A stretch of DNA of 44,717 nt, taken from the NCBI GenBank assembly GCA_036609835.1, contig GCA_036609835.1_4358.1; one strand, 5' to 3'. How positions within the stretch are numbered: the stretch's first letter is position 1; each line of letters starts with the position of its first letter. The notes beneath the pieces are model-generated. The model saw only the letters and a list, made by a program, of their open reading frames with translations, was not told the origin of the DNA and made no database searches. The position numbers and the translations under genes are program-made. Source of the DNA: a phage. Below are positions 1 through 44,717 of the stretch, one piece after another.

Positions 1-127
1 TGAAGGGTAGAAAAGTCGCCAGAATGCTTAATATCATTGTTACGTGCAAGCAAACTCCTTTCGCCACTGCCTATGTTCTCGGCACCGTCCGCGTCAGATA
101 ATGTTTCAACGGTGTTACCGTTGGAAA
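1..127. repeat. Left copy of an exact 127-bp terminal duplication (identical to 44591..44717); most simply the overlap of a circular or circularly permuted assembly
   Basis: Positions 1-127 read identically to 44591-44717; flanking sequence differs (44581-44590 vs 128-137). Confidence 0.9.
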
Positions 128-557
128 AAGACACCAGTGAAGCCCCTAAACCGGCGGTACTTGACGCCAAATCATTACGCAAATTTGGGTCTGTCTGCGG
201 CTTCCAGTTAGCGTTACCGACTGGATTAAAACTCGCGGGAACAACAACCGGCAACGTACCCGCATATGAGTACCACGTCTTGCTTACGGGGTCATACACC
301 ACTTTGTCGCGGTCATTAACTGTTAACGTACCGCCGGTGGAAAAGTCCCACGATACGGGAGAAAAACCGGCATCACGCAACACAGCAGGAAGCGTCTTCT
401 GGGTCTGCCCGGTAACAGGGTTGGTCGCGTAATCAATATCGGCGCCACCAGCAACCCCGCCGGATTTACCGGTGATAACCTCGGCTTCAAAAATTTGGTG
501 TTTCTTGGCGGTTTGTAAATCCGCCAGGCTTAAAACGTCACCGCATCCGCTTGACAT
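1..557 (-). CDS. Tailspike / receptor-binding protein, N-terminal part; gene crosses the window ends and continues in 43162..44717
   Basis: ATG at 557-555 with AAGAGGA 6 nt upstream; minus-strand frame has no stop from 557 to 3 and is in phase with ORF 43162..44643; N-terminus MSSGCGDVLSLADLQTAKKHQIFEAEVITGK is absent from the ORF track. Confidence 0.75.
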   Translation of the reverse strand, partial: MSSGCGDVLSLADLQTAKKHQIFEAEVITGKSGGVAGGADIDYATNPVTGQTQKTLPAVLRDAGFSPVSWDFSTGGTLTVNDRDKVVYDPVSKTWYSYAGTLPVVVPASFNPVGNANWKPQTDPNLRNDLASSTAGLGASLVSFSNGNTVETLSDADGAENIGSGERSLLARNNDIKHSGDFSTL

Positions 558-569
558 ATAGAGTCCTCT

Positions 570-3137
570 TTAATTAAAACCATTGCTGAATCCGTCGGAG
601 AAACCGCTGCCGTATGGCGCGACGCCGTCGTATTTATAGAATCCGTCATCATAGTTGTAGCCCGTAATCTTGACCGTGCGGTCGTCGCCGGGGTCGATTG
701 AAGAAACAACTATCTTCTGAGCATTATGCCTTGCTTCGTTGCCGAATGAAAACTCAGTTTTTAGCGCACTATTCCCCGTGTAGATTGCCTCCTCCGGCGC
801 GGAGAGCATAATCACTTCGCGGTCGTGGCTTCCTTTGATAACAGAAATACTCTGCACAGAGCCGTCGCGCTTCTTAAGAATGATGGAATGGTCATCACCA
901 GGAGTAAACGTAACAGGCTGAGACAGCGTCAGCGTAAGGCCATTGACGGCAACAACATAACCATCCTGCGGCGCGATACGCGAGCCTTTAACCACACTGA
1001 TTACGCCGCCGGGAGTAGCGAGAGCGCCTTCTTCGGTAGCTTCGAACTCTACGACAACTTTACTTAACGTGTTGCGCTGGTAGCGACGCCACGCCAGCCA
1101 GTACGCTTGCTGATAGTTACGTACACCCTTCGATTCGTACTCCTCGGTGTTCGCGCCGAGTTCTTCCGGGATATAAATCGTCTCCTGTACGTTTGTATCC
1201 GGGTCAATGTACGAGAACGACAGGCTATCGTAGGTTGTCGAATCGTTGAACGTGCGCGTCCATTTCTCCGTACCGGTCGTTTTGCTGCGGTGGGTGAAAA
1301 CCATCTCAGGCCCCGCAACAGGACGGTCGAATCGCAGCATAATATCAGCACCTTTACGGTATGCCGTACAAAACACGGCTTCCGCGATGGTCTGAACGAT
1401 GTCTTGCATGGTTGTGTCGTAGTCGTCGAATGTGTAGCAGAACTGCCCGGCTAATTCACTGCCAAAATATGACTCAATCTCTTCCTGCACCGCAAGTAAC
1501 TTGTCCATGTTTGCTGTTGTCAGCTCCAGATTACCCACCGCCGGGTCGCGCGCCAGCCTGATTAGCGACTGCACGGCCTGAGTGTTCGGTGTCATTACCG
1601 TATCGAATACGCCGTTACCTAAGTATTTGTAGCACATCTCGGTTGCAATCATGCGCAGTTCCGGTTCGGACACCTCGGCTGCACGTGGGGTTTGTTTACG
1701 GGCGCAGTGTACGGTAGTACGGTTGCCGTAGTGGGGGGTTGTGTCCAGCGACTGCCCATACAGATTAGTGAAAGTAACCTCGTCGCTAACAGTACCTTCA
1801 AAATCTTTATCGGTGTCCGAAACACGACGCATACGGGCGCGGAATCTGGAAGCAGTTGGTAAACTTCCGTAAAGAGTAATCCCTGTGTAATCCGTGTTCC
1901 GGCCTGTTACGGTTCCTCGTACGGTAAATATGTCACCTACAGGCTGTTTCAATTCATCTACCATCTGGTATTGCAGTTCGACTGTCACTGAAGCGCGGTT
2001 ATAGTCGCCGTTGTATTTGTACATGCCGTTGCTGGCAGCCACATTGGCTACAACACGGTCGACGGTTCCGCGGGTGATGTACGCCCATTCAGAGAGGGAA
2101 GCCGCGTAAGTATCCGCCGGGCCTATAAGATGGTTGCCCTCTTCACCTATAAACCATACAGATGTTCCTAGCTGGTTCCATATTGATTGATTTGTACTGA
2201 CGTCCACAATAAGGGTCGTTTCACTAACAGAAAGAACCGTGTACCTCCCGTCCAGGTTAACCTCATTACCCAAAGACCCTGGGGTTGTATCTGCATATAC
2301 GTTATCGAAGTATGCCAGGTCCCCGACCGCCAAAAACTCATCGAAACCAGCGTCATCGCCTACTACAACGCCGGTTGTTCCCTGCCGCTGGACAGTGTAG
2401 TCCTGCACGTCTATAGCGATATCATTAGGGGCGGGAAGAACAGCGCCATCGACATCGGCGTTTTTAAATGTAACGTACAATTTCTGGTCTATAGGGTCGC
2501 CGATATGCAATTGTGGTGTGCTGGTGTTATTCGGCGAAGTGTAAGGAGAATACACCGTCACCGACGAGCCAGTTATCTCGCTGATTCGGGTATCTGCCTC
2601 AGTTACACCGTCTTCCTCAATATGCAGATACCCTCGACCGGCGTCATAGTACGCATATTCAATAAGCGCCCCCGTGGCGTTAAACACCTTATACGTCTGC
2701 ATCAGGTCATTGGGTATAGTCTGCACTGTCCCGCAGATGTCATAAGAACGTCCATAAGGACGTGGCTTGTTCGAGCGGTCAGTAAGACTGTTGTTAGGCG
2801 ACGTAGCCTGATTGTTGGTAGCGGAATAATTAGCGTTAGCTGCTGTGTTTAGCCCGAACAATTTGGCAATTGGCTTAAGGATGAAACTGAATACACTACC
2901 GATAGCGTCGCCGATACCACCGCCTGCACCCTCGATAATGTGGTACACGGCGTCCTCGTCTTTGAGCGCATTGAAGTCGTCTGTAACATCAGTATCATCG
3001 CCAATCTCGCCGAGGTAGACGCGCGCAGGCACCCCGTCAGGAATATGGTTAACGACAAAATCTATCGGCATCCCGACGTGTTTTGTACGGTCGAAAGCGC
3101 CTTCAGCGTTTCGCGTGTAGTGCAGGATTATCGCCAA
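570..3137 (-). CDS. Large tail tip / central tail fibre protein (lambda J-like position), 855 aa
   Basis: Long ORF downstream of tape measure and minor tail genes; TTG start overlapping upstream stop; function assigned by size and position only. Confidence 0.5.
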   Translation of the reverse strand: MAIILHYTRNAEGAFDRTKHVGMPIDFVVNHIPDGVPARVYLGEIGDDTDVTDDFNALKDEDAVYHIIEGAGGGIGDAIGSVFSFILKPIAKLFGLNTAANANYSATNNQATSPNNSLTDRSNKPRPYGRSYDICGTVQTIPNDLMQTYKVFNATGALIEYAYYDAGRGYLHIEEDGVTEADTRISEITGSSVTVYSPYTSPNNTSTPQLHIGDPIDQKLYVTFKNADVDGAVLPAPNDIAIDVQDYTVQRQGTTGVVVGDDAGFDEFLAVGDLAYFDNVYADTTPGSLGNEVNLDGRYTVLSVSETTLIVDVSTNQSIWNQLGTSVWFIGEEGNHLIGPADTYAASLSEWAYITRGTVDRVVANVAASNGMYKYNGDYNRASVTVELQYQMVDELKQPVGDIFTVRGTVTGRNTDYTGITLYGSLPTASRFRARMRRVSDTDKDFEGTVSDEVTFTNLYGQSLDTTPHYGNRTTVHCARKQTPRAAEVSEPELRMIATEMCYKYLGNGVFDTVMTPNTQAVQSLIRLARDPAVGNLELTTANMDKLLAVQEEIESYFGSELAGQFCYTFDDYDTTMQDIVQTIAEAVFCTAYRKGADIMLRFDRPVAGPEMVFTHRSKTTGTEKWTRTFNDSTTYDSLSFSYIDPDTNVQETIYIPEELGANTEEYESKGVRNYQQAYWLAWRRYQRNTLSKVVVEFEATEEGALATPGGVISVVKGSRIAPQDGYVVAVNGLTLTLSQPVTFTPGDDHSIILKKRDGSVQSISVIKGSHDREVIMLSAPEEAIYTGNSALKTEFSFGNEARHNAQKIVVSSIDPGDDRTVKITGYNYDDGFYKYDGVAPYGSGFSDGFSNGFN

Positions 3138-3493
3138 AATTCAATCTCCGTGTACGTGTCTCTGAGGTCCGCCAGCCGGTCAAGTCGTACCTGACGGGAC
3201 GCAAGCTCGCAATGACTCACCATCCCGTCGAAGTAAACTCCCGCGTGCCACACGATACGACCGCCACGGCGATACCCCATAAGAACCGCACAGAAGTTTT
3301 CAGGCTTATCAATTTTTGTAAGCCCCTTCGTGTCACGATGGCCTTCGTCGAACGCTTCGTTAATCGCCGTTGGGCTTGTAACGTCGAACGCCGGGGTTTC
3401 TAACCCGGCATCGGCCCGTACAATGCGAACGTGATGCCAGCAATTGCGCTTGCGAAAGTCGTAAGGTATGCCCGTGTAGTCGTTAATATTCAT
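3128..3493 (-). CDS. Minor tail / tail tip assembly protein (lambda K-like position), 121 aa
   Basis: Cys/His-containing small protein (NCWHHV, HAGVYFDGMVSHCE) between tail genes; overlapping stop/start with neighbours. Confidence 0.45.
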   Translation of the reverse strand: MNINDYTGIPYDFRKRNCWHHVRIVRADAGLETPAFDVTSPTAINEAFDEGHRDTKGLTKIDKPENFCAVLMGYRRGGRIVWHAGVYFDGMVSHCELASRQVRLDRLADLRDTYTEIEFWR

Positions 3494-4005
3494 GTGGTCA
3501 ACAGGCCGCGTAATAACGGTATCTCTTTAGGTGTCATCAGTATACCAGTGCTTCGCTGGTTCAGCATAGGTGTACCAACATCCGCGGAGAACTCGCCCTT
3601 CTCCTGATTAATGGCCTGTAACTCGTACACGACAGGGCCGTCAGCCGGGTAAGACAGGTCAGTGCTGACGTAACGGCGGAATATGAACTTCGGTAACTCG
3701 GTATTACTCATCGGGATTTTATCCATCTCATCATCCAGTTGATTGAGAATATCCGGCAGAGTGAATGTTGTCGTCTGGTCCATATCACTGTTGTTAGCCG
3801 CCCCCGACGCCTCCATCGGGGTAGGTTCGAATGTGATAGTTTCGCCTGTCTCCAGTGTTGCCGTAAGTTCCTGTAGCCCGCGCACAAGATAGTACGTCTT
3901 CGACAGCAACGGGTGGCTGATTTGTAACGTAATGTAGTCCATCTCGCCGTCGGGGTTTGAGGCCAGCTTACGGCGATAGGCTGCTTCTACTGATTCCTGA
4001 CTCAT
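3490..4005 (-). CDS. Minor tail protein, 171 aa
   Basis: ORF in tail-tip block between tape measure and tip protein; coupled to neighbours. Confidence 0.45.
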   Translation of the reverse strand: MSQESVEAAYRRKLASNPDGEMDYITLQISHPLLSKTYYLVRGLQELTATLETGETITFEPTPMEASGAANNSDMDQTTTFTLPDILNQLDDEMDKIPMSNTELPKFIFRRYVSTDLSYPADGPVVYELQAINQEKGEFSADVGTPMLNQRSTGILMTPKEIPLLRGLLTT

Positions 4006-4008
4006 AAA

Positions 4009-5406
4009 TTAACCGTCCACATTAAAGTCGATACGAGTGATATATTTACTACCCCACGCAGAATTCGCTTGGGGGATGGTGGCGTAACCGTCAACAGACG
4101 GAACGTTTACCACAGAGCCGTCTGAATATGTAATATCAATGCTTGTTGCACCGTTCATTACTACTTTTGCCGATGCCATAGGGCGTGCGGATGGTGATGC
4201 GTCGGTTACTATCGGCGATGTGGCAAACGGTGATTTTTCTATTTGCATCGCGCACACTAATATACCACTAACCCCGTCACCGACAAATGAACCAACGGCG
4301 GAGTTGTTGTACACCCATGGCGCTAAAAGCAGAGAAGACGCGCCACCCTGGCGTATAGCTACCGTTTCTGTAAATCGATACCAACCATTACCAAGCTCTG
4401 CTATATCGCTGCCGAGGGCGCCTGCGTAAATAACCCCTGTCGATAAGTTAGCAACACAATCCGCGATAAACCCAGCATCATCAGCGGCGCGAAGTCTCGC
4501 ATAATTATAACCATAGGCCTTAGCAACGTAACTGAGAGTGTATACATCACCCTCCGCAAAAGCGGAAGACACCGATTGATATACGAGATGGCTGTCGTTT
4601 GTCTGGTTCGGGACTAGCGAGAACGTACCACCGTTTAGAAATCCGTCAACTGCATCCGACACTGTTGTTCTAGTTTTAGTCCACGATGCGTCAGATAATT
4701 TCGACGATTTAATCAGGATATTACTGGACGCGGATTCCGGCGGAACACGTCCAACAGCAACCCCATCAATAAACGTAAGAGGCCATACATTAGCGGCGGA
4801 CTGCACAAGATTGCCGTTGCGGTTGATGTAATAAACCTGCGGCGCGTCATACACAATGCGGCTATCAAGAGTCGACGCCAGAAGGTTAATCGGTTGATAC
4901 CCGGCAGGCCCTTCATTGCTCCAGATGCGCGGGAACGTTGTCTCATAGTTCGCGTATATTTTCAGGAAACTGCCCAGGCAATCACCATAACAGCCATACA
5001 AATCTGGCAGATTGTTAATCAGACACTGGTTCTCGAGGTCCTGGAACGGTGATTTCTCAGCGGTTGCCGTGAAAGTAATTGTCCAGTTAATCCCGTCTTC
5101 AGTGGACTCGGCGACGGTGGATGTAATGGTGACTTGATAATCCTCAATACCCATGCCGAAGTCGTGCGCCATCCAGAAACTTGACGCGCCACCATCGACT
5201 TTCTCAAGGAACGACAGAAACGCCTGCCGCCCCATTGCGGATGTAATCAGGGTTACGCTTATTGGGAACACATCATAATACGTGTCACGGCCCTGACGCA
5301 CCCCGCCACCCGCTAAATCGACACTCCAGACGTTGTTACGTCTGGTCATTGAGTAGCCTTTTGATACCACCGGCTTAAGGCTACGTGGGAAATATAATTC
5401 GGTCAT
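4009..5406 (-). CDS. Minor tail / distal tail protein, 465 aa
   Basis: ORF immediately downstream of tape measure; start overlaps tape measure stop. Confidence 0.5.
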   Translation of the reverse strand: MTELYFPRSLKPVVSKGYSMTRRNNVWSVDLAGGGVRQGRDTYYDVFPISVTLITSAMGRQAFLSFLEKVDGGASSFWMAHDFGMGIEDYQVTITSTVAESTEDGINWTITFTATAEKSPFQDLENQCLINNLPDLYGCYGDCLGSFLKIYANYETTFPRIWSNEGPAGYQPINLLASTLDSRIVYDAPQVYYINRNGNLVQSAANVWPLTFIDGVAVGRVPPESASSNILIKSSKLSDASWTKTRTTVSDAVDGFLNGGTFSLVPNQTNDSHLVYQSVSSAFAEGDVYTLSYVAKAYGYNYARLRAADDAGFIADCVANLSTGVIYAGALGSDIAELGNGWYRFTETVAIRQGGASSLLLAPWVYNNSAVGSFVGDGVSGILVCAMQIEKSPFATSPIVTDASPSARPMASAKVVMNGATSIDITYSDGSVVNVPSVDGYATIPQANSAWGSKYITRIDFNVDG

Positions 5407-7745
5407 TATTTAAACCCCGGCGCATTTCTTGTGGCCTTGCGGGCCTTGCTAATCTTACTGTTGCTGTTCTGCAAAGATGCAGCAACTTGCTCTTCTATGA
5501 TGATACGCAAACGGCCTTCATCATCCTGCTCTGTGGATACGTTGCCGATCTGACTCGATGTGTTATTTACGATGGTAACATTAGACGGGCCGGAAGAAGA
5601 CCCGTTTTGCCCCATAATTTCTTTCATCTGCTGTGCGGTGCGTACACGTGACGCACCAGCGGGCATGATAACTTCTGGTTTACCGCGTTCTGCGATAGTA
5701 GAAGCCTGCCCCGCGGATAACTGTCCGCCCTGTTCACGTGCGGACCTGATAGCGGAAATCTGCGCCATACCCGCCCCAACGGCAGCAGCGGCAGCTACAG
5801 GAGCCAGGAACGGGCCAACTACAGGGATAGCCGCTGTTGACTTATACGCCTCAATAGCCGCGGTGTACGTGGCTATAGTGGCCTGCACGATAGCGAATGC
5901 CTTGTACGCGCCAGAAGCCTCGCCCAAAGCCGAACCGATGTTTGAGGCCATGTTACCGAAGGCGGTTGCCGTTGCGTCGGCACGCTTGGTTGCGTATTGC
6001 TCATTGATGGCGTTAAGCGCGGCCTGATACTGCTTCTCACTAATAAGACCCTGCTCACGGTACTTATCGGCTACCGCCAGTTTCTGCTGTTCCTGGATGT
6101 CGAGAAGCTCAAGCTCAGTAGCGTTCTGGCCCATAATCTGAGCCATGAAGTCGTCGCCTTTCTGCTTTTTCTCCTGCCGTTCTTTCTCGCGCTTATCCAA
6201 TTCTTCCTGACGTGCGGTGTCCGCCTCCAGCATAATCTGCGTCTTGGCGTTCTCGTATTGCTGGTCGCTAAGAAGCTGATTGCCGTAAAACTCCTGTAGC
6301 TTGGTTAACTGCTGTTCCTGGTTGGCTTCTATTTTCTGGAATACGTCATCATTGAGATGAATTGACTGATAGTAGAAATCCTCCGCGGCTTTCTTCTGGC
6401 GCTCGAACGCATCCGCTGCTTTCTTAGCGGCTTTTGCACCCGCGCTATCATCTTCAGATCCGCCGCCGGTACCAGTTACCTTAAATTTACTAAGCCCTTC
6501 TTCCTTAGCGGCTTCTTTGTCGATGTCATACGCTGCGCGTTTAAGCGCGACGATATTTTGCTGAGCCTCCACCTGTTCGCGGAAACTTTTACGTGTCAGG
6601 TCCGCAACGTCGCGCTGAGTATCCAGTGCCATCCCCAGCTGGAAGTTAATATTTTTTGCTACGTCTACGGATTCCCCTGGTGTGAAGGCGGCCTTAACCA
6701 GCCGACCGGCATCCTGCGCCCCTTTAACCATATCCTCAAAGAAGCGCTCCATCGCGGTAAATTCTTCCGCGATGAAATCGAGCGCATCGGCGGCTGATTC
6801 CGCTATGGTTGTCGCCGTTTGTTCGCCGCTATCCGTGATACTTTTGCTACTAAAATCCCAAAGCTCATTTAGCCCGTTTATCGCATCACCCACGAAACCA
6901 AATGCCGCGTCGAATGACATCTCTATTGCGCTTCCTACTTCCGACGCGATGTCACCCCACATACGCATCTCTGCGGCAAGTTCACCGGATGCAACCTGTG
7001 CGTTAAGTTCCTGGATTAAATCATCGATGTATCGGATAGGTTCGGCGAGCGCACCAACATCAAGACTGGTAGCCAGTGTCATTTTTAACTGCGACCATGA
7101 GTCGCTGGCACTGGCGATGGCCCCGTTAAGTGTGTTGGCCTGGTCCGCCATAGCCCCCGCGAAGTTTACGTTACCGATGTTGAGCAGGTATTGCTCGATG
7201 TCGGCAGCGCTCTTCTTAACTACCGTAGTAGTACCCTGGAATGTAAATTCAACATCGTTTTTGTTCTGTTTGGCCTTGATACCAAATTCTTTAAGGCGCT
7301 CAAATTCAAAAGTACTAGCGTCTGCAACCGCCTCAATCATCTGATTCAGGTCTTTACCCATAGCAGCGGCGGTGTTTCCGTAGGAACGCAACGCTTCTTC
7401 TGACGGTGTAAGACCAAGCGCCACAAGTTTACGGAATCCCTCTACCGCCTGTTCAAGGCCATACGGAGTGTCGCGCGCGAAGTCTTGCAGGATGCTTAAC
7501 GCCTGTCTTGCACCCTGCGTGCTTCCGGTTAGTGTTTTCAGGCTGGCGGACATCTTGTCCAGTTGCCGTTGGGATTCTACCAGTTCCTGTGCGGCCTTGT
7601 AAGCGGTAGCGGCGACGATGGAAGCGAGGCCCGCTACCGCAGCTCCGGCTACCTTTGCAGACTTGGAAAGGTTATCAAGACGGTCTGATGTAGCTTTCGC
7701 GCCTTGCTCTGATACTTTTACAACTAAACTAGCTACATCAGCCAT
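5406..7745 (-). CDS. Tail tape measure protein, 779 aa
   Basis: Long Ala/Gln/Glu-rich predicted coiled-coil protein downstream of two chaperone-like ORFs. Confidence 0.8.
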   Translation of the reverse strand: MADVASLVVKVSEQGAKATSDRLDNLSKSAKVAGAAVAGLASIVAATAYKAAQELVESQRQLDKMSASLKTLTGSTQGARQALSILQDFARDTPYGLEQAVEGFRKLVALGLTPSEEALRSYGNTAAAMGKDLNQMIEAVADASTFEFERLKEFGIKAKQNKNDVEFTFQGTTTVVKKSAADIEQYLLNIGNVNFAGAMADQANTLNGAIASASDSWSQLKMTLATSLDVGALAEPIRYIDDLIQELNAQVASGELAAEMRMWGDIASEVGSAIEMSFDAAFGFVGDAINGLNELWDFSSKSITDSGEQTATTIAESAADALDFIAEEFTAMERFFEDMVKGAQDAGRLVKAAFTPGESVDVAKNINFQLGMALDTQRDVADLTRKSFREQVEAQQNIVALKRAAYDIDKEAAKEEGLSKFKVTGTGGGSEDDSAGAKAAKKAADAFERQKKAAEDFYYQSIHLNDDVFQKIEANQEQQLTKLQEFYGNQLLSDQQYENAKTQIMLEADTARQEELDKREKERQEKKQKGDDFMAQIMGQNATELELLDIQEQQKLAVADKYREQGLISEKQYQAALNAINEQYATKRADATATAFGNMASNIGSALGEASGAYKAFAIVQATIATYTAAIEAYKSTAAIPVVGPFLAPVAAAAAVGAGMAQISAIRSAREQGGQLSAGQASTIAERGKPEVIMPAGASRVRTAQQMKEIMGQNGSSSGPSNVTIVNNTSSQIGNVSTEQDDEGRLRIIIEEQVAASLQNSNSKISKARKATRNAPGFK

Positions 7746-8097
7746 CGTTTCTACCCTCGAAAATAGCGTCTAAGCTCATGATGATGTCAGATTCAAACAT
7801 GCCTATATTCTGGCCTGAAACGGTGCTATATGCCACTAAATCCGACCATCTTAACTGTTCACGCGGATACATCTTGATGCCATCATCGTCCACTCGGCGG
7901 GTGAATTTGATTTCCCTGTACTTCTCGAAGGTGGTTAATAGCTCAGGGGGGCATTCTGGCCCGGTGTCCTGCGTTGCTTCCGGCGCGTCTTGCATAACCC
8001 CCATAGCAATTAGCGCGGCTTTATGCCCGTCGGAGATACTGTCAAACTCCCGCCGTTTGTGGCGAGTTATGAAGTTCCAACGGGCAAACTGGAGCAA
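7738..8097 (-). CDS. Tail assembly chaperone, T-like segment; probably expressed as a -1 frameshift extension of the upstream G-like ORF
   Basis: No ATG or RBS; frame stays open about 50 nt into the 3' end of ORF 8103..8519 in the -1 frame; lies directly upstream of tape measure. Confidence 0.5.
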   Translation of the reverse strand: MLQFARWNFITRHKRREFDSISDGHKAALIAMGVMQDAPEATQDTGPECPPELLTTFEKYREIKFTRRVDDDGIKMYPREQLRWSDLVAYSTVSGQNIGMFESDIIMSLDAIFEGRNDG

Positions 8098-8102
8098 CGC
8101 GT

Positions 8103-8519
8103 CTACTTTTCCTGCAATTGGTGAAGCTGTTCGTTGTGGAAAACAACAACGTGTTCAGCGAGGCGTTTATATTGTGAAAAAAGAGTATTCAGGTTCTCTT
8201 TATTAAATTCATCGTCGAGACTCCAACCGTTAACCAGTTCAAGTGCTAACTGGCGGTTAAGGTCCGTCGCGGCGTCTTCCATCTTAATGTTATATTCCGA
8301 GAAATCTTTCAGTTCCTCGCATTTATCACGAAGCGGCTTCAGTTTACCTAACGACGCGCGGTACGCCAGGGTAAATGCACGCATGGCTTTAACCGCAACG
8401 TCTGCCTCCGGTGAAACAACGTTCAGCCACTCCCCTGAATCGGTGCCGTCTTTCAGTGGGATCGGCATACGGGCGCCTTTTTCTGCCTCAGCTTCGTAAT
8501 AAAAATCAGAAAGTTTCAT
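8103..8519 (-). CDS. Tail assembly chaperone (lambda G-like), 138 aa
   Basis: Acidic protein upstream of tape measure with AAAGGA RBS; ends ...CAGGAAAAGTAG, overlapped by an open -1 frame. Confidence 0.6.
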   Translation of the reverse strand: MKLSDFYYEAEAEKGARMPIPLKDGTDSGEWLNVVSPEADVAVKAMRAFTLAYRASLGKLKPLRDKCEELKDFSEYNIKMEDAATDLNRQLALELVNGWSLDDEFNKENLNTLFSQYKRLAEHVVVFHNEQLHQLQEK

Positions 8520-8626
8520 TCTTTAATCCTTTGGTTAAGAGGTTACGGGTTAAGGTTAATGCGCCAGACGGGAACCACCCGCTTTTCGTGTGCGACACTA
8601 GGCGCAAAATTATTCTATCACATTAC

Positions 8627-8655
8627 TTGCACACCCCAATATAATAGTGTACTAT
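8627..8655 (+). promoter_or_regulatory. Sigma70-type promoter TTGCAC-N17-TACTAT with AATAG-N4-CTATT palindrome, driving the plus-strand insert operon
   Basis: ttgcacaccccaatataatagtgtactat; 19-mer gcacaccccaatataatag is repeated exactly at 18182; same motif in reverse at 29839-29867. Confidence 0.6.
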
Positions 8656-8696
8656 TCACTTACACCAACGATGTTATCCCAAACAGGAGCTACACC

Positions 8697-8888
8697 ATGA
8701 CGGGTATTACTATGTTCTTCTTAATCATTATCGTTTTAGTTTATTTTATTCCATTTCTCGTGGCGCATATGCGCGACCATAAAGCGAAATTAGCGATATT
8801 CATGGCTAATCTGTTTCTTGGATGGGTTCTGCTGCCGTGGGTATTTATTTTAATCTGGGCTTGCAACTCGAATGTCAAAGAGAAGTGA
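8697..8888 (+). CDS. Small membrane protein of the superinfection-immunity (Imm-like) family, 63 aa
   Basis: ATG 8697 after AAACAGGAG; MTGITMFFLIIIVLVYFIPFLVAHMRDHKAKLAIFMANLFLGWVLLPWVFILIWA matches the YF.P..A..R.H....I...N..LGW...W...L.WA signature recalled from memory. Confidence 0.6.
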   Translation: MTGITMFFLIIIVLVYFIPFLVAHMRDHKAKLAIFMANLFLGWVLLPWVFILIWACNSNVKEK

Positions 8889-8925
8889 GCTAGTATAGGA
8901 CAAATCCTAAACACGAGGAATAAAC

Positions 8926-10056
8926 ATGGCCCGGAAGAAAATAACCGACGAACAGTTGCAGGAAGAATTGAACGCCGGTATGAAGAATGTAGATATCGCC
9001 CGTAAATACGGCATCTCAGACCGCGTTATTCGTATCCGTAAAGCGAAGCTGGCTAAGAAAGGCGTAGGCCACGGGCGCGACGTTAGTCACCTTGTACCAG
9101 ACGGTTACAAGATTAAAGGAACGTCGTCCCTGGTGGACGAGTTCGGCAACACTAAGTTGCAATGGGTTAAGACCGACGCTGATGCCGAACGTCAGGTTGA
9201 ATTGATGAAAGCCGTAATAGAGGGCATGAAGTCAGAGATTACGCCCGTTGCGCCTGTTAAACCGGCACGAGCCAAACGTGACGATAAACTACTCAATCTT
9301 TACACGGTATCTGATTTCCATCTCGGTATGCTGGCATGGGCCGATGAGAGCGGCGACGACTGGGACATGAAGATTGCAGAAGACCTGTTCTCTCGGTGGT
9401 TCGACGCGGCGTTTCAGAAAGCACCGGATGCAGGAACAGGAGTTATTAACCTGCTTGGGGACTTCGCACACTTCGATAGTCTTGATGCCGTTACCCCCGA
9501 GTCGCGCCATGTATTAGATGCGGATACTCGCTATCAGAAACTGGTACGTTACATGATTCGTATGGTCCGCCGTGTTGTTGATATGGCGCTGGTTAAGCAT
9601 CACACAGTAAAACTTTTAATCGTTCAAGGTAACCACGACCCTGTTGGCTCCGTATGGCTTGCCGAAATGTTCACGGTTTTATACTCAAACGACAGCCGAG
9701 TGATTGTTGATACGTCGCCGGATGTTTACAAGATGGTGCAACACGGCAAAACGACGCTGTTCTTCCATCACGGGCATAAAGCACGATTCGACGCTATCGA
9801 ACCGGTTATGATTGCCAAGTTCCGTAAAGCGTTCGGCGAGAGTGTTTACAGCTACGCCCACGTAGGCCATCTGCACCACCAGAAGATTGTAGAAAGCCGT
9901 AACATGATTGTTGAGCAACACCGCACCTTAGCGGCTAAAGACGCCTACGCCTCTCGCGGCGGATGGATGTCGGGCCGCAGTGCAAATGTAATTACTTATA
10001 GCGCCGAATATGGCGAGGTCGCACGTTTAACTATTTCACCGGAGATGCTGGGATGA
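8926..10056 (+). CDS. N-terminal HTH domain fused to a calcineurin-like metallophosphoesterase, 376 aa
   Basis: HTH-like NVDIARKYGISDRVIRIRKAK; phosphoesterase motifs SDFHLG, LLGDFAH, VQGNHD, FFHHGH, HVGHLHH in canonical order. Confidence 0.6.
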   Translation: MARKKITDEQLQEELNAGMKNVDIARKYGISDRVIRIRKAKLAKKGVGHGRDVSHLVPDGYKIKGTSSLVDEFGNTKLQWVKTDADAERQVELMKAVIEGMKSEITPVAPVKPARAKRDDKLLNLYTVSDFHLGMLAWADESGDDWDMKIAEDLFSRWFDAAFQKAPDAGTGVINLLGDFAHFDSLDAVTPESRHVLDADTRYQKLVRYMIRMVRRVVDMALVKHHTVKLLIVQGNHDPVGSVWLAEMFTVLYSNDSRVIVDTSPDVYKMVQHGKTTLFFHHGHKARFDAIEPVMIAKFRKAFGESVYSYAHVGHLHHQKIVESRNMIVEQHRTLAAKDAYASRGGWMSGRSANVITYSAEYGEVARLTISPEMLG

Positions 10057-10541
10057 AAGATATTGTAATTTTCGATTTAGACGGGACATTGGCCGACGGT
10101 ACCAATCGCTTACACCTGTTACCAAAAGATAACTACGGAGAAACGTGGGCGTGGAAGCCATTTAACATGGCCTGCAAAGATGACGCTCCGATATACGACA
10201 ATATCCATTTGTGTAGCGTACTGTGGCATTCCGGACTTACTATAATTATCCTTACCGGGCGAAGTGATGACGCTGAGGAGGAGACTCGCGAATGGTTACG
10301 AGAGAATAACGTTAGGTTTGACACGCTAATCATGCGCAGCAAACACGACAACAGAAAAGACATCGTAATTAAAGAAGAGGTGTTGCGTGCTTTCGGACTG
10401 GAAAGAATCTTGTGTGCGTTCGACGACTCTCCAGCGGTAATAAAGCATTTCCGTGACCTCGGCATAACCGCACACGCAGTTACCGAATACGACTGTAACG
10501 GGAACTCTACACACTTAAAACCACACGGGAGCGATAAATAA
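10053..10541 (+). CDS. HAD-family phosphatase resembling the 3'-phosphatase domain of T4 polynucleotide kinase-phosphatase, 162 aa
   Basis: DxDGT motif (IVIFDLDGTLADG), GRSDD, RKDIVIKEEVL and FDDSPAVIKHFRDLGI align by eye with T4 Pnkp C-terminal motifs; ATGA start/stop overlap. Confidence 0.6.
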   Translation: MKDIVIFDLDGTLADGTNRLHLLPKDNYGETWAWKPFNMACKDDAPIYDNIHLCSVLWHSGLTIIILTGRSDDAEEETREWLRENNVRFDTLIMRSKHDNRKDIVIKEEVLRAFGLERILCAFDDSPAVIKHFRDLGITAHAVTEYDCNGNSTHLKPHGSDK

Positions 10542-11095
10542 TGGCTAAGGTAATTATTCTTAATGGCCCTGCGGGTTGCGGGAAAGACACGCTTGCTATG
10601 GCGCTGGTAGAAATGGGCTTTGCGAAAGGAACTACCAGTTTCAAGAATCCAATGTTCAATATTGCTTTGGCAGCGTTAGGCCAGGATGCTTACCACGAAT
10701 TTCTCGACGGCTACGACGACCGGGCGCGGAAAGAAAAACCCGAGGGTTTTCTTAATGGGTTGTCCCGCCGCCGGTTAATGATTGCCATTTCTGAGCAATT
10801 CATTAAACCGGTATTCGGCGATGATTATTTCGGTAAGTATCTTGCTGAAAACTTGCCTGACGGCGACGAAGTTTTTGTAGTGTCCGATGGTGGATTCGCC
10901 AGTGAAGTTGCCCCTATCGTCGCCGCGGGGCATGACGTGCGAATCGTCCGCCTCCATCGTGACGGCTATACGTTCATCTGCGATAGCCGTGGCTATCTGT
11001 ACGATGTTAGTGGTGTAAAAGATTACGACACCTACATCATACCGGGTGACGTTAAATCGAACGTTATAGACATTGCTTTAAAATTAGGTTTGTAA
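10541..11095 (+). CDS. Deoxynucleoside monophosphate kinase-like P-loop kinase (T4 gp1-like), 184 aa
   Basis: Walker A GPAGCGKDT; RRRLMIAISEQF and VFVVSDGGFASEV...VRIVRLHRDG resemble T4 dNMP kinase blocks recalled from memory. Confidence 0.55.
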   Translation: MAKVIILNGPAGCGKDTLAMALVEMGFAKGTTSFKNPMFNIALAALGQDAYHEFLDGYDDRARKEKPEGFLNGLSRRRLMIAISEQFIKPVFGDDYFGKYLAENLPDGDEVFVVSDGGFASEVAPIVAAGHDVRIVRLHRDGYTFICDSRGYLYDVSGVKDYDTYIIPGDVKSNVIDIALKLGL

Positions 11096-11126
11096 GAAAA
11101 AGGCCCCGAAAGGGGCCTTAGTTTTA
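11096..11126. terminator. Bidirectional rho-independent terminator
   Basis: aaaaaggccccgaaaggggccttagtttt: GC stem with A-run upstream and T-run downstream; between convergent kinase and major tail genes. Confidence 0.7.
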
Positions 11127-12296
11127 TGCGTAGGTGATACGTTGAATTACGATAGACGACTGGTACTGATTGCCGGTAGCCTGGCCTTCAATGGACTGAG
11201 TGATTGACTCAGGCCCACCAATCTCAGGTGTAACCGCCGTAAGCTCTGCACGTTTCAAACTGAAAGACATAGCCCCGTTTACCCCTGCCAGAATAGAGTT
11301 AATCTCTACCTGCTGCTCGTTGATAAACTTCTGAATCATCGCCATGTCGTACAGCTTGCCAGAGATAGAGAATGTGTTAGCTGCGCGGCTACGTTCCACA
11401 AAAGCCACATTAGTGTTGCCTAGTTCGAACTGCGCGGACGCGCTGTTATCGTTGGTGATAGTCAGGCTATCGCAACGCAACGGGGTAGCGCCGTCGAACA
11501 CGGAAACGTCAACCGAAGAGAACGGCTCATCACCAAAAGTAACAGATGAGAAGTTGGAACCGGTCGGCGGCGTAGTGAGAATCTCCTGACTGCGACCGAT
11601 GAATGGGAAGCTGCCAGTTACCATCGCGTTAACAGCCTGCTCGATGGTAAAACCAGAAACTTCCACGCCTTTGGTTAACGTGTACGCGTCAGTACCGCCG
11701 CACTGGCCTTTGTACCAGGTAAGGATAGAGAACGTCTTACACGTGTTACCGGTTTCCAGCGTGTCGCCAGTTTTAGCCTTACTAGTTTTTGTCTCGGTGG
11801 TCAGGGTGTGTTGGATGCCCGCACCAGTAACAACCGTAGCCGTTACTGCAGTAACAATAAATGGTTTTGCGTTATCGCCTGTTAAATCGGTAAACGCAAT
11901 CAGGTCGCCTACCCCAACTCCGTCAGTGATAAAGCTGCCGGTGGCACGTGTGAACGTCTTGCCAGCCGGTGCGACGGTAATCGATAGCCCTGACAGAGAT
12001 ACGCCAGCCTGCCACGTAGAGCCTAAAGCCCCGGCTAGCCAGTCATCCTGGCTTTTAGAGCTAAGCTCAATAGCGTATTCTCCGCTAACCTGCTTGTTAC
12101 CGGTGCGGATGGATGTGGTTTCTCGGCTGCCGTCAAGTTCGTTGGAGGTCAGCGTGTCGCGGGTAATGGCAGGAACGCCGCCCGTGTTGCGCAACGGCGA
12201 CCATACCGGGTTAGCCGGTGTTACGCCCGGGGTCACTTCCGCCACATAGAATTGCGCGGTATTCGCGCCCTTAAAAGGAGTTGTAGCCATATTCAC
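11124..12296 (-). CDS. Major tail protein (putative), 390 aa
   Basis: Ser/Thr/Gly-rich ORF between tail completion genes and chaperones, followed by a strong terminator. Confidence 0.55.
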   Translation of the reverse strand: MNMATTPFKGANTAQFYVAEVTPGVTPANPVWSPLRNTGGVPAITRDTLTSNELDGSRETTSIRTGNKQVSGEYAIELSSKSQDDWLAGALGSTWQAGVSLSGLSITVAPAGKTFTRATGSFITDGVGVGDLIAFTDLTGDNAKPFIVTAVTATVVTGAGIQHTLTTETKTSKAKTGDTLETGNTCKTFSILTWYKGQCGGTDAYTLTKGVEVSGFTIEQAVNAMVTGSFPFIGRSQEILTTPPTGSNFSSVTFGDEPFSSVDVSVFDGATPLRCDSLTITNDNSASAQFELGNTNVAFVERSRAANTFSISGKLYDMAMIQKFINEQQVEINSILAGVNGAMSFSLKRAELTAVTPEIGGPESITQSIEGQATGNQYQSSIVIQRITYA

Positions 12297-12709
12297 AGCC
12301 TCTTGGTGAATGCAATAAAGTTAATTGACAATGGTCGTTTGGCCCATCCGTTTTCTACAATCAGCGGCCCCAGGCTAACCGATTGAACCTCGGCGCAGAT
12401 GTCGTTACGTGAAAATGACTTACCTGCTTTAAACGCCGTGTTAAGTAAGTCTGCCATTTTATTGATCGGCGCGCTACCTTTCACCGATGCGTAGTTAATA
12501 TCTACCTGATAGACGCCAGCGCGTTGTTCCGTGAAGAATAAGTCAGCCTGCTCGGTATCCGCCAGCAACATGTAACTTGCCAGATACGGCGTATCTGTTG
12601 ACGTCGGCGCGTCGATGTTTTCAAGCGCTACCTTGATGCCGTTGGTGGTTCCGAAGGCTACCAGCGGCACATCAAACGCTTTTGTTAAGTCCTCAAAGTA
12701 GCCCATCAT
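12293..12709 (-). CDS. Tail completion / tail terminator protein (putative), 138 aa
   Basis: Position immediately upstream of major tail gene; overlapping stop/start. Confidence 0.4.
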   Translation of the reverse strand: MMGYFEDLTKAFDVPLVAFGTTNGIKVALENIDAPTSTDTPYLASYMLLADTEQADLFFTEQRAGVYQVDINYASVKGSAPINKMADLLNTAFKAGKSFSRNDICAEVQSVSLGPLIVENGWAKRPLSINFIAFTKRL

Positions 12710-13101
12710 CTCACCTTGCTAGCTTCTTCGTTAATGAGTTGCTGGAAGCGGGACACGTTAGTCCTGACGAATCCTTGCGGGGCCTGTTGCGACCAGCCAT
12801 ACTCCAGCCGTTGTGCATACGGCAGGTTATTTGTCAGCGTGAACTCATGCCAGTCGGTGGCTTTCAGCACGAAACTTGTAGCGTTTCCTGTTGCTGTGTT
12901 TCCTGATTTATCCGTAGCATCCGTAATCCCGGAAGCAGGAGTACCGCCAGATGCCATCCAGTTCATGCGAAACCGACCCGTATCTACCGGACTCGCCTTT
13001 ATAATAGCGGAAAACAGCTTGATAGACACCTGACGCATCACCTTCTCAGGGTTCTTCTTCGCCTTTTCCACGAACTTAGAGACGTCCAGCGCGAAACTCA
13101 T
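12706..13101 (-). CDS. Neck / tail-completion protein (HK97 gp10-like), 131 aa
   Basis: DTGRFRMNW motif typical of the family as recalled; position in head-tail joining block. Confidence 0.5.
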   Translation of the reverse strand: MSFALDVSKFVEKAKKNPEKVMRQVSIKLFSAIIKASPVDTGRFRMNWMASGGTPASGITDATDKSGNTATGNATSFVLKATDWHEFTLTNNLPYAQRLEYGWSQQAPQGFVRTNVSRFQQLINEEASKVR

Positions 13102-13456
13102 TTTCTCACCTGAATAAAGTAGGCCACAACATCATCGTTAACCACCTTCTTCTCAATGGCTACGACGGACCATTGCTCGCCGCCGAATTGCACTTTGTCT
13201 TCCATCTTAGGAACGACGCTGTAATCGGCTTTAACAATCATGTCACCAGCCTGAATCGTCGTACCGTTCACCAGACCCGCATTAACAGGAACCGGAACGG
13301 CCTTCAACGGCAACACTTCGTCCGCAGACCAGACGTACTCACCGAGAACTTCATCCCACACTTTCGAGCCAGCGCGAATCAGAGATACCGTGCTACCGAA
13401 TTTGGTTAGCAGGCGTGTACCCACGCCTTGCATACGTTTACTGAAAGCAGTGCTCA
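13098..13456 (-). CDS. Head closure / head-tail adaptor protein (putative), 119 aa
   Basis: ATG 13456 overlaps upstream stop (TGATG); position in connector block. Confidence 0.4.
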
Positions 13457-14071
13457 TCAGGCAGCCTCCAGTCTCGAAATAACCAGTAGCGCGGACGGTG
13501 CCGTGCCCCATGCAGTTACAGTAGCCACCTGCGGGTATACGCCTCCGAAGTTAGTCCCGGCGCTATCTCGCATAATCTGAACGGCGAATGTTTGCCCGGC
13601 GGTTGGGTTAATCACTACACGGGATTCAATAGGGATGGTGGTTTCCGAGCTAACAAGTTTCGTAGCTGCTGGTGAGCCGTACTGAGCGCCGTTAATGAGG
13701 ATACGCGACAACAGGATAGACGTTCCGCTAGCGCCGGAGCGACCGGCCTGTAACTTGATGCGAACGGCATAGTTACCCGCGGTGTTGAATGTAACCAGCC
13801 CCGCAGCATTAATCATTACCGGGTCAGATGCACTACCCTGAGCAGAGCCGAACGATACCTGCAACGCCGTATCTACTGCGGTAGGCGCTTGCGCTACTGT
13901 CGACGCAGCGCGGAGAACTTCAACCTCTTTAACACCCGGAGTGGCGTAAATAGGTGAGTCAGCCATCTTGGTTAATACCCCGCGCAACTTCGCAGGCGTA
14001 ATAAGTCCGGTCGTGTTGTCCGGTAGCTCGGAACCGATTAGCGTGAATATCTCTGATTTAGTCTTCGCCAT
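13457..14071 (-). CDS. Virion structural protein of unknown function, 204 aa
   Basis: ORF in head-tail joining block, Ala/Thr/Ser-rich. Confidence 0.4.
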   Translation of the reverse strand: MAKTKSEIFTLIGSELPDNTTGLITPAKLRGVLTKMADSPIYATPGVKEVEVLRAASTVAQAPTAVDTALQVSFGSAQGSASDPVMINAAGLVTFNTAGNYAVRIKLQAGRSGASGTSILLSRILINGAQYGSPAATKLVSSETTIPIESRVVINPTAGQTFAVQIMRDSAGTNFGGVYPQVATVTAWGTAPSALLVISRLEAA

Positions 14072-14073
14072 TT

Positions 14074-14586
14074 TTAACCCCGGTACACGTTAAACGAGAA
14101 ACCATTGTTAAGACCGCCACACAATAACGGGCGTAAAGCGTCGTCAGCAGCGGTAATCGCGGTCGTAGCGCCACTGTTGCCATTGTTGAAGTAGGTCACT
14201 GTTACCGCACCCTCGACACGCTCAGTCTGCACGGCGCGACCGTCTGAGTTAGCCCGGACTTCGGTGCCCTCGCCATATGTAGCGGCAGCGATTACCTGCG
14301 CAAGAATCACCTGTTTCGGAATGGCGTTGTTGACCACCGGGAACCCGTTTAACGTAACGCCGGTGCGGGGGTATGCAAGAGACTGTTCGGCGGATACGCG
14401 GTGGCCACACATCTGAGGTTCTGCAAGCCCGACATAAGTAGCACCGTTGCGCAGTGCCACCTCTGCGGCAGTATCGTCTGCGGGTAACTCAAGACCGTAA
14501 TTAGCCGCTAACGCGCGGGCGTCAGCCAGACTAATGTAACTGTCGGCGTTAGGTACTATCGACCCGTCTTCCACGATTAGCGGCAT
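14074..14586 (-). CDS. Head-tail connector protein (gp6-like), 170 aa
   Basis: N-terminal ISLADARALAANYG...D block resembles the gp6-like connector family signature; position after head genes. Confidence 0.5.
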   Translation of the reverse strand: MPLIVEDGSIVPNADSYISLADARALAANYGLELPADDTAAEVALRNGATYVGLAEPQMCGHRVSAEQSLAYPRTGVTLNGFPVVNNAIPKQVILAQVIAAATYGEGTEVRANSDGRAVQTERVEGAVTVTYFNNGNSGATTAITAADDALRPLLCGGLNNGFSFNVYRG

Positions 14587-14589
14587 AAA

Positions 14590-14769
14590 TTATTCCTCTG
14601 ATTTACGGCGACGACGCTTAGCACCACCGCCGTTGTTGTGCGCTTCTTCGTTGTCCGGTTGAGTCGCAACCAGTTCATCCGCTTCTACCACACCGCGAAC
14701 AGGCATCACCTGACCGTCTACAATATCAACGTGGGTGTACTTTTCGCGGATTACATAATTATCTGCCAT
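14590..14769 (-). CDS. Small hypothetical protein, 59 aa (not in ORF track)
   Basis: ATG 14769 with AAGGAAAGG RBS; basic C-terminus GGGAKRRRRK. Confidence 0.3.
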   Translation of the reverse strand: MADNYVIREKYTHVDIVDGQVMPVRGVVEADELVATQPDNEEAHNNGGGAKRRRRKSEE

Positions 14770-14805
14770 GACCTTTCCTTATTACGGCCCCGAAGGGCCG
14801 CTGTA

Positions 14806-15156
14806 TTAAGACACAGTTGCTACAGTGCTGCTGGAGATAATATTACCATACGCATCGTGAACAACCACTTTATACGTACCGGAGTCGGCGGCAGTGGTCG
14901 ATGCTTTAGCATAGGTAGCTGCGGTAGCCCCGGCGATGGCGTTGTTATTCTTATACCACTGGTAAGAATATGGCTCCAGACCGCCAGTTACCACTACGGT
15001 AAGAGTCATAGTCTGCCCCACCGTAACTGCGGTGGTAGCCGCAAGCGCGGTAGAAAAAGACGCTGGCGAGATATTCGCCATATCGATTTCAACCTGACCA
15101 TCGGCAGGAGAATCATCAGAAACACCGGTAATACGACGTTTGATTACATCAACCAT
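14806..15156 (-). CDS. Ig-like domain protein (putative capsid decoration), 116 aa
   Basis: C-terminal TLTVVVTGGLEPYSYQWYKNN...GTYKVVV resembles bacterial Ig-like domains. Confidence 0.5.
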   Translation of the reverse strand: MVDVIKRRITGVSDDSPADGQVEIDMANISPASFSTALAATTAVTVGQTMTLTVVVTGGLEPYSYQWYKNNNAIAGATAATYAKASTTAADSGTYKVVVHDAYGNIISSSTVATVS

Positions 15157-15168
15157 TTTTAAGCTCCT

Positions 15169-15468
15169 TTAGCTTACGGTTCCTGCGTTTTTAAGCGCAG
15201 TCAACAGATCTGCTACGGTAGTGCGCAGCGCGGTAACATCGGTTCGGAGTTTGTTGTACTCCGCTACAAGGGCGTCGAACTCTTCCTTAGTCGGTGCCGC
15301 GGCGGACTGCACCCCGGCGGCGGCGGTAATGGCCCCAGGTGCAGTCACAGGAGCTGACTTTTTAACCCCACCAACTACGCTGGTAGTAGCAGGCGTGACT
15401 GGGATATCAAAGTCACCGAAGTCGACATTCTGAAGGCTGCGCGGCAAGCCTTTTCCGGTCTTAGCCAT
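15169..15468 (-). CDS. Hypothetical head-associated protein, 99 aa
   Basis: ORF directly downstream of major capsid gene and its attenuator hairpin. Confidence 0.4.
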   Translation of the reverse strand: MAKTGKGLPRSLQNVDFGDFDIPVTPATTSVVGGVKKSAPVTAPGAITAAAGVQSAAAPTKEEFDALVAEYNKLRTDVTALRTTVADLLTALKNAGTVS

Positions 15469-15491
15469 AATTTACCTCTTAGTAAATGAAA

Positions 15492-15511
15492 AGAGGGACC
15501 GAAGTCCCTCT
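15492..15511 (-). terminator. Hairpin attenuator / terminator after the major capsid gene
   Basis: agagggaccgaagtccctct perfect 8-bp stem; T-rich run follows on the minus strand. Confidence 0.5.
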
Positions 15512-15527
15512 CGATTATAGCTTAACC

Positions 15528-16577
15528 TTAAGCACCGACACCAGTTACCAGGAAGGCAATCGGTACGTGCTTACGGTCAACAACACGGTTCCAGTTGGAG
15601 GCGTTCGCCAGGTCCTGCCAGGAAGCAGAACGTGCGACAGTCTCGGTGCCGTTACCGGTGATTACTGCGCTGGTGAAGCTGTATCCCAGTGGGTGCAGTA
15701 ACCAGGTCTTACGGGTCCACAGGGTTTCTACACCACCGCCGTTGCCTCGGGATGGTTCGCGCTCGTATTCCAGCGGGTTGGACGGAGAACCTTCACCGTA
15801 ACCGATAGCGCCGTTGCCGAAGATGACGGAGATGAACTTACGGTCATTACCAGTACCGACTACGGTCATACTGTCGTCAACAATCACGCGGTAGCCCTGG
15901 TAGGTGGCGAACATGGTGTTGTTGTCAGCGTCTTTGATGAAGTCAATAAGCTGCTGCTTACGGGCCTGCGCATAAACGAAGCTATGCATCGCGATAGCGC
16001 CTAGCACTTCACCGCCGTTGCCCATCAGCGCATCACCCATAGTCTGGGTAGCGTCGATGAACGCGCCCGCATCGAAGCCCAGAGTAGCAGACACGTCGAT
16101 AACCATGTCGTTCTGCTCGTGGTAAGCATCGGTAGCAGCTACGTTGTCGTTGTACAGACCGAGCGCGGTAGCAATCAGACGGCGTTGTGCCTGGCGCTGC
16201 CAGAAGTTATCCAGACGGGACGCTACGGATTGCAGCGGGTTCTGGCTGGTCAGTTCGACAGTCAAATCCGCCTGACCGAAACCTTCGTTCAGGTATGCAA
16301 CGCGGGCCATCATCTCACCGGTCTGCACGTTACGCGGGGTGGCGATGTCCTGGTATACGTCGTTCGAGTAGTTCGGCTCGATAGAGGTATCAATCGCTTT
16401 CCAGAAAGGAATATTAGCGACGTTGGACGGGCCGCGGGCAATCTCGGCGGCGTATGGGGTCGGGGTGAGAATACCAGACTGGAAGAACGCGGTTTTTTCT
16501 ACCGGGTCCTCGGTCATATAAGACGCCAGGACCGGGATGTTGCCAGTTACGATATCGCCGATAGTGGTAATTGCCAT
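15528..16577 (-). CDS. Major capsid protein, 349 aa
   Basis: ORF after scaffold gene, followed by attenuator hairpin; size and position typical of an HK97-fold capsid protein. Confidence 0.7.
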   Translation of the reverse strand: MAITTIGDIVTGNIPVLASYMTEDPVEKTAFFQSGILTPTPYAAEIARGPSNVANIPFWKAIDTSIEPNYSNDVYQDIATPRNVQTGEMMARVAYLNEGFGQADLTVELTSQNPLQSVASRLDNFWQRQAQRRLIATALGLYNDNVAATDAYHEQNDMVIDVSATLGFDAGAFIDATQTMGDALMGNGGEVLGAIAMHSFVYAQARKQQLIDFIKDADNNTMFATYQGYRVIVDDSMTVVGTGNDRKFISVIFGNGAIGYGEGSPSNPLEYEREPSRGNGGGVETLWTRKTWLLHPLGYSFTSAVITGNGTETVARSASWQDLANASNWNRVVDRKHVPIAFLVTGVGA

Positions 16578-16579
16578 TA

Positions 16580-17281
16580 TTATTTCCTCAGGGCTTTAAG
16601 TTGCCGTTCAAATTCGGCAGGGTTCGATTTATACAGGGCTAAACGCTCTGCTTCACTCATGTCTTTAAACGCTGGTGCGGCCCCGCCGCCTTTGCTACCG
16701 GAAGCCCCGCCGCCGGAAGCTGCATTTGCTTTGATCAAATGCGAAAACGCCTTGTGTTCGCGCAGGTATTTGCGGAACTGTTCCGGGTCAGTCGTGATTA
16801 CGTTACCGTCTGCACCAACAAACTTAGTAACCACATCATCGCCTTCGAACTCAGTCTTAACGAACGGCGCAAGAATGTCCACTGCTTCTGGGGTAATAAA
16901 GTCACCCGCGAAAGAGCCTAGCACCGCTTTACGTTCGCTGCCGAGGATACGCTCTGCCATTCTGGAGATGCGACCGTCTTTCTCGGCTAACACCGGGTCA
17001 TACTGGCTACGAATCGTCTTTTCGAACTCATCCATCTTACCAGCGGCTTTTAACGCCTCCTGGTGCGCGCGCTGCCGTTCTTCTTCGGCCTCTTTTGCTT
17101 TGCGAGCGGCTTCTTTCTTCTCCGCCAACAATGCTTCCTGATTAGCCTTAAGCCCGGCAACTTCTTTCTCAATCAGCGCCTGAACTTCTTCAGCGGTGAA
17201 CATTTTCGGCGCGTCACCGCCACCAGCTTTATCTTCTGCCCCAGCTTCTTCCTGGAACGGATAACGTAAAAAACGATTCAT
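16580..17281 (-). CDS. Scaffolding protein (putative), about 234 aa
   Basis: Charged alpha-helical sequence (EKKEAARKAKEAEEERQRAHQEALKAAGK) immediately upstream of capsid gene; ATG 17281 chosen. Confidence 0.55.
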   Translation of the reverse strand: MNRFLRYPFQEEAGAEDKAGGGDAPKMFTAEEVQALIEKEVAGLKANQEALLAEKKEAARKAKEAEEERQRAHQEALKAAGKMDEFEKTIRSQYDPVLAEKDGRISRMAERILGSERKAVLGSFAGDFITPEAVDILAPFVKTEFEGDDVVTKFVGADGNVITTDPEQFRKYLREHKAFSHLIKANAASGGGASGSKGGGAAPAFKDMSEAERLALYKSNPAEFERQLKALRK

Positions 17282-17363
17282 AGTCAGTATGTCCCCTGGA
17301 CGTTGGAACCCGGGCCACCCGGATTTACATGTCAAGAATAAATTATTCCAACATGCAAGGCAA

Positions 17364-17627
17364 CTATTCCAGAATATTCCTCACATAATCCTGCAACTGG
17401 AATACTTTCAGACGCAGTTGCCGCACGCATTCGGCGTTCTGAACGTCTATAGCCAAATCCTCGTCAGCATCGCTACTTGGCGCTGCCAGTTTGCACGGAG
17501 GCTGCATCATCGTCGTATCCGGTAATGGAATTAGCGTTTGCGACGGCGCGGGACTTGAGCAGGACGCGAGCATCGTCAAAAGTGCACACGCTGCGACCAG
17601 GCGTTTTAATGTACTTAACGACTTCAC
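17364..17627 (-). CDS. Outer-membrane spanin (Rz1-like lipoprotein), 87 aa
   Basis: Lipobox LTMLASC then Pro-rich SSPAPSQTLIPLPDTTMMQPP; starts inside the i-spanin gene in another frame and extends past its end. Confidence 0.65.
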   Translation of the reverse strand: MKSLSTLKRLVAACALLTMLASCSSPAPSQTLIPLPDTTMMQPPCKLAAPSSDADEDLAIDVQNAECVRQLRLKVFQLQDYVRNILE

Positions 17628-17859
17628 GGGTAATCACCTCTGATTTCGTCTTGCCTTCGTTGTCAGCGGCGGCGGCCTTTGATTCATCCTGCTGCTGCCG
17701 TTGTGTTTTCTTCGCTAACTCAGCCTGTACTTTCTGCTGTTGCTGCGAAACGAGATTCGCCCGGCCTTCGTTCCAACCGCTGCGATACCGGTAGATGCCG
17801 TGTGTGTAAGCCAGGATGATGAAACATGCTCCTGCCACGACAGTTGCTTTAAGATTCAT
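17473..17859 (-). CDS. Inner-membrane spanin (Rz-like), 128 aa
   Basis: N-terminal TM helix ATVVAGACFIILAYTHGIY, then Gln/Lys-rich coiled coil; overlapped by Rz1-like ORF. Confidence 0.65.
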   Translation of the reverse strand: MNLKATVVAGACFIILAYTHGIYRYRSGWNEGRANLVSQQQQKVQAELAKKTQRQQQDESKAAAADNEGKTKSEVITREVVKYIKTPGRSVCTFDDARVLLKSRAVANANSITGYDDDAASVQTGSAK

Positions 17860-18179
17860 GTTTCCCCCTTTCTCGATAAGTAAAGCCCCGCCTTAAAGCG
17901 GGGCGCTAGTCCTTATCATTTAAACATAGAAACGGCGTAATCTCAGTAAACCCGTTACTTTTTACACAAGCAATAGAGTATGGCCCTTCCGAACGCGTCA
18001 GCGTAACTACACTCAGGACTTACGTCCCGCTCCGTTACCTGCCCGCGCCGCGGTCGCTTGTTCATACTTCACAAGCTCAGGTGGAGCTTATCATATTTTT
18101 AGTGAAAAGTCAACTATTCGAATAGTTTATTCCAACATTTACAATTCGGAGGAATAACTGGAATACGTAAATAAATAGT

Positions 18180-18208
18180 TTGCACACCCCAATATAATAG
18201 GGTACTAT
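18180..18208 (+). promoter_or_regulatory. Sigma70-type promoter TTGCAC-N17-TACTAT, near-identical to the one at 8627
   Basis: ttgcacaccccaatataatagggtactat followed by AAACAGGAGG RBS and ATG 18236. Confidence 0.6.
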
Positions 18209-18235
18209 TCAGTTAACTTAAACAGGAGGTGAAAA

Positions 18236-18439
18236 ATGTATGCAATTTGCGAAGTAGTTCAAGAGTTCGATGAAGAGTTCGACGGTGACTTGTGCCGGGT
18301 TAAAAAGGTTCTGCAGGTTTTCCCTGACGCAATGTCTGCTTACAAGGCATTAGATATATTTGAACCTGGAAGATACGGGGATTATGACACTGTTCTGAGG
18401 GTTGTCCATGAGCAGGATTTAAACACAAGATTCCGTTGA
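18236..18439 (+). CDS. Hypothetical protein, 67 aa (moron)
   Basis: Opposite strand to flanking head genes; own promoter, strong RBS and downstream terminator; acidic. Confidence 0.6.
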   Translation: MYAICEVVQEFDEEFDGDLCRVKKVLQVFPDAMSAYKALDIFEPGRYGDYDTVLRVVHEQDLNTRFR

Positions 18440-18440
18440 A

Positions 18441-18470
18441 AACTAAGGCCCCTTAATGGGGCCTTTTATC
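18441..18470. terminator. Bidirectional rho-independent terminator
   Basis: aaactaaggccccttaatggggccttttatc. Confidence 0.65.
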
Positions 18471-18930
18471 ATTCTGGTTTAGCGACCTTCGCCACTTTAC
18501 TGACGGCCTCTACGCCACCGGCATCGGTAACTTTAACGAAGTATTCACCAACTGCATTAACCGTCAGAGACAAGGCCTCTTCCGGGGCGTTTACCACTTC
18601 CTTACCGTCTTTGTACCAGGTCAGAGCATACGGTTCTTTACCCGCCTTAACTTCGACAGTGATAGTTGCGCTGCCATCTGTAAGTTCAGTGTCTTTCGGT
18701 TGCACAGAGAAATACACGTCACCAGCGTCCGCCAGATACGGAATTTCATAAAGCATACCCGCGGCAGAGAGTGCGATACCTGTCTTGTCTGCAAACGGCA
18801 TATCGTCTACTGGTGTACCGAGTACACTTTCATCTTCAATAAACACCACGTTCTCGCCAGAGCCAGACACGCGGGCGTACTGGACTACGCGACGCGACGG
18901 TACATCAGTTACTTTGAAAAAGCCCATCAT
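18469..18930 (-). CDS. Ig-like domain protein (putative head decoration), 153 aa
   Basis: ATITVEVKAGKEPYALTWYKDGKEV...GEYFVKVTD resembles an Ig-like fold. Confidence 0.45.
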   Translation of the reverse strand: MMGFFKVTDVPSRRVVQYARVSGSGENVVFIEDESVLGTPVDDMPFADKTGIALSAAGMLYEIPYLADAGDVYFSVQPKDTELTDGSATITVEVKAGKEPYALTWYKDGKEVVNAPEEALSLTVNAVGEYFVKVTDAGGVEAVSKVAKVAKPE

Positions 18931-19973
18931 TATTCCCCTTTCAGATAATCAGCAACACGTTTATCGAGTTCCGCCATCTGCTTAAGCGTGAGCGGATTCC
19001 CGAAACCATCTACAGATATTACGCGAAACTCTTCCGGCGATATACCGCTGTTACGGAAAATCTTACCTCGCACCGGGCCGAGGGCCTGGTCCTGAAACCA
19101 CGCCGGTTGTTGTTTAAGGAACTCGTAGTAAGTGGTGTCTGCGCTTACCTGGGTTCCACCTTCTGCGCCCTTAGCTGCGCGTTTTGCGCCCTTATCGAGG
19201 AAGTCGAACTCTGAACTGATTACCGGTGCCGTGGTACTTCTGCACCCAAAATGGGCCGGAGGCATCGGCCCTTTACCGATTTCCCACATCATTCCGTCTC
19301 TGGCCCTGCAAATCGTGCTGGTACGGCTGTCCAGCGTTGATACCCACTCGTACCTATCGATGATGTCGTCGTTCTGGCGGTACGTCTCGTTGCGGGCTTC
19401 GTTGGACACGTGAGACAGCGCAGTACGGATTACTGTAGCTGCATGTTTCTCTGATACGTCAGCCAGCCCGCCTTTACCGACTACTTCTTTAACAATCTGC
19501 CGTGTTGTCTTGCCCTGAACAAAGCCCATCTTAACGCCGGTGACCAGGCGCGCCACCTCCGCTTCACCCCAACCTGACATCAGCTTGGTGAAATCAACGG
19601 GCTTGTCGCTCAATGATAATGGTTGAAACTCGGCAGCGGCCCATACCTGCTCAGCGGTAGGCGTAACAAATTCCGCGTCTACGTTGGCGGTCAGTGTCTT
19701 TACGTTCCACTCAGCCTCATACGCCGCCAGTTCCTTAAGGTCTTCTGTCAGCTTTGTCTGCCAGTCGCCCGTAAGCCCCACCAGTGCTTCTTCAAGGTCG
19801 CGTAACAATTTATTCAGTCGGGCAGTGCTTCGCCCGTCGTCACCGAATAACAGCACCTGCCGTTTTATTTCGTCCCGCATCTCCTGAATGAACGGTGCTA
19901 GGTCTTTCACTTCACCAGATGCGGTGCGTTGCAGCCAAATCTGGTGGCTGATTAGTGATGTCAGTAAGCTCAT
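18930..19973 (-). CDS. Minor head / head morphogenesis protein (Mu F-like), 347 aa
   Basis: Position after portal; C-terminal STICRARDG...PPAHFGCRS Cys/His block typical of this family. Confidence 0.6.
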   Translation of the reverse strand: MSLLTSLISHQIWLQRTASGEVKDLAPFIQEMRDEIKRQVLLFGDDGRSTARLNKLLRDLEEALVGLTGDWQTKLTEDLKELAAYEAEWNVKTLTANVDAEFVTPTAEQVWAAAEFQPLSLSDKPVDFTKLMSGWGEAEVARLVTGVKMGFVQGKTTRQIVKEVVGKGGLADVSEKHAATVIRTALSHVSNEARNETYRQNDDIIDRYEWVSTLDSRTSTICRARDGMMWEIGKGPMPPAHFGCRSTTAPVISSEFDFLDKGAKRAAKGAEGGTQVSADTTYYEFLKQQPAWFQDQALGPVRGKIFRNSGISPEEFRVISVDGFGNPLTLKQMAELDKRVADYLKGE

Positions 19974-20054
19974 ATACCCTCCTGTTTCGATATGACAATC
20001 ATATCAGTCGGTAACGTATTGGCATAATCATACGCATTTAAGGTTAAAAAGAGC

Positions 20055-20085
20055 TTGATTAAATTCTACATTCAAATGTAGAATT
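20055..20085 (+). promoter_or_regulatory. Promoter TTGATT-N18-TAGAAT overlapped by a perfect 11-bp-arm palindrome (candidate operator)
   Basis: aattctacatt-ca-aatgtagaatt at 20062-20085; AAACAGGAG RBS and ATG 20116 follow. Confidence 0.55.
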
Positions 20086-20115
20086 TAAACGTACACTTAA
20101 ACAGGAGAAATACAC

Positions 20116-20769
20116 ATGAAACTGCAAACATTAGAGTTCCCTTATGGAGAAATCACTTTTGACCGTGAAAACTTTATTAACGTAAACGAGCTGGTTGACC
20201 AGATGAACCGTTGGCGTTTAGACAACGGCATGGGGGCCAGAGAGCTTCGCCAGGTCATGGCAACGGATGGCTTCAAGATTTTCAAGGAGGAATGCGAAAA
20301 ACAACTCGGAATCGAGAATGCCATAAGGGCGACGAAAGGCCGAAACGGTCGCACCTTTGCATGTCTCCATCTGGCAGTATATATTGCTGAGCAATACAGC
20401 GCCTATTTCCATTTCCTCGTTATCGACCGCTTTATCACACAACGGCAGGTAGAACTACGAAACATTGGCGCGGTGAGCTTTGTCGAGCTTAACGCTGCCG
20501 TTAGTCGAATGATCGAGCGCACGGAGGGAAGAATTGGCCACAGTGGACACTTCATACAGGTGGCTAAAGCGGTAAAGGAATCCGTAGATATCCGCGACGT
20601 AACGGGTTTCGATACATGGGACTCTCAGGATGCGAAGACCAATCAGTTGCGAAGTGACATCCAGAAAGCTCTGGTGACGCTTCTTGACATGGAGGCCGTT
20701 AATACATGGGGTGAACTGAAAGAGGCGATACCTCGGGTTGTGCGTAAATGTGCGGCTAATATACGTTAA
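20116..20769 (+). CDS. KilA-N-like domain protein (putative), 217 aa (moron)
   Basis: KGRNGRTFACLHLAVYIAEQYSAYFHF resembles the conserved KilA-N core; own promoter/operator and terminator; opposite strand to portal and head genes. Confidence 0.45.
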   Translation: MKLQTLEFPYGEITFDRENFINVNELVDQMNRWRLDNGMGARELRQVMATDGFKIFKEECEKQLGIENAIRATKGRNGRTFACLHLAVYIAEQYSAYFHFLVIDRFITQRQVELRNIGAVSFVELNAAVSRMIERTEGRIGHSGHFIQVAKAVKESVDIRDVTGFDTWDSQDAKTNQLRSDIQKALVTLLDMEAVNTWGELKEAIPRVVRKCAANIR

Positions 20770-20796
20770 AACTAAGGCCCCTAGCGGGGCCTTTCT
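20770..20796. terminator. Bidirectional rho-independent terminator
   Basis: aaactaaggcccctagcggggcctttctattt. Confidence 0.65.
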
Positions 20797-20798
20797 AT

Positions 20799-22268
20799 TT
20801 ACTCCTGTTGTTGCGCGGACTGCGGAATTTCTCCTGCTACCTGAGCAACCGCACCCAACGGCAGCGGTGCGTCCCCAATAGCGTTCTGAATGTCCTCATC
20901 GGTCCAGTCGGTTACGCCAGCCTTACGCAACGCGGCGTAGTAAGCAGTAGCTGGTAGCAGGCCTGCGTTAATGTCCGCCATCCACTGAGCGCGGTCCTGA
21001 GCTGTCATCGGTTGCAGGAAGAACTCCATGTTCAGCTTGAATTCAATCTCAGTATCTTCACTAAGCCCAAGCATACCCGCAACCCAGCGCAACGCATCGG
21101 TATACGCCATGCTTACATTACGTGCTATTGTTGCCATGACTGACGTGTCGGCGCCGCGTTGCAGGCGGGCCGATTCCGCGGTGATTTGCTGCGTCGGGGT
21201 GATAAGCTGCGCGCCAATCTGGATGGCCTGATTCTCTTTATCCAGCATATTCTGTTTGGCGAGGTTAGTTTCCGCCGCCTGAACCAGAAACGCATTTCCG
21301 CCGGAGCCGATGTTGTGGCCTGAACGCGACCCCATGCGTATGCCGTGTGGGTTGGCTTCTTTCCACTGCTCCATGCTCATGTTCTCGCCGGGGGCAATGA
21401 ACAGTGTCGGTTGACCTACTATAAAGCTGGCCTCTTCCACATCGGCCGAATTTCTGAAGTGTCCTATATTTAGCTCAGCTAACGGCAGTAAAGGCGCATC
21501 GTCTATAGTGGCGTCGTTGTTGCTTGCGCCAATGAACGTGAACGGGATTTTACCGCGCAACTGTTCGCCGAGTTCCGGGAAGATTTCGATTACTTCATCC
21601 TGTGCGCCACCTTCGGCATCGAAGCGGTAGATGCGCTGGCGGTAGCGACCGTCAATCAGGTCAAGGACGCGGTATTGCTCGCCGAATTTTGTTTCAAACT
21701 CAGCGCCTGGTTCCGAGTATTCCCATGCCTCACGCAATACAACCATCGTCACGCGGTTCACTGAGCCGATGCGGGTGAGTCTCCAGTTGATAATGTTCTC
21801 CGCGGTATAGAATGCGATTACCGGGTTTAATAATCCCGCGTTCTGCTCTGCCGCCGTTGCTGCGGCTGTTTCCGGGGCGTCCACCAGCAACCCGCCACGG
21901 CCTATCGAGTTAATCTCCATCAGCGTATCCTGCGCGTGCTGCCACAGCCCGACACCTGAACCGTCAGCGTTGTGCAACAGGTACTCAAGTTCAGGCGGGA
22001 TAATCTGCTCAGGGTCTTTGCGCATCACTGACCCCGTCATCCCCGCCAGCGTGCGTTTGGTGAAATTGTAGCAGATAGCGCCGTTCTCGTATTCTTCCTG
22101 TCGCTGTGCTGCGTAGGTCTGGTCAGGCTCGTTCTTCCCGACGTTGCGCAGATAGCGGATAAGGTCGCCTTCAAGAGCGTGGCGTACCTTCTGCCATTTA
22201 TCGAAGTGATGCAGCCATTCCCGGTGTTTTGTCTTAACACCCTGATTCTGACCGTTCATAGTTAACAT
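20799..22268 (-). CDS. Portal protein, 489 aa
   Basis: Size and position immediately downstream of large terminase. Confidence 0.7.
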   Translation of the reverse strand: MLTMNGQNQGVKTKHREWLHHFDKWQKVRHALEGDLIRYLRNVGKNEPDQTYAAQRQEEYENGAICYNFTKRTLAGMTGSVMRKDPEQIIPPELEYLLHNADGSGVGLWQHAQDTLMEINSIGRGGLLVDAPETAAATAAEQNAGLLNPVIAFYTAENIINWRLTRIGSVNRVTMVVLREAWEYSEPGAEFETKFGEQYRVLDLIDGRYRQRIYRFDAEGGAQDEVIEIFPELGEQLRGKIPFTFIGASNNDATIDDAPLLPLAELNIGHFRNSADVEEASFIVGQPTLFIAPGENMSMEQWKEANPHGIRMGSRSGHNIGSGGNAFLVQAAETNLAKQNMLDKENQAIQIGAQLITPTQQITAESARLQRGADTSVMATIARNVSMAYTDALRWVAGMLGLSEDTEIEFKLNMEFFLQPMTAQDRAQWMADINAGLLPATAYYAALRKAGVTDWTDEDIQNAIGDAPLPLGAVAQVAGEIPQSAQQQE

Positions 22269-22280
22269 TTAATAATCCTC

Positions 22281-23531
22281 TTAAAGTGCGAAAGTCACCG
22301 GGATGTTGATTACTGGTTTGACCACCGGCATCTCATAAACTACAGGATAGCCGAGAGCATCAGCCATATGGTCAATGACGCCGTCTTTAGCCGGCTCTCC
22401 GTTATCGTCGTATGCCTGCTGTTCCAGCGTCTTGGCTATCTCAGGACATAAGTGGTCATTAACCCACAGCTTACCTTTTTCCAGCGCGGTGTTCACGGCT
22501 AAAACGCGGTCTTTAACCGGGGGGTTGGCTGATTTAGCGCGAACATCGAAACCCGCCTGCTGGAGTAATGCAATATCAGAGATTGACGCCGAGTTTGTCT
22601 TACGGTTCTTGCCGCTAGCGTCGGGGTAAACGACGATGCGGTGGCCTTGTGACTTCCACTTCTCGGTAATTACGCGCACGGTGTCCGGCGTATCGAACAG
22701 GCCCTTCAGTTCTGCAACCGCGTGCCATCCATCTTTACGCTGCACATACACGGCGCTGGCGTTCTTCGTAACGTTGAAGTCCTGCCCGATGTACAGCGTG
22801 TCGCCCGGTTGAATTGTCTCTTTGCTGCGGTGCTTGCGTCGGTCGTATGCGTAATACACGCTTCCGGATGTCAGGTTGACAAACTCACCGTTCAGATACG
22901 CGTTAATCAGTTGCGCCGGGTAAGTCTCAGTCAGCGAGCTAATGTAATCCGGCGGCAGGAATCTGGCGTTCTCGTGAGTGGACGCCTGCACCATTGAGTA
23001 ACTCGGCGTCGGGTTCTCCTTGAACTTGGCGTAAACGAACTTGAACCCTTCCGGAGTCGTGGTGACGGAGATGTGGTTAATTACCCCCGGGATAACCAGA
23101 CGCATGCGGGCTACGATTTTGTTCCACGCCAGCTCGGCTTTCTCACGGCTCAATACGTCCAGCTCATCCACGACCGCAGCCGCGATTTTGAAGCCGACTA
23201 TCGAGCCGGGGTTATCCATCGAGCGGCAGATAACAGTTCCGAGCACCGTCTTACCGCGAGTGACCACGACTTCTTTGTCGCCAGATTTAACCAGCACATC
23301 GAGGCCGAGGAGGTTAGCCGCTTCCTCGAATGTCGGGTAGAAGATGTCGCGGATAGCCGGGTAGGTGGGGCCGAAGTAGCCCAGGCGGGTACCCGGGTTC
23401 CGGAGCATGAACGTAAGCAGGTCGAGACAGCCGACAAATGTCTTGCCGCTACCGAAGCCTCCGACATAGGCCTTGTATTTGTTATCGCAATTCAGGAACA
23501 GTGCCTGTGGTGCGGATAGCTGAATACTCAT
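22281..23531 (-). CDS. Terminase large subunit, 416 aa
   Basis: Walker A VGGFGSGKTFVG near N-terminus; acidic nuclease-like C-terminal half; follows small terminase. Confidence 0.8.
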   Translation of the reverse strand: MSIQLSAPQALFLNCDNKYKAYVGGFGSGKTFVGCLDLLTFMLRNPGTRLGYFGPTYPAIRDIFYPTFEEAANLLGLDVLVKSGDKEVVVTRGKTVLGTVICRSMDNPGSIVGFKIAAAVVDELDVLSREKAELAWNKIVARMRLVIPGVINHISVTTTPEGFKFVYAKFKENPTPSYSMVQASTHENARFLPPDYISSLTETYPAQLINAYLNGEFVNLTSGSVYYAYDRRKHRSKETIQPGDTLYIGQDFNVTKNASAVYVQRKDGWHAVAELKGLFDTPDTVRVITEKWKSQGHRIVVYPDASGKNRKTNSASISDIALLQQAGFDVRAKSANPPVKDRVLAVNTALEKGKLWVNDHLCPEIAKTLEQQAYDDNGEPAKDGVIDHMADALGYPVVYEMPVVKPVINIPVTFAL

Positions 23532-24073
23532 TCCTCTACCCCACCCATGTTCGTTGTTACGATTTTACCTACAGGCTCCGCAACACTGAAAACAATCTCA
23601 GTCGGTGCTGGTTCTTCGGTGGATGCAACCGGTTTCTCTTTGCTGAGGCCCAGTTTAGCCGCGGCAAACGTAGCCGAGATGCCCGCAGCCCCTGTCTCAG
23701 TGAAGTATGCCTCTTCCAGCGCCTGTGCTGTCTCCCAGGCTTCTGCAAATGCGGGAATCTCACGCAGCCAAAGCTTAATAATCGGGATAGTGACTCCGAT
23801 GTGTAAGGCGAAGCGGGCCAGTGACGGTGGTTTATCCTGAATCAGCGGGCGTTCGTCACCCTTAGACGTAGGCACAAGCTCCCACGACGTGCGGTCGAAG
23901 AACTCGATTAGTGCATCGCAATAGCCCGGGTCCCACAACGCGGCGGAATTACGGGATGATTGATAAAGGCTCTGTTTACCGCGCGGTCGTTTACGGCGAC
24001 GGTTTGCGCTAACAGCTTCTTCATGTGCAGCTTGCACCACCTCAGGTGATGGCTGCTTGAGTTTCAGCTTCAT
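23528..24073 (-). CDS. Terminase small subunit (putative), about 181 aa
   Basis: ATG 24073 (MKLKLKQ) with AAGGGGA RBS; basic N-terminal region; overlaps large terminase start. Confidence 0.5.
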   Translation of the reverse strand: MKLKLKQPSPEVVQAAHEEAVSANRRRKRPRGKQSLYQSSRNSAALWDPGYCDALIEFFDRTSWELVPTSKGDERPLIQDKPPSLARFALHIGVTIPIIKLWLREIPAFAEAWETAQALEEAYFTETGAAGISATFAAAKLGLSKEKPVASTEEPAPTEIVFSVAEPVGKIVTTNMGGVEE

Positions 24074-24452
24074 AGAATCCCCTTGCATATGCGTCTGACC
24101 ATCAGAGCGCACCAGACGCGCCCTACGCGTCTAAAGGGATTATATAAGTGGATTGGGCGGGATGTACAGAAAAGCCATCCGTAGATGGCTTGATGGTCAG
24201 GATATGGCCTTAAATATGAAGGCTACTGTAACACACGCGGCGAAGAACGTAACGCAGTTTAGCAGCCATTGCACGACCCAATATCGATATGGTTTATTTA
24301 CAATCCAGTCACTTATTTTATCCAGAATATCTTTCATCTCTCGCTCTCCGATCAGTTATACAGTCCGTGTCGTGGTGCTCTTTTACCATCGCCGCCGTAA
24401 TGGTCGTTAGCTACGGCTATAGCCCAGGCGTTCGGGATGATTAGTAGCCTCA

Positions 24453-24653
24453 TCAGCAAATATCTTCCAGTACATCGTAATTATCGCTTAGATACTGGAA
24501 TGCAGCCCCTCTTTCTACAAACTCATCGCCAATGGCGAATGTTCCATCAGAGACATCGATTAGGAGGTCATCACGCCCGATAAACTGGAATACCACCTGA
24601 CCTCCATCATCAAGAAGCGTATGCAGCATAAGTAACAATAGTTTTTTGCTCAT
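24453..24653 (-). CDS. Small acidic protein of unknown function, 66 aa
   Basis: Asp/Glu-rich (LLDDGG, DDLLIDVSDG, DNYDVLEDIC); ATGA overlap with upstream gene. Confidence 0.45.
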   Translation of the reverse strand: MSKKLLLLMLHTLLDDGGQVVFQFIGRDDLLIDVSDGTFAIGDEFVERGAAFQYLSDNYDVLEDIC

Positions 24654-24886
24654 TCCCCGCCCTCCTCTTTAGCAATACGTTGCTCTGTTTTAGTGATACC
24701 GCGGCGCGTGAATAACACCGGGCTTGTCTTAACGTGCGTCATAAGGCGGTTATTATAAATTACATGGCGCTCGCATTTCACGTCTTTGCTGTACTTCGCA
24801 ATCGTCATTTCGTTGATGCCGGTTTGCCGACATGTCTCCGCCATCGTGCCAAATTCTTTAATCAGGTTAGGAATGCTGGTAATCAT
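24650..24886 (-). CDS. Small HTH-like protein, 78 aa
   Basis: ATG 24886 in ATGA overlap with preceding small ORF; MAETCRQTGINEMTIAKY is helix-turn-helix-like. Confidence 0.45.
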   Translation of the reverse strand: MITSIPNLIKEFGTMAETCRQTGINEMTIAKYSKDVKCERHVIYNNRLMTHVKTSPVLFTRRGITKTEQRIAKEEGGE

Positions 24887-25053
24887 CCTAAGAAATTCCT
24901 CGTTGTCCACATCGCATTCGGATATTTGTTATCGCGGTCCTGCACCACGGCGACCATGTTACCACGTTGCACCAGGCAGAAGTGACGCTGTTGCTCGCCG
25001 TTGTAACGGCGCCAGATTGCTTCTTCGATTGCTGCGTTGATGTCGCTGAACAT
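24883..25053 (-). CDS. Small hypothetical protein, 56 aa (not in ORF track)
   Basis: ATG 25053 after GGGG-rich RBS; stop overlaps next start. Confidence 0.3.
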   Translation of the reverse strand: MFSDINAAIEEAIWRRYNGEQQRHFCLVQRGNMVAVVQDRDNKYPNAMWTTRNFLG

Positions 25054-25140
25054 TAGTATCTACCCCACAGAAAACCGACCAATAGCCCAATGAAGTAACT
25101 AAGACCAACCAGACTTATAACAACCTCAAGACTCATGCTC

Positions 25141-25323
25141 TCACCCCACTATCTCATCGCCAAGCCACGCCGTTTCTCGTATATCGTCTACTACACACGC
25201 AGCGTGCTCACGGCTAATTGCAAAAATGTAGAAGCTAAACTTCTTCCCGTCGGCGTCGATGTGGTTAACCGAGTATGGTTTCCACAGGACGCCATCAATA
25301 ACTACCGGTTCAGGCGCTTTCAT
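25141..25323 (-). CDS. Hypothetical early protein, about 60 aa
   Basis: ORF-track ORF 25141..25332; ATG 25323 preferred; in coupled gene chain. Confidence 0.4.
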   Translation of the reverse strand: MKAPEPVVIDGVLWKPYSVNHIDADGKKFSFYIFAISREHAACVVDDIRETAWLGDEIVG

Positions 25324-25507
25324 ACCCATCACCCGAGGCTTTGTTAAGGTTGAAGCGGTTAATCAGTTCACGGCGTGTCTCGTAGAGCGACTCTACCATT
25401 TGCTCGGCTACCGCGATTTTAGTATTCAGGACGTGCATCACGTGGCTAATGTCTACGCCGCTGTTAACGGCCTCAACCATCATCTTTTCGTAGTCGCGGT
25501 CAGTCAT
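25310..25507 (-). CDS. Hypothetical early protein, 65 aa
   Basis: ATG 25507 in ATGA overlap with upstream small ORF. Confidence 0.45.
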   Translation of the reverse strand: MTDRDYEKMMVEAVNSGVDISHVMHVLNTKIAVAEQMVESLYETRRELINRFNLNKASGDGYESA

Positions 25508-25662
25508 TCTTTACGCTCTCCCCACATGCGATTAAGATACTTGTTCTTGTCCGGCCCGGGGAAACTGTTGCGTTTCATCAGTTCCTCGCGTGACGGGAAC
25601 GGGGTGTTACTGACTTTACGGCCTACTCGTAATGGTTGGTTTATTGGGCCTTGTTCGCTCAT
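25504..25662 (-). CDS. Small hypothetical protein, 52 aa (not in ORF track)
   Basis: ATG 25662 in ATGA overlap with 25659..25943; GGAGAGAAGAA RBS. Confidence 0.3.
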   Translation of the reverse strand: MSEQGPINQPLRVGRKVSNTPFPSREELMKRNSFPGPDKNKYLNRMWGERKE

Positions 25663-25943
25663 TTCTTCTCTCCTCTGTATCCGGTTACAGCGCTTCCGCT
25701 GTTAGGTATTCCGTTTATATCATCAACAACTATCGTATCCTTACTTATACAGCGTCTGTAATAATCTTCGGAATTGCGCTCACCTAGATTAAGCACCCAC
25801 TCCATCCCTTCGCCGTCTGCATCCCACGGGCATTGATGTTTAGCCAACACCTGTTTCCAGTCCGCGCGGTCTATGCGAGAAAGTGTCTTATGCTTTCGCG
25901 ACACAACCCTGTAACCCGCGCTAATTAACTGTTGGTTTATCAT
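25659..25943 (-). CDS. Hypothetical early protein, 94 aa
   Basis: ORF with ATGA coupling to both neighbours. Confidence 0.5.
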   Translation of the reverse strand: MINQQLISAGYRVVSRKHKTLSRIDRADWKQVLAKHQCPWDADGEGMEWVLNLGERNSEDYYRRCISKDTIVVDDINGIPNSGSAVTGYRGEKK

Positions 25944-26089
25944 TTCTTCTCTCCTGCATAAGCTGCTTTCAGTGTCTGCATCGCAGCGAACCAGAACGCG
26001 GCCGCGGGGATGCTGTTGCTCAGGTTACTAACTGCGATGCGCGCCATCAGTTGCGCGTCTTTGAATGCTTCGATATCTGTGATTTTCAT
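25940..26089 (-). CDS. Small hypothetical protein, 49 aa (not in ORF track)
   Basis: ATG 26089 with GGAGTAGAGAAG RBS, first gene after promoter 26122-26150. Confidence 0.35.
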   Translation of the reverse strand: MKITDIEAFKDAQLMARIAVSNLSNSIPAAAFWFAAMQTLKAAYAGEKK

Positions 26090-26121
26090 CTTCTCTACTC
26101 CGCTCTCGTTGTCGATGGAGT

Positions 26122-26150
26122 AAATATAATAGGGTCGATGGTAATAGTCA
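26122..26150 (-). promoter_or_regulatory. Sigma70-type promoter TTGACT-N17-TATATT (minus strand)
   Basis: Reverse complement reads ttgactattaccatcgaccctattatatt; just downstream of the lysis-cassette terminator. Confidence 0.5.
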
Positions 26151-26169
26151 ACTAGTCATTGCAGAAAAT

Positions 26170-26206
26170 AGATAAAAAAAATCCCGGCTGGGTCAGGGCC
26201 GGGATA
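26170..26206 (-). terminator. Rho-independent terminator after the endolysin gene
   Basis: atcccggctgggtcagggccgggat stem flanked by an 8-A run on plus strand (T-run on minus). Confidence 0.7.
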
Positions 26207-26269
26207 AAACTGGAGAGTAGAGGGATGGAGCAGGAGGTGATTTAAGTATCGTCGGATTAGTCTTATGTG

Positions 26270-26768
26270 TCAACCTTTCACCGCGCGCCCAATAGCCTCA
26301 GCCTCTTGCCACGGTTTACCGTCGAACAGCGCCAGACGACCGGCGGTACGACGACGCAGGCCTAGTAACGGTTTGCCGTTCTGGTTGATGAACAGCGCCA
26401 GCTTAGCCCGCAGCGTTGCAATATCACCAGAACGCAGTGCCTTACCCGTGCCGGTAGTAGCAGCAATCACACCAGCACCTGCGTTATACACCAGGTCGCA
26501 CACTGCATCGAACTGTGCCTGTGTCAATGAATGGTGTGCTGCTGCGTCAACCGCAGCTACGGCCTTAGCCATATCACGATTAAGTAACAGGAGGCCTTGT
26601 CCTGGAGTGATGGTCTGCCCCGCCTTAACATGCGGGCCATAGCTTCCATACCCAATAGTCAGGTACTTCTCGTTCGGTGTAGCGCGATACGCGGTTCCGC
26701 GGAATCCCTCGAACGCGGCGGTGAATTTGATGCCATTATCTGAAATGTTTCGAGACACGCTTATGTCC
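26270..26768 (-). CDS. Endolysin, T4-lysozyme-like glycoside hydrolase (GH24-type), 166 aa
   Basis: GTG 26768 with GGAGGA RBS; NGIKFTAAFEGFRGTAYRATPNEKYLTIGYG catalytic-region signature. Confidence 0.75.
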
Positions 26769-27008
26769 TCCGTACGACAGCCACGCCTGACGAATCTGGC
26801 GCAGCGCAACTAAAGTGATTAATGTCTCAGGCAGCGTAGGTGACATGCTGCCCTGTAACAGGTGGATACATCCGGCGGCGCAGACAATAGCTGTCAGGAT
26901 ATAGAGCACCCGGCCAAATAGCCCGTCGTCAACGCTGGGATGATACACATTAAACAGCGATGTGCTCCCGATTGCGAGCATACCACCAAACCAGAATAAC
27001 TCATTCAT
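26736..27008 (-). CDS. Two-TM membrane protein (holin/antiholin-like), 90 aa
   Basis: ATG 27008 (ATGAATGA overlap with upstream stop) after GGAGGTGG; two hydrophobic helices. Confidence 0.5.
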   Translation of the reverse strand: MNELFWFGGMLAIGSTSLFNVYHPSVDDGLFGRVLYILTAIVCAAGCIHLLQGSMSPTLPETLITLVALRQIRQAWLSYGGHKRVSKHFR

Positions 27009-27309
27009 TACCACCTCCGCGACGTGCGATGTATTCTCCGGCGACAATGCCAGAGAGACGGGAATAAATTGGCATCCAGAGAATGGCAATGATGAATCCA
27101 AGGCCCGCTATTTCGCGTTCACCTGCGATACCGAACCATTGAGCGGCGAGAGGCGCACCGAATACGGCGCACGCAAAGCCAGTGGCGAGAAAACAGAGAG
27201 CATCGACAGGGCCGGTAATAGTGGCTTTGTGTTGCCGTAAGCCTATTACCCCACCAGCTAATGCGGCAGCGAGAAGCCACCCCGTCACTGTTTCAGTAAA
27301 TTTATCCAA
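27001..27309 (-). CDS. Holin (putative, 3 TM), 102 aa
   Basis: Three hydrophobic segments and charged C-terminus RRGGGNE; directly upstream of endolysin. Confidence 0.6.
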   Translation of the reverse strand: MDKFTETVTGWLLAAALAGGVIGLRQHKATITGPVDALCFLATGFACAVFGAPLAAQWFGIAGEREIAGLGFIIAILWMPIYSRLSGIVAGEYIARRGGGNE

Positions 27310-27384
27310 GATGAATCCTCCAGGTGCGTATTAAGTATGCAGTAACTGGAGGATAGCACGGTTAGGAATTATCTTAATAACGGT

Positions 27385-27678
27385 TTATTTATGACGCCAG
27401 ATGTATTGTCGTCTCTGCGGTTTCGATGGAATATCATCGTATCCCAGCGATTTCCAGTAATTAAATAACCGATTAGCGATTGCCGCGCGTTCCTGTGTTT
27501 TAAACTCTCCCAGGTTCACGGCCCTCCCGTTCTGGAATCCGCAGGCGCGTACCGCTTTACGTCTGGCCTGGACCTCGGGGTACAGCGCGTTACGGCGACG
27601 CTTGTATATCCTGGTGTTTGTTCTCGGTGACAGCGGCGCAATGCCGCTGCGTTTCAGGATGTCAGTTGCTAGTGACAT
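27385..27678 (-). CDS. Basic protein of unknown function (possible DNA-binding), 97 aa
   Basis: ATG 27678 with GGAGA RBS; Arg/Lys-rich (IYKRRRNALYPEVQARRKAVR). Confidence 0.45.
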   Translation of the reverse strand: MSLATDILKRSGIAPLSPRTNTRIYKRRRNALYPEVQARRKAVRACGFQNGRAVNLGEFKTQERAAIANRLFNYWKSLGYDDIPSKPQRRQYIWRHK

Positions 27679-27880
27679 TGCGATACTTCTCCAGAATCTC
27701 ACCTACCCTATCGTATGCGTATTCGTCCGGTATTAATCCGTAACCCAGGTCATTGTCCAGCTTAACTAACATATCGAGGATACCATTCAGATTGGCTTCA
27801 AGTTCCTTATAGTCTTCGTACGATACAAACACCCCTGCGCCATCAGGTTCACCCGTATAATAGTTATATCTCTGCACCAT
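27662..27880 (-). CDS. Hypothetical early protein, 72 aa; paralog of 27880..28155
   Basis: Starts MVQRYNYYTG and contains VSYEDYKELE, matching MVQRYETYG and VSYEDYAKLE in the adjacent ORF. Confidence 0.5.
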   Translation of the reverse strand: MVQRYNYYTGEPDGAGVFVSYEDYKELEANLNGILDMLVKLDNDLGYGLIPDEYAYDRVGEILEKYRNVTSN

Positions 27881-28155
27881 CACTCCACCCCTTCCACATG
27901 TGTAATTGACCCACAGTTCGCGCACTCGACGTAATCAGGGTACTGGCCTTTGTATTTCTGTAACTCGGCTTCCGCTTTTTCTGCCCGTGTCAAAAAGCTG
28001 AAAGCGTCATTGAGTATCTGCACACGCCACGCCATGAGTTCACTGAACTTACGCTCAAGTTTCGCGTAGTCTTCGTAACTTACAAGATTACCCGCATCAC
28101 ATTTGTAAACTTCCAGCTCCCAGTCAAACCCGTATGTTTCGTATCTCTGTACCAT
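27880..28155 (-). CDS. Hypothetical early protein, 91 aa; paralog of 27662..27880, with Cys-rich tail
   Basis: ATG 28155 after AGGAGAAG; C-terminal YVECANCGSITH. Confidence 0.5.
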   Translation of the reverse strand: MVQRYETYGFDWELEVYKCDAGNLVSYEDYAKLERKFSELMAWRVQILNDAFSFLTRAEKAEAELQKYKGQYPDYVECANCGSITHVEGVE

Positions 28156-28157
28156 AA

Positions 28158-28361
28158 TCACTTCTCCTGTTTACCAAGTCGCTTAGGTGAGCAGATAGCG
28201 CGTACCTCTGAATCGTTTGGCTTGTCGCCCTGGAACAGGAAGTGCGCGTTCTCTGCGGCGCGTGCCGCTGACTGGCACGCCTCCATCGAATAAAACGTTT
28301 CTGATGCCGCTAGTTGCATCTGGCCCGCCGACAATACCCAGATAAATAAGATGCTGGTCAT
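28158..28361 (-). CDS. Small protein with signal-peptide-like N-terminus, 67 aa
   Basis: ATG 28361 (ATGA overlap); MTSILFIWVLSAGQMQLAAS then hydrophilic domain. Confidence 0.45.
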   Translation of the reverse strand: MTSILFIWVLSAGQMQLAASETFYSMEACQSAARAAENAHFLFQGDKPNDSEVRAICSPKRLGKQEK

Positions 28362-28717
28362 GCTAATTCCCTGCATTTCTTGCACACCAAATAATCCTCG
28401 TCGGCATCTAGCACCCAATCATGCTCACCTATTTGGCAACCGGATTGCTCTGTCTTAACCCCACTCTCGACCTTGAAGACTTTACCTTTCTCGTCGAAAT
28501 ATGCGGTAGACCATCTATGCACACCCGCCGCCATGTCAATTTGATGCTGTAACTCGCTCTGCAACTCAGCCACCAGCGCCGACGCATCACGTAACTGATT
28601 CTTAAGTGACAGCACCTCATGTGCCAGGTCTTCGCACTGTTGCTTGTATGGGTGGCTATTTACGTGCTGCCGTAACTGGTCAATCAGGTACTCGAATACT
28701 TCGTTTTTAGTGTTCAT
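28358..28717 (-). CDS. Hypothetical early protein with C-terminal Cys/His cluster, 119 aa
   Basis: Helical N-terminus; C-terminal CQIGEHDW...CKKC. Confidence 0.5.
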   Translation of the reverse strand: MNTKNEVFEYLIDQLRQHVNSHPYKQQCEDLAHEVLSLKNQLRDASALVAELQSELQHQIDMAAGVHRWSTAYFDEKGKVFKVESGVKTEQSGCQIGEHDWVLDADEDYLVCKKCRELA

Positions 28718-28866
28718 ATTCTTCGCTCACCCCGTTATAGACGCCGTTGTAGTCCCCGTCGCAGATGAACGTGTAGAGCATATCTTCGTACTCGTCCTGC
28801 AACTCACCTAAAGTTACTTCGCTATAATCTTTCATCTTCTGTCTCTCCTCTAGTTTGTGTAAATGA

Positions 28867-28895
28867 ATAGTAGCCTATTCTATCTTAGTGTGCAA
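28867..28895 (-). promoter_or_regulatory. Sigma70-type promoter TTGCAC-N17-TACTAT (minus strand)
   Basis: Reverse complement reads ttgcacactaagatagaataggctactat. Confidence 0.55.
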
Positions 28896-28964
28896 GTAAA
28901 TTTTATTGGTGTTTGTATTGTTGCATCTCCTGCAATAGTCGCTTCGATTGTTGCGTTTGGTGAA

Positions 28965-29009
28965 ATAGAACAAAAATGAGAAAAATGATACGCTGCTGTG
29001 TAGCAGCGT
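28965..29009 (-). terminator. Rho-independent terminator separating two leftward early units
   Basis: acgctgctgtgtagcagcgt perfect palindrome followed on minus strand by a T-rich run. Confidence 0.55.
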
Positions 29010-29043
29010 AAGTCACAAAGCCAAATAGTAAACTATTGACCTG

Positions 29044-29229
29044 TTACACCTCCGGCGGCTCAGGTAACGGCATCCAGTGCGTTATATCACCGTGATATAA
29101 ACTCTTTGCAGGCCCCCAGTAGCCATCTGAATTAACACGCATAACCTCACAACCGACAAAACCATCAGTTACAAGAACGTATTCATAAGGCTCCGGCATC
29201 CGCTCGCTACACTTAATCCACTCGCCCAT
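29044..29229 (-). CDS. DUF551-like small protein, 61 aa
   Basis: GAGGTGAG RBS; C-terminal DITHWMPLPEPP resembles the DUF551 signature as recalled. Confidence 0.5.
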   Translation of the reverse strand: MGEWIKCSERMPEPYEYVLVTDGFVGCEVMRVNSDGYWGPAKSLYHGDITHWMPLPEPPEV

Positions 29230-29232
29230 ATC

Positions 29233-29376
29233 TCACCTCGTATTCATCGCATACTGCACACCAGCTTTCCACATCCGCCACGCGAGACGCGTCTTAGCGC
29301 TAAGGTACTCGTTCCGCGAGCCCTTGTTGACAGGCAGACCATCTGCAACGGCCCGACGTTCAAATGCTTCTCTCAT
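29233..29376 (-). CDS. Small hypothetical protein, 47 aa (not in ORF track)
   Basis: ATG 29376 in ATGA overlap with upstream ORF; stop 4 nt before DUF551 start. Confidence 0.3.
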   Translation of the reverse strand: MREAFERRAVADGLPVNKGSRNEYLSAKTRLAWRMWKAGVQYAMNTR

Positions 29377-29528
29377 ACCAGAACCTCGCATTCATCCCGA
29401 TACACGAACAATAATGACCCTTTGTACTCAATCATAAAACCATAATGGTTGCTGCTGAACGCCAGAAAAACATCACCTACCGAGATACCGAAATCTATAA
29501 GCCTGCGGTCAGTTATACGGATTCGCAT
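29373..29528 (-). CDS. Small hypothetical protein, 51 aa (not in ORF track)
   Basis: ATG 29528 preceded by GAGGGAGG RBS. Confidence 0.35.
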   Translation of the reverse strand: MRIRITDRRLIDFGISVGDVFLAFSSNHYGFMIEYKGSLLFVYRDECEVLV

Positions 29529-29585
29529 TAACGGCAACCTCCCTCAGAGTCGTCGGCACGAGCATCATGATTAGATGCCGTGGGT

Positions 29586-29804
29586 TTATTTAAAGTAGAT
29601 AGCAAATTTCTTGTAACCCGCTGGCTCGTTACGAAGTCCTTTACCGTTAGCGAAACGTTGTACGTTAACAAAATCATTTTCATCCATTCCGTCGGTGTCG
29701 AACGTAAAGAAGTTGCGCTTGTTCCCGATAATTACGCGCTCTGAGATATCGATGCCGTAAACTTCTTTGATTGCGGAAACTACGCTTGCGGTCGCTTTGT
29801 TCAT
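29586..29804 (-). CDS. First leftward early protein, unknown function, 72 aa
   Basis: ATG 29804 about 35 nt downstream of promoter 29839-29867; AAGGAA RBS. Confidence 0.55.
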   Translation of the reverse strand: MNKATASVVSAIKEVYGIDISERVIIGNKRNFFTFDTDGMDENDFVNVQRFANGKGLRNEPAGYKKFAIYFK

Positions 29805-29838
29805 TTCTAAATTCCTTATGTCTCGTTTCGATAAGTGA

Positions 29839-29867
29839 ATAGTATCCTATTATGTTGGGGTGTGCAA
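29839..29867 (-). promoter_or_regulatory. Leftward early promoter TTGCAC-N17-TACTAT with AATAG-N4-CTATT palindrome
   Basis: Reverse complement ttgcacaccccaacataataggatactat; near-identical to plus-strand promoters at 8627 and 18180. Confidence 0.6.
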
Positions 29868-30225
29868 GATAATAGTTACGTTGCCGTTGTGATTCTTCGG
29901 GGAGGGTTGTGCCTTTATTCTTATTACTTGGTAACTAAAGGGCAGGCTTAAGCCTGCCCAATAATCGTTACATTTTTACGGTTGCGAATCTACGGCACAT
30001 TAAGAAACAGTAGATATTTCAGCGGGTTACTTCTTTAAATGAGATTTAGATACACTTATCCATAAACCCCAAGGCAAGCATCTCAGCTGTCTGGGAGGGG
30101 TTGACGAATCCCTCGGGGAGGGTTCGTCAACTCCGTAATATATACAAGTCCCAAAACCATTATACAAACATGTGTCAAGAACTTTCAATAACATTTTTGT
30201 AAAGATTAAATATTACAGAGATTGG

Positions 30226-30254
30226 TTGCTTTTACATTCCCGCTATCCTATACT
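30226..30254 (+). promoter_or_regulatory. Rightward early promoter TTGCTT-N17-TATACT
   Basis: ttgcttttacattcccgctatcctatact about 30 nt upstream of ATG 30286. Confidence 0.45.
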
Positions 30255-30285
30255 CAGTTTCACCAAACAAACAGGAGATATAAAA

Positions 30286-30468
30286 ATGTCGCATTATATG
30301 ACGCAGAATGAAGTAGCTGAACGTATCGGGGTGACACGTCAGACAATTAATAACTGGTTGCGCAGCGGCAAATTCCCTGACTGCTGTATTAAGGTTATGG
30401 GCCGCCGTTTACCGGGAACATTTGACCGTAATAAAGTCGAAGCATGGATTAAGGAGAACGTGAAATGA
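30286..30468 (+). CDS. Small HTH DNA-binding protein (AlpA/excisionase-like), 60 aa
   Basis: ATG 30286 after AAACAGGAGA; MTQNEVAERIGVTRQTINNWLRSGKFP is a classic HTH. Confidence 0.6.
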   Translation: MSHYMTQNEVAERIGVTRQTINNWLRSGKFPDCCIKVMGRRLPGTFDRNKVEAWIKENVK

Positions 30469-30755
30469 AAGGCGTAATTTTCCACAATAAAGCAGAAAAC
30501 GAAGTGTATATGGTTCACTCCGTGGCCGGAGAGTTCGCTTTATGCTTCAATATCTCTTGCCATCTTGATACCTACCGGCCTTTCTGCGTAGAAACAGAAA
30601 TGAAGCTAATTAGCTTACGCCAACTAAGCACCATGTCGGCATCGCTTAACGTAAGAGATAATCTCGAGTATATCGACTTCTATTTCGGCGATGATTTGGT
30701 CGAGGAATATTTTGAAGAGTATAAAAATTTGCTGGAAGGGTTGGCTAAACGGTAA
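30465..30755 (+). CDS. Hypothetical protein, 96 aa
   Basis: ATGA-coupled to upstream HTH gene. Confidence 0.5.
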   Translation: MKGVIFHNKAENEVYMVHSVAGEFALCFNISCHLDTYRPFCVETEMKLISLRQLSTMSASLNVRDNLEYIDFYFGDDLVEEYFEEYKNLLEGLAKR

Positions 30756-30824
30756 AAAGAAACCCCAGCGCAAGAACGTCGGGGCTAAAGTACAAATCAT
30801 CAAAGTAAGCATAAGGATTATACA

Positions 30825-30953
30825 ATGACAAAGTTAATAGTTCCACAGCTACGCCGCCAGAAACACGGCGCTGACTTCTTCGCACCGGTAAAGATGAACC
30901 GCGCAATGCGCCGTATGCAGGAAGCCTTAGAACGTGCGGAGAAAAAGAAATGA
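30825..30953 (+). CDS. Small basic protein, 42 aa (not in ORF track), coupled to primase-helicase
   Basis: ATG 30825 after AAGGA; stop overlaps primase ATG (ATGA). Confidence 0.3.
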   Translation: MTKLIVPQLRRQKHGADFFAPVKMNRAMRRMQEALERAEKKK

Positions 30954-33190
30954 ATATTGTTTTTGCAACGCTGCGCAACACATTCGATAAAAACCCTGTA
31001 GCGCGTGAGATGCCGCTCGAGCAGTTTGTGGAGTATGTCTGCGATACATCGAAGCGTTTATCCGTGGATCCGTCGTGGTCTAAGGAAGAGTACGACGCTG
31101 CCAAGATTAAGCAGAAAGCTATTGCGCCTGTTGGGGGTCGCCGTAAAAACGCTATCCTGGAAGACAGTGTGGTTAAGTTCGATTTTGACCATCTCAACCG
31201 TACTCAGTACCGCGACCTGACACGCAAATTCAAGAACGCGCCGTTCTTCAATATTCTGCACACAACGGCATCGCATCAGCACGCATGTAAAAACGGAGAT
31301 TACGCTTTCCGCGTTCTGGTTCCGGCTCGCACGCCGTTTAACTCTAACGACGCGTGGATGGTCCAACGGGCTATTTGTGCAGAGTTAGAAATAGATGAAG
31401 CCTTGCGTGACCACTGCACGGAAGACGGCAACCGCCTTATCTATCTGCCACATAGAGAGTCAAAGATAACGGTTACAGAAGGGCGTGTTATCCGTGCTGA
31501 GCGGTACATCAAGAAAGCCGAAGAGATGGGGTTGCGTAAGCGTGAGGCTAAAACACTTGCCGCTGATGAGCATGGGCTTAACGCGGATATAGCGCATTTC
31601 TGCGAAGCCGAGCTTGGCCTTGACGCTTTATCTTCCGGGCGCGGGTACGAAGTCCCATGCCCTAACGAACATCTGCATACAGGCAAAGGCTCCACAAGCA
31701 TCATGCTTGATGGTAAAGAAGTGCGCTTTGTGTGCCAGCATACAAACAACGGCGCTTGCACCGAGCTTAACCGCCGACAGCATTTGGCCCTGCGTATGTG
31801 CGGCCTGCCAGACGAGCTTAACGTAGACAAGCAACCTATCAGTATTAACAGCATTCGTGCGGCTCTGCCTGATTTACCGGATGAAGAGATTGAAGAACTG
31901 CACCGCACAGAGAACGAGGAGCCTATAACTTGCAGCCTCGACGACCTGGAAGACGACGAGGACTCAGAGGAGGACGAGTTACCGGAGCCGGTAAAGGCTG
32001 ATTTCGTCGTTGAGGGGTACATGCCGTCGGATTGTATCTGGGATATCGTCGGTGAGTCTGGCACGTACAAATCATTCTATACGCTGGGGATGATGTATCT
32101 CAGCGCCGCCGGGTACCGGTTTGCAGGCGCTGATACCCAGCGTTGCCACCATTTCTATATTGATGGTGAAGGTGGTGCAGCTACACGCACACGTATCGAT
32201 GCGCTCGCGGCTAAATATGGCGAGGAAGGTAAAGATTATGTACATGTCATCGATATAGGCGAAATACTCGCTACGCATGGTGATAAAAAAATTCCAGCTC
32301 TAATCCGCAGGATGCGCGAAACCGCAGGGGATGAACCTATTGGCATGGTTGCCTTCGACACCCTTAACCAGACGCTGGCCCTGACGATTGATAAGTTCGA
32401 CGAGAACAGTTCATCAACGGCAATCGGTATGGGTAAAGTTATCGCCATCCTGAAAGAAGTGCGCGATGCAACTAAAGCCGCTGTCGGTGTCGTTCACCAT
32501 ACTCCGAAGGGCGGAAAGAAAGCCCGCGGCAGTGGAGCATTGTATGCGGGTGTCGACGTGGAACTGACGATTGAACGTGCAACCGACCGTCAAATAAACG
32601 TATACCACTCGAAATTTAAGCACGGTCCGCAACAGAAGACGGTTGGCATGGTACTGGAGTCTGTACAGTTCCGTGAAGCACCGCCGCCGAAAGAGTACCG
32701 CGCGGTTGAGTTCCTCGGTAGCACAGAGGAATACGGCACAATAGTAAACCTCGACCTGCCTGAGCCGCACAAGGCGCTTGTATTGATGCCGTGGGGCTTC
32801 GAGCCATTCAAGACCGACGAGGAGAAAGAGCGGGAAGAAGGGTTGACGAAAGAAGGTAAGCAAAAAGTAAAGGAAGAAGTTAAACGCGGCAGGGATGAAG
32901 TAAGGAAGGAGTCAATACTTTCGGCACTGGAAGACCTGCAACAGTCAGATGACACAGGTCGCGGTTTTACTCAGCAGCAGATAGTGGCTCGTTCCGGTGA
33001 CTTCTCTGTGACTAACACCCATCTTGATAAAATGTTGAAAGATGGAGAACTAATGCTTGGTTGCGATGCTAACGGCGAAGTAGTACCGAGAACATATCGT
33101 ATACCCGAAAGAATAGGGGATAGATTAAGGCCGAAGACACTATACGAACCAAATGAGATGCTGGTGGTGACAGAGGAGGATTTGGAATAG
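30950..33190 (+). CDS. Primase-polymerase (AEP-type) fused to RepA/DnaB-like helicase ATPase, 746 aa
   Basis: DxD (KFDFDHL) and sxH (TTASHQH) primase motifs; Walker A GESGTYKS and Walker B MVAFDTLNQ. Confidence 0.7.
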   Translation: MNIVFATLRNTFDKNPVAREMPLEQFVEYVCDTSKRLSVDPSWSKEEYDAAKIKQKAIAPVGGRRKNAILEDSVVKFDFDHLNRTQYRDLTRKFKNAPFFNILHTTASHQHACKNGDYAFRVLVPARTPFNSNDAWMVQRAICAELEIDEALRDHCTEDGNRLIYLPHRESKITVTEGRVIRAERYIKKAEEMGLRKREAKTLAADEHGLNADIAHFCEAELGLDALSSGRGYEVPCPNEHLHTGKGSTSIMLDGKEVRFVCQHTNNGACTELNRRQHLALRMCGLPDELNVDKQPISINSIRAALPDLPDEEIEELHRTENEEPITCSLDDLEDDEDSEEDELPEPVKADFVVEGYMPSDCIWDIVGESGTYKSFYTLGMMYLSAAGYRFAGADTQRCHHFYIDGEGGAATRTRIDALAAKYGEEGKDYVHVIDIGEILATHGDKKIPALIRRMRETAGDEPIGMVAFDTLNQTLALTIDKFDENSSSTAIGMGKVIAILKEVRDATKAAVGVVHHTPKGGKKARGSGALYAGVDVELTIERATDRQINVYHSKFKHGPQQKTVGMVLESVQFREAPPPKEYRAVEFLGSTEEYGTIVNLDLPEPHKALVLMPWGFEPFKTDEEKEREEGLTKEGKQKVKEEVKRGRDEVRKESILSALEDLQQSDDTGRGFTQQQIVARSGDFSVTNTHLDKMLKDGELMLGCDANGEVVPRTYRIPERIGDRLRPKTLYEPNEMLVVTEEDLE

Positions 33191-33199
33191 GTAAAAAGA

Positions 33200-33218
33200 A
33201 AGGGGCTTTAAGCCCCTT
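33200..33218. terminator. Hairpin terminator between convergent primase and regulator genes
   Basis: aaggggctttaagcccctt. Confidence 0.55.
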
Positions 33219-33423
33219 CACCGAACGCCAGCCACTTGGCGTCTACTTGCAGCACTTCCGCCAGTTTGAACAGCGTTGCCGGGCGGACGTCCTGAGTTAC
33301 TCCAAGTGCCAGTTGGTTAATCGCGCCCTGGGAAACGCCGGTCAGGGCCGCCAAACGGCGCTGGGAGATGCCGAGTTCTTTACGGCGTTGTTCTACACGG
33401 ATACCTAGTTCAGATGGTTGCAT
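33208..33423 (-). CDS. XRE-family HTH transcriptional regulator (Cro/CI-like), 71 aa
   Basis: QRRKELGISQRRLAALTGVSQGAINQLALG is a canonical XRE helix-turn-helix; divergent from rightward promoters. Confidence 0.7.
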   Translation of the reverse strand: MQPSELGIRVEQRRKELGISQRRLAALTGVSQGAINQLALGVTQDVRPATLFKLAEVLQVDAKWLAFGEGA

Positions 33424-33487
33424 GTCAATTACTCCTTAGTCAGTTGATATGTGAATAGTACCATATTAATTATTTTAGAAAAGCCCA

Positions 33488-33516
33488 TTGACATGTGAAT
33501 AGTTCGCTATTATAGT
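33488..33516 (+). promoter_or_regulatory. Rightward promoter TTGACA-N17-TATAGT with AATAG-N4-CTATT palindrome in the spacer
   Basis: ttgacatgtgaatagttcgctattatagt; a second related element (ttgatatgtgaatagtaccatat) lies at 33443-33465. Confidence 0.65.
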
Positions 33517-33544
33517 TAGCCCATACCAAACGAGAGGGGCGGAT

Positions 33545-33772
33545 ATGAACACAATAACGGGAGCCATAGCTAAAGGTTTTCTAGCAATTTTCGGAGAATC
33601 GCAGGAAGTGTGCACAAAACATAAATTTGTACTTTCTTGCGTAGTAGGGGACGAGTTTGATGGGTTCGATAAACTTGTTGTCTGCGACCATTGCGGGCAA
33701 GAAGCTATTCAACACCCAAACGGTAAATTTGAATTAATAGACGATAGCCTTACAGAAGGCGACGGCGAGTAA
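33545..33772 (+). CDS. Small Cys-containing protein, 75 aa
   Basis: GAGAGGGG RBS; C...C and CDHCG cysteines suggest metal binding. Confidence 0.5.
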   Translation: MNTITGAIAKGFLAIFGESQEVCTKHKFVLSCVVGDEFDGFDKLVVCDHCGQEAIQHPNGKFELIDDSLTEGDGE

Positions 33773-33796
33773 CCCAAATAAACAGGAGAATAAATA

Positions 33797-34315
33797 ATGT
33801 TAGAGAAATTCTTAGTATTACTGGAACGTTTCGTAGTTGCGCATGAACTGATTGCTGCGAACAGTGCACGCCGTACTGAACTGCCGAAGGCTATCACGGC
33901 GCCATATGGTAAAGACGTCGACAGTGGTGTCGCAGAAACTGCAACAATCACGCCTACTGTTGTAAAAGAAGAAACAAAAGAAATCCCGGTCGAGGGTGAA
34001 GACGTAGTTGACACTAAACCGGCAGAAGAAGAGAAGCCGAAACGCAAGCCGCGTAAAGCTAAAGTAGAGGAACCTGCGCCAGAACCGGAAGAAGAGAAAG
34101 AAGAAGTCGATTACAAGTCTCTGCGTGACCAGATTCAGGCCATCGACGATGCAATTAATGAAGGTCCTAGCGATGCCGCGTGCGATGATTCTGATGAACT
34201 GCTGGAAGAGTTCACCGGCAAGAAAATGAAGATTGCCGCGATTAAAGACGAAGACCTGGCTGAATATCTGGAACGCCTGACGGCAATCAAGAACAAGTAT
34301 TTCGAAGAAGAATAA
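33797..34315 (+). CDS. Strongly acidic protein of unknown function, 172 aa
   Basis: AAACAGGAGAA RBS; C-terminal half dominated by Glu/Asp (EEPAPEPEEEKEEVDY, DDSDELLEEF). Confidence 0.55.
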   Translation: MLEKFLVLLERFVVAHELIAANSARRTELPKAITAPYGKDVDSGVAETATITPTVVKEETKEIPVEGEDVVDTKPAEEEKPKRKPRKAKVEEPAPEPEEEKEEVDYKSLRDQIQAIDDAINEGPSDAACDDSDELLEEFTGKKMKIAAIKDEDLAEYLERLTAIKNKYFEEE

Positions 34316-34322
34316 CTATCCC

Positions 34323-34341
34323 GCGGCCTTCGGGCCGCTTT
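34323..34341 (+). terminator. Hairpin terminator / attenuator
   Basis: gcggccttcgggccgc followed by ttt. Confidence 0.45.
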
Positions 34342-34358
34342 AACCTAGGGTCGGAATT

Positions 34359-34562
34359 ATGGCTATTTTAGCTAAGAAAAGTGGTCTTATGATTTCAGGG
34401 CGAGTTATAGAAGAAACAGATAACTTTGTATGCTTCCACGCGACAGATAACAAACGTCCTACGTATGTACAAAAGTCGGATAAAACACAAAAAGTTTTCG
34501 ACGGCGATTTTTCTATCGAAGATGTTTTCACGTGGATTAATTCTGCGAGGGTAAAGAAATGA
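34359..34562 (+). CDS. Hypothetical protein, 67 aa
   Basis: ORF with downstream ATGA coupling. Confidence 0.45.
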   Translation: MAILAKKSGLMISGRVIEETDNFVCFHATDNKRPTYVQKSDKTQKVFDGDFSIEDVFTWINSARVKK

Positions 34563-34831
34563 TTTACCAACTCTACCGCGCCGTTGACAGGCGGGATAGC
34601 GCAGAGGCGCTATGGCTATTGCGCGCGCCGTCCGGTGCGCACCAGATGGAAGAGATGGCTTACTTAGGCAAAGTACCGAGGCCTAAAGATATAGGCCGCC
34701 ACGTGTCGCAGATTAAGCGCACGACTTTCGCCAAGCCAGACTTTTATGTCTTTGAGTCGATGTATGGGTGGGCTATGCACTGTGACCACAAGACACGACA
34801 TTTAATTGACCAGTGGGAGAACAGGGTATGA
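34559..34831 (+). CDS. Hypothetical protein, 90 aa
   Basis: ATGA-coupled on both sides. Confidence 0.45.
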   Translation: MIYQLYRAVDRRDSAEALWLLRAPSGAHQMEEMAYLGKVPRPKDIGRHVSQIKRTTFAKPDFYVFESMYGWAMHCDHKTRHLIDQWENRV

Positions 34832-36069
34832 TTTTAAAGGAACGTGGGGGCAATAACGATGTGCATGCCTTACTGTCGCCGTCAGGTGCTAAAAAATGGC
34901 TGTCATGCGCTGCATCACTGGCATGTGAGAAAGATATCCCTAACACGTCTGGTAAAGCCGCTGTATTAGGAACCGCCATGCACACCATAGCTGAGGTCCA
35001 TCTCAACGCCTATATACGCGGCACTGCGTTGCCGTTGGAGCGTGAAGTCGGCGCTTACGTACTGGATGAAGGCAAAGGTCAGATTAAGGCGCTAATCAGC
35101 CCGATGAAAGGCGCGGTACTGATTACGGCGGACATGATTGAGCAGGTGCGCAAGTACACCGACTACTGCAAAGCGATTATAGATGTAGCGACTTACGCCA
35201 AGCTGGAAATGCGTGTTAATCTTACTGAGGTATTGCATCCGGGGTATGAAGGCGTTGAGACGTTCGGAACCGCTGACCTCGTTGCTGTCCAGGAACTGGC
35301 AAACACCGACGAGCACATGCTCATTATCGGCGACCTGAAAACCGGGCGGCATCGCGTCGAAGCGAAAGAAAACAAGCAGCTTATGCTTTACGCTCTCGGT
35401 GTTTATCGTCGACTCAAGAGACGTTATAACATAACAACCGTTCGTCTGGTCATCTTCCAGCCTTACGCTGGGGGTGCGACAGAGTGGGACATCTCGGTTG
35501 AAGGACTGGAACTGTTCGCTAAGTTCGCGCAGAAACGCGCGCTGTTAGCGCTTGATGCGTATTTCCGTGGCAAGAAGAACCTGAAAGCGTCGGACTTCAA
35601 GCCATCGGTAGATGGTTGTCAGTGGTGCCGGTTCTCTGAACAATGCGCTGCGCGTACAAAGACGGTTAATTCTGTACTGGCGGAAGAACTGGAAGACGAC
35701 TTTGTGCTGGAACTGACGCCGGAGCAACTCGTAGCTGAGTATGAGAAGTTGCCGCTGTTGCGCCAGCACATCGACAAGGTTGAGAAAGCTATGGCGGCCG
35801 CGTTGCATTCAGGTAAGAAAGTTCCTGGTTACAAGTTGGTTGAAGGCCGCCCGGGTAATCGCGCATGGAAGGATACCGATGCGGTATTCGAAAAGTACGG
35901 TACTATGCTGCAAAAGGTAGTTCTCATGACGCCGACCGAAGCTGTTAAAGTTATACCGGAAGAAGAACTGAAAGACTTTATTACTCGTAACCCCGGCGCG
36001 CCATGTGTTGCAACGGCAGACGACAAGCGTCCTGAGTGGAATCAGGTAACAGAGGAGGATTTAGAATGA
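34828..36069 (+). CDS. PD-(D/E)XK nuclease (DUF2800/Cas4-like), about 414 aa
   Basis: ATG 34828 (ATGA overlap); N-terminal HALLSPSGAKKWLSCAAS; internal D..E.K-type nuclease residues (IGDLKTGRH). Confidence 0.6.
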   Translation: MILKERGGNNDVHALLSPSGAKKWLSCAASLACEKDIPNTSGKAAVLGTAMHTIAEVHLNAYIRGTALPLEREVGAYVLDEGKGQIKALISPMKGAVLITADMIEQVRKYTDYCKAIIDVATYAKLEMRVNLTEVLHPGYEGVETFGTADLVAVQELANTDEHMLIIGDLKTGRHRVEAKENKQLMLYALGVYRRLKRRYNITTVRLVIFQPYAGGATEWDISVEGLELFAKFAQKRALLALDAYFRGKKNLKASDFKPSVDGCQWCRFSEQCAARTKTVNSVLAEELEDDFVLELTPEQLVAEYEKLPLLRQHIDKVEKAMAAALHSGKKVPGYKLVEGRPGNRAWKDTDAVFEKYGTMLQKVVLMTPTEAVKVIPEEELKDFITRNPGAPCVATADDKRPEWNQVTEEDLE

Positions 36070-36317
36070 TTCGTAAAATGTTCAGAGTAATTGGCGGTTT
36101 TGTGGCGTGTATTGTTTTCTGGGTTCTTATGCTACCCCTAACGCTACCAACATTTATCTTAATGTGTATTACGGTATGTATAGCGCAAACTCGCGACATA
36201 GAAGCCATCCTGAGTGATAAATCGTGGAAGACACAGGCGCTTCGATTCATAAACAGCATGAAATGGCCTAACAAATATATCGAGATAGTTGAGAAAATAA
36301 CTGGCTGGAAGGGTTGA
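36066..36317 (+). CDS. Small membrane protein, 83 aa
   Basis: ATG 36066 (ATGA overlap); two hydrophobic helices. Confidence 0.45.
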   Translation: MIRKMFRVIGGFVACIVFWVLMLPLTLPTFILMCITVCIAQTRDIEAILSDKSWKTQALRFINSMKWPNKYIEIVEKITGWKG

Positions 36318-36342
36318 CACCTGAATAGTTAGCTATTATAGT
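36314..36342 (+). promoter_or_regulatory. Promoter TTGACA-N17-TATAGT with AATAG-N4-CTATT palindrome, upstream of the SSB gene
   Basis: ttgacacctgaatagttagctattatagt. Confidence 0.6.
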
Positions 36343-36410
36343 TCTAATCACTGGCCGGGCAGCTTCCCGGAGTAAACTTTGAAATATAAACTGAAAAGCG
36401 AGAAATCACG

Positions 36411-37040
36411 ATGGGTATTAAACTGAATCTGCGTAAAGTAAACACTGCATGGGTTAACGTATTCGAACGAGCTGCCGACTCTGAGGACAAGAAAACCGGT
36501 AAACTGATTAAGGGCAAATATCAGGTTACGGTTCTTATGCAGCCTGACCACCCTCAAATCGACGCGCTTTACGACACCGCGCTGGAAGTTGTAACGGAGG
36601 CAATCGGGACCGCTGCTGCTGAAAAATGGATGAAAGCCAACTACGGAGTAGACCACCACGCAGACAAATGCTGCGTACGCGACCTGGCAATGCGTGACAA
36701 TCCGATTGAGGATTTTGAAGAAGGTTTGTATTTCCGTGCTACTAACAACCGCCAACCGGTGATTATGACATCGGCTAAAGGTGAAAAACAAGCAGAGCCT
36801 GATTTCAACATCGACGGGAAGGAAATAGAAGGCGAGCAGGTATATAGCGGATGTGTCGCAAACGTATCTGTAGAGCTATGGTGGCACAAAGATTGGAAAA
36901 ACCTGTGCGCTACCATCCTCGGCATCAAGTATATGGGCGAAGGTAAACGCTTCGGCGGCTCCAGTGTAGTAGCGAGCACCGACGACCTGGAAGACGACGA
37001 AGAAGATGAAGCACCGCGCCGCGAACGTCGCCGCCGCTAA
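36411..37040 (+). CDS. Single-stranded DNA-binding protein (DUF2815-like), 209 aa
   Basis: N-terminal LRKVNTAWVNVFERA; acidic C-terminal tail DDLEDDEEDEAP typical of SSBs. Confidence 0.6.
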   Translation: MGIKLNLRKVNTAWVNVFERAADSEDKKTGKLIKGKYQVTVLMQPDHPQIDALYDTALEVVTEAIGTAAAEKWMKANYGVDHHADKCCVRDLAMRDNPIEDFEEGLYFRATNNRQPVIMTSAKGEKQAEPDFNIDGKEIEGEQVYSGCVANVSVELWWHKDWKNLCATILGIKYMGEGKRFGGSSVVASTDDLEDDEEDEAPRRERRRR

Positions 37041-37055
37041 TATCTGAATCAATTT

Positions 37056-37084
37056 AACTAAGGCCCTTCATTGGGCCTTTTTAC
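37056..37084 (+). terminator. Rho-independent terminator after SSB gene
   Basis: aaggcccttcattgggcctttttac. Confidence 0.65.
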
Positions 37085-37096
37085 TAAGGGTCGAAA

Positions 37097-37255
37097 ATGA
37101 TGTTTTTCTGTAAGCACGTATACCGATATATGAAGTCACTTCCGTGGTACGCGGATGAGTACCGTGCCGGGTACAGGCATGTGTGGATTTGCCGTGATTG
37201 TATGAAAATAAGACTCAGCGAAACTAAGGCACTGGATTTAAGGAAAAAGAAATGA
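37097..37255 (+). CDS. Small Cys/His protein, 52 aa (not in ORF track), coupled to DNA polymerase
   Basis: Stop overlaps polymerase ATG (ATGA); weak RBS. Confidence 0.25.
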   Translation: MMFFCKHVYRYMKSLPWYADEYRAGYRHVWICRDCMKIRLSETKALDLRKKK

Positions 37256-39432
37256 GCTACTTATACCTGGACTTTGAAACATTCTCCGAAGCCGATTTAA
37301 AGAAAGTCGGTTCCTATGCTTACGCCGAGCATCCGACTACAGAAGTGCTCATCTGTACCTATGCTTTTGATGACGAGCCTGTACAGGTATGGGATTGCAC
37401 CGACGGCAGCGACATGCCGGGGGATTTGCACCGCGCACTGCGCCGCCTTGTTAAGCCCAACAGCCGCATCAAGATGGTGTGGCACAACGGTGGACTTTTC
37501 GATCGCCTAATCATGAAACACTGCTGGGGCTTTGATATTCCGGTAAGTAACACCATTGATACTATGATTTGGGCGTTCCGTCACGCGCTGCCGGGTTCTC
37601 TTGATGCGCTGTGCGAAGTGCTGGGCGTGTCTGCAGACAACGCGAAAGATAAACGCGGCAAGGCTCTGATTAAGCGTTTCTCTAAACCGACGCCGAAGAA
37701 CTACAAAATCCGCCGCTACACCGCAGAAACTCACCCTGACGAGTGGGCGATGTTCATCGGGTACGCCGTGCGCGACATCACTGCGATGCGTGAAGTCTTC
37801 CATAAGCTGCCGCGTTGGGGTAACTCCGAGTTCGAAGACCGTGTACTGGAACTTGACCAGTTAATCAACGACCGCGGATTTAAGGTTGACGTCGCACTGG
37901 CGGAAGCCGCGATTGAAGCCGTAGAGAAGCACAAGGCACAGTTACAGGAAGAAGCTCAACGTAAATACGGCGGCTCGCTTACCGGTAAAGACTTCCTTCC
38001 GATTCTGCGTGAACTTGCGCCCGCGCACCGCATACACAATGCACAGAAGTCGACGCTTAACGACCTGTTGGCAGATGATGATTTACCGGACGACGCCCGG
38101 ATGATTATCGAAATGCGCCTCGGGGCCGCGTCAACAGCGTCCACGAAATATAACCCGCTGCTGTTAGGCCGCTCGTCGGACGACCGACGCCGCGGTTGTA
38201 TCCAGTACGGTGGGGCAAAGCGTACGTTACGGTTCGCGGGTAAAGGCTTCCAGCCACAGAACCTGGCGCGTGGGTACTATCACGATGATGAACTGGATAA
38301 AGGCATTTCAGCGTTACTTAAGGGCCGGGCGCACCGCCGATTTGACGTAGCCAAGCTGACGGCATCTACCGTTCGTAGCTGCATTATACCGGAAGCTGGG
38401 CATAAGTTTGTCGTCGCCGATTACTCTAACGTTGAGGGTCGCGGGCTTGCGTGGCTGGCAGGCGAAGAAACCGCGCTAGATACGTTCCGCGCCGGACTGG
38501 ATATTTACTGCGTAACAGCAGGTAAGATGTTTGGCATGGAGCCGGATTACATTAAGAAAGAACGTAAAGACTTACGCCAGATTGGTAAAGCCTGCGAATT
38601 GGGCCTCGGATACGCGGGCGGTGTCGGTGCTTTCGTTCAGTTCGCCAAGAACCTCGGCCTTGACCTTGTAGATATGGCAAAAACAATGGATGGGACTTTC
38701 CCTGACCACATCTGGGCCGCTACCGCGCGCGGGTACGAGTGGGCGCGTATTCAGGAAGCCAAGCGACCACCGCGTCCGGGTGAAAAGGATGACCGACCAT
38801 CATATATTCTTGATAAGAAAGTCTGGCGTACATGCGACGCAATTAAGCGTATGTGGCGGGAGTCCCACCCGGAAACAGTAGCTTTCTGGCGTGATATTGA
38901 AGACGCAGCTATGGCAGCAATCCGTAATCCGGGGAAAGAGTTCACCGCTGGCCCTCGCGGGGTTAAGTTTTCTCGCAACGTAGAAACAGACAACAACGGC
39001 AACAAAGTCGCTGGTTGGTGGTTGCGCATGACGTTGCCGTCAGGTCGCGTTATGTCATACCCGGGCGTCGGGTTGAGCGTGTCAAAAGAGACAGACGAAG
39101 ACGGAAAAGTTTCTACTAACGTGCGCATCAAGTATCAGGGTGAAAATCAGTTAACCAGGCAGTGGGGCTTCCAGTACACCTACTCCGGTAAACTGGTGGA
39201 AAACTGCACTCAGGCGCTGTGCCGTGATTTGCTGGCTAACGCCCTGCTGAACGTAGAGGCAAACGGCTACCCTATTGTGCTTCATGTACACGATGAGATT
39301 ATCTGCGAGACACCTGATTTACCGGAATACAATGTTGCAGAGCTTGAGCGGTTGATGTGTGAATTACCGGAATGGGCGGAGGGGTTCCCTCTTGTGGCGG
39401 AAGGTGCGGAGATGAAGCGCTATGCTAAGTAA
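37252..39432 (+). CDS. Family A DNA polymerase with N-terminal 3'-5' exonuclease domain, 726 aa
   Basis: Exo motif LDFETFS; polymerase motifs VVADYSNVEGR, RQIGKACELGLGYAGG, LHVHDEI. Confidence 0.8.
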   Translation: MSYLYLDFETFSEADLKKVGSYAYAEHPTTEVLICTYAFDDEPVQVWDCTDGSDMPGDLHRALRRLVKPNSRIKMVWHNGGLFDRLIMKHCWGFDIPVSNTIDTMIWAFRHALPGSLDALCEVLGVSADNAKDKRGKALIKRFSKPTPKNYKIRRYTAETHPDEWAMFIGYAVRDITAMREVFHKLPRWGNSEFEDRVLELDQLINDRGFKVDVALAEAAIEAVEKHKAQLQEEAQRKYGGSLTGKDFLPILRELAPAHRIHNAQKSTLNDLLADDDLPDDARMIIEMRLGAASTASTKYNPLLLGRSSDDRRRGCIQYGGAKRTLRFAGKGFQPQNLARGYYHDDELDKGISALLKGRAHRRFDVAKLTASTVRSCIIPEAGHKFVVADYSNVEGRGLAWLAGEETALDTFRAGLDIYCVTAGKMFGMEPDYIKKERKDLRQIGKACELGLGYAGGVGAFVQFAKNLGLDLVDMAKTMDGTFPDHIWAATARGYEWARIQEAKRPPRPGEKDDRPSYILDKKVWRTCDAIKRMWRESHPETVAFWRDIEDAAMAAIRNPGKEFTAGPRGVKFSRNVETDNNGNKVAGWWLRMTLPSGRVMSYPGVGLSVSKETDEDGKVSTNVRIKYQGENQLTRQWGFQYTYSGKLVENCTQALCRDLLANALLNVEANGYPIVLHVHDEIICETPDLPEYNVAELERLMCELPEWAEGFPLVAEGAEMKRYAK

Positions 39433-39634
39433 ACTGATTATCGCGGTACTGGCGGGATTCGCCGCCGGTGTCTACTGCCACGAGGGCCAATACGGCATGA
39501 TGGTCGCCGTATTAGGTATGTTCATCGCAATTTATCTGTGGGTGCCGGAATGAAAATTTACTGGTTTTATGAGGAAGACTGCCGAATCTGTCCGCGCTGC
39601 GGTATTGAGCATACGAAACGTGAGGGGTGTATAG

Positions 39635-39922
39635 ATGAGTACGCCTGAGGGGCGCATACAGAAATACGCAAAAGAGCGATTCGAGGCCATCGGGGGCCTC
39701 GTCCGTAAACTGTCTTATGAGGGGCGCTCCGGCGCTCCCGACCTGCTGGTAATTCTCCCGGGCGGCATCGTCTGGTTCGTCGAGGTGAAGAAAGACGAAA
39801 GCACGAAGCCTGACCCACACCAGTTACGAGAGCATGAGCGGATGCGTAAACGTGGTGCGAATGTTTTTGTCGTCGGGTCGTTCAAACAGGTTGACGACCT
39901 AATAGCGAACTATTATAGTTAG
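39635..39922 (+). CDS. VRR-NUC domain nuclease, 95 aa
   Basis: GAPDLLVILPGGIVWFVEVKKDE carries the D...E.K core. Confidence 0.6.
   Translation: MSTPEGRIQKYAKERFEAIGGLVRKLSYEGRSGAPDLLVILPGGIVWFVEVKKDESTKPDPHQLREHERMRKRGANVFVVGSFKQVDDLIANYYS
39887..39915 (+). promoter_or_regulatory. Promoter TTGACG-N17-TATAGT with AACTAT/ATAGTT palindrome, inside the 3' end of the VRR-NUC gene
   Basis: ttgacgacctaatagcgaactattatagt; downstream tagttagccctacacc matches the 33488 promoter. Confidence 0.5.
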
Positions 39923-39952
39923 CCCTACACCAACAATATAAGGAATTGATAG

Positions 39953-40144
39953 ATGAAATACGAATATGACCGTAAACCAGCCCGCGACATCGTACCTGGC
40001 GACATGATTTTCAACGTTAAGACCCGCCGCCCTGTTGCCGTTGATACGGTATTCGTCGAGTCAAACGGTAAACTGGTTATCGAAGATGTAACCGGTAACG
40101 TTACGGCATTCGGGCGTAAAGAGTTAGTTCTGGTGGCGAAATGA
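39953..40144 (+). CDS. Hypothetical protein, 63 aa
   Basis: AAGGAAT RBS; ATGA-coupled to methyltransferase gene. Confidence 0.45.
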   Translation: MKYEYDRKPARDIVPGDMIFNVKTRRPVAVDTVFVESNGKLVIEDVTGNVTAFGRKELVLVAK

Positions 40145-41100
40145 ACTATTACAACGAATGGGATAAAGGCGCAGCCGCGTGGCTGCGTGAACTAATAAAA
40201 CAGGGTCATATACCTTTTGGAGTTGTAGATGAAAGAAGCATTACCGAAGTTAAGCCAGAAGACCTCGACGGGTTCACCCAGTGTCATTTTTTCGCTGGTA
40301 TCGGCGGCTGGCCTCTCGCGCTCAGACTTGCGGGAGTTTCGGAAGATACGCCTATCTGGACGGGAAGCCCGCCTTGCCAACCGTTTAGCGCGGCAGGAAA
40401 GCAACTCGGACAGTTCGACCCGAGACACCTCGCACCTGTGTTCCTCGACCTCATCAGCGAGTGCCACCCTCCAGTCCTCTTTGGGGAACAGGTTGCGCCA
40501 GCAATTGCAAAATCGTGGATGTGCGATTTACAAACTCACCTGGAAGGAGAAGACTACGCCGTCGGGTTTGCCGTACTCCCAGCTTGTAGCGTCGGCGCAC
40601 CGCACAAACGCGACAGACTGTTCTTTGGCGCACACCAATTGGCCTACACCGACAGCGAACGACTTCAAAGGCAGCGGGGTGACAGTGATACGCAAGGATG
40701 GGAAGGACAGAACCTTCGACCGTCTGGATTATGCTACGGAACAGGGTTTGATGGCGGCGTGGCAAACGCCGAAGGCAATGGACGGGGTGTTTGCGACACC
40801 CCGAACCAGTGGGAGGCCGATGCATCGGGCTACGCATCTGCAAACGCAGGCCATAGCGCAACTAACAGACAACAGCGACTTACCGCCGGTGGCGAAGCCG
40901 ACCCGCATCACAGCTTCTGGTCAGATGCTGACTGGCTCGGATGCAGGGATGGAAAGTTCCGGCCAGTTGAACCCAGCACATTCCCGCTGGCTAATGGGAT
41001 ACCCGCCAGAGTGGGACGATTGCGCGGTTACGGCAATGCCATCGTCCCGCAAGTAGCCGCTGAATTTATAAAGGCATTCATGGGGGCGGTAAATGAGTAA
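40141..41100 (+). CDS. DNA (cytosine-5) methyltransferase; annotated frame (319 aa) appears discontinuous, with the middle segment reading better in the +1 frame (ORF 40229..41056)
   Basis: Frame 1: FFAGIGG (I), [13 protein letters not shown] (IV), FGEQV (VI-like), PHKRDRLFF (VIII), [12 protein letters not shown] (X). Frame 2 over 40640-41020: [28 protein letters not shown]. Confidence 0.6.
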
Positions 41101-42517
41101 GTTTCAAAGGCGCGAATACCAGAAGCTCATGACTTCGTTTATGCTGCAACACCCGCGCTGTAATATATGGTGCGGAATGGGGGGAGGTAAAACCTCCTCC
41201 ACTATGTGGGTGCTCAACCGCCTGTTCCGCAACGGGCAGCTTACGGAAGAGGACCGCGTGTTAATCCTTGCCCCGTTACGTGTTGCGTCCGGTACGTGGC
41301 CCGCTGAACAAGAGAAATGGCAATTCCCTTGTCTGCGTGTCGTAGATGCAACTGGTTCGGAGAAGCGCCGCATCGCAGCGCTGGAGTCAGATGCTAACGT
41401 GGTGTGCACTAACTACGAAGTTATCGAGTGGCTAATTGACTACTACGGCAAAGACGACTGGCCTTTTACGGTTATCGTTGCCGATGAAAGCACGAAGCTT
41501 AAATCGTTCCGCAGCCGTTCGGGTGGTAGCAAGCGGGCAAAGGCGCTCAGCAAGGTTGCGTTCGGAAAGGTTAAGCGTTTCATCAACCTGACAGGCACAC
41601 CGTCACCAAACGGCCTCAAAGACTTGTGGGGTCAGAACTGGTTTATCGACGCTGGCGAGCGCCTCGGCTCTTCGTACACAGCATTCACCGACCGCTGGTT
41701 TAACTCGGTACAGAAAGGTAAATCGGCTATGGCCCGCGAGTATCATGCACGACCGGGTGCGGATAATGAGATTCATCAGAAGATGAAAGACATCAGCCTG
41801 ACCATAGACCCTGCCGAGTGGTTTGGTTGTGAAGCGCCTGTTATCGTACCGGTGGAAATAGACCTGCCGAAGAAAGCGCGTCAGGCGTACATAGATATGG
41901 AGGAGAAGTTATTCGCAGAACTGGAGAGCGGGGAAGTTGAAGCGGCTAACGCTGCGGCGAAGACCTCAAAGTGCTTGCAGATTGCATCTGGTGCTGTATA
42001 TGTATCCGGGCCAGACGGCGAAGCAACCAAAGAATGGGAGAAAGTGCACGACACGAAACTGGATGCGCTGGCGTCCATTGTCGAGGAGTTACAGGGTGCG
42101 CCGTTACTGGTAGCCTATCAGTTTAAACACGAACTGGAGCGTATCCTTAAGCGATTCCCACAGGCACAGGCGTTCGCCAAAGGCGCTAGGGGGAACAAGC
42201 AGATGGAAGCGTGGAACCGTGGGGAAATACCTATGCTCCTGATACACCCAGCCTCCGCGGGCCACGGGCTGTCGCTACAACACGGCGGGCACCACATGGC
42301 CTTTATGAGTCAGGGGTGGAACCTGGAACATTATCTGCAGGTTATCGAACGCATAGGTCCTGTAAGGCAGATGCAATCTGGGTACAAACGGTCAGTATTC
42401 ATTTATCAAATAATAGCCCGAGATACTCTTGATGAAGTTGTCGCCACGCGTACAGATGAGAAAAGGTCTGTACAGGACGAACTACTTAATTATATGAAAC
42501 GTAGGAGTAAGAAATGA
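41093..42517 (+). CDS. SNF2-family helicase/ATPase, 474 aa
   Basis: Walker A CGMGGGKTSS, DEXH-like VIVADESTKLK, NLTGTPSPNGL; ATGAGTAA overlap with methyltransferase stop. Confidence 0.7.
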   Translation: MSKFQRREYQKLMTSFMLQHPRCNIWCGMGGGKTSSTMWVLNRLFRNGQLTEEDRVLILAPLRVASGTWPAEQEKWQFPCLRVVDATGSEKRRIAALESDANVVCTNYEVIEWLIDYYGKDDWPFTVIVADESTKLKSFRSRSGGSKRAKALSKVAFGKVKRFINLTGTPSPNGLKDLWGQNWFIDAGERLGSSYTAFTDRWFNSVQKGKSAMAREYHARPGADNEIHQKMKDISLTIDPAEWFGCEAPVIVPVEIDLPKKARQAYIDMEEKLFAELESGEVEAANAAAKTSKCLQIASGAVYVSGPDGEATKEWEKVHDTKLDALASIVEELQGAPLLVAYQFKHELERILKRFPQAQAFAKGARGNKQMEAWNRGEIPMLLIHPASAGHGLSLQHGGHHMAFMSQGWNLEHYLQVIERIGPVRQMQSGYKRSVFIYQIIARDTLDEVVATRTDEKRSVQDELLNYMKRRSKK

Positions 42518-42999
42518 GCAAGGTATCATACGACCCTGAAACCGGTATTTTCACATGGGTCGAAACAAAACGTAGGGGTTTTGTTGGAAAGAAAGCCGGA
42601 TGTTTTTGTCCGCGGGAGGGGTACATTCGTATCCGAATAAACGGAAAACTAGAACTAGCACATCGGTTAGCATGGGACATATGCAATCCAGATAACCCAC
42701 TTACCCCACAGGAACAGATAGACCATATCAATCACATTCGAACCGATAACCGAATATGCAACCTGCGGAAAGTTACCAACACTGAAAATAGCCGCAACGC
42801 ATCGATAGGGGTAAACAATACTAGCGGCGCTCTTGGTGTATGGCGGGAAAAGAGAAGAAACAAATGGGTAGCAGAGATAAAAGTCGACAGAAGAAAAATA
42901 CATCTAGGACAGTTTGATGATTTTGGAGAAGCTGTTGCCGCGCGTAAAGCCGCGGAAGCTGCTTACGGATTTCATAAAAACCACGGAGAAACCGCGTGA
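42514..42999 (+). CDS. HNH homing endonuclease with AP2-type DNA-binding domain, 161 aa
   Basis: IDHINHIRTDNRICNLRKVTNTEN (HNH) and GVWREKRRNKWVAEIKVDRRKIHLGQFDDFGEAVAARKAA (AP2-like); locally AT-rich. Confidence 0.7.
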   Translation: MSKVSYDPETGIFTWVETKRRGFVGKKAGCFCPREGYIRIRINGKLELAHRLAWDICNPDNPLTPQEQIDHINHIRTDNRICNLRKVTNTENSRNASIGVNNTSGALGVWREKRRNKWVAEIKVDRRKIHLGQFDDFGEAVAARKAAEAAYGFHKNHGETA

Positions 43000-43135
43000 A
43001 CATCATAGCCCCGATTCCGGCATTGCAAAAACGTATCAAGGAACTCGAAGAAGAGGTTCTGCGGCTACGTCAGCAAAGAGACGCCGCTAATGCGCAACTG
43101 GCGTTTGTACTGGAGAAGTTATCAGAAGAGTAGAG

Positions 43136-43164
43136 AAAAGGCCCCGTTTGGGGCCTTAGTTTTA
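43136..43164. terminator. Bidirectional rho-independent terminator between convergent HNH and tailspike genes
   Basis: aaaaggccccgtttggggccttagtttt. Confidence 0.7.
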
Positions 43165-44717
43165 AGCCAACGACATTCGGGAGTTAGCGAAAGCTAAAGC
43201 CTGAGCCTGCGTCGTAAACTCAGCGATGAAGAAGTCACTAAATCTGATAACAGCACCTGAACCTCCCCCAGTAGAGACGTACAGACCTACAGTACCGTTA
43301 GCGGAAGCTTTACCCACCCCAAATGTGCTAATCCACTCACCAGACTTAGTATAAACGCTACCCATAGTAATACCTGACGTTATACTCACATCTGCTGTTC
43401 CTGATTGGAGGCGAGAGTTGACGCCCCACACGTACCATCTACCGGATGTAAGTGTCGTTCTTGACGCTACCATTTCATATAAACCGGACCCAGGGAATGA
43501 AAATTCGGTACATGTAGCGGCGTGAAGTCCGTCAGATACAGTCGAACCGTTAACGGTACCGCTACCAGAAAAATTATGGCTACCTGAGTCAAATGTGATA
43601 GCTTTTAACTTATTCCCCGTCGGCGTATTAAACACTCGTCCCCTTGTTAAATTTCCTCGTAGAGACAAGTTTGTAGTGGCTACCGTTGCGGATTGCGACG
43701 CGACAGACTCTACAATAACGTCCTTTCCAGAACTGCCGTTTAAATACACATCGTGGGCTACAATGGTGCTTTGTGCATCCACTACAATATCCTGATTACC
43801 ATCAGCGTTGTCAAAACGGCAACCATAAGTTACTAAGTTGGAGTTGGATAGCTCGATGTTGTTGAGATAAGAATACTCAGCAAAGAATATCGCGGTGTCT
43901 ACCAACTTGAGAACTCGCGGTTTTTGCGCCACGCCATCTACCTGAACAGCCGATGATGTTGCAATAGCTTCCATCCATACATTGGATACCCCGCATGGAG
44001 ATGTAGGGCAGTCACCCGATTTGCTTTTTAAGTATATCCCGCCGCCTCCGGAAGCCTCAATAATGGAGTCTTTAAGCCACCATCCGCCTATCCCACCGTT
44101 ATCGACAGTACCGTTTAGGTAGACGGCATAGGTGGAGATGCCGTCGAAGTGGATATTGTAGAGGGTATCGGCCCCGCAATGCATCTCCGAGCCACTAATC
44201 GCGTAATACCCCCAATCACACGTAGATACCCCAATACTTCTCCATGTATTACCGATGTTCCCGGAAGGCTTCTGAATGGCCTTGTTGATGTTGTGGATGT
44301 ATAAATCACTAAAATTATGACGTCCGGAATATTGGTCTGACGGGTCAAAACTAATACCTACGGCCCCAGTTGTACCTGTACCATCTACGGCAAAACCACC
44401 GCTGTGTCGAAACTGCCAGTGCGGGGTGGATAAATTAACCTGTACAGTATTTGCATAGTTTGCCGATGGTTTTAATATTGCAGCACCACCTACACCTTTT
44501 ATCTGCTTACTACCCAGAGTGATTGCTTCTGTATACTCACCCGGAGAAACAATTAAGTCGTTTTTAGTTAACGACGCATCTACCGCGGCTTGAAGGGTAG
44601 AAAAGTCGCCAGAATGCTTAATATCATTGTTACGTGCAAGCAAACTCCTTTCGCCACTGCCTATGTTCTCGGCACCGTCCGCGTCAGATAATGTTTCAAC
44701 GGTGTTACCGTTGGAAA
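43162..44717 (-). CDS. Tailspike / receptor-binding protein, C-terminal part (5' end continues across the window junction to ATG 557)
   Basis: ORF 43162..44643 is open upstream to the window end and in phase with 1..557; Gly/Ser/Thr/Asn-rich repetitive sequence consistent with a beta-helix domain. Confidence 0.7.
   Translation of the reverse strand, partial: SNGNTVETLSDADGAENIGSGERSLLARNNDIKHSGDFSTLQAAVDASLTKNDLIVSPGEYTEAITLGSKQIKGVGGAAILKPSANYANTVQVNLSTPHWQFRHSGGFAVDGTGTTGAVGISFDPSDQYSGRHNFSDLYIHNINKAIQKPSGNIGNTWRSIGVSTCDWGYYAISGSEMHCGADTLYNIHFDGISTYAVYLNGTVDNGGIGGWWLKDSIIEASGGGGIYLKSKSGDCPTSPCGVSNVWMEAIATSSAVQVDGVAQKPRVLKLVDTAIFFAEYSYLNNIELSNSNLVTYGCRFDNADGNQDIVVDAQSTIVAHDVYLNGSSGKDVIVESVASQSATVATTNLSLRGNLTRGRVFNTPTGNKLKAITFDSGSHNFSGSGTVNGSTVSDGLHAATCTEFSFPGSGLYEMVASRTTLTSGRWYVWGVNSRLQSGTADVSITSGITMGSVYTKSGEWISTFGVGKASANGTVGLYVSTGGGSGAVIRFSDFFIAEFTTQAQALAFANSRMSLA
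44591..44717. repeat. Right copy of the 127-bp terminal duplication
   Basis: Identical to 1..127. Confidence 0.9.

What the first reader, a model, noticed from the sequence alone, without database searches (positions are those of the whole stretch)
1..557. Tailspike gene is split by the linearisation point and its N-terminus is missing from the ORF track
The minus-strand frame is open from ATG 557 through position 3 and stays in phase with ORF 43162..44643 across the 127-bp duplicated ends. The reconstructed product is about 661 aa, with an N-terminal domain (MSSGCGDVLSLADLQTAKKHQIF...) that I associate with tail-attachment domains of Jersey-like and related tailspikes, followed by a Gly/Ser/Thr/Asn-rich probable beta-helix depolymerase. 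The ORF track's 131-aa plus-strand ORF 37..432 is the antisense shadow of this gene.
Basis: seen in the sequence. Interest (0 to 1): 0.5.

Follow-up and report, generated by a model that had tools for sequence, protein, structure and literature searches.

The report
Tailspike gene split by assembly overlap
The window is a complete, circularly assembled genome of a Kagunavirus-type E. coli phage, cut open inside its tailspike gene. Removing the 127-base duplicated end restores an ordinary, already-known 661-residue tailspike, so this is a bookkeeping artefact and not new biology.

Summary

- **Terminal overlap:** window 1..127 is exactly identical to 44591..44717, and the repeat occurs nowhere else.
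- **Restored gene:** dropping one copy gives a 44,590-bp circle. On the minus strand an ORF then runs from ATG 557 through the junction to the stop at 43162..43164 (1,986 nt, 661 aa, Shine-Dalgarno AAAGAGGA upstream).
- **Relatives:** the joined sequence is contiguous and internal in 13 phage records. The product is 98.9% identical over all 661 residues to the annotated tailspike of Escherichia phage vB_EcoS-22664BS2 (Kagunavirus).
- **N-terminal anchor:** residues 1 to about 140 are the Kagunavirus/Jerseyvirus tail-attachment anchor.
- **Receptor-binding part:** residues from about 175 to 661 are predicted to form a right-handed beta-helix plus a beta-sandwich. This part is about 90% identical to the tail fibre of the O25b-specific podovirus LM33_P1.
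- **Plus-strand ORF 37..432:** an antisense shadow with no family match.
- **Overlap length:** 127 bases is typical of an assembler k-mer, and relatives use headful packaging.
- **Side finding:** GenBank MN927225.1 (phage XY1) carries the same 127-bp artefact inside its tailspike and has a truncated annotation.

Novelty is none and interest is low.

The parts
1..557 (-). 5' part of the tailspike gene: codons 1-185 plus two bases of codon 186. ATG is at 557..555. Window 557..183 encodes the N-terminal tail-attachment anchor (about aa 1-125). Window 182..1 encodes the start of the low-confidence linker.
   Evidence: Open frame and translation. Anchor homology to 600 phage records, including 371 Salmonella (Jerseyvirus) records. 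Module boundary from the identity profile.
43162..44590 (-). 3' part of the tailspike gene: the rest of codon 186 through codon 661, plus stop TAA at 43164..43162. About 44565..43633 encodes the predicted beta-helix (aa ~195-505). About 43620..43165 encodes the C-terminal beta-sandwich (aa ~510-661).
   Evidence: In-phase join. Colinear with MZ234010 without indel. AF2 model of a 99%-identical homologue and fold searches. Receptor-binding part about 90% identical to LM33_P1 gp17.
44591..44717 (.). Redundant second copy of window 1..127 (assembly overlap). It should be removed to circularise. It corresponds to gene nt 431-557, codons 144-186.
   Evidence: Exact identity, unique to the two ends. 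The k-mer-length overlap is explained in PMC8116208.
1..127 (.). First copy of the 127-bp terminal overlap.
564..571 (-). Shine-Dalgarno-like AAAGAGGA, 6 nt upstream of the ATG. It overlaps the stop codon (572..570) of the upstream J-like tail protein gene.
   Evidence: Read directly from the sequence. The same 12-nt intergenic spacing is seen in relatives.
570..3137 (-). Context: the J-like central tail fibre / tail tip protein gene immediately upstream. The tailspike sits directly downstream of it, as in other Kagunavirus genomes.
   Evidence: ORF. PHROG 469 'tail protein' at 3.5e-247, plus weak Pfam Phage-tail_3 and FNIII-A_GpJ. The locus rule is stated in PMC11990801.
43138..43157 (.). G+C-rich hairpin (AAGGCCCC-GTTT-GGGGCCTT) followed by U-runs on both strands, 5 nt after the tailspike stop. 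It is a probable bidirectional terminator between the convergent late (minus) and replication (plus) gene blocks.
   Evidence: Folds at -15.5 and -17.4 kcal/mol, z-scores -2.4 and -2.7. The simple consensus scan did not pick it up.
37..432 (+). 131-aa TTG-started ORF antisense to the tailspike gene. It is a shadow ORF, not a gene.
   Evidence: No Pfam or PHROG family. Not annotated in relatives. Its third codon positions coincide with those of the tailspike frame. Against Golestan it has 6 aa changes, compared with 2 in the tailspike frame.

Best explanation
The window is a complete genome of a Kagunavirus (Guernseyvirinae) E. coli siphovirus. A short-read assembler closed it on itself and wrote it out with a 127-base overlap, and the arbitrary cut happened to fall inside the tailspike gene.

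On the real molecule, which is concatemeric during replication and circularly permuted after headful packaging, the gene is one 1,986-nt ORF encoding a 661-residue tailspike.

How the protein most likely works (inferred from homologues and fold):
- It is probably a homotrimer.
- The N-terminal ~125 residues (a helix plus a small beta domain) dock it onto the tail tip, next to the J-like central fibre.
- A flexible linker of about 50-70 residues follows.
- Residues ~195-505 form a right-handed parallel beta-helix that binds, and probably cleaves, the host O-antigen. This lets the virion work its way through the LPS layer to the outer membrane.
- Residues ~510-661 form a C-terminal beta-sandwich that probably supports trimerisation and/or binding.

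The O-antigen target is most likely O25b, the serotype of pandemic ST131 E. coli. The receptor-binding part is about 90% identical to that of the O25b-specific podovirus LM33_P1, and the closest relative was isolated on an O25b-positive host.

Shown here: gene continuity, identity to annotated tailspikes, modular architecture and predicted fold. Inferred: trimer state, enzymatic activity, O25b specificity, and that the overlap is an assembler artefact.
For: - **Overlap and join:** exact 127-bp overlap and in-phase join giving 661 aa.
- **Contiguity in relatives:** the junction-spanning 2,390-nt query is contiguous and more than 18 kb from any record end in 13 phage records, best 99.2%. The alignment to MZ234010 crosses the join with no indel. 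An IMG/VR contig also holds the whole gene contiguously at 96.5%.
- **Identity to annotated tailspikes:** 98.9% and 96.1% full-length identity, same length of 661 aa. PHROG 27367 matches end to end.
- **Modularity:** the anchor is more than 95% conserved in proteins with unrelated C-termini. The receptor-binding part is 60-99% conserved in proteins with T7-fibre (PF03906), P22 head-binding (PF09008) or PF18668 N-termini.
- **O25b link:** LM33_P1-group Kayfunavirus fibres are about 90% identical over 484 aa. 22664BS2 and 22664BS1 were both isolated on the O25b-positive strain DSM22664 (PMC8614997).
- **Packaging:** Kagunavirus large terminases cluster with headful packagers (PMC5582158), and PhageTerm predicts pac packaging for a Guernseyvirinae-like phage (PMC6776780). 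Overlaps equal to the assembler k-mer arise from circular templates (PMC8116208). Relatives' records are cut at different places, and one is deposited as circular.
Against: - No read data are available, so the physical ends were not measured for this genome.
It was also modelled as a monomer.
- No solved structure is detectable by sequence. Pfam gives only a sub-threshold Tail_spike_N hit, so the enzyme class (hydrolase, lyase or esterase) is undetermined.
- The host and its serotype are unknown for this window.
- The LM33_P1/O25b LPS dependence is taken from my memory of Dufour et al. 2016, which could not be read here.
Confidence: 0.93

Rival explanations
1. The 127-bp repeat is a genuine direct terminal repeat marking fixed physical ends (T7-like). 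The two gene halves would then lie at opposite ends of the packaged DNA and be joined only transiently, or never.
For: An exact direct repeat at both ends is formally what a short DTR looks like. Some phages of similar size have DTRs of 150-300 bp (PMC5582158).
Against: - The repeat lies inside an essential structural gene that is contiguous and internal in 13 relatives.
- Relatives' records end elsewhere. 22664BS2 has a 51-bp overlap at a different locus, and XY1 has another exactly 127-bp overlap at a different position in the same gene. That pattern fits assembler k-mers, not conserved termini.
- Kagunavirus terminases group with headful packagers.
- 127 is the largest k-mer SPAdes uses (my knowledge), and k-mer-length overlaps are a documented artefact.
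Confidence: 0.02
2. The two halves are separate genes: an adaptor/anchor protein and a separate receptor-binding protein, as in K1-5, SP6 or CLB_P1. The frame continuity across the join would then be coincidental.
For: Split anchor/RBD systems exist in podoviruses (PMC10408124). The break falls in the linker between the two modules.
Against: There is no stop codon between the modules once joined. Single 661-aa ORFs of identical length are annotated in relatives. More than 10 database clusters hold full-length 661-aa proteins at 90-99% identity. No start codon with a ribosome-binding site is evident for a separate downstream gene.
Confidence: 0.01
3. The plus-strand ORF 37..432 is a real overlapping gene, not a shadow.
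For: It stays open in 22664BS2 and Golestan despite 40 substitutions in the latter.
Against: It has a TTG start with no ribosome-binding site. It has no Pfam or PHROG family and is never annotated. Its third codon positions coincide with those of the tailspike, so its openness and apparent conservation follow from constraint on the tailspike. It accumulates three times as many amino-acid changes as the tailspike frame (6 versus 2).
Confidence: 0.01
4. The gene reconstruction is right, but the beta-helix is not an O25b endoglycosidase. It could be a lyase or an esterase, or act mainly as a binding module. It might also bind mammalian glycans, as reported for the 64%-identical ES17 tail fibre.
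For: - ES17's fibre (64% identical over the receptor-binding part) was reported to bind heparan sulfate, with no depolymerase activity detected (PMC7885116).
- There is no Pfam catalytic family.
Against: - Conserved acidic residues lie in the helix across homologues down to 35-50% identity: D327, D360, E393, E424, D446, D457. This is typical of catalytic tailspikes.
- Kagunavirus phages generally depend on surface glycans processed by enzymatic tailspikes (PMC11990801).
- The phages carrying this module were isolated on O25b hosts.
Confidence: 0.25

Closest known systems
Tailspike QZI78537.1 of Escherichia phage vB_EcoS-22664BS2 (MZ234010, Kagunavirus), and Golestan gp30 (YP_009620110.1)
   Same: Same length (661 aa). 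98.9% and 96.1% identity with no gaps. Same position directly downstream of the J-like tail protein, with the same 12-nt spacer, and convergent with the same 45-aa ORF.
   Different: Seven and 26 amino-acid substitutions respectively. In those records the gene is internal and annotated; here it is cut by the linearisation point.
Tail fibre gp17 of Kayfunavirus LM33_P1 (SBT28132.1), the O25b/ST131-specific T7-like podovirus
   Same: The receptor-binding part is about 90.7% identical over 484 aa (82.7% over residues 95-661). It is presumably the same receptor. The similarity was already noted for Golestan ORF30 (PMC7203180).
   Different: The N-terminus is a T7-type fibre anchor (PF03906), 726 aa in total, on a podovirus tail. 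It is unrelated to the Kagunavirus anchor.
Jerseyvirus tailspikes (for example Salmonella phage SE2) and K1-specific Kagunavirus endosialidases (K1ind1, XY1)
   Same: The N-terminal anchor is homologous: about 70-73% identity over residues 1-113 for Jerseyvirus and about 63% for K1 types. XY1 starts with the identical MSSGCGDVLSLADLQTAKKHQIF.
   Different: The C-terminal receptor-binding domains are unrelated (Salmonella O-antigen-specific, or endosialidase beta-propeller).
Solved tailspikes: CBA120 TSP2/TSP4 (6w4q, 5w6h), Sf6, HK620 and P22 tailspikes, and Klebsiella K2-2 TSP
   Same: Same overall architecture in the predicted model: small N-terminal domain(s), a right-handed parallel beta-helix and a C-terminal beta domain. 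Residues 62-142 are also sequence-related to Kuttervirus tailspike N-termini.
   Different: Only 8-16% sequence identity in the helix. Catalytic residues cannot be transferred. No sequence-detectable solved relative exists.
K-mer-length terminal overlaps of circular templates in de Bruijn assemblies (CheckV 'DTR contigs')
   Same: An exact repeat at both ends with an odd, k-mer-like length, and an arbitrary break position.
   Different: Nothing differs. Read-level confirmation is simply unavailable here.

Membership tests
Kagunavirus / Guernseyvirinae tailspike | N-terminal anchor domain homologous to the genus- or subfamily-wide anchor | tested here: met
   More than 95% identity over residues 1 to about 120 to many Kagunavirus-type proteins with unrelated C-termini. 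600 phage records matched, with Jerseyvirus at about 72%.
Kagunavirus / Guernseyvirinae tailspike | Encoded directly downstream of the J-like central tail fibre gene | tested here: met
   The J-like ORF 570..3137 ends 12 nt before ATG 557. The rule is stated in PMC11990801. Relatives have the same layout.
Kagunavirus / Guernseyvirinae tailspike | Right-handed parallel beta-helix receptor-binding domain | tested here: met
Kagunavirus / Guernseyvirinae tailspike | Homotrimeric assembly on the virion | not testable with these tools
   Only a monomer prediction was possible.
Kagunavirus / Guernseyvirinae tailspike | Enzymatic processing of the surface glycan | not testable with these tools
   Only conserved acidic residues can be listed: D327, D360, E393, E424, D446, D457.
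LM33_P1-type (O25b-associated) receptor-binding domain subtype | At least 30% identity over at least 60% of the RBD (the subtype criterion of PMC10408124) | tested here: met
   90.7% identity over 484 of 485 residues. The criterion is quoted.
LM33_P1-type (O25b-associated) receptor-binding domain subtype | Host carries O25b O-antigen and infection depends on it | not testable with these tools
   The host of this genome is unknown. The closest relative, and a podovirus with the same RBD, were isolated on the O25b-positive strain DSM22664.
Pfam PF18668 Tail_spike_N (TSP1/gp66 N-terminal domain) | Score at or above the Pfam gathering threshold (25 bits) | tested here: not met
   21.7 bits, E 2.2e-4, residues 77-112. 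Homology of residues 62-142 to Kuttervirus tailspikes is nevertheless clear by tblastn (62% identity, E 9e-25).
Assembler-generated terminal overlap of a circular or permuted template | Exact direct repeat confined to the two contig ends | tested here: met
Assembler-generated terminal overlap of a circular or permuted template | Removing one copy restores colinearity with relatives, with no indel | tested here: met
   Window 44590 to 1 maps to MZ234010 27474 to 27473.
Assembler-generated terminal overlap of a circular or permuted template | Repeat length equals the assembler's k-mer, and reads span the junction | not testable with these tools
   127 matches the SPAdes maximum k (my knowledge). 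The phenomenon is described in PMC8116208. No reads or assembly log are available.
Genuine short direct terminal repeats (T7-like fixed ends) | Ends at a position conserved among relatives and not interrupting a gene | tested here: not met
   The repeat lies in codons 144-186 of the tailspike. Relatives' record ends and overlaps are elsewhere.

The most novel reading that the evidence does not exclude
Two independently assembled Kagunavirus genomes, this window and GenBank XY1, both break with a 127-bp overlap inside the anchor/linker region of the tailspike gene.

This could be more than coincidence. The assembly graph may branch there because the sequenced lysates contained sub-populations or co-isolated phages that share the anchor or the receptor-binding module. 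For example, a Kayfunavirus with the same O25b module was isolated on the same host as 22664BS2. In that case the break point would mark an active recombination hotspot for receptor-module swapping.

A second unexcluded reading concerns the O25b-type module, which is 64% identical to the ES17 fibre. It might also bind mammalian heparan-sulfate glycans.
Probability: 0.1. Interest if true: 0.35.

Novelty: already known. Interest (0 to 1): 0.08.

Why it matters
The practical value is in annotation. If the contig is not circularised, the phage's only receptor-binding protein is reported as a truncated 493-aa ORF with a false TTG start, its tail-attachment domain is lost, and a spurious antisense ORF takes its place. 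That would mislead host-range prediction and tailspike engineering.

The same error exists in a public "complete genome" record and its RefSeq copy (MN927225.1 / NC_073325.1). There, an 890-aa "endosialidase" CDS should be 975 aa.

Biologically, the protein is one more example of the well-documented rule that tailspike anchors follow phage taxonomy while receptor-binding modules follow host serotype. Here the module is an O25b/ST131-associated one, shared between sipho-, T7-like and other podoviruses.

Tried and rejected
- **Predicting the exact joined protein:** I used P0001 instead, which is 652/661 identical.
- **Sequence search of the PDB:** only noise, E about 0.8 to TetR proteins.
- **Pfam on the full protein:** only a sub-threshold Tail_spike_N hit.
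- **Finding the source contig by exact protein look-up:** nothing on record for the J-like protein, the C-terminal tailspike piece or the helicase.
- **Reading Dufour et al. 2016 on LM33_P1:** not held.
- **Codon-position substitution test against the antisense ORF:** weakly informative only, because third positions of the two frames coincide.
- **Consensus terminator scan:** missed the hairpin after the stop codon. Folding shows it.
- **Large terminase typing:** Pfam and PDB give only generic Terminase_6N/6C and no solved relative. The packaging type therefore rests on the literature for relatives.
- **Literature search 'Kagunavirus + headful':** it found a paper in which the Kagunavirus-like phage's termini were undetermined.

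Full report
**Observation**

The first 127 bases of the window are exactly repeated as its last 127 bases (1..127 = 44591..44717). 127 is the longest exact terminal overlap, and neither the repeat nor any 30-mer of it occurs elsewhere.

On the minus strand the frame that starts at ATG 557 stays open down to position 3 (185 codons plus two bases). After removal of 44591..44717 it continues in phase through 44590 down to the TAA at 43164..43162. The joined ORF is 1,986 nt and encodes 661 aa.

The TTG at 44643, which begins the listed 493-aa ORF, is simply codon 169 of this gene. A Shine-Dalgarno-like AAAGAGGA lies 6 nt upstream of the ATG and overlaps the stop codon of the preceding J-like tail protein gene, 570..3137.

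The mechanical ORF list shows neither the N-terminal part nor the full gene. It does show a 131-aa plus-strand ORF, 37..432, on the opposite strand. Chance openness of 661 codons at this composition is about 3e-14.

**Is the join real?**

A 2,390-nt query built across the join is matched end to end as one piece by 13 phage records, best 99.2%. In every case the match lies far inside the record.

Against the closest one, Escherichia phage vB_EcoS-22664BS2 (MZ234010, Kagunavirus, Guernseyvirinae), the alignment passes from window 44590 to window 1 as subject 27474 to 27473. There is not a single base of indel at the join.

That record annotates a 661-aa 'tailspike' (QZI78537.1) at this place, and RefSeq Golestan annotates a 661-aa 'tail fiber protein'. 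The joined product is 98.9% and 96.1% identical to them over its full length with no gaps. An IMG/VR contig of 43.9 kb also holds the whole gene contiguously at 96.5%. Protein clusters from public assemblies include ten 661-aa proteins at 90-99% identity.

**Why the ends are an artefact**

- The repeat interrupts an essential structural gene.
- Relatives' records are opened at other positions, mostly at the terminase genes. One, Bas73, is deposited as circular.
- 22664BS2 has its own 51-bp exact overlap at an unrelated locus.
[quoted passage not shown] 127 is the largest k used by SPAdes (my knowledge).
- Kagunavirus large terminases cluster with headful packagers (PMC5582158). PhageTerm predicts pac packaging for a Guernseyvirinae-like coliphage (PMC6776780).
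- The window's own large terminase (22281..23531) is a generic Terminase_6N/6C protein, which is not discriminating.

I could not test reads, so this step is strongly supported but inferred.

**What the protein is**

PHROG 27367 ('tail fiber protein') matches all 661 residues, and several 'tail spike' PHROGs match the first 114-160 residues. Pfam gives only a sub-threshold Tail_spike_N hit at residues 77-112, and no solved structure is detectable by sequence.

A block-wise identity profile shows a sharp modular boundary at about residues 120-160.
- Residues 1 to about 120 are more than 95% conserved in proteins whose C-termini are unrelated. These C-termini carry SGNH/GDSL, pectate-lyase-3, GDPD or peptidase-S74 Pfam domains.
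- Residues from about 160 onward are 60-99% conserved in proteins whose N-termini are a T7-fibre anchor (PF03906), a P22 head-binding domain (PF09008) or PF18668.

In the phage collection the anchor finds 600 records. Of these, 371 are Salmonella phages of the Jersey type (for example SE2, about 72% over residues 1-113), and others are K1-specific Kagunavirus endosialidases.

The receptor-binding part finds only 42 records:
- Kagunavirus, 95-99.8% identity.
- The LM33_P1 group of Kayfunavirus podoviruses, about 90%.
- ES17, myPSH1131 and myPSH2311, 64%.
- Bp4 and PD38, about 40%.

The similarity of Golestan ORF30 to the LM33_P1 fibre is already published (PMC7203180).

**Fold**

P0001 is 652/661 identical. 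Mean pLDDT is 84.9. The model has:
- a helix at residues 11-29;
- a small beta domain up to about residue 120;
- a lower-confidence linker (residues 121-175, pLDDT 58-68);
- a long run of short strands from residue 197 to about 500;
- a beta-sandwich at residues 512-644 with a terminal helix.

So 'beta-helix tailspike' is supported at fold level, while the chemistry is open. Acidic residues conserved across all 29 aligned homologues of the receptor-binding part are D327, D360, E393, E424, D446 and D457. These are candidates only.

**Likely mechanism**

Published work on Kagunavirus and other glycan-dependent phages gives the following picture (PMC11990801; PMC10408124). The tailspike is encoded directly after the J-like central fibre. 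Its anchor, conserved at genus level, attaches it to the tail tip. Its C-terminal module, exchanged horizontally, recognises and processes a specific O-antigen or capsule.

For this module the likely substrate is O25b. LM33_P1 is the O25b:H4-ST131 phage. In addition, both 22664BS2 (sipho, same tailspike) and 22664BS1 (podo, same module) were isolated on the O25b-positive strain DSM22664 (PMC8614997). This specificity is inferred, not shown for this genome.

A caveat: the 64%-identical ES17 fibre was reported to bind heparan sulfate, with no depolymerase activity detected (PMC7885116).

**The antisense ORF**

ORF 37..432 (+) starts with TTG and has no ribosome-binding site. It has no Pfam or PHROG match and is annotated in none of three relatives.

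It remains open in relatives, but its third codon positions coincide with those of the tailspike frame. In the comparison with Golestan, 35 of the 40 substitutions fall on that shared position. Its openness is therefore a by-product of constraint on the tailspike. It also accumulates 6 amino-acid changes against 2 in the tailspike frame.

**Comparison with the known, and novelty**

The gene, its product, its modular relationship to LM33_P1 and the assembler artefact are all already described. The window is a mosaic new isolate or contig of a known genus: 82% is covered by megablast to its best relative, at about 96% identity across the largest (20-kb) aligned block and 74-99% elsewhere. Nothing about the tailspike is new. 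Interest is low.

**Side finding**

The GenBank record of Kagunavirus XY1 (MN927225.1, also NC_073325.1) has the same defect.
- It has an exact 127-bp terminal overlap inside its tailspike gene.
- No CDS is annotated on record 1..383.
- An 890-aa 'endosialidase' CDS starts 11 nt from the record end.
- Removing the overlap yields a 975-aa ORF that begins with the same MSSGCGDVLSLADLQTAKKHQIF anchor.

In this window the break covers codons 144-186, exactly the linker between the two modules. In XY1 it covers about gene nt 245-371, in the anchor. Whether two breaks in this region reflect assembly-graph branching at a shared or recombining segment is untested.

Noticed in passing
L008/L009 (GenBank MN927225.1 = RefSeq NC_073325.1, Escherichia phage vB_EcoS_XY1), record 1..383 and 42883..45566: This public 'complete, circular' record has the same artefact: an exact 127-bp terminal overlap inside its tailspike gene. 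The N-terminal anchor (record 1..371) is unannotated, and the CDS is truncated to 890 aa. Removing the overlap gives a 975-aa ORF starting MSSGCGDVLSLADLQTAKKHQIF.
   Followed up: yes
window 1..127 / 44591..44717 (gene codons 144-186): The assembly break falls exactly in the linker between the conserved anchor and the horizontally exchanged receptor-binding module. XY1's break is also in the anchor region. This may reflect graph branching at a segment shared between co-occurring phages, or it may be coincidence.
   Followed up: partly
L005 (MZ234010.1, vB_EcoS-22664BS2), record ends: The closest relative's 'linear complete genome' record has a 51-bp exact terminal overlap at a different locus, roughly window 27570. 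This is again a k-mer-like length.
   Followed up: partly
window 43162..44590 plus proteins P0011-P0041: The same receptor-binding module is fused to at least four unrelated N-terminal anchors: Kagunavirus, T7-fibre PF03906, P22 head-binding PF09008 (including contigs of 80-450 kb that look chromosomal or prophage-borne), and PF18668. It also occurs in the 1,021-aa ES17 fibre.
   Followed up: partly
window 43162..44590 compared with the backbone: The receptor-binding part is 99.8% identical in protein to phage phiEc3. The first 23 kb of the genome (the structural region, window 1-22909) is only about 90.5% identical in DNA to phiEc3. This suggests recent exchange of the module between Kagunavirus lineages.
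   Followed up: partly
window 20116..20769 (+): A 217-aa ORF lies on the strand opposite to the surrounding structural genes, between the portal and head-morphogenesis genes. It gives a full-length match to PHROG 6095 (labelled 'amidase') and a weak Pfam KilA-N hit. The segment is not matched by megablast in 22664BS2 or Bas73. It looks like a variable moron slot.
   Followed up: partly
window 42514..42999 (+): An HNH endonuclease (Pfam HNH_3 at 5.7e-11, PHROG 99) sits between the helicase and the 45-aa ORF. It is absent from Bas73. The same slot in 22664BS2 holds a sequence not matched by megablast, and the same slot in Golestan holds a CDS labelled 'DNA primase', whose sequence I did not compare with the window. 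It is a probable homing endonuclease.
   Followed up: partly
window 43138..43157: A strong G+C hairpin with U-runs on both strands lies between the convergent tailspike and replication-module genes. It is a probable bidirectional terminator, missed by the consensus scan.
   Followed up: partly
window 570..3137 (-): The start of the J-like tail protein is annotated inconsistently among relatives: 2,496 nt in 22664BS2 and 2,484 nt in XY1, against 2,568 nt in Golestan and Bas73. The window ORF is 855 aa from a TTG start.
   Followed up: no
window 18930..19973 (-) compared with relatives fEg-Eco06 and KMB36: Some relatives annotate a 'minor head protein with inserted intein' (PMC11162368). The window's head-morphogenesis ORF is 347 aa, apparently without such an insertion.
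   Followed up: no

What the first reader, a model, noticed from the sequence alone, without database searches (positions are those of the whole stretch)
7738..8519. Probable programmed -1 frameshift linking the two tail assembly chaperone ORFs
The downstream ORF (7738..8097) has no ATG or RBS, and its frame is open about 50 nt upstream into the 3' end of the G-like ORF in the -1 frame, mirroring lambda G/GT. The G-like ORF ends ...CAGGAAAAGTAG, which resembles the lambda GGGAAAG slip site but is not a canonical XXXYYYZ heptamer.
Basis: partly seen in the sequence, partly recalled or inferred. Interest (0 to 1): 0.4.

Follow-up and report, generated by a model that had tools for sequence, protein, structure and literature searches.

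The report
Phage tail-chaperone frameshift with distal helix
This phage very probably makes a fused tail-assembly chaperone by a ribosome slipping back one base at the last lysine codon of the first gene, and related phages show a conserved long-range RNA helix just downstream that probably drives the slip.

Summary
The window is Escherichia phage vB_EcoS-22664BS2 (Kagunavirus, Guernseyvirinae). The G-like chaperone ORF (8519..8103, minus strand) ends CAG GAA AAG TAG. The T-like ORF lies in the -1 frame, open from 8154, and runs into the tape-measure gene.

In 40 non-redundant relatives (down to about 42% protein identity):
- G always ends NNA_AAG, with the stop immediately after.
- Lys138 is AAG 40/40, although other conserved Lys, Ala, Leu and Val codons vary freely.
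- The -1 frame can be open for as little as 7 nt.
- The window's TTG is CTG in most relatives.
- Some relatives carry canonical A_AAA_AAG or G_GGA_AAG at the same place.

The expected fusion is 260 aa (29.9 kDa).

New here: the frozen GCGYUG segment 5 nt after the slip site is the 5' arm of a long-range helix. Its 3' arm lies 129 nt downstream of the stop in the window's clade and 203 nt in others. Compensatory changes support it, and RNAalifold finds it independently in both clades.

I read this as a known kind of event (lambda G/GT-type -1 frameshift) with a non-canonical slip site and a previously undescribed distal stimulator. All evidence is comparative; nothing was tested experimentally.

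The parts
8103..8519 (-). G-like tail assembly chaperone ORF: 138 aa (15.9 kDa), ATG 8519 with AAGGA Shine-Dalgarno, stop TAG 8105..8103.
   Evidence: ORF list. Pfam PF08748 Phage_TAC_4, E 3e-8. PHROG 15027/313 'tail assembly chaperone'.
8106..8112 (-). Slip site G_GAA_AAG. The core tetramer is A_AAG at 8109..8106. tRNA-Lys re-pairs from AAG to AAA.
   Evidence: Sequence. AAG 40/40 and an A in the third position of the preceding codon 40/40 in non-redundant relatives, against AAA 27/AAG 13 at a control Lys column. Heptamer types across relatives. The minimum -1 overlap is 7 nt.
8101..8105 (-). 5-nt spacer UAGAC between the slip site and the helix. It contains the G stop codon (8105..8103).
   Evidence: The stop is always UAR (TAG 29, TAA 11, never TGA) and directly follows AAG in 40/40. 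In L082 the stop is one codon later, but the 5-nt spacing to the helix is kept.
8091..8100 (-). 5' arm of the long-range helix, GCGUUGCUCC. It contains the TTG (8097..8095) that gene callers use as the T start.
   Evidence: Ala141 is GCG 39/39 and Leu142 is YUG 40/40, while control Ala/Leu columns use 4-6 codons. The window's MFE fold pairs it with 7981..7971. RNAalifold consensus.
7971..7981 (-). 3' arm of the long-range helix, GGAAGCAACGC (A7979 bulged). It lies in the protein-variable linker of T (codons 181-184).
   Evidence: Complement search. CA.RCG.C is invariant although the amino acids vary between A/T/P, A/T and Q/R/L/P. Pair 19-142 is CG in 11 and UA in 7 of 18 sequences in the RNAalifold table; the pair count, which merges identical rows, gives CG:11, UA:6 over 17 distinct rows. 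The 8-mer AGCAACGC occurs only twice in the 44.7-kb window, and those two copies are the two arms.
7982..8090 (-). Domain enclosed by the helix. In the window it is predicted as a branched structure. Its internal helices are not conserved across the family.
   Evidence: Fold of 8109..7960: -58.3 kcal/mol, z -3.33, 0/200 shuffles fold as well. The internal helices are only 43-79% paired across the family.
7738..8106 (-). T segment read in the -1 frame after the slip: 122 codons from GUA 8106..8104 to TGA 7740..7738. G8106 is read twice.
   Evidence: Translation. Pfam PF23812 Phage_TAC_18, E 1.5e-18. PHROG 15027 profile positions 135-259.
7738..8519 (-). Predicted GT fusion, join(8519..8106, 8106..7738): 260 aa, 29.9 kDa, junction ...LQEK|VDALLQFAR.
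   Evidence: The 259-position PHROG 15027 profile spans both ORFs with the junction at K138|V. Joined CDSs are annotated in relatives fFiEco03, Smarc3 and AH01. Mass.
8110..8113 (-). AGGA, an SD-like tetramer 12 nt upstream of TTG 8097. This is the rival independent start signal, and it overlaps the slip heptamer.
   Evidence: Annotated as an RBS in phage Shashou. Absent in the GCA/UCA/GUA_AAG lineages.
5406..7745 (-). Tape measure protein gene (779 aa). Its ATG 7745 overlaps the end of T.
   Evidence: PHROG 1538, E 9e-208. ORF list.

Best explanation
A minority of ribosomes translating the G-like chaperone gene slip back one nucleotide at G_GAA_AAG (8112..8106). tRNA-Lys re-pairs from AAG to AAA, and tRNA-Glu can re-pair from GAA to GGA with a central G.U. 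These ribosomes then read GUA GAC GCG UUG... in the -1 frame down to 7738. The product is a 260-aa GT fusion (...LQEK|VDALLQFAR...). The majority terminate at UAG and release the 138-aa G protein.

By analogy with lambda gpG/gpGT, G and the G part of GT would coat the tape measure protein and the T part would recruit the tail tube protein. This functional step is inferred, not shown.

The slip is probably stimulated by an RNA helix whose 5' arm (8100..8091) starts 5 nt after the slip site. That is about +12 when AAG occupies the A site, which is the classical geometry. Its 3' arm (7981..7971) lies about 115 nt further on and closes a roughly 130-nt domain. Zero-frame ribosomes stop inside the spacer, so the T region is mostly free of ribosomes and the long-range helix can re-form between passages.

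What is shown by comparison: the frame arrangement, the frozen slip site, the helix and its covariation. What is inferred: that the slip happens, how efficient it is, and that the helix stimulates it.

My sub-confidences: the GT fusion is made by -1 slippage at A_AAG, about 0.88; the helix is a real conserved RNA feature, about 0.9; the helix acts as the frameshift stimulator, about 0.65.
For: Identity and context:
- The window is 100% identical to Kagunavirus MZ234010.
- TAC Pfam and PHROG hits cover both ORFs, and one 259-position PHROG profile spans the junction at K138|V.
- The tape measure gene follows immediately.

Slip site:
- In 40 relatives below 95% nt identity, K138 is AAG 40/40 and V139 is GUA 40/40.
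- Codon 137 is always NNA: GAA 26, GCA 10, AAA 2, UCA 1, GUA 1.
- Control conserved K/A/L/V columns use 2-6 codons.
- Synonymous diversity falls to 0.09 at codons 136-142, against 0.53 overall.
- The heptamer is G_GAA_AAG in 26/26 GAA lineages. Canonical A_AAA_AAG occurs in 2 of the 40 representatives (L092, L099) and G_GGA_AAG in L067, which is outside the 40-representative set.
- The -1 frame opens 7-205 nt before the stop. T-frame conservation jumps from 0.2-0.4, with stops present, to 1.0 exactly at the slip.
- TTG 8097 is CTG in 33/40. The first possible start is at least 10 codons downstream in 32/40.
- PMBT14 uses T_TTT_TTC followed by the homologous LDGLYQYARAEF.

Literature:
- A_AAG is the most shift-prone tetramer in E. 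coli but sits near background without a 3' structure: 0.15% alone, up to 5.6% with the IS3 pseudoknot (PMC4066793).
- NNA_AAG sites are used by IS1222 and B. subtilis cdd (PMC5009743).

Helix:
- A perfect complement to the frozen segment lies at a fixed clade-specific offset, +129 or +203, and is up to 16 bp long.
- RNAalifold gives it as the only (clade A) or main (clade B) consensus structure.
- It is 84.5% and 89.7% paired, against 20-51% when the partner is slid by 1-3 columns.
- Compensatory pairs: 19-142 (C-G to U-A), 24-211 (U-A to C-G), 22-213 and 25-210.
- The strict Watson-Crick helix length is a median of 8, against 4.5 for control arms. In 21/40 representatives fewer than 1% of control positions match it.
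- In the window, pair probability is about 1.0 in RNA contexts extending to 141-301 nt. MFE is -58.3 kcal/mol, z -3.33.
- The 5-nt spacing is kept even where the stop moves by one codon (L082).
Against: - No protein or reporter data exist for any member of this phage group in the literature I could search.
- The Shashou genome paper explicitly notes 'no canonical slippery sequence'.
- G_GAA_AAG is not an X_XXY_YYZ heptamer, and tetramers alone are barely shifty.
- In the window's own clade, a TTG with an AGGA 12 nt upstream exists, so some independent T synthesis cannot be excluded.
- The helix arms lie in coding sequence, and in clade B in conserved peptide motifs (ALYEF, KFIQR). Part of the pairing conservation could therefore be inherited protein constraint. 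Several compensatory changes are shared by related sequences, so there are few independent events.
- The helix was found by searching for a complement to a motif already known to be conserved.
- In a 401-nt folding context the closing stem loses out to alternatives (P about 0.01), and in a 501-nt context it has P about 0.54.
- A long-range stem of 8-10 bp is modest for a stimulator.
Confidence: 0.82

Rival explanations
1. The frameshift happens at A_AAG, but the stimulus is the adjacent stop codon (a 'shifty stop'). tRNA-Lys sits in the P site and slips while the UAG/UAA in the A site waits for a release factor. The long-range helix then has another job, such as mRNA stability or processing, or masking the TTG.
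For: - The stop follows AAG directly in 40/40 representatives and is always UAR, never UGA, although GUG would also encode Val139.
- Slip sites in other phage chaperone genes lie on average 26-36 nt from the stop (PMC10885494), so this adjacency is unusual.
- Shifty-stop effects are established (Weiss et al. 1987, cited in PMC5009743).
Against: - In L082 the stop is one codon further on, while the A_AAG-5 nt-helix geometry is kept.
- The helix 5' arm is fixed relative to the slip site while its 3' partner has moved between clades. This is what a positional requirement at the ribosome entry channel predicts.
- The two stimuli are not mutually exclusive.
Confidence: 0.2
2. There is no frameshift. 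T is made as a separate 119-aa protein, either by initiation at TTG 8097 using the AGGA at 8113..8110 or by termination-reinitiation after the G stop 5 nt upstream.
For: - TTG and AGGA are present in the window and invariant in its close relatives.
- Shashou, AG11, Eta and Bas74 annotate a separate ORF starting at this codon.
Against: - The codon is CTG in 33/40 lineages and never ATG or GTG, so it is kept as Leu rather than as a start.
- AGGA is absent in the GCA/UCA/GUA lineages.
- This model gives no reason for AAG 40/40 or NNA 40/40, nor for canonical heptamers appearing at the same spot.
- The TTG is buried in the 5' arm of the helix.
- In PMBT14 the homologous T motif lies upstream of the G stop, so it is reachable only by a frameshift.
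- The AGGA-TTG spacing of 12 nt is poor.
Confidence: 0.06
3. RNA polymerase slips on the A run (GGAAAAG) and makes mRNAs with one extra A, which encode the fusion.
For: A run of four A residues sits at the junction. Transcriptional slippage is a known way to make such fusions (PMC5009743).
Against: - The run is only A4, and only A3 in the GCA/UCA/GUA_AAG lineages. From general knowledge, productive slippage needs about 7 or more identical bases.
- An RNA helix at a fixed 5-nt spacing is a feature that acts on the ribosome.
Confidence: 0.02

Closest known systems
Bacteriophage lambda gpG/gpGT programmed -1 frameshift (Levin, Hendrix & Casjens 1993; Xu, Hendrix & Duda 2004, 2013, 2014; as summarised in PMC5009743)
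   Same: - Two chaperone ORFs lie immediately upstream of the tape measure gene.
- The second ORF is in the -1 frame and has no start of its own.
- The slip occurs on a ...A_AAG lysine codon near the end of G.
- A minor fusion product is expected.
- One relative (L067) even has lambda's exact G_GGA_AAG.
   Different: - The heptamer is G_GAA_AAG, so P-site re-pairing is only near-cognate.
- The zero-frame stop directly abuts the slip site.
- A conserved long-range helix starts 5 nt downstream. Lambda's site is, from my memory of Levin et al., independent of flanking stimulators.
- No sequence homology to lambda G/T was shown here; the Pfam families are TAC_4 and TAC_18.
- The chaperone genes are separated from the tube gene by a 2.6-kb opposite-strand module.
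A_AAG tetramer / NNA_AAG -1 frameshift sites with 3' structures in bacteria: IS1222 G_CGA_AAG, B. subtilis cdd A_CGA_AAG, and IS3 constructs (PMC5009743; PMC4066793)
   Same: - Slippage of a single tRNA-Lys from AAG to AAA.
- Efficiency depends on a downstream structure placed about 5-6 nt away.
- The identity of the preceding NNA codon modulates efficiency.
   Different: - In those cases the stimulators are local: a pseudoknot or hairpin, or an upstream SD in cdd.
- Here the 3' arm is 115-190 nt away, and no upstream SD is conserved.
Elaborate or long-range frameshift stimulators: IS911 three-way junction, IS3411 loop-loop interaction 44-104 nt away, the phage T7 gene 10 element more than 200 nt 3', luteovirus 4-kb pairing (PMC5009743)
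   Same: [quoted passage not shown] The window's predicted fold is a branched domain closed by that helix.
   Different: - This case is in a dsDNA phage tail chaperone gene.
- The 3' arm has been relocated between clades (+129 or +203) while the 5' arm stayed in place.
- It has not been tested experimentally.

Membership tests
G/GT-type tail assembly chaperone pair expressed by -1 PRF (Xu et al. 2004 definition) | Two consecutive ORFs located between the major tail (tube) gene and the tape measure gene | tested here: met
   G and T lie directly upstream of the tape measure gene, and the T stop overlaps the tape measure ATG. The tube gene (PF18906) is upstream at 12296..11124, but a 2.6-kb opposite-strand module intervenes.
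G/GT-type tail assembly chaperone pair expressed by -1 PRF (Xu et al. 2004 definition) | The second ORF is in the -1 frame, overlaps the 3' end of the first, and lacks a conserved start of its own | tested here: met
   The -1 frame is open for 49 nt in the window and 7-205 nt in relatives. TTG is replaced by CTG in 33/40. The first start is at least 10 codons downstream in 32/40.
G/GT-type tail assembly chaperone pair expressed by -1 PRF (Xu et al. 2004 definition) | Canonical X_XXY_YYZ slippery heptamer in the overlap | tested here: not met
   The window has G_GAA_AAG. The only T run in the overlap (GTTGTTGTTTTCC) is not conserved. The canonical forms A_AAA_AAG and G_GGA_AAG occur at the same position in a few relatives. 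The minimal Z_ZZN requirement (A_AAG) is met in 40/40.
G/GT-type tail assembly chaperone pair expressed by -1 PRF (Xu et al. 2004 definition) | Both parts belong to tail assembly chaperone protein families | tested here: met
   G matches PF08748 Phage_TAC_4 (34.2 bits; cut-off 21.1). T matches PF23812 Phage_TAC_18 (67.1 bits; cut-off 27). PHROG 15027 spans both.
G/GT-type tail assembly chaperone pair expressed by -1 PRF (Xu et al. 2004 definition) | A fusion protein is made at a low, fixed ratio to G and is needed for tail assembly | not testable with these tools
   No proteomic or genetic data were found for Guernseyvirinae. The Eta proteome paper mentions neither gene.
Tetramer (Z_ZZN) -1 PRF with a 3' RNA stimulator (IS3/IS1222 type) | A_AAG (or another shift-prone tetramer) in the zero frame | tested here: met
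   A_AAG is at 8109..8106. It is invariant in 40/40, with synonymous alternatives never used.
Tetramer (Z_ZZN) -1 PRF with a 3' RNA stimulator (IS3/IS1222 type) | A stable RNA structure beginning about 5-9 nt 3' of the motif | tested here: met
   The helix starts 5 nt after AAG. It is the RNAalifold consensus in both clades and shows covariation. The partner is distal rather than local, and local 45-nt windows are not unusually stable.
Tetramer (Z_ZZN) -1 PRF with a 3' RNA stimulator (IS3/IS1222 type) | Measured dependence of frameshifting on the motif and the structure | not testable with these tools
   This needs reporter assays.
Curated Rfam frameshift elements or other RNA families | A match to a covariance model at the gathering score | tested here: not met
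   Only two sub-threshold chance hits in 7600..8600: int-alpA at 17.3 bits (gathering score 35.8) and sR32 at 15.8 bits (gathering score 40).

The most novel reading that the evidence does not exclude
The long-range helix is a genuine, required stimulator of the G/GT frameshift. This phage subfamily has kept its 5' arm fixed 5 nt from a weak A_AAG site while relocating the 3' arm (+129 or +203 nt, with lineages such as L086 carrying several candidate partners). That would make it, as far as I could find, the first structure-dependent tail-chaperone frameshift with a distal stimulator, and a natural series for studying how distal stimulators evolve and set the G:GT ratio.
Probability: 0.55. Interest if true: 0.62.

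Novelty: new variant of a known kind. Interest (0 to 1): 0.5.

Why it matters
For annotation: the deposited record of this phage lists the two genes as hypothetical proteins and truncates T to 85 aa. Records of its relatives disagree with each other. Some join the ORFs, some call a TTG or CTG start, and one paper states there is no slippery sequence. The comparative evidence here settles where the join belongs (K138|V139, G8106 read twice) for several hundred Guernseyvirinae genomes.

For recoding biology: tail-chaperone frameshifts are usually treated as a heptamer-only signal, and automatic predictors miss non-canonical sites. This family shows a minimal A_AAG site coupled to a covarying long-range helix inside a ribosome-poor downstream ORF. 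The 3' arm differs in position between clades, and canonical heptamers occur in a few lineages. That makes testable how slip-site strength and stimulator strength trade off to fix a chaperone ratio.

Tried and rejected
1. T-run GTTGTTGTTTTCC in the overlap as the slip site. Rejected: it is not conserved (GTAGTCGTATTCC in Salmonella relatives) and lies outside the 7-16-nt minimal overlaps.

2. Local downstream hairpin or pseudoknot. RNAalifold on +100 nt gave nothing. The 45-nt post-slip windows are no more stable than the gene background (mean percentile 0.43).

3. The window's 110-nt MFE structure as a family structure. It is only 64% paired, and its closing helix rests on Ala GCN codons, so I dropped it in favour of the +129 partner.

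4. Upstream SD-like stimulator. None is conserved 10-14 nt upstream. The GGA is part of the heptamer and is absent in the GCA lineages.

5. Natural in-frame G-T fusions. The large protein search returned only 5 hits, none of them a real fusion, and two are chimeric artefacts.

6. AlphaFold2 on the fusion without an alignment. pLDDT was 38.4, which is unusable, so I ran no fold search. Alignments containing locus-derived sequences are not accepted by that tool.

7. Solved-structure sequence search. No hit below E 0.1.

8. Promoter and terminator scan of 7600..9000. Nothing above the shuffled expectation.

9. Anany et al. 2015 (PMID 25663216), cited in the Shashou record for a predicted frameshift in the type phages, is not held in the library.

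10. A first local-folding script timed out.


Full report
**Identity and layout**

The window is 100% identical over the queried region to Escherichia phage vB_EcoS-22664BS2 (MZ234010; Kagunavirus, Guernseyvirinae). The relevant genes are on the minus strand, in this order:
- a tail tube gene, 12296..11124 (PF18906);
- a 2.6-kb block of opposite-strand genes;
- a 138-aa ORF, 8519..8103 (PF08748 Phage_TAC_4; PHROG 15027/313 'tail assembly chaperone');
- a second ORF in another frame ending at 7738 (PF23812 Phage_TAC_18);
- the 779-aa tape measure gene, 7745..5406.

A single 259-position PHROG profile (15027) matches the first ORF over positions 1-138 and the second frame over positions 135-259. 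Some database members are therefore fused proteins joined at K138|V.

**Checking the observation**

The first ORF ends CAA TTG CAG GAA AAG TAG, with the stop at 8105..8103. The second ORF is in the -1 frame, and that frame is open from 8154, 49 nt before the stop.

There is no ATG before 8004/7995. The ORF list starts it at TTG 8097, and an AGGA lies 12 nt upstream (8113..8110). The fusion would be 260 aa and 29.9 kDa, not about 255 aa.

Public annotation is inconsistent:
- This phage's own record calls both genes hypothetical and starts the second at ATG 7995.
- Shashou annotates the AGGA and TTG, and its paper says there is 'no canonical slippery sequence' (PMC6776780).
- fFiEco03, Smarc3 and Pantoea phage AH01 annotate a joined frameshift product.

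**Comparative test of the frameshift**

tblastn with the hypothetical fusion found 516 phage records. In 495 of them one place covers at least 80% of the query. In all listed rows except SS3e (an old, error-prone record) and two partial Acinetobacter-phage matches (H89, H90), the match falls in two pieces, which means two frames. Identity ranges down to 42% in Pantoea phage AH01 and 27% in Pseudomonas phage PMBT14.

I collected 85 loci from GenBank and IMG/VR and reduced them to 40 representatives below 95% nt identity. The results from this set:
- G ends NNA_AAG followed directly by UAG (29) or UAA (11) in all 40.
- Lys138 is AAG 40/40. The codon before it always ends in A: GAA 26, GCA 10, AAA 2, UCA 1, GUA 1.
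- Conserved Lys, Ala, Leu and Val columns elsewhere in the same alignment use 2-6 different codons, for example K205 AAA 27/AAG 13.
- A sliding measure of synonymous differences falls from 0.53 overall to 0.09 at codons 136-142.
- The upstream limit of the open -1 frame varies from 7 to 205 nt. The 7-nt cases (C_GCA_AAG preceded by a -1-frame TAA) leave no other possible site.
- Read in the T frame, amino-acid conservation is 0.2-0.4 with stop codons upstream of the site, and 1.0 from the site onward: K-V-x-A-L-Y/F-x-F/Y-A-x-W.
- The window's TTG is CTG in 33/40 and never ATG or GTG. It is conserved as leucine, not as a start.
- In 32/40 the first ATG/GTG/TTG is at least 10 codons beyond this conserved N-terminal motif.

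Three further observations fit a slip site at this spot:
- Every GAA lineage has G before it, giving G_GAA_AAG in 26/26. This includes the rare Ser codon TCG.
- L092 and L099 have the canonical A_AAA_AAG, and L067 has lambda's G_GGA_AAG.
- In PMBT14 the homologous T motif (LDGLYQYARAEF) lies inside the overlap, three codons after a canonical T_TTT_TTC.

Homologues with G proteins of 134-150 aa end the same way.

**Why a stimulator was expected**

In E. coli, A_AAG is the most shift-prone tetramer. Without a 3' structure it is at background (0.147% against 0.112%), and with the IS3 pseudoknot it reaches 5.6% (PMC4066793). NNA_AAG sites are used by IS1222 and occur in B. subtilis cdd (PMC5009743).

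The codon freeze also extended beyond what the slip site and the overlapping stop explain. Ala141 is GCG 39/39 and Leu142 is YUG 40/40. This GCGYUG starts 5 nt after AAG, which is where the 5' arm of a stimulator would begin.

My first searches found no partner:
- RNAalifold over +100 nt returned only a trivial 3-bp hairpin, with no informative consensus structure.
- Local 45-nt windows were not unusually stable.
- The window's 110-nt MFE structure did not hold across the family.

**The long-range helix**

A direct search for complements to the frozen segment found a perfect partner in almost every representative, at one of two fixed offsets from the G stop.

At +129:
- the window's clade: GCGUUGCU with AGCAACGC;
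- Jerseyvirus L047: GCGUUGUUUC with GAAACAACGC;
- the Bas74 clade: CGCGCUGUAC with GUGCAGCGCG.

At +203:
- the NTEC3, Eta, AG11, AH01 and other clades: GCGCUGUAUGAAUU with AAUUCAUACAGCGC, up to 16 bp.

RNAalifold, run without any constraint on alignments long enough to include the partner, returns this helix as the only consensus structure in clade A (7 bp; pair 19-142 is C-G in 11 and U-A in 7 of 18 sequences). In clade B it is the main consensus structure (12 bp).

Counting pairs for the full helices gives:
- clade A: 84.5% of cells paired, against 21-51% when the 3' partner is slid by 1-3 columns;
- clade B: 89.7% paired, against 20-49% for the slid controls.

Both-sided changes occur at pairs 19-142, 23-138, 24-137 and 25-136 in clade A, and at 22-213, 24-211 and 25-210 in clade B. 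In L092/L099, Tyr-to-His and Glu-to-Lys changes in the 5' arm are matched by ATA-to-ATG and TTC-to-TTT changes in the 3' arm.

The clade A 3' arm lies in a linker that is variable at the protein level (A/T/P, A/T, Q/R/L/P), yet it keeps CA.RCG.C invariant. In clade B, Gln208 is CAG 21/21.

As a null test, I measured the longest strictly Watson-Crick helix starting at the true position. The median is 8 bp, against a mean of 4.5 for all other start positions in the same genes. In 21/40 representatives fewer than 1% of control positions reach the true value.

In the window:
- The 8-mer AGCAACGC occurs only twice in 44.7 kb, and the two copies are the two arms.
- RNA 8109..7960 folds to -58.3 kcal/mol (z -3.33; 0 of 200 shuffles fold as well). 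The closing stem pairs 8100..8091 with 7981..7971, with A7979 bulged.
- The closing pairs have probability about 1.0 in RNAs of 141, 201 and 301 nt starting at 8100. They compete with alternatives when 401-501 nt are folded. That longer stretch includes the translated tape measure start.

In L082 the G stop is one codon further downstream, but the A_AAG-5 nt-helix spacing is unchanged. No Rfam family matches the region.

**Mechanism proposed**

With GAA in the P site and AAG in the A site, the first helix pair is at about +12, at the entrance of the mRNA channel. This is the classical -1 geometry. tRNA-Lys re-pairs to AAA, and tRNA-Glu can re-pair to GGA with a central G.U. Reading then continues GUA GAC GCG UUG.

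Non-shifted ribosomes terminate within the spacer. The T region therefore carries few ribosomes, and a helix spanning 115-190 nt can re-form. The TTG that gene callers use lies inside the 5' arm.

The role of the products (G and GT coating the tape measure protein, T recruiting the tube protein) is inferred from lambda (PMC5009743).

Long-range or elaborate stimulators have precedents in IS911, IS3411, T7 gene 10 and the luteoviruses. I found none described for a tail chaperone frameshift.

**Rivals**

- A purely stop-codon-driven P-site slip remains possible and may add to the helix effect. Against it stand L082 and the fixed 5' arm.
- Independent or re-initiated T synthesis from TTG 8097 does not explain the frozen A_AAG, the CTG in most lineages, or PMBT14.
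- Transcriptional slippage is unlikely on a run of three or four A residues.

**Limits**

- All evidence is comparative or thermodynamic.
- The arms are coding sequence, and related sequences share changes, so the number of independent compensatory events is small (roughly five or six by eye).
- The helix was found after I noticed the frozen motif.
- Efficiency cannot be estimated.
- Structure prediction of the fusion failed (pLDDT 38.4), and the large protein search was uninformative.

**Verdict**

The event is a known kind, and some relatives' records already annotate it. What is new is the definition of the non-canonical cassette (NNA_AAG, a 5-nt spacer holding the stop, then a helix) and the covarying distal helix with clade-specific 3' arms.

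Noticed in passing
window 8559..11095 (+ strand): A 2.6-kb opposite-strand module sits between the tail tube gene and the chaperone genes. It holds an Imm-like superinfection immunity gene, a metallophosphoesterase, a polynucleotide kinase 3'-phosphatase and a dNMP-kinase-like gene. The G/T/tape-measure genes are therefore cut off from the upstream structural operon and need their own promoter. The module is conserved in relatives.
   Followed up: partly
window 7738..7995 and 8103..8519; MZ234010 features 22664BS2_041/042: The deposited annotation of this phage calls both chaperone genes 'hypothetical protein'. It starts the second at the internal ATG 7995 (85 aa), which drops the conserved N-terminal 37 residues of T.
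   Followed up: yes
window 8103..8105 and the equivalent position in 40 relatives: The G stop is UAG or UAA and never UGA, even though UGA would turn the overlapping -1 codon into GUG, which is still Val. Either the identity of the stop or the GUA codon itself appears to be under selection.
   Followed up: partly
L086, L087, L096 (IMG/VR contigs), offsets +44, +122 and +203 from the G stop: These lineages carry two or three segments complementary to the 5' arm: CAGCGY at +44, CGCGCAGCGC at +122, and the 11-15-nt arm at +203. They may be intermediates showing how the 3' arm moved between positions.
   Followed up: no
L092, L099 (IMG/VR contigs): These lineages combine the canonical, highly shift-prone A_AAA_AAG with a 13-bp long-range helix. 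That predicts a much higher GT:G ratio than elsewhere in the family, unless something else compensates.
   Followed up: no
L025/L037 (Salmonella phage SS3e, AY730274.2): The G ORF is interrupted (100 aa) and tblastn aligns the fusion in one piece at 70% identity. These are most likely sequencing errors in an old record rather than a natural fusion.
   Followed up: partly
window 8030..8090 with 8020..8045 (inner part of the folded domain): The window's own fold contains a strong inner stem, GCCCGUUGG with CCGACGGGC. It is formed by the FARW and SDGH codons and is not maintained in other clades (43-79% paired). It is probably lineage-specific or a by-product of conserved protein motifs.
   Followed up: partly
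P0004, P0005 (metagenome proteins): Two 165-aa database proteins are chimeras. One joins a G N-terminus to unrelated sequence. The other joins the phosphatase N-terminus to a T fragment. These are assembly artefacts, not fusions.
   Followed up: no

What the first reader, a model, noticed from the sequence alone, without database searches (positions are those of the whole stretch)
8520..11126. Early-promoter-driven nucleotide/end-processing operon inserted inside the tail gene cluster
A four-gene plus-strand operon sits between the tail chaperone and major tail genes, which run on the other strand. It encodes an Imm-like membrane protein, an HTH-metallophosphoesterase fusion, a HAD phosphatase resembling the T4 Pnkp 3'-phosphatase domain, and a T4 gp1-like dNMP kinase. 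It has its own promoter, of the same type as the leftward early promoter, and ends in a bidirectional terminator. A kinase plus two unrelated phosphoesterases as separate proteins recalls split polynucleotide kinase-phosphatase healing enzymes (which counter tRNA/RNA-cleaving defences) or a dNMP salvage route. A phosphoesterase with an N-terminal HTH domain is an unusual architecture. The combination is a candidate undescribed anti-defence or nucleotide-pool system.
Basis: partly seen in the sequence, partly recalled or inferred. Interest (0 to 1): 0.8.

Follow-up and report, generated by a model that had tools for sequence, protein, structure and literature searches.

The report
Phage nuclease–phosphatase–dNMP kinase operon
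A real, separately transcribed four-gene block inside the tail genes of a known E. coli phage type most likely excludes rival phages and recycles DNA breakdown products into building blocks for phage DNA; it is conserved and already annotated in many relatives, so it is only moderately new.

Summary
The window is a Kagunavirus (99.3% identical to phage vB_EcoS-22664BS2). A plus-strand operon sits between the minus-strand tail-chaperone and tail-tube genes. It has its own promoter, one of four copies of one type in the genome, and ends in a hairpin terminator.

The genes encode:
- a T4 Imm-type membrane protein;
- an HTH-metallophosphoesterase (MPE) whose model is closest to the nucleases PolD-DP1, Mre11 and SbcD, not to Ser/Thr phosphatases;
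- a HAD phosphatase with every catalytic residue of the T4 Pnkp phosphatase domain, in the same PHROG as the T5 5'-dNMP phosphatase Dmp;
- a kinase whose best structural match is T4 gp1 dNMP kinase.

The last three genes are translationally coupled. The same order, MPE-HAD-kinase, recurs in Drexlerviridae and Autographiviridae, in some cases with a different MPE family.

The split polynucleotide kinase-phosphatase (healing) reading is not supported. The kinase is of the gp1 type and the phage has no ligase. The nucleotide-pool reading fits best, by analogy with T5 A1/Dmp/Dnk. Related kinases are proven dNMP kinases that trigger the Kongming defence.

The HTH-MPE architecture is widespread rather than unusual, but its function is untested. 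Interest is moderate.

The parts
8627..8660 (+). Promoter of the operon. The -35 is TTGCAC (8627-8632), followed by a 17-nt spacer and the -10 TACTAT (8650-8655). It is one of four copies of the same element in the genome.
   Evidence: The 19-mer core is found 3 times and the TTGCAY-N17-TAYTATTC pattern 4 times, against 0 in shuffles. The copies align over about 35 bp. Jerseyvirus keeps TTGCAT-N17-TATTAT at the homologous spot. The function and the start site are inferred.
8697..8888 (+). Imm-type superinfection-immunity membrane protein. It is 63 aa with two hydrophobic helices, and an AGGAG ribosome-binding site lies 8 nt upstream.
   Evidence: Pfam PF14373 matches at E 9.7e-14, 51.4 bits against a cut-off of 27.9. 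phrog_1039 matches at E 1.1e-23.
8926..10056 (+). HTH-metallophosphoesterase of 376 aa. It has an N-terminal sigma70-region-4/LuxR-type HTH (about residues 8-44), a beta-hairpin with a helix (61-102), and an MPE catalytic domain (119-376). It is a putative Mn-dependent DNase.
10053..10541 (+). Stand-alone HAD phosphatase of the Pnkp/Dmp clade, 162 aa. Its start overlaps the MPE stop.
   Evidence: Pfam HAD_PNKP matches at 3.8e-20. A profile search of the PDB finds Pnkp1 at 6e-16 and T4 Pnkp at 3e-10. hhalign to the T4 Pnkp phosphatase domain gives probability 97.5. It falls in phrog_415 (4e-63), which also holds T5 Dmp. Catalytic residues D8, D10, R19, R70, D103 and D124 are invariant.
10541..11095 (+). 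T4 gp1-fold dNMP kinase of 184 aa, with P-loop GPAGCGKDT and Lys15. Its start overlaps the HAD stop.
11100..11119 (.). Bidirectional intrinsic terminator hairpin, AAGGCCCC-GAAA-GGGGCCTT, between the kinase gene and the convergent tail gene.
   Evidence: Scan result. Folding gives -19.8 and -15.4 kcal/mol, and no shuffle folds as well. The same stem occurs at 18445, 20774 and 43138.
8531..8644 (+). A 37-aa ORF annotated in relatives. It is probably not a gene, because it lies upstream of the promoter, runs into it and has a TTG start.
   Evidence: It is annotated in NC_073324 and PQ436005. It has no PHROG match. It overlaps the promoter element.

Best explanation
This is an accessory operon of a Kagunavirus. 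It is read by host RNA polymerase from a sigma70-type promoter shared with the leftward small-gene region, and it is insulated from the antisense tail genes by a hairpin terminator.

The first gene makes a T4 Imm-type inner-membrane protein that probably blocks superinfection.

The next three genes are translationally coupled and most likely form a nucleotide-recycling cassette:
1. A DNA-tethered (HTH) metallophosphoesterase of the Mre11/SbcD/PolD-DP1 nuclease type digests DNA, presumably the host chromosome, to 5'-dNMPs.
2. A gp1-type dNMP kinase converts these to dNDPs. Host NDK then turns the dNDPs into dNTPs for phage replication.
3. A Pnkp/Dmp-clade HAD phosphatase does one of two things. 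It may remove 3'-phosphate blocks so the exonuclease can proceed. Or it may dephosphorylate part of the (d)NMP pool, as T5 Dmp does, which would also blunt the dNMP-kinase-triggered Kongming immunity.

Shown: the gene anatomy, the folds, intact catalytic residues, the coupling and the recurrent synteny. Inferred: the substrates, the host-DNA target, the timing and any anti-defence benefit.
For: Anatomy and coupling:
- ORFs, overlapping stop/start codons, promoter and terminator.

MPE:
- The metal-binding motif residues are invariant or at least 90% conserved.
- The HTH is supported across the family.

Kinase:
- The best structural match is T4 dNMP kinase 1DEK, and it shares phrog_139 with gp1.
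- Its closest non-Kagunavirus relatives (50% identity) are Hanrivervirus kinases. The DNK of Hanrivervirus KarlJaspers triggers Kongming, as does the DNK of Klebsiella phage VAC2. Rao1 DNK phosphorylates all four dNMPs and needs Lys15 (bioRxiv 10.1101/2024.12.20.629578).

HAD:
- It has the catalytic set of T4 Pnkp phosphatase and shares phrog_415 with T5 Dmp.

Synteny:
- MPE-HAD-kinase occurs in the same order and on the same strand in Webervirus, Erwinia phiEa100 and Aeromonas Tola.
- In 64 diverse IMG/VR kinase loci: 7 MPE704-HAD-KIN, 3 MPE221-HAD-KIN, 5 MPE221-KIN, 1 MPE704-KIN and 9 HAD-KIN.
- An MPE family with no detectable sequence relationship takes the same position.

Precedent:
- T5 combines the metallophosphatase A1, which is sufficient for host DNA degradation (bioRxiv 10.64898/2026.04.02.716235), with Dmp and Dnk.
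- The rV5 homologue of the kinase lies near ThyA and RNR.
- The Drexlerviridae adjacency has been read as 'enhancing nucleotide supply' (PMC13164509).
Against: - The MPE occurs without HAD or kinase in Jerseyvirus, Dhillonvirus and Vibrio phages. It is a core gene in Drexlerviridae regardless of the other two.
- 39 of 64 diverse kinase loci have neither neighbour.
- No data show host DNA degradation by any Kagunavirus.
- If the HAD is 5'-specific, co-translating it with a dNMP kinase looks futile.
- By sequence the HAD is closer to the Pnkp 3'-phosphatase (E 7e-12) than to T5 Dmp (E 1.7e-5).
- Deleting dnk in phage Rao1 had no fitness cost.
- The kinase does not reach the Pfam DNMK model.
- One time course of a Kagunavirus puts the Imm gene in a class its authors call late, together with the polymerase gene (PMC12645636).
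Confidence: 0.5

Rival explanations
1. The three enzymes are neighbours, not a pathway. The HTH-MPE is a core phage nuclease with its own role, such as replication, recombination or DNA processing. HAD plus kinase is a separate mobile accessory pair that tends to land downstream of it. In that pair the kinase boosts dNTP supply, and the HAD acts as a Dmp-like shield that lowers dAMP so that kinase-sensing immunity (Kongming) is not triggered.
For: - The MPE occurs alone in Jerseyvirus, Dhillonvirus and Vibrio phages.
- The MPE is present in 508 of 522 Drexlerviridae, while PNK and dNMP kinase are present in only some.
- 9 IMG/VR loci have HAD-kinase without an MPE.
- Dmp and DNK co-occur in phage genomes, and Dmp counters Kongming.
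- T5 Dmp is in the same PHROG as this HAD.
Against: - The order MPE-HAD-kinase is fixed in three phage families and the genes have overlapping stop/start codons.
- A second MPE family with no detectable sequence relationship sits in the same position, with or without HAD.
- By sequence the HAD is nearer to Pnkp than to Dmp.
Confidence: 0.28
2. This is a split end-healing system. The MPE trims ends or opens 2',3'-cyclic phosphates, the HAD removes 3'-phosphates and the kinase phosphorylates 5'-OH ends. Broken tRNA or DNA made by host defence nucleases can then be resealed by a host or phage ligase.
For: - The only solved relatives of the HAD by sequence are polynucleotide kinase-phosphatases: Pnkp1 at 6e-16 and T4 Pnkp at 3e-10. 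All T4 Pnkp phosphatase residues are conserved.
- In phiEa100 and Aeromonas Tola the triad is followed directly by an ATP-dependent DNA ligase gene.
- The MPE fold is that of DNA-end-processing nucleases.
Against: - The kinase has the gp1 fold and PHROG. It matches T4 Pnkp only over the 25-residue P-loop.
- Experimentally tested relatives are dNMP kinases.
- A PHROG-annotated Kagunavirus has no DNA or RNA ligase, and the Webervirus locus has none either.
- A ligase at the end of the DNA-metabolism genes is an ordinary position in SP6-like podophages (own knowledge).
- No PADLOC or defence-related match was found.
Confidence: 0.12
3. The HTH-MPE is mainly a regulator or host-takeover factor. 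A sigma-region-4-like domain targets promoters or RNA polymerase, and the phosphoesterase acts on a signalling nucleotide or on DNA at specific sites. The two downstream enzymes are unrelated to this role.
For: - The N-terminal domains of family members match Sigma70_r4_2, GerE and other regulator HTH models.
- The HTH is confidently modelled.
- T5 A1, also a metallophosphatase, is additionally needed for host shut-off and works with the DNA-binding protein A2.
Against: - There is no homology to T5 A1 beyond one motif (hhalign probability 16%).
- There is no match to cyclic-nucleotide phosphodiesterase families above the nuclease matches.
- The idea is speculative.
Confidence: 0.05

Closest known systems
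Phage T5 A1 / Dmp / Dnk (host DNA degradation and dNMP handling)
   Same: The enzyme trio is the same: a metallophosphoesterase, a HAD phosphatase and a dNMP kinase. T5 Dmp and this HAD are in the same PHROG, phrog_415. A1 is a predicted metallophosphatase that is sufficient for host DNA degradation. T5 Dnk and relatives of this kinase behave alike as Kongming triggers.
   Different: The MPE is not detectably homologous to A1. They fall in phrog_704 and phrog_1745, and hhalign gives 16% probability. In T5, A1 and dmp are pre-early genes on the first-step-transfer DNA and dnk is not among them. Here all three genes are co-translated. The HAD is only remotely similar to Dmp (E 1.7e-5). Here the HTH is fused to the MPE, whereas T5 has a separate DNA-binding protein, A2.
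T4 Pnkp (PseT) with RNA ligase: tRNA healing and sealing
   Same: The HAD domain is homologous and has identical catalytic residues: D8, D10, R19, R70, D103 and D124 correspond to T4 D165, D167, R176, R213, D254 and D277.
   Different: There is no Pnk-type kinase domain, no fusion and no ligase in the phage. The stand-alone HADs carry an insert of about 16 residues after motif I. T4 Pnkp lacks it and T5 Dmp has an insert of similar length.
T4 gp1 deoxynucleoside monophosphate kinase (PDB 1DEK)
   Different: Identity is only 21%. This protein is 184 aa against 241 aa for gp1. It does not match Pfam DNMK PF21448. Its substrate range is unknown. The related Rao1 enzyme takes all four dNMPs, while gp1 takes dGMP, dTMP and hm-dCMP.
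Drexlerviridae 'DNA repair exonuclease - polynucleotide kinase - dNMP kinase' cassette upstream of the lysis genes (PMC13164509)
   Same: The three protein families and their order are the same, at 40-58% identity.
   Different: The genomic site differs. In Drexlerviridae the cassette sits at the end of the replication module, before the holin. Here it is a counter-oriented island between the tail tube and tail chaperone genes, preceded by an Imm gene, with its own promoter and terminator.
Mre11 / SbcD / archaeal PolD DP1 nucleases
   Same: The MPE core fold and the metal-binding motifs are shared.
   Different: No Rad50/SbcC partner gene is annotated in the relatives examined. There is an N-terminal HTH instead. 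Sequence similarity is negligible (E > 0.5 in a profile search of the PDB).

Membership tests
T4 gp1-type dNMP kinase (phrog_139 / Pfam DNMK PF21448) | P-loop with the catalytic lysine (GxxxxGKD/T) | tested here: met
   The P-loop is GPAGCGKDT with K15. G12, G14, K15 and D16 are invariant across 46 homologues.
T4 gp1-type dNMP kinase (phrog_139 / Pfam DNMK PF21448) | Fold closest to gp1 among P-loop kinases | tested here: met
T4 gp1-type dNMP kinase (phrog_139 / Pfam DNMK PF21448) | Match to the curated Pfam DNMK model | tested here: not met
   PF21448 gives no hit at E <= 0.1, while T4 gp1 scores 3e-107. The two do share phrog_139.
T4 gp1-type dNMP kinase (phrog_139 / Pfam DNMK PF21448) | Phosphorylates dNMPs to dNDPs | not testable with these tools
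   This has been shown only for relatives such as Rao1 DNK, and indirectly for the KarlJaspers and VAC2 DNKs.
T4 Pnkp-type polynucleotide kinase-phosphatase (healing enzyme) | HAD DxDxT 3'-phosphatase domain with the essential Asp and Arg residues | tested here: met
   Pfam HAD_PNKP matches at 3.8e-20. hhalign gives probability 97.5. D8, D10, R19, R70, D103 and D124 are conserved.
T4 Pnkp-type polynucleotide kinase-phosphatase (healing enzyme) | Pnk-type 5'-OH polynucleotide kinase domain | tested here: not met
T4 Pnkp-type polynucleotide kinase-phosphatase (healing enzyme) | Kinase and phosphatase on one polypeptide, with a partner ligase in the genome | tested here: not met
   The genes are separate. 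No ligase is annotated in the complete PHROG-annotated relative K-02. A DNA ligase does follow the triad in phiEa100 and Tola.
T4 Pnkp-type polynucleotide kinase-phosphatase (healing enzyme) | Activity on 3'-phosphate / 5'-OH nucleic-acid ends | not testable with these tools
   This needs an enzyme assay.
T5 Dmp-type 5'-deoxynucleotidase | Same remote-homology family and the same catalytic Asp pair | tested here: met
   Both proteins are in phrog_415, at 4e-63 and 3.6e-57. The DLDGT motif and the R, K-D and DD positions align.
T5 Dmp-type 5'-deoxynucleotidase | Specific sequence relationship to Dmp rather than to Pnkp | tested here: inconclusive
   hhalign to Dmp gives probability 78.6 and E 1.7e-5. 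hhalign to T4 Pnkp gives 97.5 and 6.8e-12. However, the insert after motif I is shared with Dmp and not with Pnkp.
Mre11/SbcD/DP1-type metallophosphoesterase nucleases | Calcineurin-like motifs with metal ligands | tested here: met
   D130-x-H132, G178-D179, N236-H237, H282 and H317 are invariant in 48 sequences, and H315 is conserved in at least 90%.
Mre11/SbcD/DP1-type metallophosphoesterase nucleases | Fold nearer to the nuclease clade than to other MPEs | tested here: met
Mre11/SbcD/DP1-type metallophosphoesterase nucleases | Rad50/SbcC-type ATPase partner | tested here: not met
   No such gene is annotated next to the MPE or elsewhere in the complete records of two relatives.
PPP-type Ser/Thr protein phosphatases (lambda PPase type) | GDxHG / GDxVDRG / GNHE motifs and PPP fold | tested here: not met
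T4 Imm superinfection immunity protein (PF14373) | Pfam model above the gathering score; small two-helix membrane protein | tested here: met
   The score is 51.4 bits against a cut-off of 27.9. Two hydrophobic stretches are visible in the 63-aa sequence. The exclusion function was not tested.

The most novel reading that the evidence does not exclude
The HTH-MPE, HAD and dNMP kinase may form one physically coupled machine. It would be anchored on DNA by a sigma-region-4-like HTH and would convert host chromosome directly into phage dNTP precursors. The HAD would either unblock 3'-phosphate ends or selectively remove dAMP. The phage would then gain nucleotide supply and also evade nucleotide-depleting defences and Kongming-type, kinase-sensing defences. 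That would give a function to a very large uncharacterised phage nuclease family (phrog_704, which is core in Drexlerviridae and Guernseyvirinae). It would be a fused counterpart of T5 A1+A2.
Probability: 0.2. Interest if true: 0.6.

Novelty: new member of a known kind. Interest (0 to 1): 0.35.

Why it matters
The operon is ordinary for this phage genus, but three points are useful.

1. The protein that phage annotation pipelines call 'polynucleotide kinase' (phrog_415) has no kinase domain. It shares its family with the T5 5'-dNMP phosphatase, so thousands of annotations are misleading.

2. The HTH-metallophosphoesterase belongs to a very large family that is core in at least two phage groups, and it has no tested function. 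Its repeated pairing with a dNMP kinase, also seen for a second MPE family with no detectable sequence relationship, makes a clear and cheap hypothesis: it is an exonuclease that feeds a salvage kinase.

3. Kinases of this family are the trigger of the Kongming defence. Whether the adjacent phosphatase protects the phage therefore bears directly on the host range of therapeutic Kagunavirus and Drexlerviridae phages.

Tried and rejected
- Single-sequence searches of the PDB found only an HTH for the MPE and only the P-loop for the kinase. Profile searches did little better: MPE E >= 0.067, kinase P-loop ATPases only. Structure prediction was therefore needed.
- BLASTP and hhalign of the kinase against T4 gp1 were inconclusive. 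Fold comparison settled the question.
- Homology of the MPE to T5 A1 was tested and not found (hhalign probability 16%, one motif only).
- Homology of the MPE to the phrog_221 MPE of Aeromonas phage Tola was tested and not found (probability 0.07%). The phrog_221 proteins do carry recognisable MPE motifs.
- NCBIfam gave nothing above its cut-offs. PADLOC gave no hit.
- The scan's promoter call, ATCACA-17-TATAAT, was rejected in favour of TTGCAC-17-TACTAT. Only the latter is conserved across the genome copies and in Jerseyvirus.
- The block CGGGAACCACCCGCTTTTC upstream of the promoter is conserved. It was tested as a hairpin and is not significantly stable (z -0.98 and -0.40).
- I looked for phage Rao1, whose kinase has been characterised, among the Kagunavirus hits and did not find it. 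Its taxonomy is unclassified.
- I looked for T5 dnk in T5 positions 1-12 kb and 38-72 kb and did not find it. The T5 Dnk link therefore rests on the paper.
- Literature searches on T1 host-DNA degradation and on metallophosphoesterases in Drexlerviridae returned nothing.
- A Kagunavirus RNA time course exists, but it sampled up to 120 min over more than one infection cycle. It does not resolve early versus late expression.


Full report
**What the window is.** The region 8400-11200 is 99.3% identical to Escherichia phage vB_EcoS-22664BS2 (Guernseyvirinae, Kagunavirus) and matches 318 phage records. The window is essentially a whole 44.7-kb siphophage genome. The structural genes run on the minus strand. 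The replication genes run on the plus strand at 30.9-43 kb: helicase-primase, exonuclease, gp2.5-like SSB, DNA polymerase, methyltransferase, helicase and HNH endonuclease.

**Observation check: ORFs and coupling.** The four plus-strand ORFs are present:
- Imm-like, 8697-8888. The ATG is at 8697 and an AGGAG ribosome-binding site lies 8 nt upstream.
- MPE, 8926-10056.
- HAD, 10053-10541.
- Kinase, 10541-11095.

The MPE stop overlaps the HAD start (GGATGA). The HAD stop overlaps the kinase start (TAATG). The three enzymes are therefore translationally coupled.

**Observation check: flanks.** The flanking genes are minus-strand tail genes. On one side are the tail assembly chaperone, its frameshift extension and the tape measure. 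On the other is a 390-aa tail protein that relatives annotate as the major tail protein. The operon thus splits the usual order of tail tube, chaperone and tape measure.

**Observation check: promoter.** The promoter claim holds but needs correcting.
- The 19-mer TTGCACACCCCAATATAAT occurs at 8627(+), 18180(+) and 29867(-), against 0 expected.
- The three copies align over about 35 bp.
- The pattern TTGCAY-N17-TAYTATTC finds a fourth copy at 28895(-).
- In Jerseyvirus the homologous spot reads TTGCAT-N17-TATTAT, while the internal TATAAT is lost.

The functional hexamers are therefore most likely TTGCAC (8627-8632) and TACTAT (8650-8655). Two of the four copies head the leftward small-gene region, which supports 'same type as the leftward early promoter'. 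Early timing itself is an inference.

**Observation check: terminator.** The hairpin at 11100-11119 is stable on both strands (-19.8 and -15.4 kcal/mol; no shuffle folds as well). Its 8-bp stem recurs at 18445, 20774 and 43138. The copies at 20774 and 43138 lie at strand-convergence points, and the copy at 18445 follows a small plus-strand ORF.

**Imm.** Pfam PF14373 matches at 51.4 bits against a cut-off of 27.9, and phrog_1039 matches at E 1e-23. This is a small membrane protein with two hydrophobic helices. A role in superinfection exclusion is inferred from the family name only.

**The 376-aa protein.**
- It falls in phrog_704, labelled 'DNA repair exonuclease', at E 5e-163.
- The family is very large. 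There are 4586 clusters at 50% identity with E <= 0.001, most about 370-400 aa long, and it is found in 2042 phage records.
- In an alignment of 48 diverse members, the metal-binding residues D130, H132, D179, N236, H237, H282 and H317 are invariant, and H315 is conserved in at least 90%.
- The AlphaFold model is confident, with pLDDT 91.7. It has a three-helix N-terminal domain (about residues 8-44), a beta-hairpin with a helix, and an MPE core.
- The HTH is weak in this one sequence (GerE E 0.026) but clear across the family: Sigma70_r4_2 at 1.5e-9, GerE at 2.4e-8 and HTH_23 at 9e-6.

The protein is therefore an HTH-tethered, catalytically intact MPE of nuclease type. The architecture is common in phages, not unusual.

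**The HAD protein.**
- Pfam HAD_PNKP matches at 3.8e-20.
- The only solved relatives by sequence are Pnkp1 (6e-16) and T4 Pnkp (3e-10).
- hhalign to the T4 Pnkp phosphatase domain gives probability 97.5% and E 7e-12.
- All residues I recall as essential in T4 Pnkp (D165, D167, R176, R213, D254, D277) have invariant counterparts: D8, D10, R19, R70, D103 and D124.
- Its PHROG, phrog_415 (4e-63), is also the PHROG of T5 Dmp, the 5'-dNMP phosphatase (3.6e-57). T4 Pnkp is in phrog_505 and hits phrog_415 only secondarily.
- Dmp aligns to the HAD profile with the same catalytic positions (probability 78.6%).
- The stand-alone HADs carry an insert of about 16 residues after motif I. Dmp has an insert of similar length and T4 Pnkp has none.

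Family membership therefore cannot decide between a 3'-phosphatase acting on nucleic-acid ends and a mononucleotidase. The label 'polynucleotide kinase' used in many annotations is wrong, because the protein has no kinase domain.

**The kinase.**
- It falls in phrog_139 at 3e-44, the PHROG of T4 gp1.
- It has no Pfam DNMK hit, and pairwise and profile comparisons are weak.
- The model is confident, with pLDDT 94.2.
- The closest non-Kagunavirus relatives are Hanrivervirus kinases at 50% identity and Webervirus kinases at 41%.

**Comparative genomics.**
- All 53 Kagunavirus-level records have HAD next to the kinase.
- Jerseyvirus keeps Imm and the MPE at the same tail locus. There the HAD and kinase are replaced by a small ORF and an antirepressor.
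- The order MPE-HAD-kinase recurs in Webervirus before the lysis genes and in the podophage Erwinia phiEa100.
- In Aeromonas Tola the MPE belongs to another family, phrog_221. It has no detectable sequence relationship to phrog_704 but carries recognisable MPE motifs. Pectobacterium Arno160 has phrog_221 MPE followed directly by the kinase.
- In phiEa100 and Tola a DNA ligase gene follows the triad.
- Dhillonvirus and a Vibrio phage have the MPE alone. The rV5 kinase lies near ThyA and RNR.

I scanned 80 IMG/VR loci that hold a kinase homologue, using local HMMs. All 16 Kagunavirus-like loci have the full triad. The 64 diverse loci (33-54% identity) split as follows:

| Arrangement | Loci |
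|---|---|
| MPE704-HAD-kinase | 7 |
| MPE221-HAD-kinase | 3 |
| MPE221-kinase | 5 |
| MPE704-kinase | 1 |
| HAD-kinase without an MPE | 9 |
| Kinase alone | 39 |

Wherever neighbours are present they are on the same strand and in the same order. Some loci are truncated upstream, so associations may be under-counted. Shared ancestry inflates these counts. Even so, the presence of two MPE families with no detectable sequence relationship in the same slot argues for a functional link.

**Literature.**
- Zeng et al. (bioRxiv 10.1101/2024.12.20.629578) show that phage dNMP kinases trigger the Kongming system, which converts dAMP to the signal dITP. Rao1 DNK needs Lys15 and phosphorylates all four dNMPs. 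DNKs from T5, Klebsiella phage VAC2 and Escherichia phage KarlJaspers also trigger it. T5 Dmp blocks it by removing dAMP, and Dmp and DNK co-occur in phage genomes. KarlJaspers is a Hanrivervirus.
- T5 A1 is a predicted metallophosphatase that is necessary and sufficient for host DNA degradation (bioRxiv 10.64898/2026.04.02.716235).
- A 2026 study of Drexlerviridae found the 'DNA repair exonuclease' in 508 of 522 genomes. It is often followed by 'polynucleotide kinase' and dNMP kinase, which the authors read as boosting nucleotide supply (PMC13164509).
- A Kagunavirus RNA time course groups the Imm gene with the polymerase and methylase genes rather than with the structural genes. Its sampling does not resolve early versus late (PMC12645636).

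**Most likely mechanism (confidence 0.5).** The first gene is an Imm-type exclusion protein. The next three form a co-translated nucleotide-recycling cassette.
1. The HTH-MPE nuclease releases 5'-dNMPs from DNA, presumably host DNA.
2. The gp1-type kinase makes dNDPs, and host NDK completes the conversion to dNTPs.
3. The HAD either unblocks 3'-phosphate ends for the exonuclease or trims the dNMP pool as Dmp does.

Shown: the anatomy, folds, catalytic residues, coupling and synteny. Inferred: the substrates, the target and the timing.

**Rivals.**
- The MPE is an independent core nuclease, and HAD plus kinase is a separate mobile pair, possibly a kinase with its anti-Kongming shield (0.28).
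It is supported by the HAD's similarity to Pnkp and by the ligase next to the triad in two podophages. It is opposed by the gp1-type kinase and by the absence of any ligase in Kagunavirus.
- A regulatory or host-takeover role for the HTH-MPE (0.05).

**Novelty.** The operon is present and annotated in dozens of deposited genomes. Its enzyme families are known, its kinase family has been characterised experimentally, and the three-gene adjacency has been noted in print. What remains open is the function of the HTH-MPE family and the specificity of the HAD. I rate it a new member of a known kind, with moderate interest.

Noticed in passing
window 8627-8657 (+), 18180-18210 (+), 28865-28895 (-), 29837-29867 (-): There is a four-member family of near-identical promoter-like elements, TTGCAC-N17-TACTATTC, with about 35 bp conserved in three of them. 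Two drive plus-strand islands inside the late genes, and two lie in the leftward small-gene region.
   Followed up: partly
window 11100-11119, 18445-18465, 20774-20793, 43138-43157: Four hairpins share the identical 8-bp stem AAGGCCCC/GGGGCCTT and have different loops. None is expected by chance. They look like a standard terminator module reused across the genome; those at 11100, 20774 and 43138 lie at strand-convergence points.
   Followed up: partly
window 18180-18465 (+): A second counter-oriented mini-cassette sits inside the head genes. It has the same promoter, a 67-aa acidic ORF (18236-18439) with no PHROG match, and the same terminator stem as the operon under study.
   Followed up: partly
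window 20054-20793 (+): This is a third plus-strand island between the head-morphogenesis gene (347 aa, 18930-19973) and the portal gene (489 aa, 20799-22268); both names come from the annotation of relative K-02. It holds a 217-aa amidase (phrog_6095, lysis). Upstream is a TTGATT...TAGAAT promoter-like site that contains the palindrome AAATTCTACATTCAAATGTAGAATTT. It ends at the shared terminator stem.
   Followed up: partly
window 8569-8587: The block CGGGAACCACCCGCTTTTC, just upstream of the operon promoter, is invariant between Kagunavirus and Jerseyvirus. It is not a significantly stable hairpin (z about -1), so its conservation is unexplained.
   Followed up: partly
L007 1996-3000 (Aeromonas phage Tola); L006 2458-3501 (Pectobacterium phage Arno160): A second MPE family, phrog_221, has no detectable sequence similarity to phrog_704. 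It occupies the same position upstream of the HAD and/or dNMP kinase genes. It also has an extension of about 100 aa in front of the MPE core, whose nature was not tested.
   Followed up: partly
L015 2998-6200 (Erwinia phage phiEa100); L007 1996-5029 (Aeromonas phage Tola): In two podophages the MPE-HAD-kinase triad is followed directly by an ATP-dependent DNA ligase gene. This is the only observation that favours an end-repair role.
   Followed up: no
phrog_415 (window 10053-10541; T5 dmp at L010 124-858): PHROG labels phrog_415 'polynucleotide kinase'. Its members here are stand-alone HAD phosphatases with no kinase domain, and it includes the T5 5'-dNMP phosphatase Dmp. The label propagates into many phage annotations.
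   Followed up: yes
window 8531-8644 (+): A 37-aa ORF annotated in close relatives lies upstream of the promoter element, runs into it and has a TTG start. It is probably an annotation artefact.
   Followed up: partly

What the first reader, a model, noticed from the sequence alone, without database searches (positions are those of the whole stretch)
8627..39915. Family of near-identical promoters sharing an AATAG-N4-CTATT palindrome
At least eight promoter-like elements share a conserved core. One class is TTGCAC-N17-TACTATTCA (8627 plus, 18180 plus, 28867 minus, 29839 minus). A second is TTGACA/G-N17-TATAGTTAGCC (33488, 36314, 39887, all plus). A related element lies at 33443 and a perfect 16-bp palindrome aactattcgaatagtt at 18111-18126. 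Each contains an inverted repeat AATAG-N4-CTATT or AACTAT-ATAGTT in the spacer or -10 region. The 19-mer gcacaccccaatataatag is exact between 8628 and 18183, which is very unlikely by chance in 44 kb. This points to one phage or host regulator acting on all early units, including the inserts inside the late cluster.
Basis: seen in the sequence. Interest (0 to 1): 0.6.

Follow-up and report, generated by a model that had tools for sequence, protein, structure and literature searches.

The report
Shared repressor site on phage promoters
A lytic E. coli phage (genus Kagunavirus) carries the same 14-base symmetric site, AATAG-N4-CTATT, on the core of about ten of its promoters, most likely as the docking site for the phage's own small 434-Cro-like repressor; the repeated motif is already listed in two genome papers, but its reading as an operator is not.

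Summary
AATAG-N4-CTATT occurs 8 times exactly (0.07 expected) and 3 times with one mismatch, and all the named promoter-like elements exist with small coordinate offsets. The window is a Kagunavirus genome (virulent E. coli siphophage, no phage RNA polymerase).

The dyad is the commonest 5+5 palindrome, alone or tied, in all 51 Kagunavirus- and Jerseyvirus-like sequences examined: 215 perfect copies in 0.97 Mb, about 1.5 expected. It is absent from more distant relatives. At orthologous promoters the half-sites stay fixed while the central 4 bp (27 variants) and the flanks drift. The dyad sits at three positions relative to the -35/-10 hexamers, and one conserved copy has no promoter. This pattern fits a dimeric protein's operator, not shared promoter ancestry alone.

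The best candidate binder is the 71-aa HTH_3 protein at 33208..33423 (-). It is closest in sequence and fold to 434 Cro, and 434 operators have the same 5-4-5, 14-bp layout. Its gene lies next to two dyads, and its recognition helix is invariant across Kagunavirus. The AlpA-like protein is disfavoured.

Binding and repression are inferred, not shown. The motif was already catalogued by PHIRE in two Kagunavirus papers, one of which labelled it 'phage RNAP promoter'. Moderate interest.

The parts
8627..8656 (+). Class-1 promoter: -35 TTGCAC 8627-8632, 17-nt spacer, -10 TACTAT 8650-8655. Perfect dyad AATAGTGTACTATT at 8643-8656 (centre about -12.5). It drives the plus-strand insert 8697..11095 inside the tail genes: superinfection-immunity protein, metallophosphatase-like protein, HAD/PNKP phosphatase.
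   Evidence: Sequence; dyad; Pfam Imm_superinfect, Metallophos_2 (below its cut-off) and HAD_PNKP; orthologue in fBC-Eco01 at 15131.
18180..18209 (+). Class-1 promoter: -35 TTGCAC 18180-18185, -10 TACTAT 18203-18208. Perfect dyad at 18196-18209. It drives the 67-aa gene 18236..18439, which lies among the head genes.
   Evidence: 21-nt exact identity with 8627-8647.
18085..18127 (-). Possible class-3 promoter on the minus strand: -35 TTGACT 18113..18108, 17-nt spacer, weak -10 TAAGCT 18090..18085. A one-mismatch dyad (AAAAGTCAACTATT, 18105-18118) covers the -35 and overlaps the 16-bp palindrome 18112-18127. It faces the head and tail genes that start at 17859.
   Evidence: the same arrangement is in fBC-Eco01 at 6154. 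The promoter assignment is inferred and weak.
26123..26156 (-). Class-3 promoter: -35 TTGACT 26151..26146, 17-nt spacer, -10 TATATT 26128..26123. A one-mismatch dyad (plus strand AATAGTCAACTAGT, 26143-26156) is centred on the -35. It lies just after a terminator that follows the endolysin gene, and it leads into 25943.. and on towards the terminase genes.
   Evidence: 10 of 12 hexamer matches. Found in 29 of the 37 Kagunavirus-like IMG/VR loci and in fBC-Eco01; where it is missing, most loci end before that position. In Jerseyvirus the mismatch is in the other half-site.
28866..28895 (-). Class-1 promoter: -35 TTGCAC 28895..28890, -10 TACTAT 28872..28867. Perfect dyad at 28866-28879. It drives a small gene starting near 28835, then 28717..24453 (small genes, holins, endolysin).
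29024..29037 (.). Perfect dyad with no recognisable promoter. It lies between the stop of 29044..29229 (-) and the terminator 29010-28989, 158 bp centre to centre from the 28866 dyad.
   Evidence: Present in a subset of Kagunavirus loci with a variable centre (ttta, gtta, ctta) and fixed half-sites.
29838..29867 (-). Class-1 promoter: -35 TTGCAC 29867..29862, -10 TACTAT 29844..29839. Perfect dyad at 29838-29851. It drives the small genes 29804..29044.
33208..33423 (-). Gene for the 71-aa HTH_3 (XRE/Cro-type) protein, the proposed dyad-binding repressor. It is monocistronic, with its own Shine-Dalgarno sequence and a terminator at 33219-33199.
   Evidence: Pfam HTH_3, E = 1.9e-13. Best solved relative is 434 Cro, E = 2e-6, aligned over almost the full length. 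AF2 model has five helices, pLDDT 81. Foldseek top hits are the 434 repressor DNA-binding domain and 434 Cro. The recognition helix is essentially invariant in Kagunavirus.
33454..33467 (-). One-mismatch dyad (AATAGTACCATATT) in the promoter region of the Cro-like gene. It overlaps a minus-strand TACTAT at 33460..33455, or lies at about +1 of the alternative promoter TTCACA-16-TAAAAT (33499..33472). It is 44 bp from the 33498 dyad and is the presumed autoregulatory site.
   Evidence: The 43-45 bp spacing holds in all 39 Kagunavirus-like sequences.
33488..33516 (+). Class-2 promoter: TTGACA-N17-TATAGT, with a perfect dyad at 33498-33511 inside the spacer (centre about -18.5). It is divergent from the Cro-like gene and drives 33545..36317, including the DUF2800/PD-(D/E)XK nuclease.
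   Evidence: (11 of 12).
36314..36342 (+). Class-2 promoter: TTGACA-N17-TATAGT, with a perfect dyad at 36324-36337. It drives the ssDNA-binding protein and DNA polymerase A genes.
   Evidence: (11 of 12). Orthologues located without using the dyad all keep it.
39891..39919 (+). Class-2 promoter: TTGACG-N17-TATAGT, with a perfect dyad at 39901-39914. It drives 39953.., the C5 methylase and the SNF2 helicase.
   Evidence: (10 of 12).

Best explanation
The 14-bp dyad AATAG-N4-CTATT is an operator placed on the core of most of this virulent phage's sigma-70-type promoters. A dimer of the phage's own 71-aa 434-Cro-like HTH protein (33208..33423, minus strand) most likely binds it, one monomer per AATAG half-site, leaving the central 4 bp uncontacted.

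The dyad covers about -25 to -12 in class 2 promoters, -19 to -6 in class 1 and -40 to -27 in class 3. A bound dimer would therefore block host RNA polymerase. The protein would act as a genome-wide turn-down repressor of phage transcription, as Cro does at lambdoid early promoters, and would also regulate its own gene through the weaker dyad at 33454.

**Shown:** the sites exist, they are non-random, and their half-sites are selectively conserved; the protein belongs to the 434 Cro/repressor fold.

**Inferred:** that this protein is the binder, that the elements fire as promoters, and that binding represses.
For: 1. Eight exact copies against 0.07 expected. There are 215 perfect copies in 51 Kagunavirus/Jerseyvirus sequences (0.97 Mb) against about 1.5 expected. 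It is the top or tied-top 5+5 palindrome in every one of them.
2. At orthologous promoters the half-sites are near-invariant, while the central 4 bp, the 4 nt between the -35 and the dyad, and the upstream flanks vary. There are 27 distinct central tetramers.
3. SSB-promoter orthologues located by downstream sequence alone all keep the dyad (24 unique Kagunavirus, 8 Jerseyvirus). When the spacer is 18 nt, the extra base falls outside the dyad.
4. The dyad occupies three positions relative to the hexamers, and one copy has no promoter. So it is an element in its own right, not a by-product of one ancestral promoter.
5. The base flanking each half-site is T in 36 of 36 Jerseyvirus half-sites but G or T in Kagunavirus. 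This concerted, lineage-specific change fits a phage-encoded partner, although the two genera also infect different hosts.
6. The protein has an HTH_3 domain. Its best PDB hit is 434 Cro, also 71 aa, aligned over residues 6-68. The fold search is topped by the 434 repressor DNA-binding domain and 434 Cro. 434 operators are 14 bp with 5-4-5 symmetry and a non-contacted centre (established knowledge; central indirect readout is cited in PMC3317979).
7. The gene is divergent from a dyad promoter, with a second, weaker dyad 43-45 bp away in all 39 Kagunavirus-like sequences.
8. The helix-3 segment GVSQGAINQLALGVTQDVR is essentially invariant (two single-residue variants among 39 Kagunavirus-like proteins), including in a protein only 78% identical overall.
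9. Relatives whose homologue is only 39-41% identical (SE1-like) have no such dyad family.
Against: - No binding, footprint or transcript 5'-end data exist for any of these phages.
- Jerseyvirus proteins differ from Kagunavirus at four helix-3 positions (SQSLITH against SQGAINQ) yet keep the AATAG core. The specificity link is therefore not clean.
- The phyletic pattern also fits anything else shared by the two genera, and host factors could not be screened.
- Class-1 -35 hexamers (TTGCAC) match the consensus at only 3 of 6 positions, so promoter strength and start sites are uncertain.
- It is not obvious why a lytic phage would repress nearly all of its promoters with one protein.
- The only RNA-seq study of a Kagunavirus is too coarse to help.
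Confidence: 0.6

Rival explanations
1. A host transcription factor or nucleoid protein common to Escherichia, Salmonella and Raoultella binds the dyad, and the phage has placed the site on its promoters to couple its expression to host physiology.
For: No binding data exclude it. The dyad core is the same in phages of different enterobacterial hosts, while the phage HTH recognition helix differs between the two genera.
Against: I could not recall any E. coli regulator with this 5-4-5 AATAG/CTATT site (recall only, not a search). The flank base changes in concert between the genera. SE1-like Salmonella phages with homologous promoters have let the dyad decay. A phage-encoded protein of the right type sits beside two of the sites.
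Confidence: 0.1
2. The AlpA-like HTH_17 protein (30286..30468), or another phage DNA-binding protein, is the binder rather than the Cro-like protein.
For: The AlpA-like gene is present in Kagunavirus and Jerseyvirus (about 80% identity) and absent from SE1-like phages that lack the dyad. Its distribution therefore also tracks the dyad.
Against: Locus L038 is a full 20-kb locus with six perfect dyads and no AlpA-like gene. That position holds unrelated 149-aa and 47-aa ORFs. HTH_17/excisionase-type proteins do not typically read 14-bp 5-4-5 palindromes (established knowledge). The promoter of the AlpA-like gene has no dyad.
Confidence: 0.07
3. No regulator is involved. The elements are copies of one promoter cassette kept similar by descent and by selection for promoter strength. 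The symmetry reflects overlapping -10-like hexamers on both strands (bidirectional promoters). In the wording of one genome paper, they would be promoters for a phage RNA polymerase.
For: The promoters also share a leader (..ACACCAAACGAGAGGAG..). Class-1 sites at 8643, 18196 and 29838 lie in divergent intergenic regions. The opposite strand at 8643 reads TTGGTG-N16-TATTAT, and in Jerseyvirus LP31 both strands at 17683 have plausible hexamers. PHIRE lists the elements as promoters.
Against: The dyad lies at three positions relative to the hexamers. In class 2 it lies wholly in the spacer, which normally tolerates sequence change, yet its half-sites are as conserved as the hexamers while the centre varies. 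One conserved copy has no promoter. Class-2 sites have no gene on the other strand. No RNA polymerase gene is found in the window or in the annotated relatives.
Confidence: 0.12
4. The Cro-like protein binds the dyad but acts as an activator or a class-specific switch rather than a general repressor. For example, it might activate the class-3 promoters, where the dyad covers the -35.
For: Both class-3 sites are imperfect and lead towards the packaging and structural genes. 434 repressor activates P_RM from an adjacent operator (established knowledge).
Against: Sites centred at -12.5, -18.5 and -33.5 overlap RNA polymerase contacts, which is the usual position for repression. The -35 and -10 hexamers and the 17-nt spacers already look adequate without an activator.
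Confidence: 0.1

Closest known systems
Phage 434 Cro / 434 repressor and their 14-bp operators (OR1-3, OL1-3)
   Same: The protein has the same length (71 aa) and the same five-helix HTH_3 fold. 434 Cro is the best sequence and structure match. The operator is 14 bp with two 5-bp half-sites and a 4-bp centre that tolerates change. The gene is divergent from a regulated early promoter, with two operators between them.
   Different: The half-site sequence differs (AATAG against ACAAG/T). There is one operator per promoter rather than tandem triplets. About eleven sites are spread over the whole genome instead of two clusters. No CI partner, integrase or lysogeny module is annotated in the relatives, which their authors describe as lytic. 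Binding is not demonstrated.
Lambda Cro turn-down of early transcription during lytic growth
   Same: The proposed logic is the same: a small early-made repressor lowers transcription from the phage's own strong sigma-70 promoters as infection proceeds.
   Different: Lambda Cro has a different fold, acts only at OL and OR, and works alongside N and Q antitermination. Here the sites also cover accessory ('moron') and lysis-side units, and no antiterminator has been identified.
Stoperators of cluster A mycobacteriophages (L5 gp71 sites)
   Same: One phage repressor has many copies of a short site distributed across the genome.
   Different: By established knowledge, stoperators are asymmetric 13-14-bp sites that lie inside transcription units, are oriented with transcription, and are bound by the immunity repressor of a temperate phage. 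Here the sites are symmetric, lie on promoter cores (except 29024), and belong to a lytic phage.
PHIRE 'phage-specific promoters' reported for Kagunavirus phages VB_EcoS-Golestan and fBC-Eco01
   Same: These are the same elements. The seven 20-mers per genome include TAATAGGGTACTATTCATTA and TGAATAGTACCCTATTATAT, with the published consensus tgAATAGTa-ccTATTat-T.
   Different: Those papers list them as promoters, in one case as 'phage RNAP promoters'. They do not note the dyad, its variable centre, its different positions relative to the hexamers, or a candidate binding protein. The phages encode no RNA polymerase.
Controller (C) proteins of restriction-modification systems and their C-boxes
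   Same: Small HTH_3 dimers of similar fold (C.AhdI and C.BclI appear) bind short dyads that overlap the promoters they control, including their own.
   Different: C proteins control a single operon through paired C-boxes and combine activation with repression. Here many unrelated operons carry a single dyad each.

Membership tests
434 Cro/repressor-type HTH_3 (XRE) operator-binding proteins | HTH_3 helix-turn-helix domain | tested here: met
   PF01381, E = 1.9e-13, 50.6 bits against a cut-off of 23.
434 Cro/repressor-type HTH_3 (XRE) operator-binding proteins | Single-domain protein of about 70 aa with a five-helix fold superposable on 434 Cro or the 434 repressor N-terminal domain | tested here: met
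   phmmer gives 434 Cro at E = 2e-6 over residues 6-68. The AF2 model has five helices and pLDDT 81. Foldseek top hits are 1pra, 2cro and 3cro, with TM-scores 0.72-0.78 and 36-40% identity.
434 Cro/repressor-type HTH_3 (XRE) operator-binding proteins | Cognate site is a 14-bp dyad with conserved outer half-sites and a tolerant 4-bp centre | tested here: met
   The site geometry is AATAG-N4-CTATT. The half-sites are fixed and there are 27 central tetramers among 215 copies. This tests the site, not the protein-site pairing.
434 Cro/repressor-type HTH_3 (XRE) operator-binding proteins | Dimer binds the operator specifically | not testable with these tools
   Needs EMSA, footprinting or ChIP. No protein-DNA complex prediction tool is available here.
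Lambdoid immunity switch (CI/Cro bistable module) | Paired CI-type repressor gene with a cleavable C-terminal domain, tripartite operators, and a lysogeny module | tested here: not met
   Only one short HTH_3 gene lies at the divergent promoter. There are two dyads, not three. No integrase or CI is annotated in the relatives, which are described as lytic.
Sigma-70-dependent promoters | -35 and -10 hexamers with a 16-18-nt spacer, placed upstream of a gene with a ribosome-binding site | tested here: met
   Class 2 and P26151 match 10-11 of 12 hexamer positions. By my own count from the sequence, class 1 matches 8 of 12 (TTGCAC/TACTAT), so it fell below the scan threshold. All lie 30-60 nt upstream of start codons.
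Sigma-70-dependent promoters | Mapped transcription start sites | not testable with these tools
   No 5'-end data exist. The only Kagunavirus RNA-seq paper reports gene-level time classes.
Phage single-subunit RNA polymerase promoters (label used in PMC9825357) | The phage encodes its own RNA polymerase | tested here: not met
   No RNA polymerase appears in the annotations of fBC-Eco01, LP31 or SE1 or in Pfam scans of the large ORFs of the window.
Stoperator-type dispersed repressor sites | Asymmetric sites inside transcription units, oriented with transcription | tested here: not met
   The sites are palindromic and lie on promoter cores. Only 29024 is promoter-less.

The most novel reading that the evidence does not exclude
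A strictly lytic phage lineage (Kagunavirus plus Jerseyvirus) runs its whole host-polymerase-dependent programme with a single 434-Cro-like protein.

Operator quality and position would set the timing. Perfect dyads over the spacer or the -10 would shut off the replication, accessory and small-gene units as the protein accumulates. The imperfect dyads over the -35 of the promoters leading into the packaging and structural genes would stay open longer.

The promoter-less dyad would act as a helper site for looping onto P28867. In five loci it lies 158, 158, 159, 169 or 169 bp from the P28867 dyad, close to 15 or 16 helical turns.
Probability: 0.2. Interest if true: 0.6.

Novelty: new member of a known kind. 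Interest (0 to 1): 0.4.

Why it matters
Kagunavirus and Jerseyvirus phages are widely isolated and are proposed for therapy and food safety, yet how they order their gene expression without their own RNA polymerase or sigma factor is undescribed. A single small repressor with about ten operators would give a simple, testable model of their transcription programme.

It would also correct the 'phage RNAP promoter' label in the literature. In addition, it would supply a compact set of strong E. coli promoters switchable by one 71-aa protein, useful for phage engineering.

If the reading is wrong, the finding is still an ordinary, previously listed family of conserved phage promoters.

Tried and rejected
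- **Phage RNA polymerase promoters** (label in PMC9825357): rejected, because no polymerase gene is present.
- **AlpA-like protein as binder:** disfavoured by L038.
- **Co-variation test in distant relatives:** SE1-like phages (homologue 39-41% identical) and Dhillonvirus have no multi-copy dyad of any sequence, only decayed remnants at homologous promoters. No alternative half-site was available to pair with an altered recognition helix.
- **RNA-level explanation:** most of each dyad lies upstream of the predicted start sites, and a 5-bp A/U stem would be weak. There is no Rfam match anywhere in the window.
- **Kagunavirus RNA-seq paper (PMC12645636):** it reports only three coarse time classes, and its supplement did not give the phage gene table. 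One HTH gene is among its four earliest-peaking genes, but I could not tell which.
- **Host-factor screening** (scanning E. coli or Salmonella genomes for the 10-specified-base dyad) is not possible with the available pattern tools.
- **Alternative -10 for class 1** (TATAAT, CATAAT or TAGAAT just upstream of AG): no consistent -35 accompanies it, although ATCACA-17-TATAAT scores 10 of 12 at 8617.
- **Further literature searches** for Guernseyvirinae operators or Cro found nothing.

Full report
**What the window is.** The 12 kb around the finding matches Kagunavirus genomes at about 90% identity (Guernseyvirinae; E. coli siphophages such as JSSK01 and BASEL Bas70-76). It matches hundreds of Salmonella Jerseyvirus genomes at 80-90%. 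The annotated relative fBC-Eco01 is collinear in reverse orientation and gives the gene map.
- Minus strand: tail, head, portal, terminase, lysis and small genes.
- Plus strand: the primase/helicase operon and the replication genes. These are the DUF2800 nuclease, an Enc34-type SSB, PolA, a C5 methylase and an SNF2 helicase.
- Three short plus-strand inserts sit inside the structural genes.
- No RNA polymerase or sigma factor is annotated in relatives or found by Pfam. Transcription must therefore use host polymerase.

**Checking the observation.**
- Four elements read TTGCAC-N17-TACTAT(TCA): 8627+, 18180+, 28867- and 29839-.
- Three read TTGAC(A/G)-N17-TATAGT: 33488+, 36314+ and 39891+. The simple consensus scan ranks these three among its best hits, at 10-11 of 12.
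- AATAG-N4-CTATT occurs 8 times exactly against 0.07 expected, and no shuffle had more than one.
- Three more copies have one mismatch (18105, 26143, 33454). Two-mismatch matches are no more common than chance, so the family is sharply bounded.
- It is the commonest 5+5 palindrome in the window at any spacing.
- Small corrections: the third class-2 -35 starts at 39891; the 16-bp palindrome is 18112-18127; the exact shared string is 21 nt long.

**Anatomy.** The dyad sits at three positions relative to the promoter hexamers.
- Class 2: it lies inside the 17-nt spacer, centred near -18.5. Its last T is the first base of the -10.
- Class 1: it is shifted 6 bp downstream, centred near -12.5, and its right half is part of the -10 TACTAT.
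- Class 3: a one-mismatch dyad is centred on the -35 TTGACT.
  - P26151(-) is TTGACT-17-TATATT at 10 of 12. It lies directly after the terminator that follows the endolysin gene.
  - A weaker candidate is on the minus strand at 18113..18085.
- The copy at 29024 has no recognisable hexamers. It lies between a stop codon and a terminator.
- The one-mismatch copy at 33454 lies in the promoter region of the minus-strand HTH gene 33208..33423, 44 bp from the perfect dyad of the divergent P33488.
- All the promoters share a similar leader with a Shine-Dalgarno sequence.

**Comparative evidence.** I fetched one more Kagunavirus, one Jerseyvirus, one SE1-like phage and one Dhillonvirus genome. I also fetched 60 IMG/VR loci of up to 20 kb around homologues of the HTH gene.
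- The dyad is the top or tied-top palindrome in all 39 Kagunavirus-like and all 12 Jerseyvirus-like sequences. It is absent from SE1-like loci, Dhillonvirus and more distant loci.
- In total there are 215 perfect copies in 0.97 Mb, where about 1.5 are expected, with 27 different central tetramers.
- The sites are syntenic in the order P39891, P36314, P33488 plus the HTH-gene site at 43-45 bp, P29839, optionally the promoter-less site, P28867, P26151.
- Column by column, the ten half-site positions are at least as conserved as the -35 and -10. The central four bases, the bases between the -35 and the dyad, and everything upstream of the -35 vary.
- To avoid selecting on the dyad itself, I located SSB-promoter orthologues by their downstream sequence alone. 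All 24 unique Kagunavirus and 8 Jerseyvirus versions keep the dyad with at most one mismatch, although four unrelated upstream sequences are attached. Where the spacer is 18 nt, the extra base lies between the -35 and the dyad.
- Between the genera, the spacer and centre are rewritten (cctg/ttag against agtt/tact) while AATAG and CTATT stay.
- The base outside each half-site is T in 36 of 36 Jerseyvirus half-sites but G or T in Kagunavirus.

This pattern has four parts: fixed half-sites, a free centre, mobility relative to the hexamers, and a conserved promoter-less copy. It is what an operator for a dimeric protein looks like. Common descent of a promoter cassette does not explain it.

**Who binds.** Two small HTH genes are candidates.
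- The 71-aa product of 33208..33423 has an HTH_3 domain.
- Its best match among all solved structures is 434 Cro, also 71 aa, aligned over residues 6-68 at E = 2e-6.
- A single-sequence AlphaFold model has five helices and pLDDT 81. Foldseek's first hits are the 434 repressor DNA-binding domain and 434 Cro at 36-40% identity.
- By established knowledge, 434 operators are 14 bp with conserved outer half-sites and a centre read only indirectly; PMC3317979 cites that central readout. This is the same 5-4-5 geometry as the dyad here.
- The gene is a self-contained unit, with its own ribosome-binding site and terminator. It lies back to back with a dyad promoter and has a weaker dyad on its own promoter. 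This layout is typical of an autoregulated repressor.
- Its helix-3 segment is essentially invariant across Kagunavirus (two single-residue variants among 39 proteins), even in a protein only 78% identical overall.
- The other candidate, the AlpA-like HTH_17 protein (30286..30468), is also confined to the two dyad-bearing genera. However, locus L038 keeps six perfect dyads with that gene replaced by unrelated ORFs, and its own promoter lacks the dyad.
- A host factor cannot be excluded with these tools. The lineage-specific flank change and the decay of the dyad in SE1-like Salmonella phages argue against it.

**Caution on the specificity link.** Jerseyvirus proteins differ at four helix-3 positions yet keep the AATAG core.

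**How it most likely works.** At all three positions a bound dimer would overlap RNA polymerase contacts, so the simplest reading is repression. The protein would be a Cro-like turn-down factor acting on most phage promoters and on its own. The two promoters that lead towards the packaging and structural genes carry only imperfect dyads. This would fit a graded, affinity-based order of shut-off, but that is speculation.

Not every promoter candidate carries the dyad.
- TTGCTT-17-TATACT upstream of the AlpA/primase operon lacks it.
- The 11-of-12 promoter at 30188(-) and TGTACA-18-TATAAT upstream of the small terminase gene also lack it.

**What is already known.** Two Kagunavirus genome papers list these same 20-mers as PHIRE output, seven per genome. 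They are VB_EcoS-Golestan (Supplementary Table S4) and fBC-Eco01 (Supplementary Table S2, consensus tgAATAGTa-ccTATTat-T). fBC-Eco01 labels them 'phage RNAP promoters', which the gene content contradicts. Neither paper mentions the dyad, its variable centre, its different positions or a binding protein. I found no paper on Guernseyvirinae operators or Cro-like regulation.

The repeated motif is thus known, while the operator and repressor reading appears new but conventional in kind.

**Verdict.** I file this as a new member of the Cro/434-type repressor-operator kind, deployed unusually widely in a lytic phage. Interest is moderate (0.4), and all functional steps await a binding assay and 5'-end mapping.

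Noticed in passing
window 20055-20086: A different perfect dyad, AAATTCTACAT-TCAA-ATGTAGAATTT (11-4-11, 20061-20086), overlaps a promoter-like TTGATT-18-TAGAAT just upstream of the plus-strand gene 20116..20769. That gene has a weak KilA-N match, below the Pfam cut-off. In fBC-Eco01 the same genomic position holds a different gene behind a class-1 AATAG dyad promoter. The insert and its control site therefore seem to have been swapped together.
   Followed up: partly
window 29935-30188 (minus strand): A near-consensus promoter (TTGAAA-18-TATAAT, 11 of 12) without the dyad points into about 210 nt with no obvious ORF. The stretch contains a 15-bp hairpin (30100-30133) and ends at the terminator 29959-29940. 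As RNA it folds at -69.6 kcal/mol, z = -4.6 against shuffles, with no Rfam match. It could be a small RNA, or an origin-like structure next to the primase operon.
   Followed up: partly
window 29024-29037 vs 28866-28879; loci L006, L008, L026, L038, L010, L014: The promoter-less dyad lies 158, 158, 159, 169 or 169 bp from the P28867 dyad in five sequences, close to 15 or 16 helical turns. In two others the distance is 326 and 373 bp. This hints at looping, but the sample is small and the sequences are related.
   Followed up: partly
window 17885-17904: A strong terminator-like hairpin (GCCCCGC-TTTAAG-GCGGGGC followed by a T-rich tail on the minus strand) sits inside the roughly 230-nt leader between the possible minus-strand promoter at 18113 and the first gene of the head cluster (17859). 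This suggests regulated read-through.
   Followed up: no
window, downstream of every dyad promoter (e.g. 8657-8696, 33517-33544, 28865-28836): The promoters share a conserved leader, roughly (C/T)ACACCAAACGAGAGGAG, ending in the Shine-Dalgarno sequence. Promoter, operator and translation start therefore seem to move as one cassette.
   Followed up: no
L038 12559-13144 (minus strand of the locus): In this Kagunavirus-like contig the AlpA-like gene is replaced by a 149-aa ORF and a 47-aa ORF with CxxC...CxxC spacing (zinc-finger-like). The first genes of the primase operon appear to be exchangeable.
   Followed up: no
L003 (Salmonella phage SE1) 6781-7002 and L052-L055: In SE1-like Guernseyvirinae the Cro-like homologue (39-41% identity) is the first gene of the primase operon rather than a separate antisense unit. 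The AlpA-like gene is absent, and homologous promoters keep only remnants of the dyad (for example TTGACActgaATTATtaaaCTATTATATTA).
   Followed up: partly

What the first reader, a model, noticed from the sequence alone, without database searches (positions are those of the whole stretch)
11096..20796. Strong bidirectional terminators inside the late structural cluster
Hairpin-plus-T-tract terminators at 11096-11126, 18441-18470 and 20770-20796 flank each moron and also face the minus-strand late transcripts. Further hairpins follow the capsid gene (15492-15511) and the Ig-like gene (14785-14800). Expressing downstream head and tail genes therefore needs either internal late promoters or antitermination. 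This suggests an undescribed late-transcription control mechanism.
Basis: partly seen in the sequence, partly recalled or inferred. Interest (0 to 1): 0.35.

Follow-up and report, generated by a model that had tools for sequence, protein, structure and literature searches.

The report
Terminator hairpins splitting phage late genes
The hairpins are real, family-conserved transcription stop signals that divide this coliphage's structural genes into separate units, each apparently restarted by its own promoter; that is ordinary, except that one restart site carries a conserved, undescribed structured RNA leader.

Summary
The window is a complete Kagunavirus (Guernseyvirinae, K1G-like) genome. The three hairpins exist as described. 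They share one stem, AAGGCCCC-loop-GGGGCCTT. A fourth copy lies at 43138-43157, so all four convergent gene junctions carry one (0 expected by chance). Close relatives keep them, and a 2020 paper on phage Golestan already listed them as predicted Rho-independent terminators.

Each hairpin closes only the 3' end of a plus-strand cassette. Relatives without a cassette mostly keep a late-strand terminator at the same sites.

Every terminator on the late strand is followed by a promoter-like element before the next late gene. Two of these are conserved across relatives as TTGACT-N14-TGnTAAGCT and TGnTAGAAT. Internal promoters therefore explain late expression, and no new control mechanism is required.

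One element was unexpected. The promoter at 18113-18085 drives a roughly 215-nt leader. Its 108-nt core (18078-17971) is a structured RNA with compensatory changes across five Kagunavirus sequence types. Jerseyviruses carry a diverged homologue with its stems substituted on both sides. Some relatives hold a second copy at the head of the long late-direction arm. The RNA is absent from Rfam, and its role is untested: leader, small RNA, or put-like antiterminator.

The parts
11100..11119 (.). Bidirectional intrinsic terminator between the tail tube gene (11124-12296, -) and the dNMP-kinase-like gene (10541-11095, +). Stem AAGGCCCC/GGGGCCTT, loop GAAA. Late-strand tail is TTTCTTAC; + strand tail is AGTTTTAT.
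   Evidence: Present after the tube gene in nearly all relatives, with T-runs of up to 12.
18445..18465 (.). Hairpin terminator between the 67-aa cargo ORF (+) and the Hoc-like gene (18469-18930, -). Same stem, loop TTAAT.
20774..20793 (.). Hairpin terminator between the 217-aa cargo ORF (+) and the portal gene (20799-22268, -). Same stem, loop TAGC.
43138..43157 (.). Fourth copy of the same hairpin (loop GTTT), at the junction where the replication arm (+) meets the end of the tail/tailspike unit (-).
15491..15512 (-). Terminator-like hairpin directly after the major capsid gene (15528-16577). 9 bp, tail TTTTCATTT. Probably an attenuator or mRNA 3' stabiliser.
   Evidence: Listed as T04 in the Golestan paper.
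14784..14801 (-). GC-rich hairpin after the second Hoc/Ig-like gene (14806-15156). It has no T-tract, so it is not a canonical terminator.
18085..18113 (-). Conserved late-strand promoter: TTGACT (18113-18108), 17-nt spacer, TG (18093-18092), n, TAAGCT (18090-18085).
   Evidence: In relatives the TG and both hexamers stay fixed while 'n' is A, C or G. Jerseyvirus SE2 has TAGACT-N14-TGtTACGCT. It fails the scan tool's -10 threshold (3 of 6 matches).
17971..18078 (-). 108-nt structured RNA core of the leader. It comprises hairpin P1 plus a long irregular stem, P2-P5.
   Evidence: 97.9% of cells are paired, against 33-37% in slid controls. 7 pairs show compensatory changes. No Rfam match.
17860..17970 (-). 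3' half of the leader. It includes the hairpin GCCCCGC-TTTAAG-GCGGGGC followed by TTTACTTAT (17904-17885), which lies 25 nt upstream of the spanin ATG (17859).
   Evidence: In SE2 the hairpin is kept through compensatory changes but has no U-tract.
18180..18208 (+). Promoter with palindromic operator (TTGCAC-17-TACTAT, AATAG..CTATT) that drives the 67-aa cargo ORF at 18236-18439.
20055..20084 (+). Promoter TTGATT-18-TAGAAT, overlapped by a 13-bp perfect palindrome (20059-20088), upstream of the 217-aa cargo ORF at 20116-20769.
19998..20025 (-). Late-strand promoter-like site ATGCCA-16-TGaTATGAT, 25 nt upstream of the head-morphogenesis gene (start at 19973).
   Evidence: TGATATGAT is kept in relatives L011 and L038, which carry the same cargo.
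8612..8639 (-). Late-strand promoter-like site TTGGGG-16-TGaTAGAAT, followed by a conserved structured leader (8611-8520) ahead of the tail assembly chaperone and tape-measure genes.
   Evidence: TGnTAGAAT is conserved with n = A, C or T. The leader stem shows a compensatory change in Jersey-type loci.
8627..11095 (+). Plus-strand cassette: operator-promoter (TTGCAC 8627-8632 ... TACTAT 8650-8655), then superinfection-immunity (8697-8888), exonuclease, PNK phosphatase and dNMP-kinase-like genes. It ends at the 11100 hairpin.

Best explanation
The hairpins are ordinary Rho-independent terminators of the host RNA polymerase. They sit where plus-strand gene cassettes, inserted against the direction of the structural genes, meet the late genes head-on. 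There they stop transcription from both sides, preventing antisense read-through and polymerase collisions.

This cuts the roughly 31-kb late-direction arm into separate transcription units:
- TerS, TerL and portal
- head morphogenesis and Hoc
- spanin, scaffold, capsid and onward to the tail tube
- tail chaperone onward to the tailspike

Each unit appears to be restarted by its own sigma-70-type promoter, mostly of the extended -10 kind, in the divergent gap downstream of the terminator. The weaker hairpins inside units (after the capsid gene, and upstream of the spanin) most likely act as partial terminators or RNA-end stabilisers that set gene-dosage ratios.

Shown here: the hairpins, their non-random placement, their conservation, the conserved promoter-like motifs, and the structured leader RNA.

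Inferred, not shown: actual termination, promoter activity and timing.
For: - The genome is a Kagunavirus, and the gene order matches K1G and SE2.
- The motif occurs 4 times against 0 expected, and it sits at 4 of 4 convergent junctions.
- The stems are kept in 39 IMG/VR relatives.
- The same hairpins were predicted by ARNold as terminators T01-T09 in phage Golestan.
- Relatives without a cassette still have a late-strand terminator: GCCCCGAAAGGGGC+TTTCTTAT after the portal gene and GCCCCGAAAGGGGC+TTTTTTA after Hoc.
- A promoter-like element follows each late-strand terminator: 24168-24139, 20025-19998, 18113-18085 and 8639-8612.
- Two of these are conserved across many relatives, with variation confined to the free 'n' of TGn.
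- No strong hairpins occur in the tail-gene block 570-8519.
- RNA-seq of Kagunavirus K1B4 places most genes, structural ones included, in a single 'middle' class (PMC12645636).
Against: - Promoter-like hits are not enriched over shuffles in any region (13 vs 12.3; 9 vs 9.4; 21 vs 21.1), so the case for the promoters rests on position and conservation.
- The promoter at 18113-18085 has a poor -10 hexamer (TAAGCT, 3 of 6 matches).
- In cassette-free relatives, the 81-bp gap between portal and head morphogenesis holds a terminator but no recognisable promoter. Some read-through must therefore occur there.
- The hairpin at 17904-17885 lies between the 18113 promoter and the spanin gene, so capsid expression needs read-through of it.
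Confidence: 0.7

Rival explanations
1. RNA-mediated processive antitermination. The conserved structured RNA made from the 18113 promoter would stay bound to the transcribing polymerase, as HK022 put RNA does. That polymerase would then read through the hairpins at 17885, 15491 and perhaps 11100, while polymerases arriving from upstream are stopped.
For: - The RNA core starts about +1 to +3 from a strong -35 / extended -10 promoter. It consists of two stem-loop domains with conserved bulges and a conserved single-stranded tail, UUCGGAAGGGCC.
- It is followed by terminator-like hairpins before and inside the capsid-tail unit.
- About 43 of 181 related phage records carry a second, diverged copy with the same promoter at the head of the long late-direction arm. 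This is the same kind of position as putL and putR (put features from PMC9378689).
- No protein antiterminator was recognised.
Against: - A covariance model of this RNA finds nothing in the HK022 immunity region, where the put RNAs lie. Its only hit in HK022 is a chance hairpin at pR'.
- The window and many relatives have a single copy.
- In the second-copy location, another promoter lies directly downstream, so the RNA is not needed to express the following genes.
- In Jerseyvirus SE2 the hairpin upstream of the spanin has no U-tract, so there is little there to antiterminate.
- The strong T-runs after the tube gene suggest that transcription really ends there.
Confidence: 0.12
2. The unit running from the 18113 promoter through the RNA to the 17885 hairpin is a stand-alone small-RNA gene acting in trans on host or phage targets. 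Capsid genes would then be expressed by other means.
For: - The module is a self-contained promoter, structured RNA and terminal hairpin.
- It is 95-99% identical across phages whose flanking genes are 60-95% identical.
- It is duplicated as a module in some genomes, and the central domain has been swapped between copies (L022).
- The second-copy slot in the window holds a different promoter-RNA-terminator unit.
Against: - No other promoter lies between the hairpin and the spanin start, which is only 25 nt away.
- The U-tract is short (UUUACUUAU) and is absent in SE2. This is atypical for an Hfq-type small-RNA terminator.
- No trans target is known.
Confidence: 0.12
3. Protein-mediated antitermination of the lambda Q or N type. 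An unrecognised small early protein would modify RNA polymerase at the 18113 promoter or leader so that it ignores the hairpins.
For: - The layout of promoter, roughly 200-nt leader, hairpin and late genes resembles lambda pR', 6S RNA and tR'. The resemblance to lambda is from established knowledge, and the HK022 pR' sequence was seen.
- A -10-like AAGTAT lies at +10 to +15 in most Kagunavirus types.
- More than 20 small ORFs have no known function.
Against: - No PHROG match to Q, N, gp23-like or other antiterminator families was found.
- The only recognisable regulator is a MerR/Xis-like HTH protein.
- The -10-like element is absent from type C copies and from Jerseyvirus.
Confidence: 0.06
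4. The shared hairpin is mainly a recombination joint. Promoter-cargo-hairpin cassettes would be swapped between phages by short homology at the invariant stem, as proposed for PeSL motifs in T4-type phages. This reading is complementary to the terminator function rather than exclusive of it.
For: - The stem is identical in all copies and all relatives, with no compensatory variation.
- The loops differ (more than 15 variants) and sometimes flip (GAAA/TTTC), as expected from exchange within a palindromic stem.
- Cargo differs at all three sites. At the portal / head-morphogenesis site, 14 of 38 loci carry inserts of 285-1473 bp, and the rest have a gap of 84 bp or less.
- Most inserts at that site (10 of 14 loci) carry the same operator-promoter on the other side.
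- PeSL precedent: PMC2839356 and PMC4122927.
Against: An invariant stem could also reflect selection for an optimal terminator, or recent common descent. No recombination junctions were mapped here.
Confidence: 0.4

Closest known systems
Bidirectional Rho-independent terminators at convergent genes in E. coli and its phages
   Same: GC-rich stem with an A-rich 5' flank and a T-rich 3' flank, placed in the short gap between two convergent stop codons. It serves both strands.
   Different: Here all four copies in the genome share one 8-bp stem sequence. Two of them have an interrupted U-tract (UUAGUUUU) on the late strand.
Morons (promoter-gene-terminator units inserted between conserved phage genes)
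   Same: The plus-strand inserts have their own promoter and terminator, sit between conserved head or tail genes, and vary among relatives.
   Different: They are inserted in the opposite orientation to the late genes. Most use the phage's own early/middle operator-promoter, so they look like members of the phage regulon rather than lysogeny-expressed genes. The largest insert encodes DNA-metabolism enzymes.
PeSL composite promoter / stem-loop cassettes of T4-type phages (PMC2839356, PMC4122927)
   Same: A repeated promoter motif and a repeated stem-loop bracket variable genes in otherwise conserved genomes.
   Different: The phage family and motif sequences are different. No exchange events were demonstrated here.
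Lambda pR' - 6S RNA - tR' late leader, and StxS in Stx phages (PMC7547250)
   Same: A strong promoter, a leader of about 200 nt ending in a hairpin, and then the lysis and structural genes.
   Different: No Q homologue was found. No conserved sigma-dependent pause element was found. The leader here is a conserved, highly structured RNA.
HK022 put RNAs (PMC9378689)
   Same: A structured RNA of two stem-loop domains lying immediately downstream of a promoter. It is present in two diverged copies at the heads of long operons in some genomes.
   Different: It is longer (about 90-108 nt against about 70 nt). No detectable sequence or profile similarity was found. Its function is untested.

Membership tests
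Rho-independent (intrinsic) terminator | Stable GC-rich stem-loop | tested here: met
   8-bp stems with 6 G-C pairs and a dG of -14.9 to -15.8 kcal/mol.
Rho-independent (intrinsic) terminator | U-rich tract directly 3' of the stem on the transcribed strand | tested here: inconclusive
   By the scan's rule, the 11100 hairpin passes on both strands. The 18445 and 20774 hairpins pass on the + strand only. On the late strand they read UUAGUUUU only if the two terminal A-U pairs are opened.
Rho-independent (intrinsic) terminator | Position just after a stop codon, and conserved in relatives | tested here: met
   Also predicted independently in phage Golestan.
Rho-independent (intrinsic) terminator | RNA 3' ends form there in vivo or in vitro | not testable with these tools
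   No Term-seq data are available. The K1B4 RNA-seq paper gives only gene-level values.
Bidirectional terminator | Lies between convergent genes, with an A-tract upstream and a T-tract downstream | tested here: met
   4 of 4 convergent junctions. The shared unit is AAAACT-AAGGCCCC-loop-GGGGCCTT-TTyT.
Moron / mobile cassette | Own promoter and terminator, with presence or absence varying among close relatives | tested here: met
Lambda Q-type late antitermination | Q-family protein encoded by the phage | tested here: not met
   A PHROG scan of 30 small ORFs gave no antiterminator family. Remote homologues cannot be excluded.
Lambda Q-type late antitermination | Promoter followed by a short terminated leader ahead of the late genes | tested here: met
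   Promoter at 18113-18085, a leader of about 215 nt, a hairpin at 17904-17885, then the spanin gene.
Lambda Q-type late antitermination | Conserved -10-like pause element in the initial transcribed region | tested here: not met
   AAGTAT at +10 to +15 occurs only in some types. It is absent from type C copies and from Jerseyvirus.
HK022 put RNA | Similarity to putL/putR in sequence or profile | tested here: not met
   Model R1 gives no hit in the HK022 immunity region. Its one weak hit, at pR', covers only a hairpin. The reverse search was not possible because no put model was available.
HK022 put RNA | Two stem-loop RNA directly downstream of a promoter | tested here: met
   The put features were taken from PMC9378689.
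HK022 put RNA | Suppresses downstream terminators in cis without protein factors | not testable with these tools
   This needs transcription assays.
Rfam RNA families | Match to any curated covariance model | tested here: not met
   No hits at the gathering threshold over the whole window. Only chance-level hits at E<=10 in 17800-18500.

The most novel reading that the evidence does not exclude
The conserved 108-nt structured RNA at the start of the capsid-tail transcript is a new, Guernseyvirinae-specific cis-acting antiterminator RNA, functionally like HK022 put. In many relatives it is also present at the head of the whole late-direction arm. It would license polymerases starting at its own promoter to pass the internal hairpins. 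That would be RNA-only processive antitermination in a virulent siphovirus.
Probability: 0.12. Interest if true: 0.7.

Novelty: new member of a known kind. Interest (0 to 1): 0.33.

Why it matters
The terminators themselves change little. They show that Kagunavirus and Jerseyvirus structural genes are organised as several insulated transcription units rather than one long late operon. They also show that opposite-strand cargo cassettes arrive with a terminator on one side and a promoter region on the other, so they can be inserted without silencing downstream late genes. This is useful for anyone engineering these small phages, which the BASEL paper describes as attractive models for synthetic biology, because the cassette sites and their boundaries are natural insertion points.

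The leader RNA is the one element that could repay experimental work. It is better conserved than the surrounding genes, is supported by covariation, is unannotated or mis-annotated as a 36-aa ORF, and sits exactly where late expression of the capsid genes is decided.

Tried and rejected
- **Rfam.** The whole window at the gathering threshold, and 17800-18500 at E<=10, gave nothing meaningful.
- **Protein antiterminator.** PHROG scans of 30 small ORFs found only a MerR/Xis-like HTH protein.
- **Coding potential of the conserved block.** All six frames are full of stop codons. The 36-aa ORF annotated in some records is frameshifted between RNA types and lacks an ATG in type C copies and in Jerseyvirus. 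It is therefore not a gene.
- **Second copy of the RNA in the window.** None was found by blastn or by the covariance model.
- **Relation to HK022 put.** There was no hit in the HK022 immunity region, where the put RNAs lie. The 16.8-bit hit downstream of gene Q covers only the P1 hairpin and overlaps the pR' -10 region, so I treat it as chance.
- **Genome-wide search of bacterial genomes for the RNA.** Nine pattern matches were found. Only two are genuine by the covariance model, and both look like phage contamination of assemblies.
- **Literature.** I found no paper on transcription start sites, terminators in vivo or small RNAs in Guernseyvirinae.
- **MAFFT-based consensus folding.** It missed the apical hairpin because the alignment was not structural. 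I replaced it with single-sequence folds and a model-based alignment.

Full report
**Identity of the window.** The 12-kb region matches Escherichia phages of the genus Kagunavirus (subfamily Guernseyvirinae; K1G, Golestan, SHAK7858) at 88-94% identity. It also matches hundreds of Salmonella Jerseyviruses at lower identity. Bases 1-127 repeat at 44591-44717, so the window is a whole genome of about 44.59 kb with an assembly overlap. Gene order matches the annotated relatives K1G, SHAK7858 and SE2. One long minus-strand arm runs from about 30.0 kb through small early ORFs, holins and endolysin, TerS/TerL, portal, head genes and tail genes to 570. It then wraps to the tailspike gene at 44643-43162. 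The plus-strand replication arm runs from 30.2 to 43.0 kb.

**Plus-strand inserts.** Three plus-strand inserts interrupt the minus arm.
- 8697-11095 encodes superinfection immunity, exonuclease, PNK phosphatase and a dNMP-kinase-like protein.
- 18236-18439 encodes a 67-aa protein of unknown function.
- 20116-20769 encodes a 217-aa protein (PHROG 'amidase', with a weak KilA-N match).

**The observation.**
- They are copies of one element: AAGGCCCC, a 4-5-nt loop, then GGGGCCTT, usually within AAAACT...TTTyT.
- A fourth copy lies at 43138-43157. The pattern is found 4 times against 0.00 expected. A looser fifth relative, AAGGCCC...GGGCCTT, lies at 37060-37079.
- The four exact copies occupy all four convergent gene junctions of the genome. 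Their stems fold at -15 to -16 kcal/mol.
- By the scan's rule, only the 11100 hairpin counts as a terminator on both strands. The other two have AGTTTT on the late strand, which becomes UUAGUUUU if the terminal A-U pairs are counted as tail.
- The hairpin after the capsid gene (15512-15491) is terminator-like. The hairpin at 14784-14801 has no T-tract.
- Each hairpin closes only the 3' end of an insert. The other end is a divergent promoter region.

**Conservation and prior knowledge.**
- In 39 related IMG/VR contigs the stem GGCCCC/GGGGCC is invariant, while the loops take more than 15 forms and sometimes flip between GAAA and TTTC.
- Supplementary Table S5 of the Golestan genome paper already lists the homologues of essentially all these hairpins as ARNold-predicted Rho-independent terminators. 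They include the bidirectional pair at the tube/kinase junction, the hairpin after the capsid gene and the hairpin upstream of the spanin. The same paper and the fBC-Eco01 paper report predicted terminators without further analysis.
- The hairpins do not depend on the inserts. Relatives with no insert between portal and head morphogenesis (24 of 38 loci) mostly have an 81-bp gap holding GCCCCGAAAGGGGC+TTTCTTAT. Relatives with no insert after Hoc have GCCCCGAAAGGGGC+TTTTTTA.
- One relative (L003) has only 8 nt and no hairpin between portal and head morphogenesis. The terminator there is therefore dispensable.

**The inserts are cassettes.**
- Two of the three window inserts start with the same 36-nt promoter, TTGCAC-17-TACTAT, overlapped by the palindrome AATAG..CTATT (8627-8662 and 18180-18215). 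This belongs to a family of 7-8 operator-promoters that also drive the replication arm. It is the motif that PHIRE found in fBC-Eco01 and Golestan.
- Cargo at the three sites varies widely among relatives. Inserts at the portal site range from 285 to 1473 bp. Ten of the 14 inserts at that site carry this promoter on one side, and 11 of the 14 have a GGCCCC...GGGGCC hairpin between the portal and head-morphogenesis genes.
- The 217-aa cargo has its own promoter, with a 13-bp perfect palindrome.
- This resembles morons and, in its repeated promoter and stem-loop boundaries, the PeSL cassettes of T4-type phages.

**How late genes downstream are expressed.** On the late strand, each terminator is followed by a promoter-like element before the next gene.
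- TGTACA-18-TATAAT (24168-24139) lies upstream of TerS, just after a weak hairpin.
- ATGCCA-16-TGaTATGAT (20025-19998) lies upstream of head morphogenesis.
- TTGACT-N14-TGaTAAGCT (18113-18085) lies upstream of the spanin-scaffold-capsid block.
- TTGGGG-16-TGaTAGAAT (8639-8612) lies upstream of the tail chaperone.

Promoter-like hits are not enriched over shuffles, so their number proves nothing. The last two, however, are conserved in dozens of relatives. In both, the TG and the hexamers stay fixed while the middle base of TGn varies freely, which is what an extended -10 promoter predicts. Jerseyvirus SE2 keeps TAGACT-N14-TGtTACGCT at the same place. The tail-gene block 570-8519 has no strong hairpins.

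The simplest reading is four insulated late transcription units, with partial terminators inside them. Some read-through must still occur. Cassette-free relatives have no recognisable promoter in the 81-bp portal / head-morphogenesis gap. The hairpin at 17904-17885 also lies between the 18113 promoter and the spanin start codon.

**The unexpected element.**
- *Conservation.* The roughly 320-bp non-coding block between the Hoc terminator (or cargo) and the spanin gene is nearly invariant in six Kagunaviruses whose coding flanks differ by 5-10%. It is 95-99% identical in 181 phage records, including 65 Salmonella phages. It has no open frame.
- *Structure.* Downstream of the 18113 promoter lies a 108-nt core (18078-17971, minus strand). 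In five different sequence types it folds into the same shape on its own: a 5' hairpin plus a long irregular stem with an apical tetraloop hairpin.
- *Covariation.* On a model-based alignment of 24 distinct sequences, 97.9% of pair cells are standard pairs, against 33-37% when partners are slid. Seven pairs show changes on both sides, in 44 cells, and 0 of 500 shuffles reach this. That alignment was fitted to the model's structure and so leans towards it. Independent single-sequence folds and the MAFFT-based fold agree on the outer stems.
- *Strand.* Two conserved G-U pairs fix the strand as the late strand.
- *Distribution.* About 43 records have a second copy, 80-83% identical, with the same promoter. 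It sits between the MerR/Xis-like HTH gene and the first early ORF, at the head of the whole late-direction arm. The window has one copy only. Its second-copy slot holds a different promoter, hairpin and terminator unit. Jerseyviruses have a diverged homologue (37-44 bits) in the same position, with every stem substituted compensatorily. The RNA occurs only in this phage group.
- *Known families.* It matches no Rfam family.

**What the RNA does cannot be decided here.**
- A plain structured 5' leader of the capsid-tail mRNA fits best with the internal-promoter model. It also fits the loss of the U-tract after the downstream hairpin in SE2.
- A put-like antiterminator fits its position, its two-domain shape and its duplication at operon heads. 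There is, however, no similarity to the HK022 immunity region, where the put RNAs lie. The second copy is also followed by another promoter.
- A stand-alone small RNA fits its modular duplication and extreme conservation.
- A Q-like protein system finds no support.

**Verdict.** The claim of an undescribed control mechanism is not supported. The residual interest lies in the conserved leader RNA, which is a new RNA family of unknown function.

Noticed in passing
window 17971-18078 (- strand), with promoter 18085-18113 and hairpin 17885-17904: A conserved structured RNA, supported by covariation, lies at the 5' end of the spanin-scaffold-capsid transcript. It is not in Rfam. Many related phages carry a second copy at the head of the late-direction arm.
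   Followed up: yes
window 8627-8662, 18180-18215, 28864-28881, 29828-29857, 33444-33473, 33488-33517, 36314-36343, 39891-39920: A family of sigma-70-type promoters, each overlapped by the palindrome AATAG-N4-CTATT. This is presumably the operator of a phage regulator. The only recognisable DNA-binding protein is the MerR/Xis-like HTH at about 30286-30468.
   Followed up: partly
window 29940-30188 (- strand): The head of the late-direction arm holds a promoter (TTGAAA-18-TATAAT), a 15-bp (G-U-tolerant) hairpin at 30134-30097 and a terminator at 29959-29940. The fold z-score is -4.8. Only about 21 phage records share the whole unit. Other Kagunaviruses have the second RNA copy in this slot.
   Followed up: partly
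window 8520-8611 (- strand): A conserved leader lies upstream of the tail assembly chaperone. Its stem GCGCC...GGCGC becomes GCGUC...GACGC in Jersey-type relatives, a compensatory change.
   Followed up: partly
window 20055-20769: The 217-aa cargo gene (PHROG 'amidase', weak KilA-N match) has a promoter overlapped by a 13-bp perfect palindrome (20059-20088). This suggests autoregulation or a dedicated repressor. The same gene sits at the same site in Salmonella phage SE2.
   Followed up: no
L041 (OR594183.1) 4693-4803 and similar GenBank records: A 36-aa 'hypothetical protein' is annotated across the RNA core. Its frame is broken by the indels that separate the RNA types, and the ATG is missing in type C copies and in Jerseyvirus. 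The annotation is probably spurious.
   Followed up: yes
window 1-127 and 44591-44717: An exact 127-bp terminal repeat. It is most likely an assembly overlap of a circularly permuted genome.
   Followed up: no
L041 record header (OR594183.1): The record's taxonomy line reads Autographiviridae / Kayfunavirus and its name says vB_EcoM. The genome, however, is collinear with Kagunavirus siphoviruses.
   Followed up: no
L104 (JAEWLW010000073.1, 'Bacillota MAG') and L108 (Taishania pollutisoli scaffold48, 738 bp): Both carry genuine copies of the phage RNA (71 and 37 bits). This is probably phage DNA that was mis-binned or is contaminating these assemblies.
   Followed up: no
L003 8935-8947; L007, L028, L034, L037 head-morphogenesis gene: One relative has portal and head morphogenesis only 8 nt apart, with a 65%-identical head-morphogenesis allele. 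Several others have an interrupted head-morphogenesis gene; an intein is annotated in fEg-Eco06.
   Followed up: no
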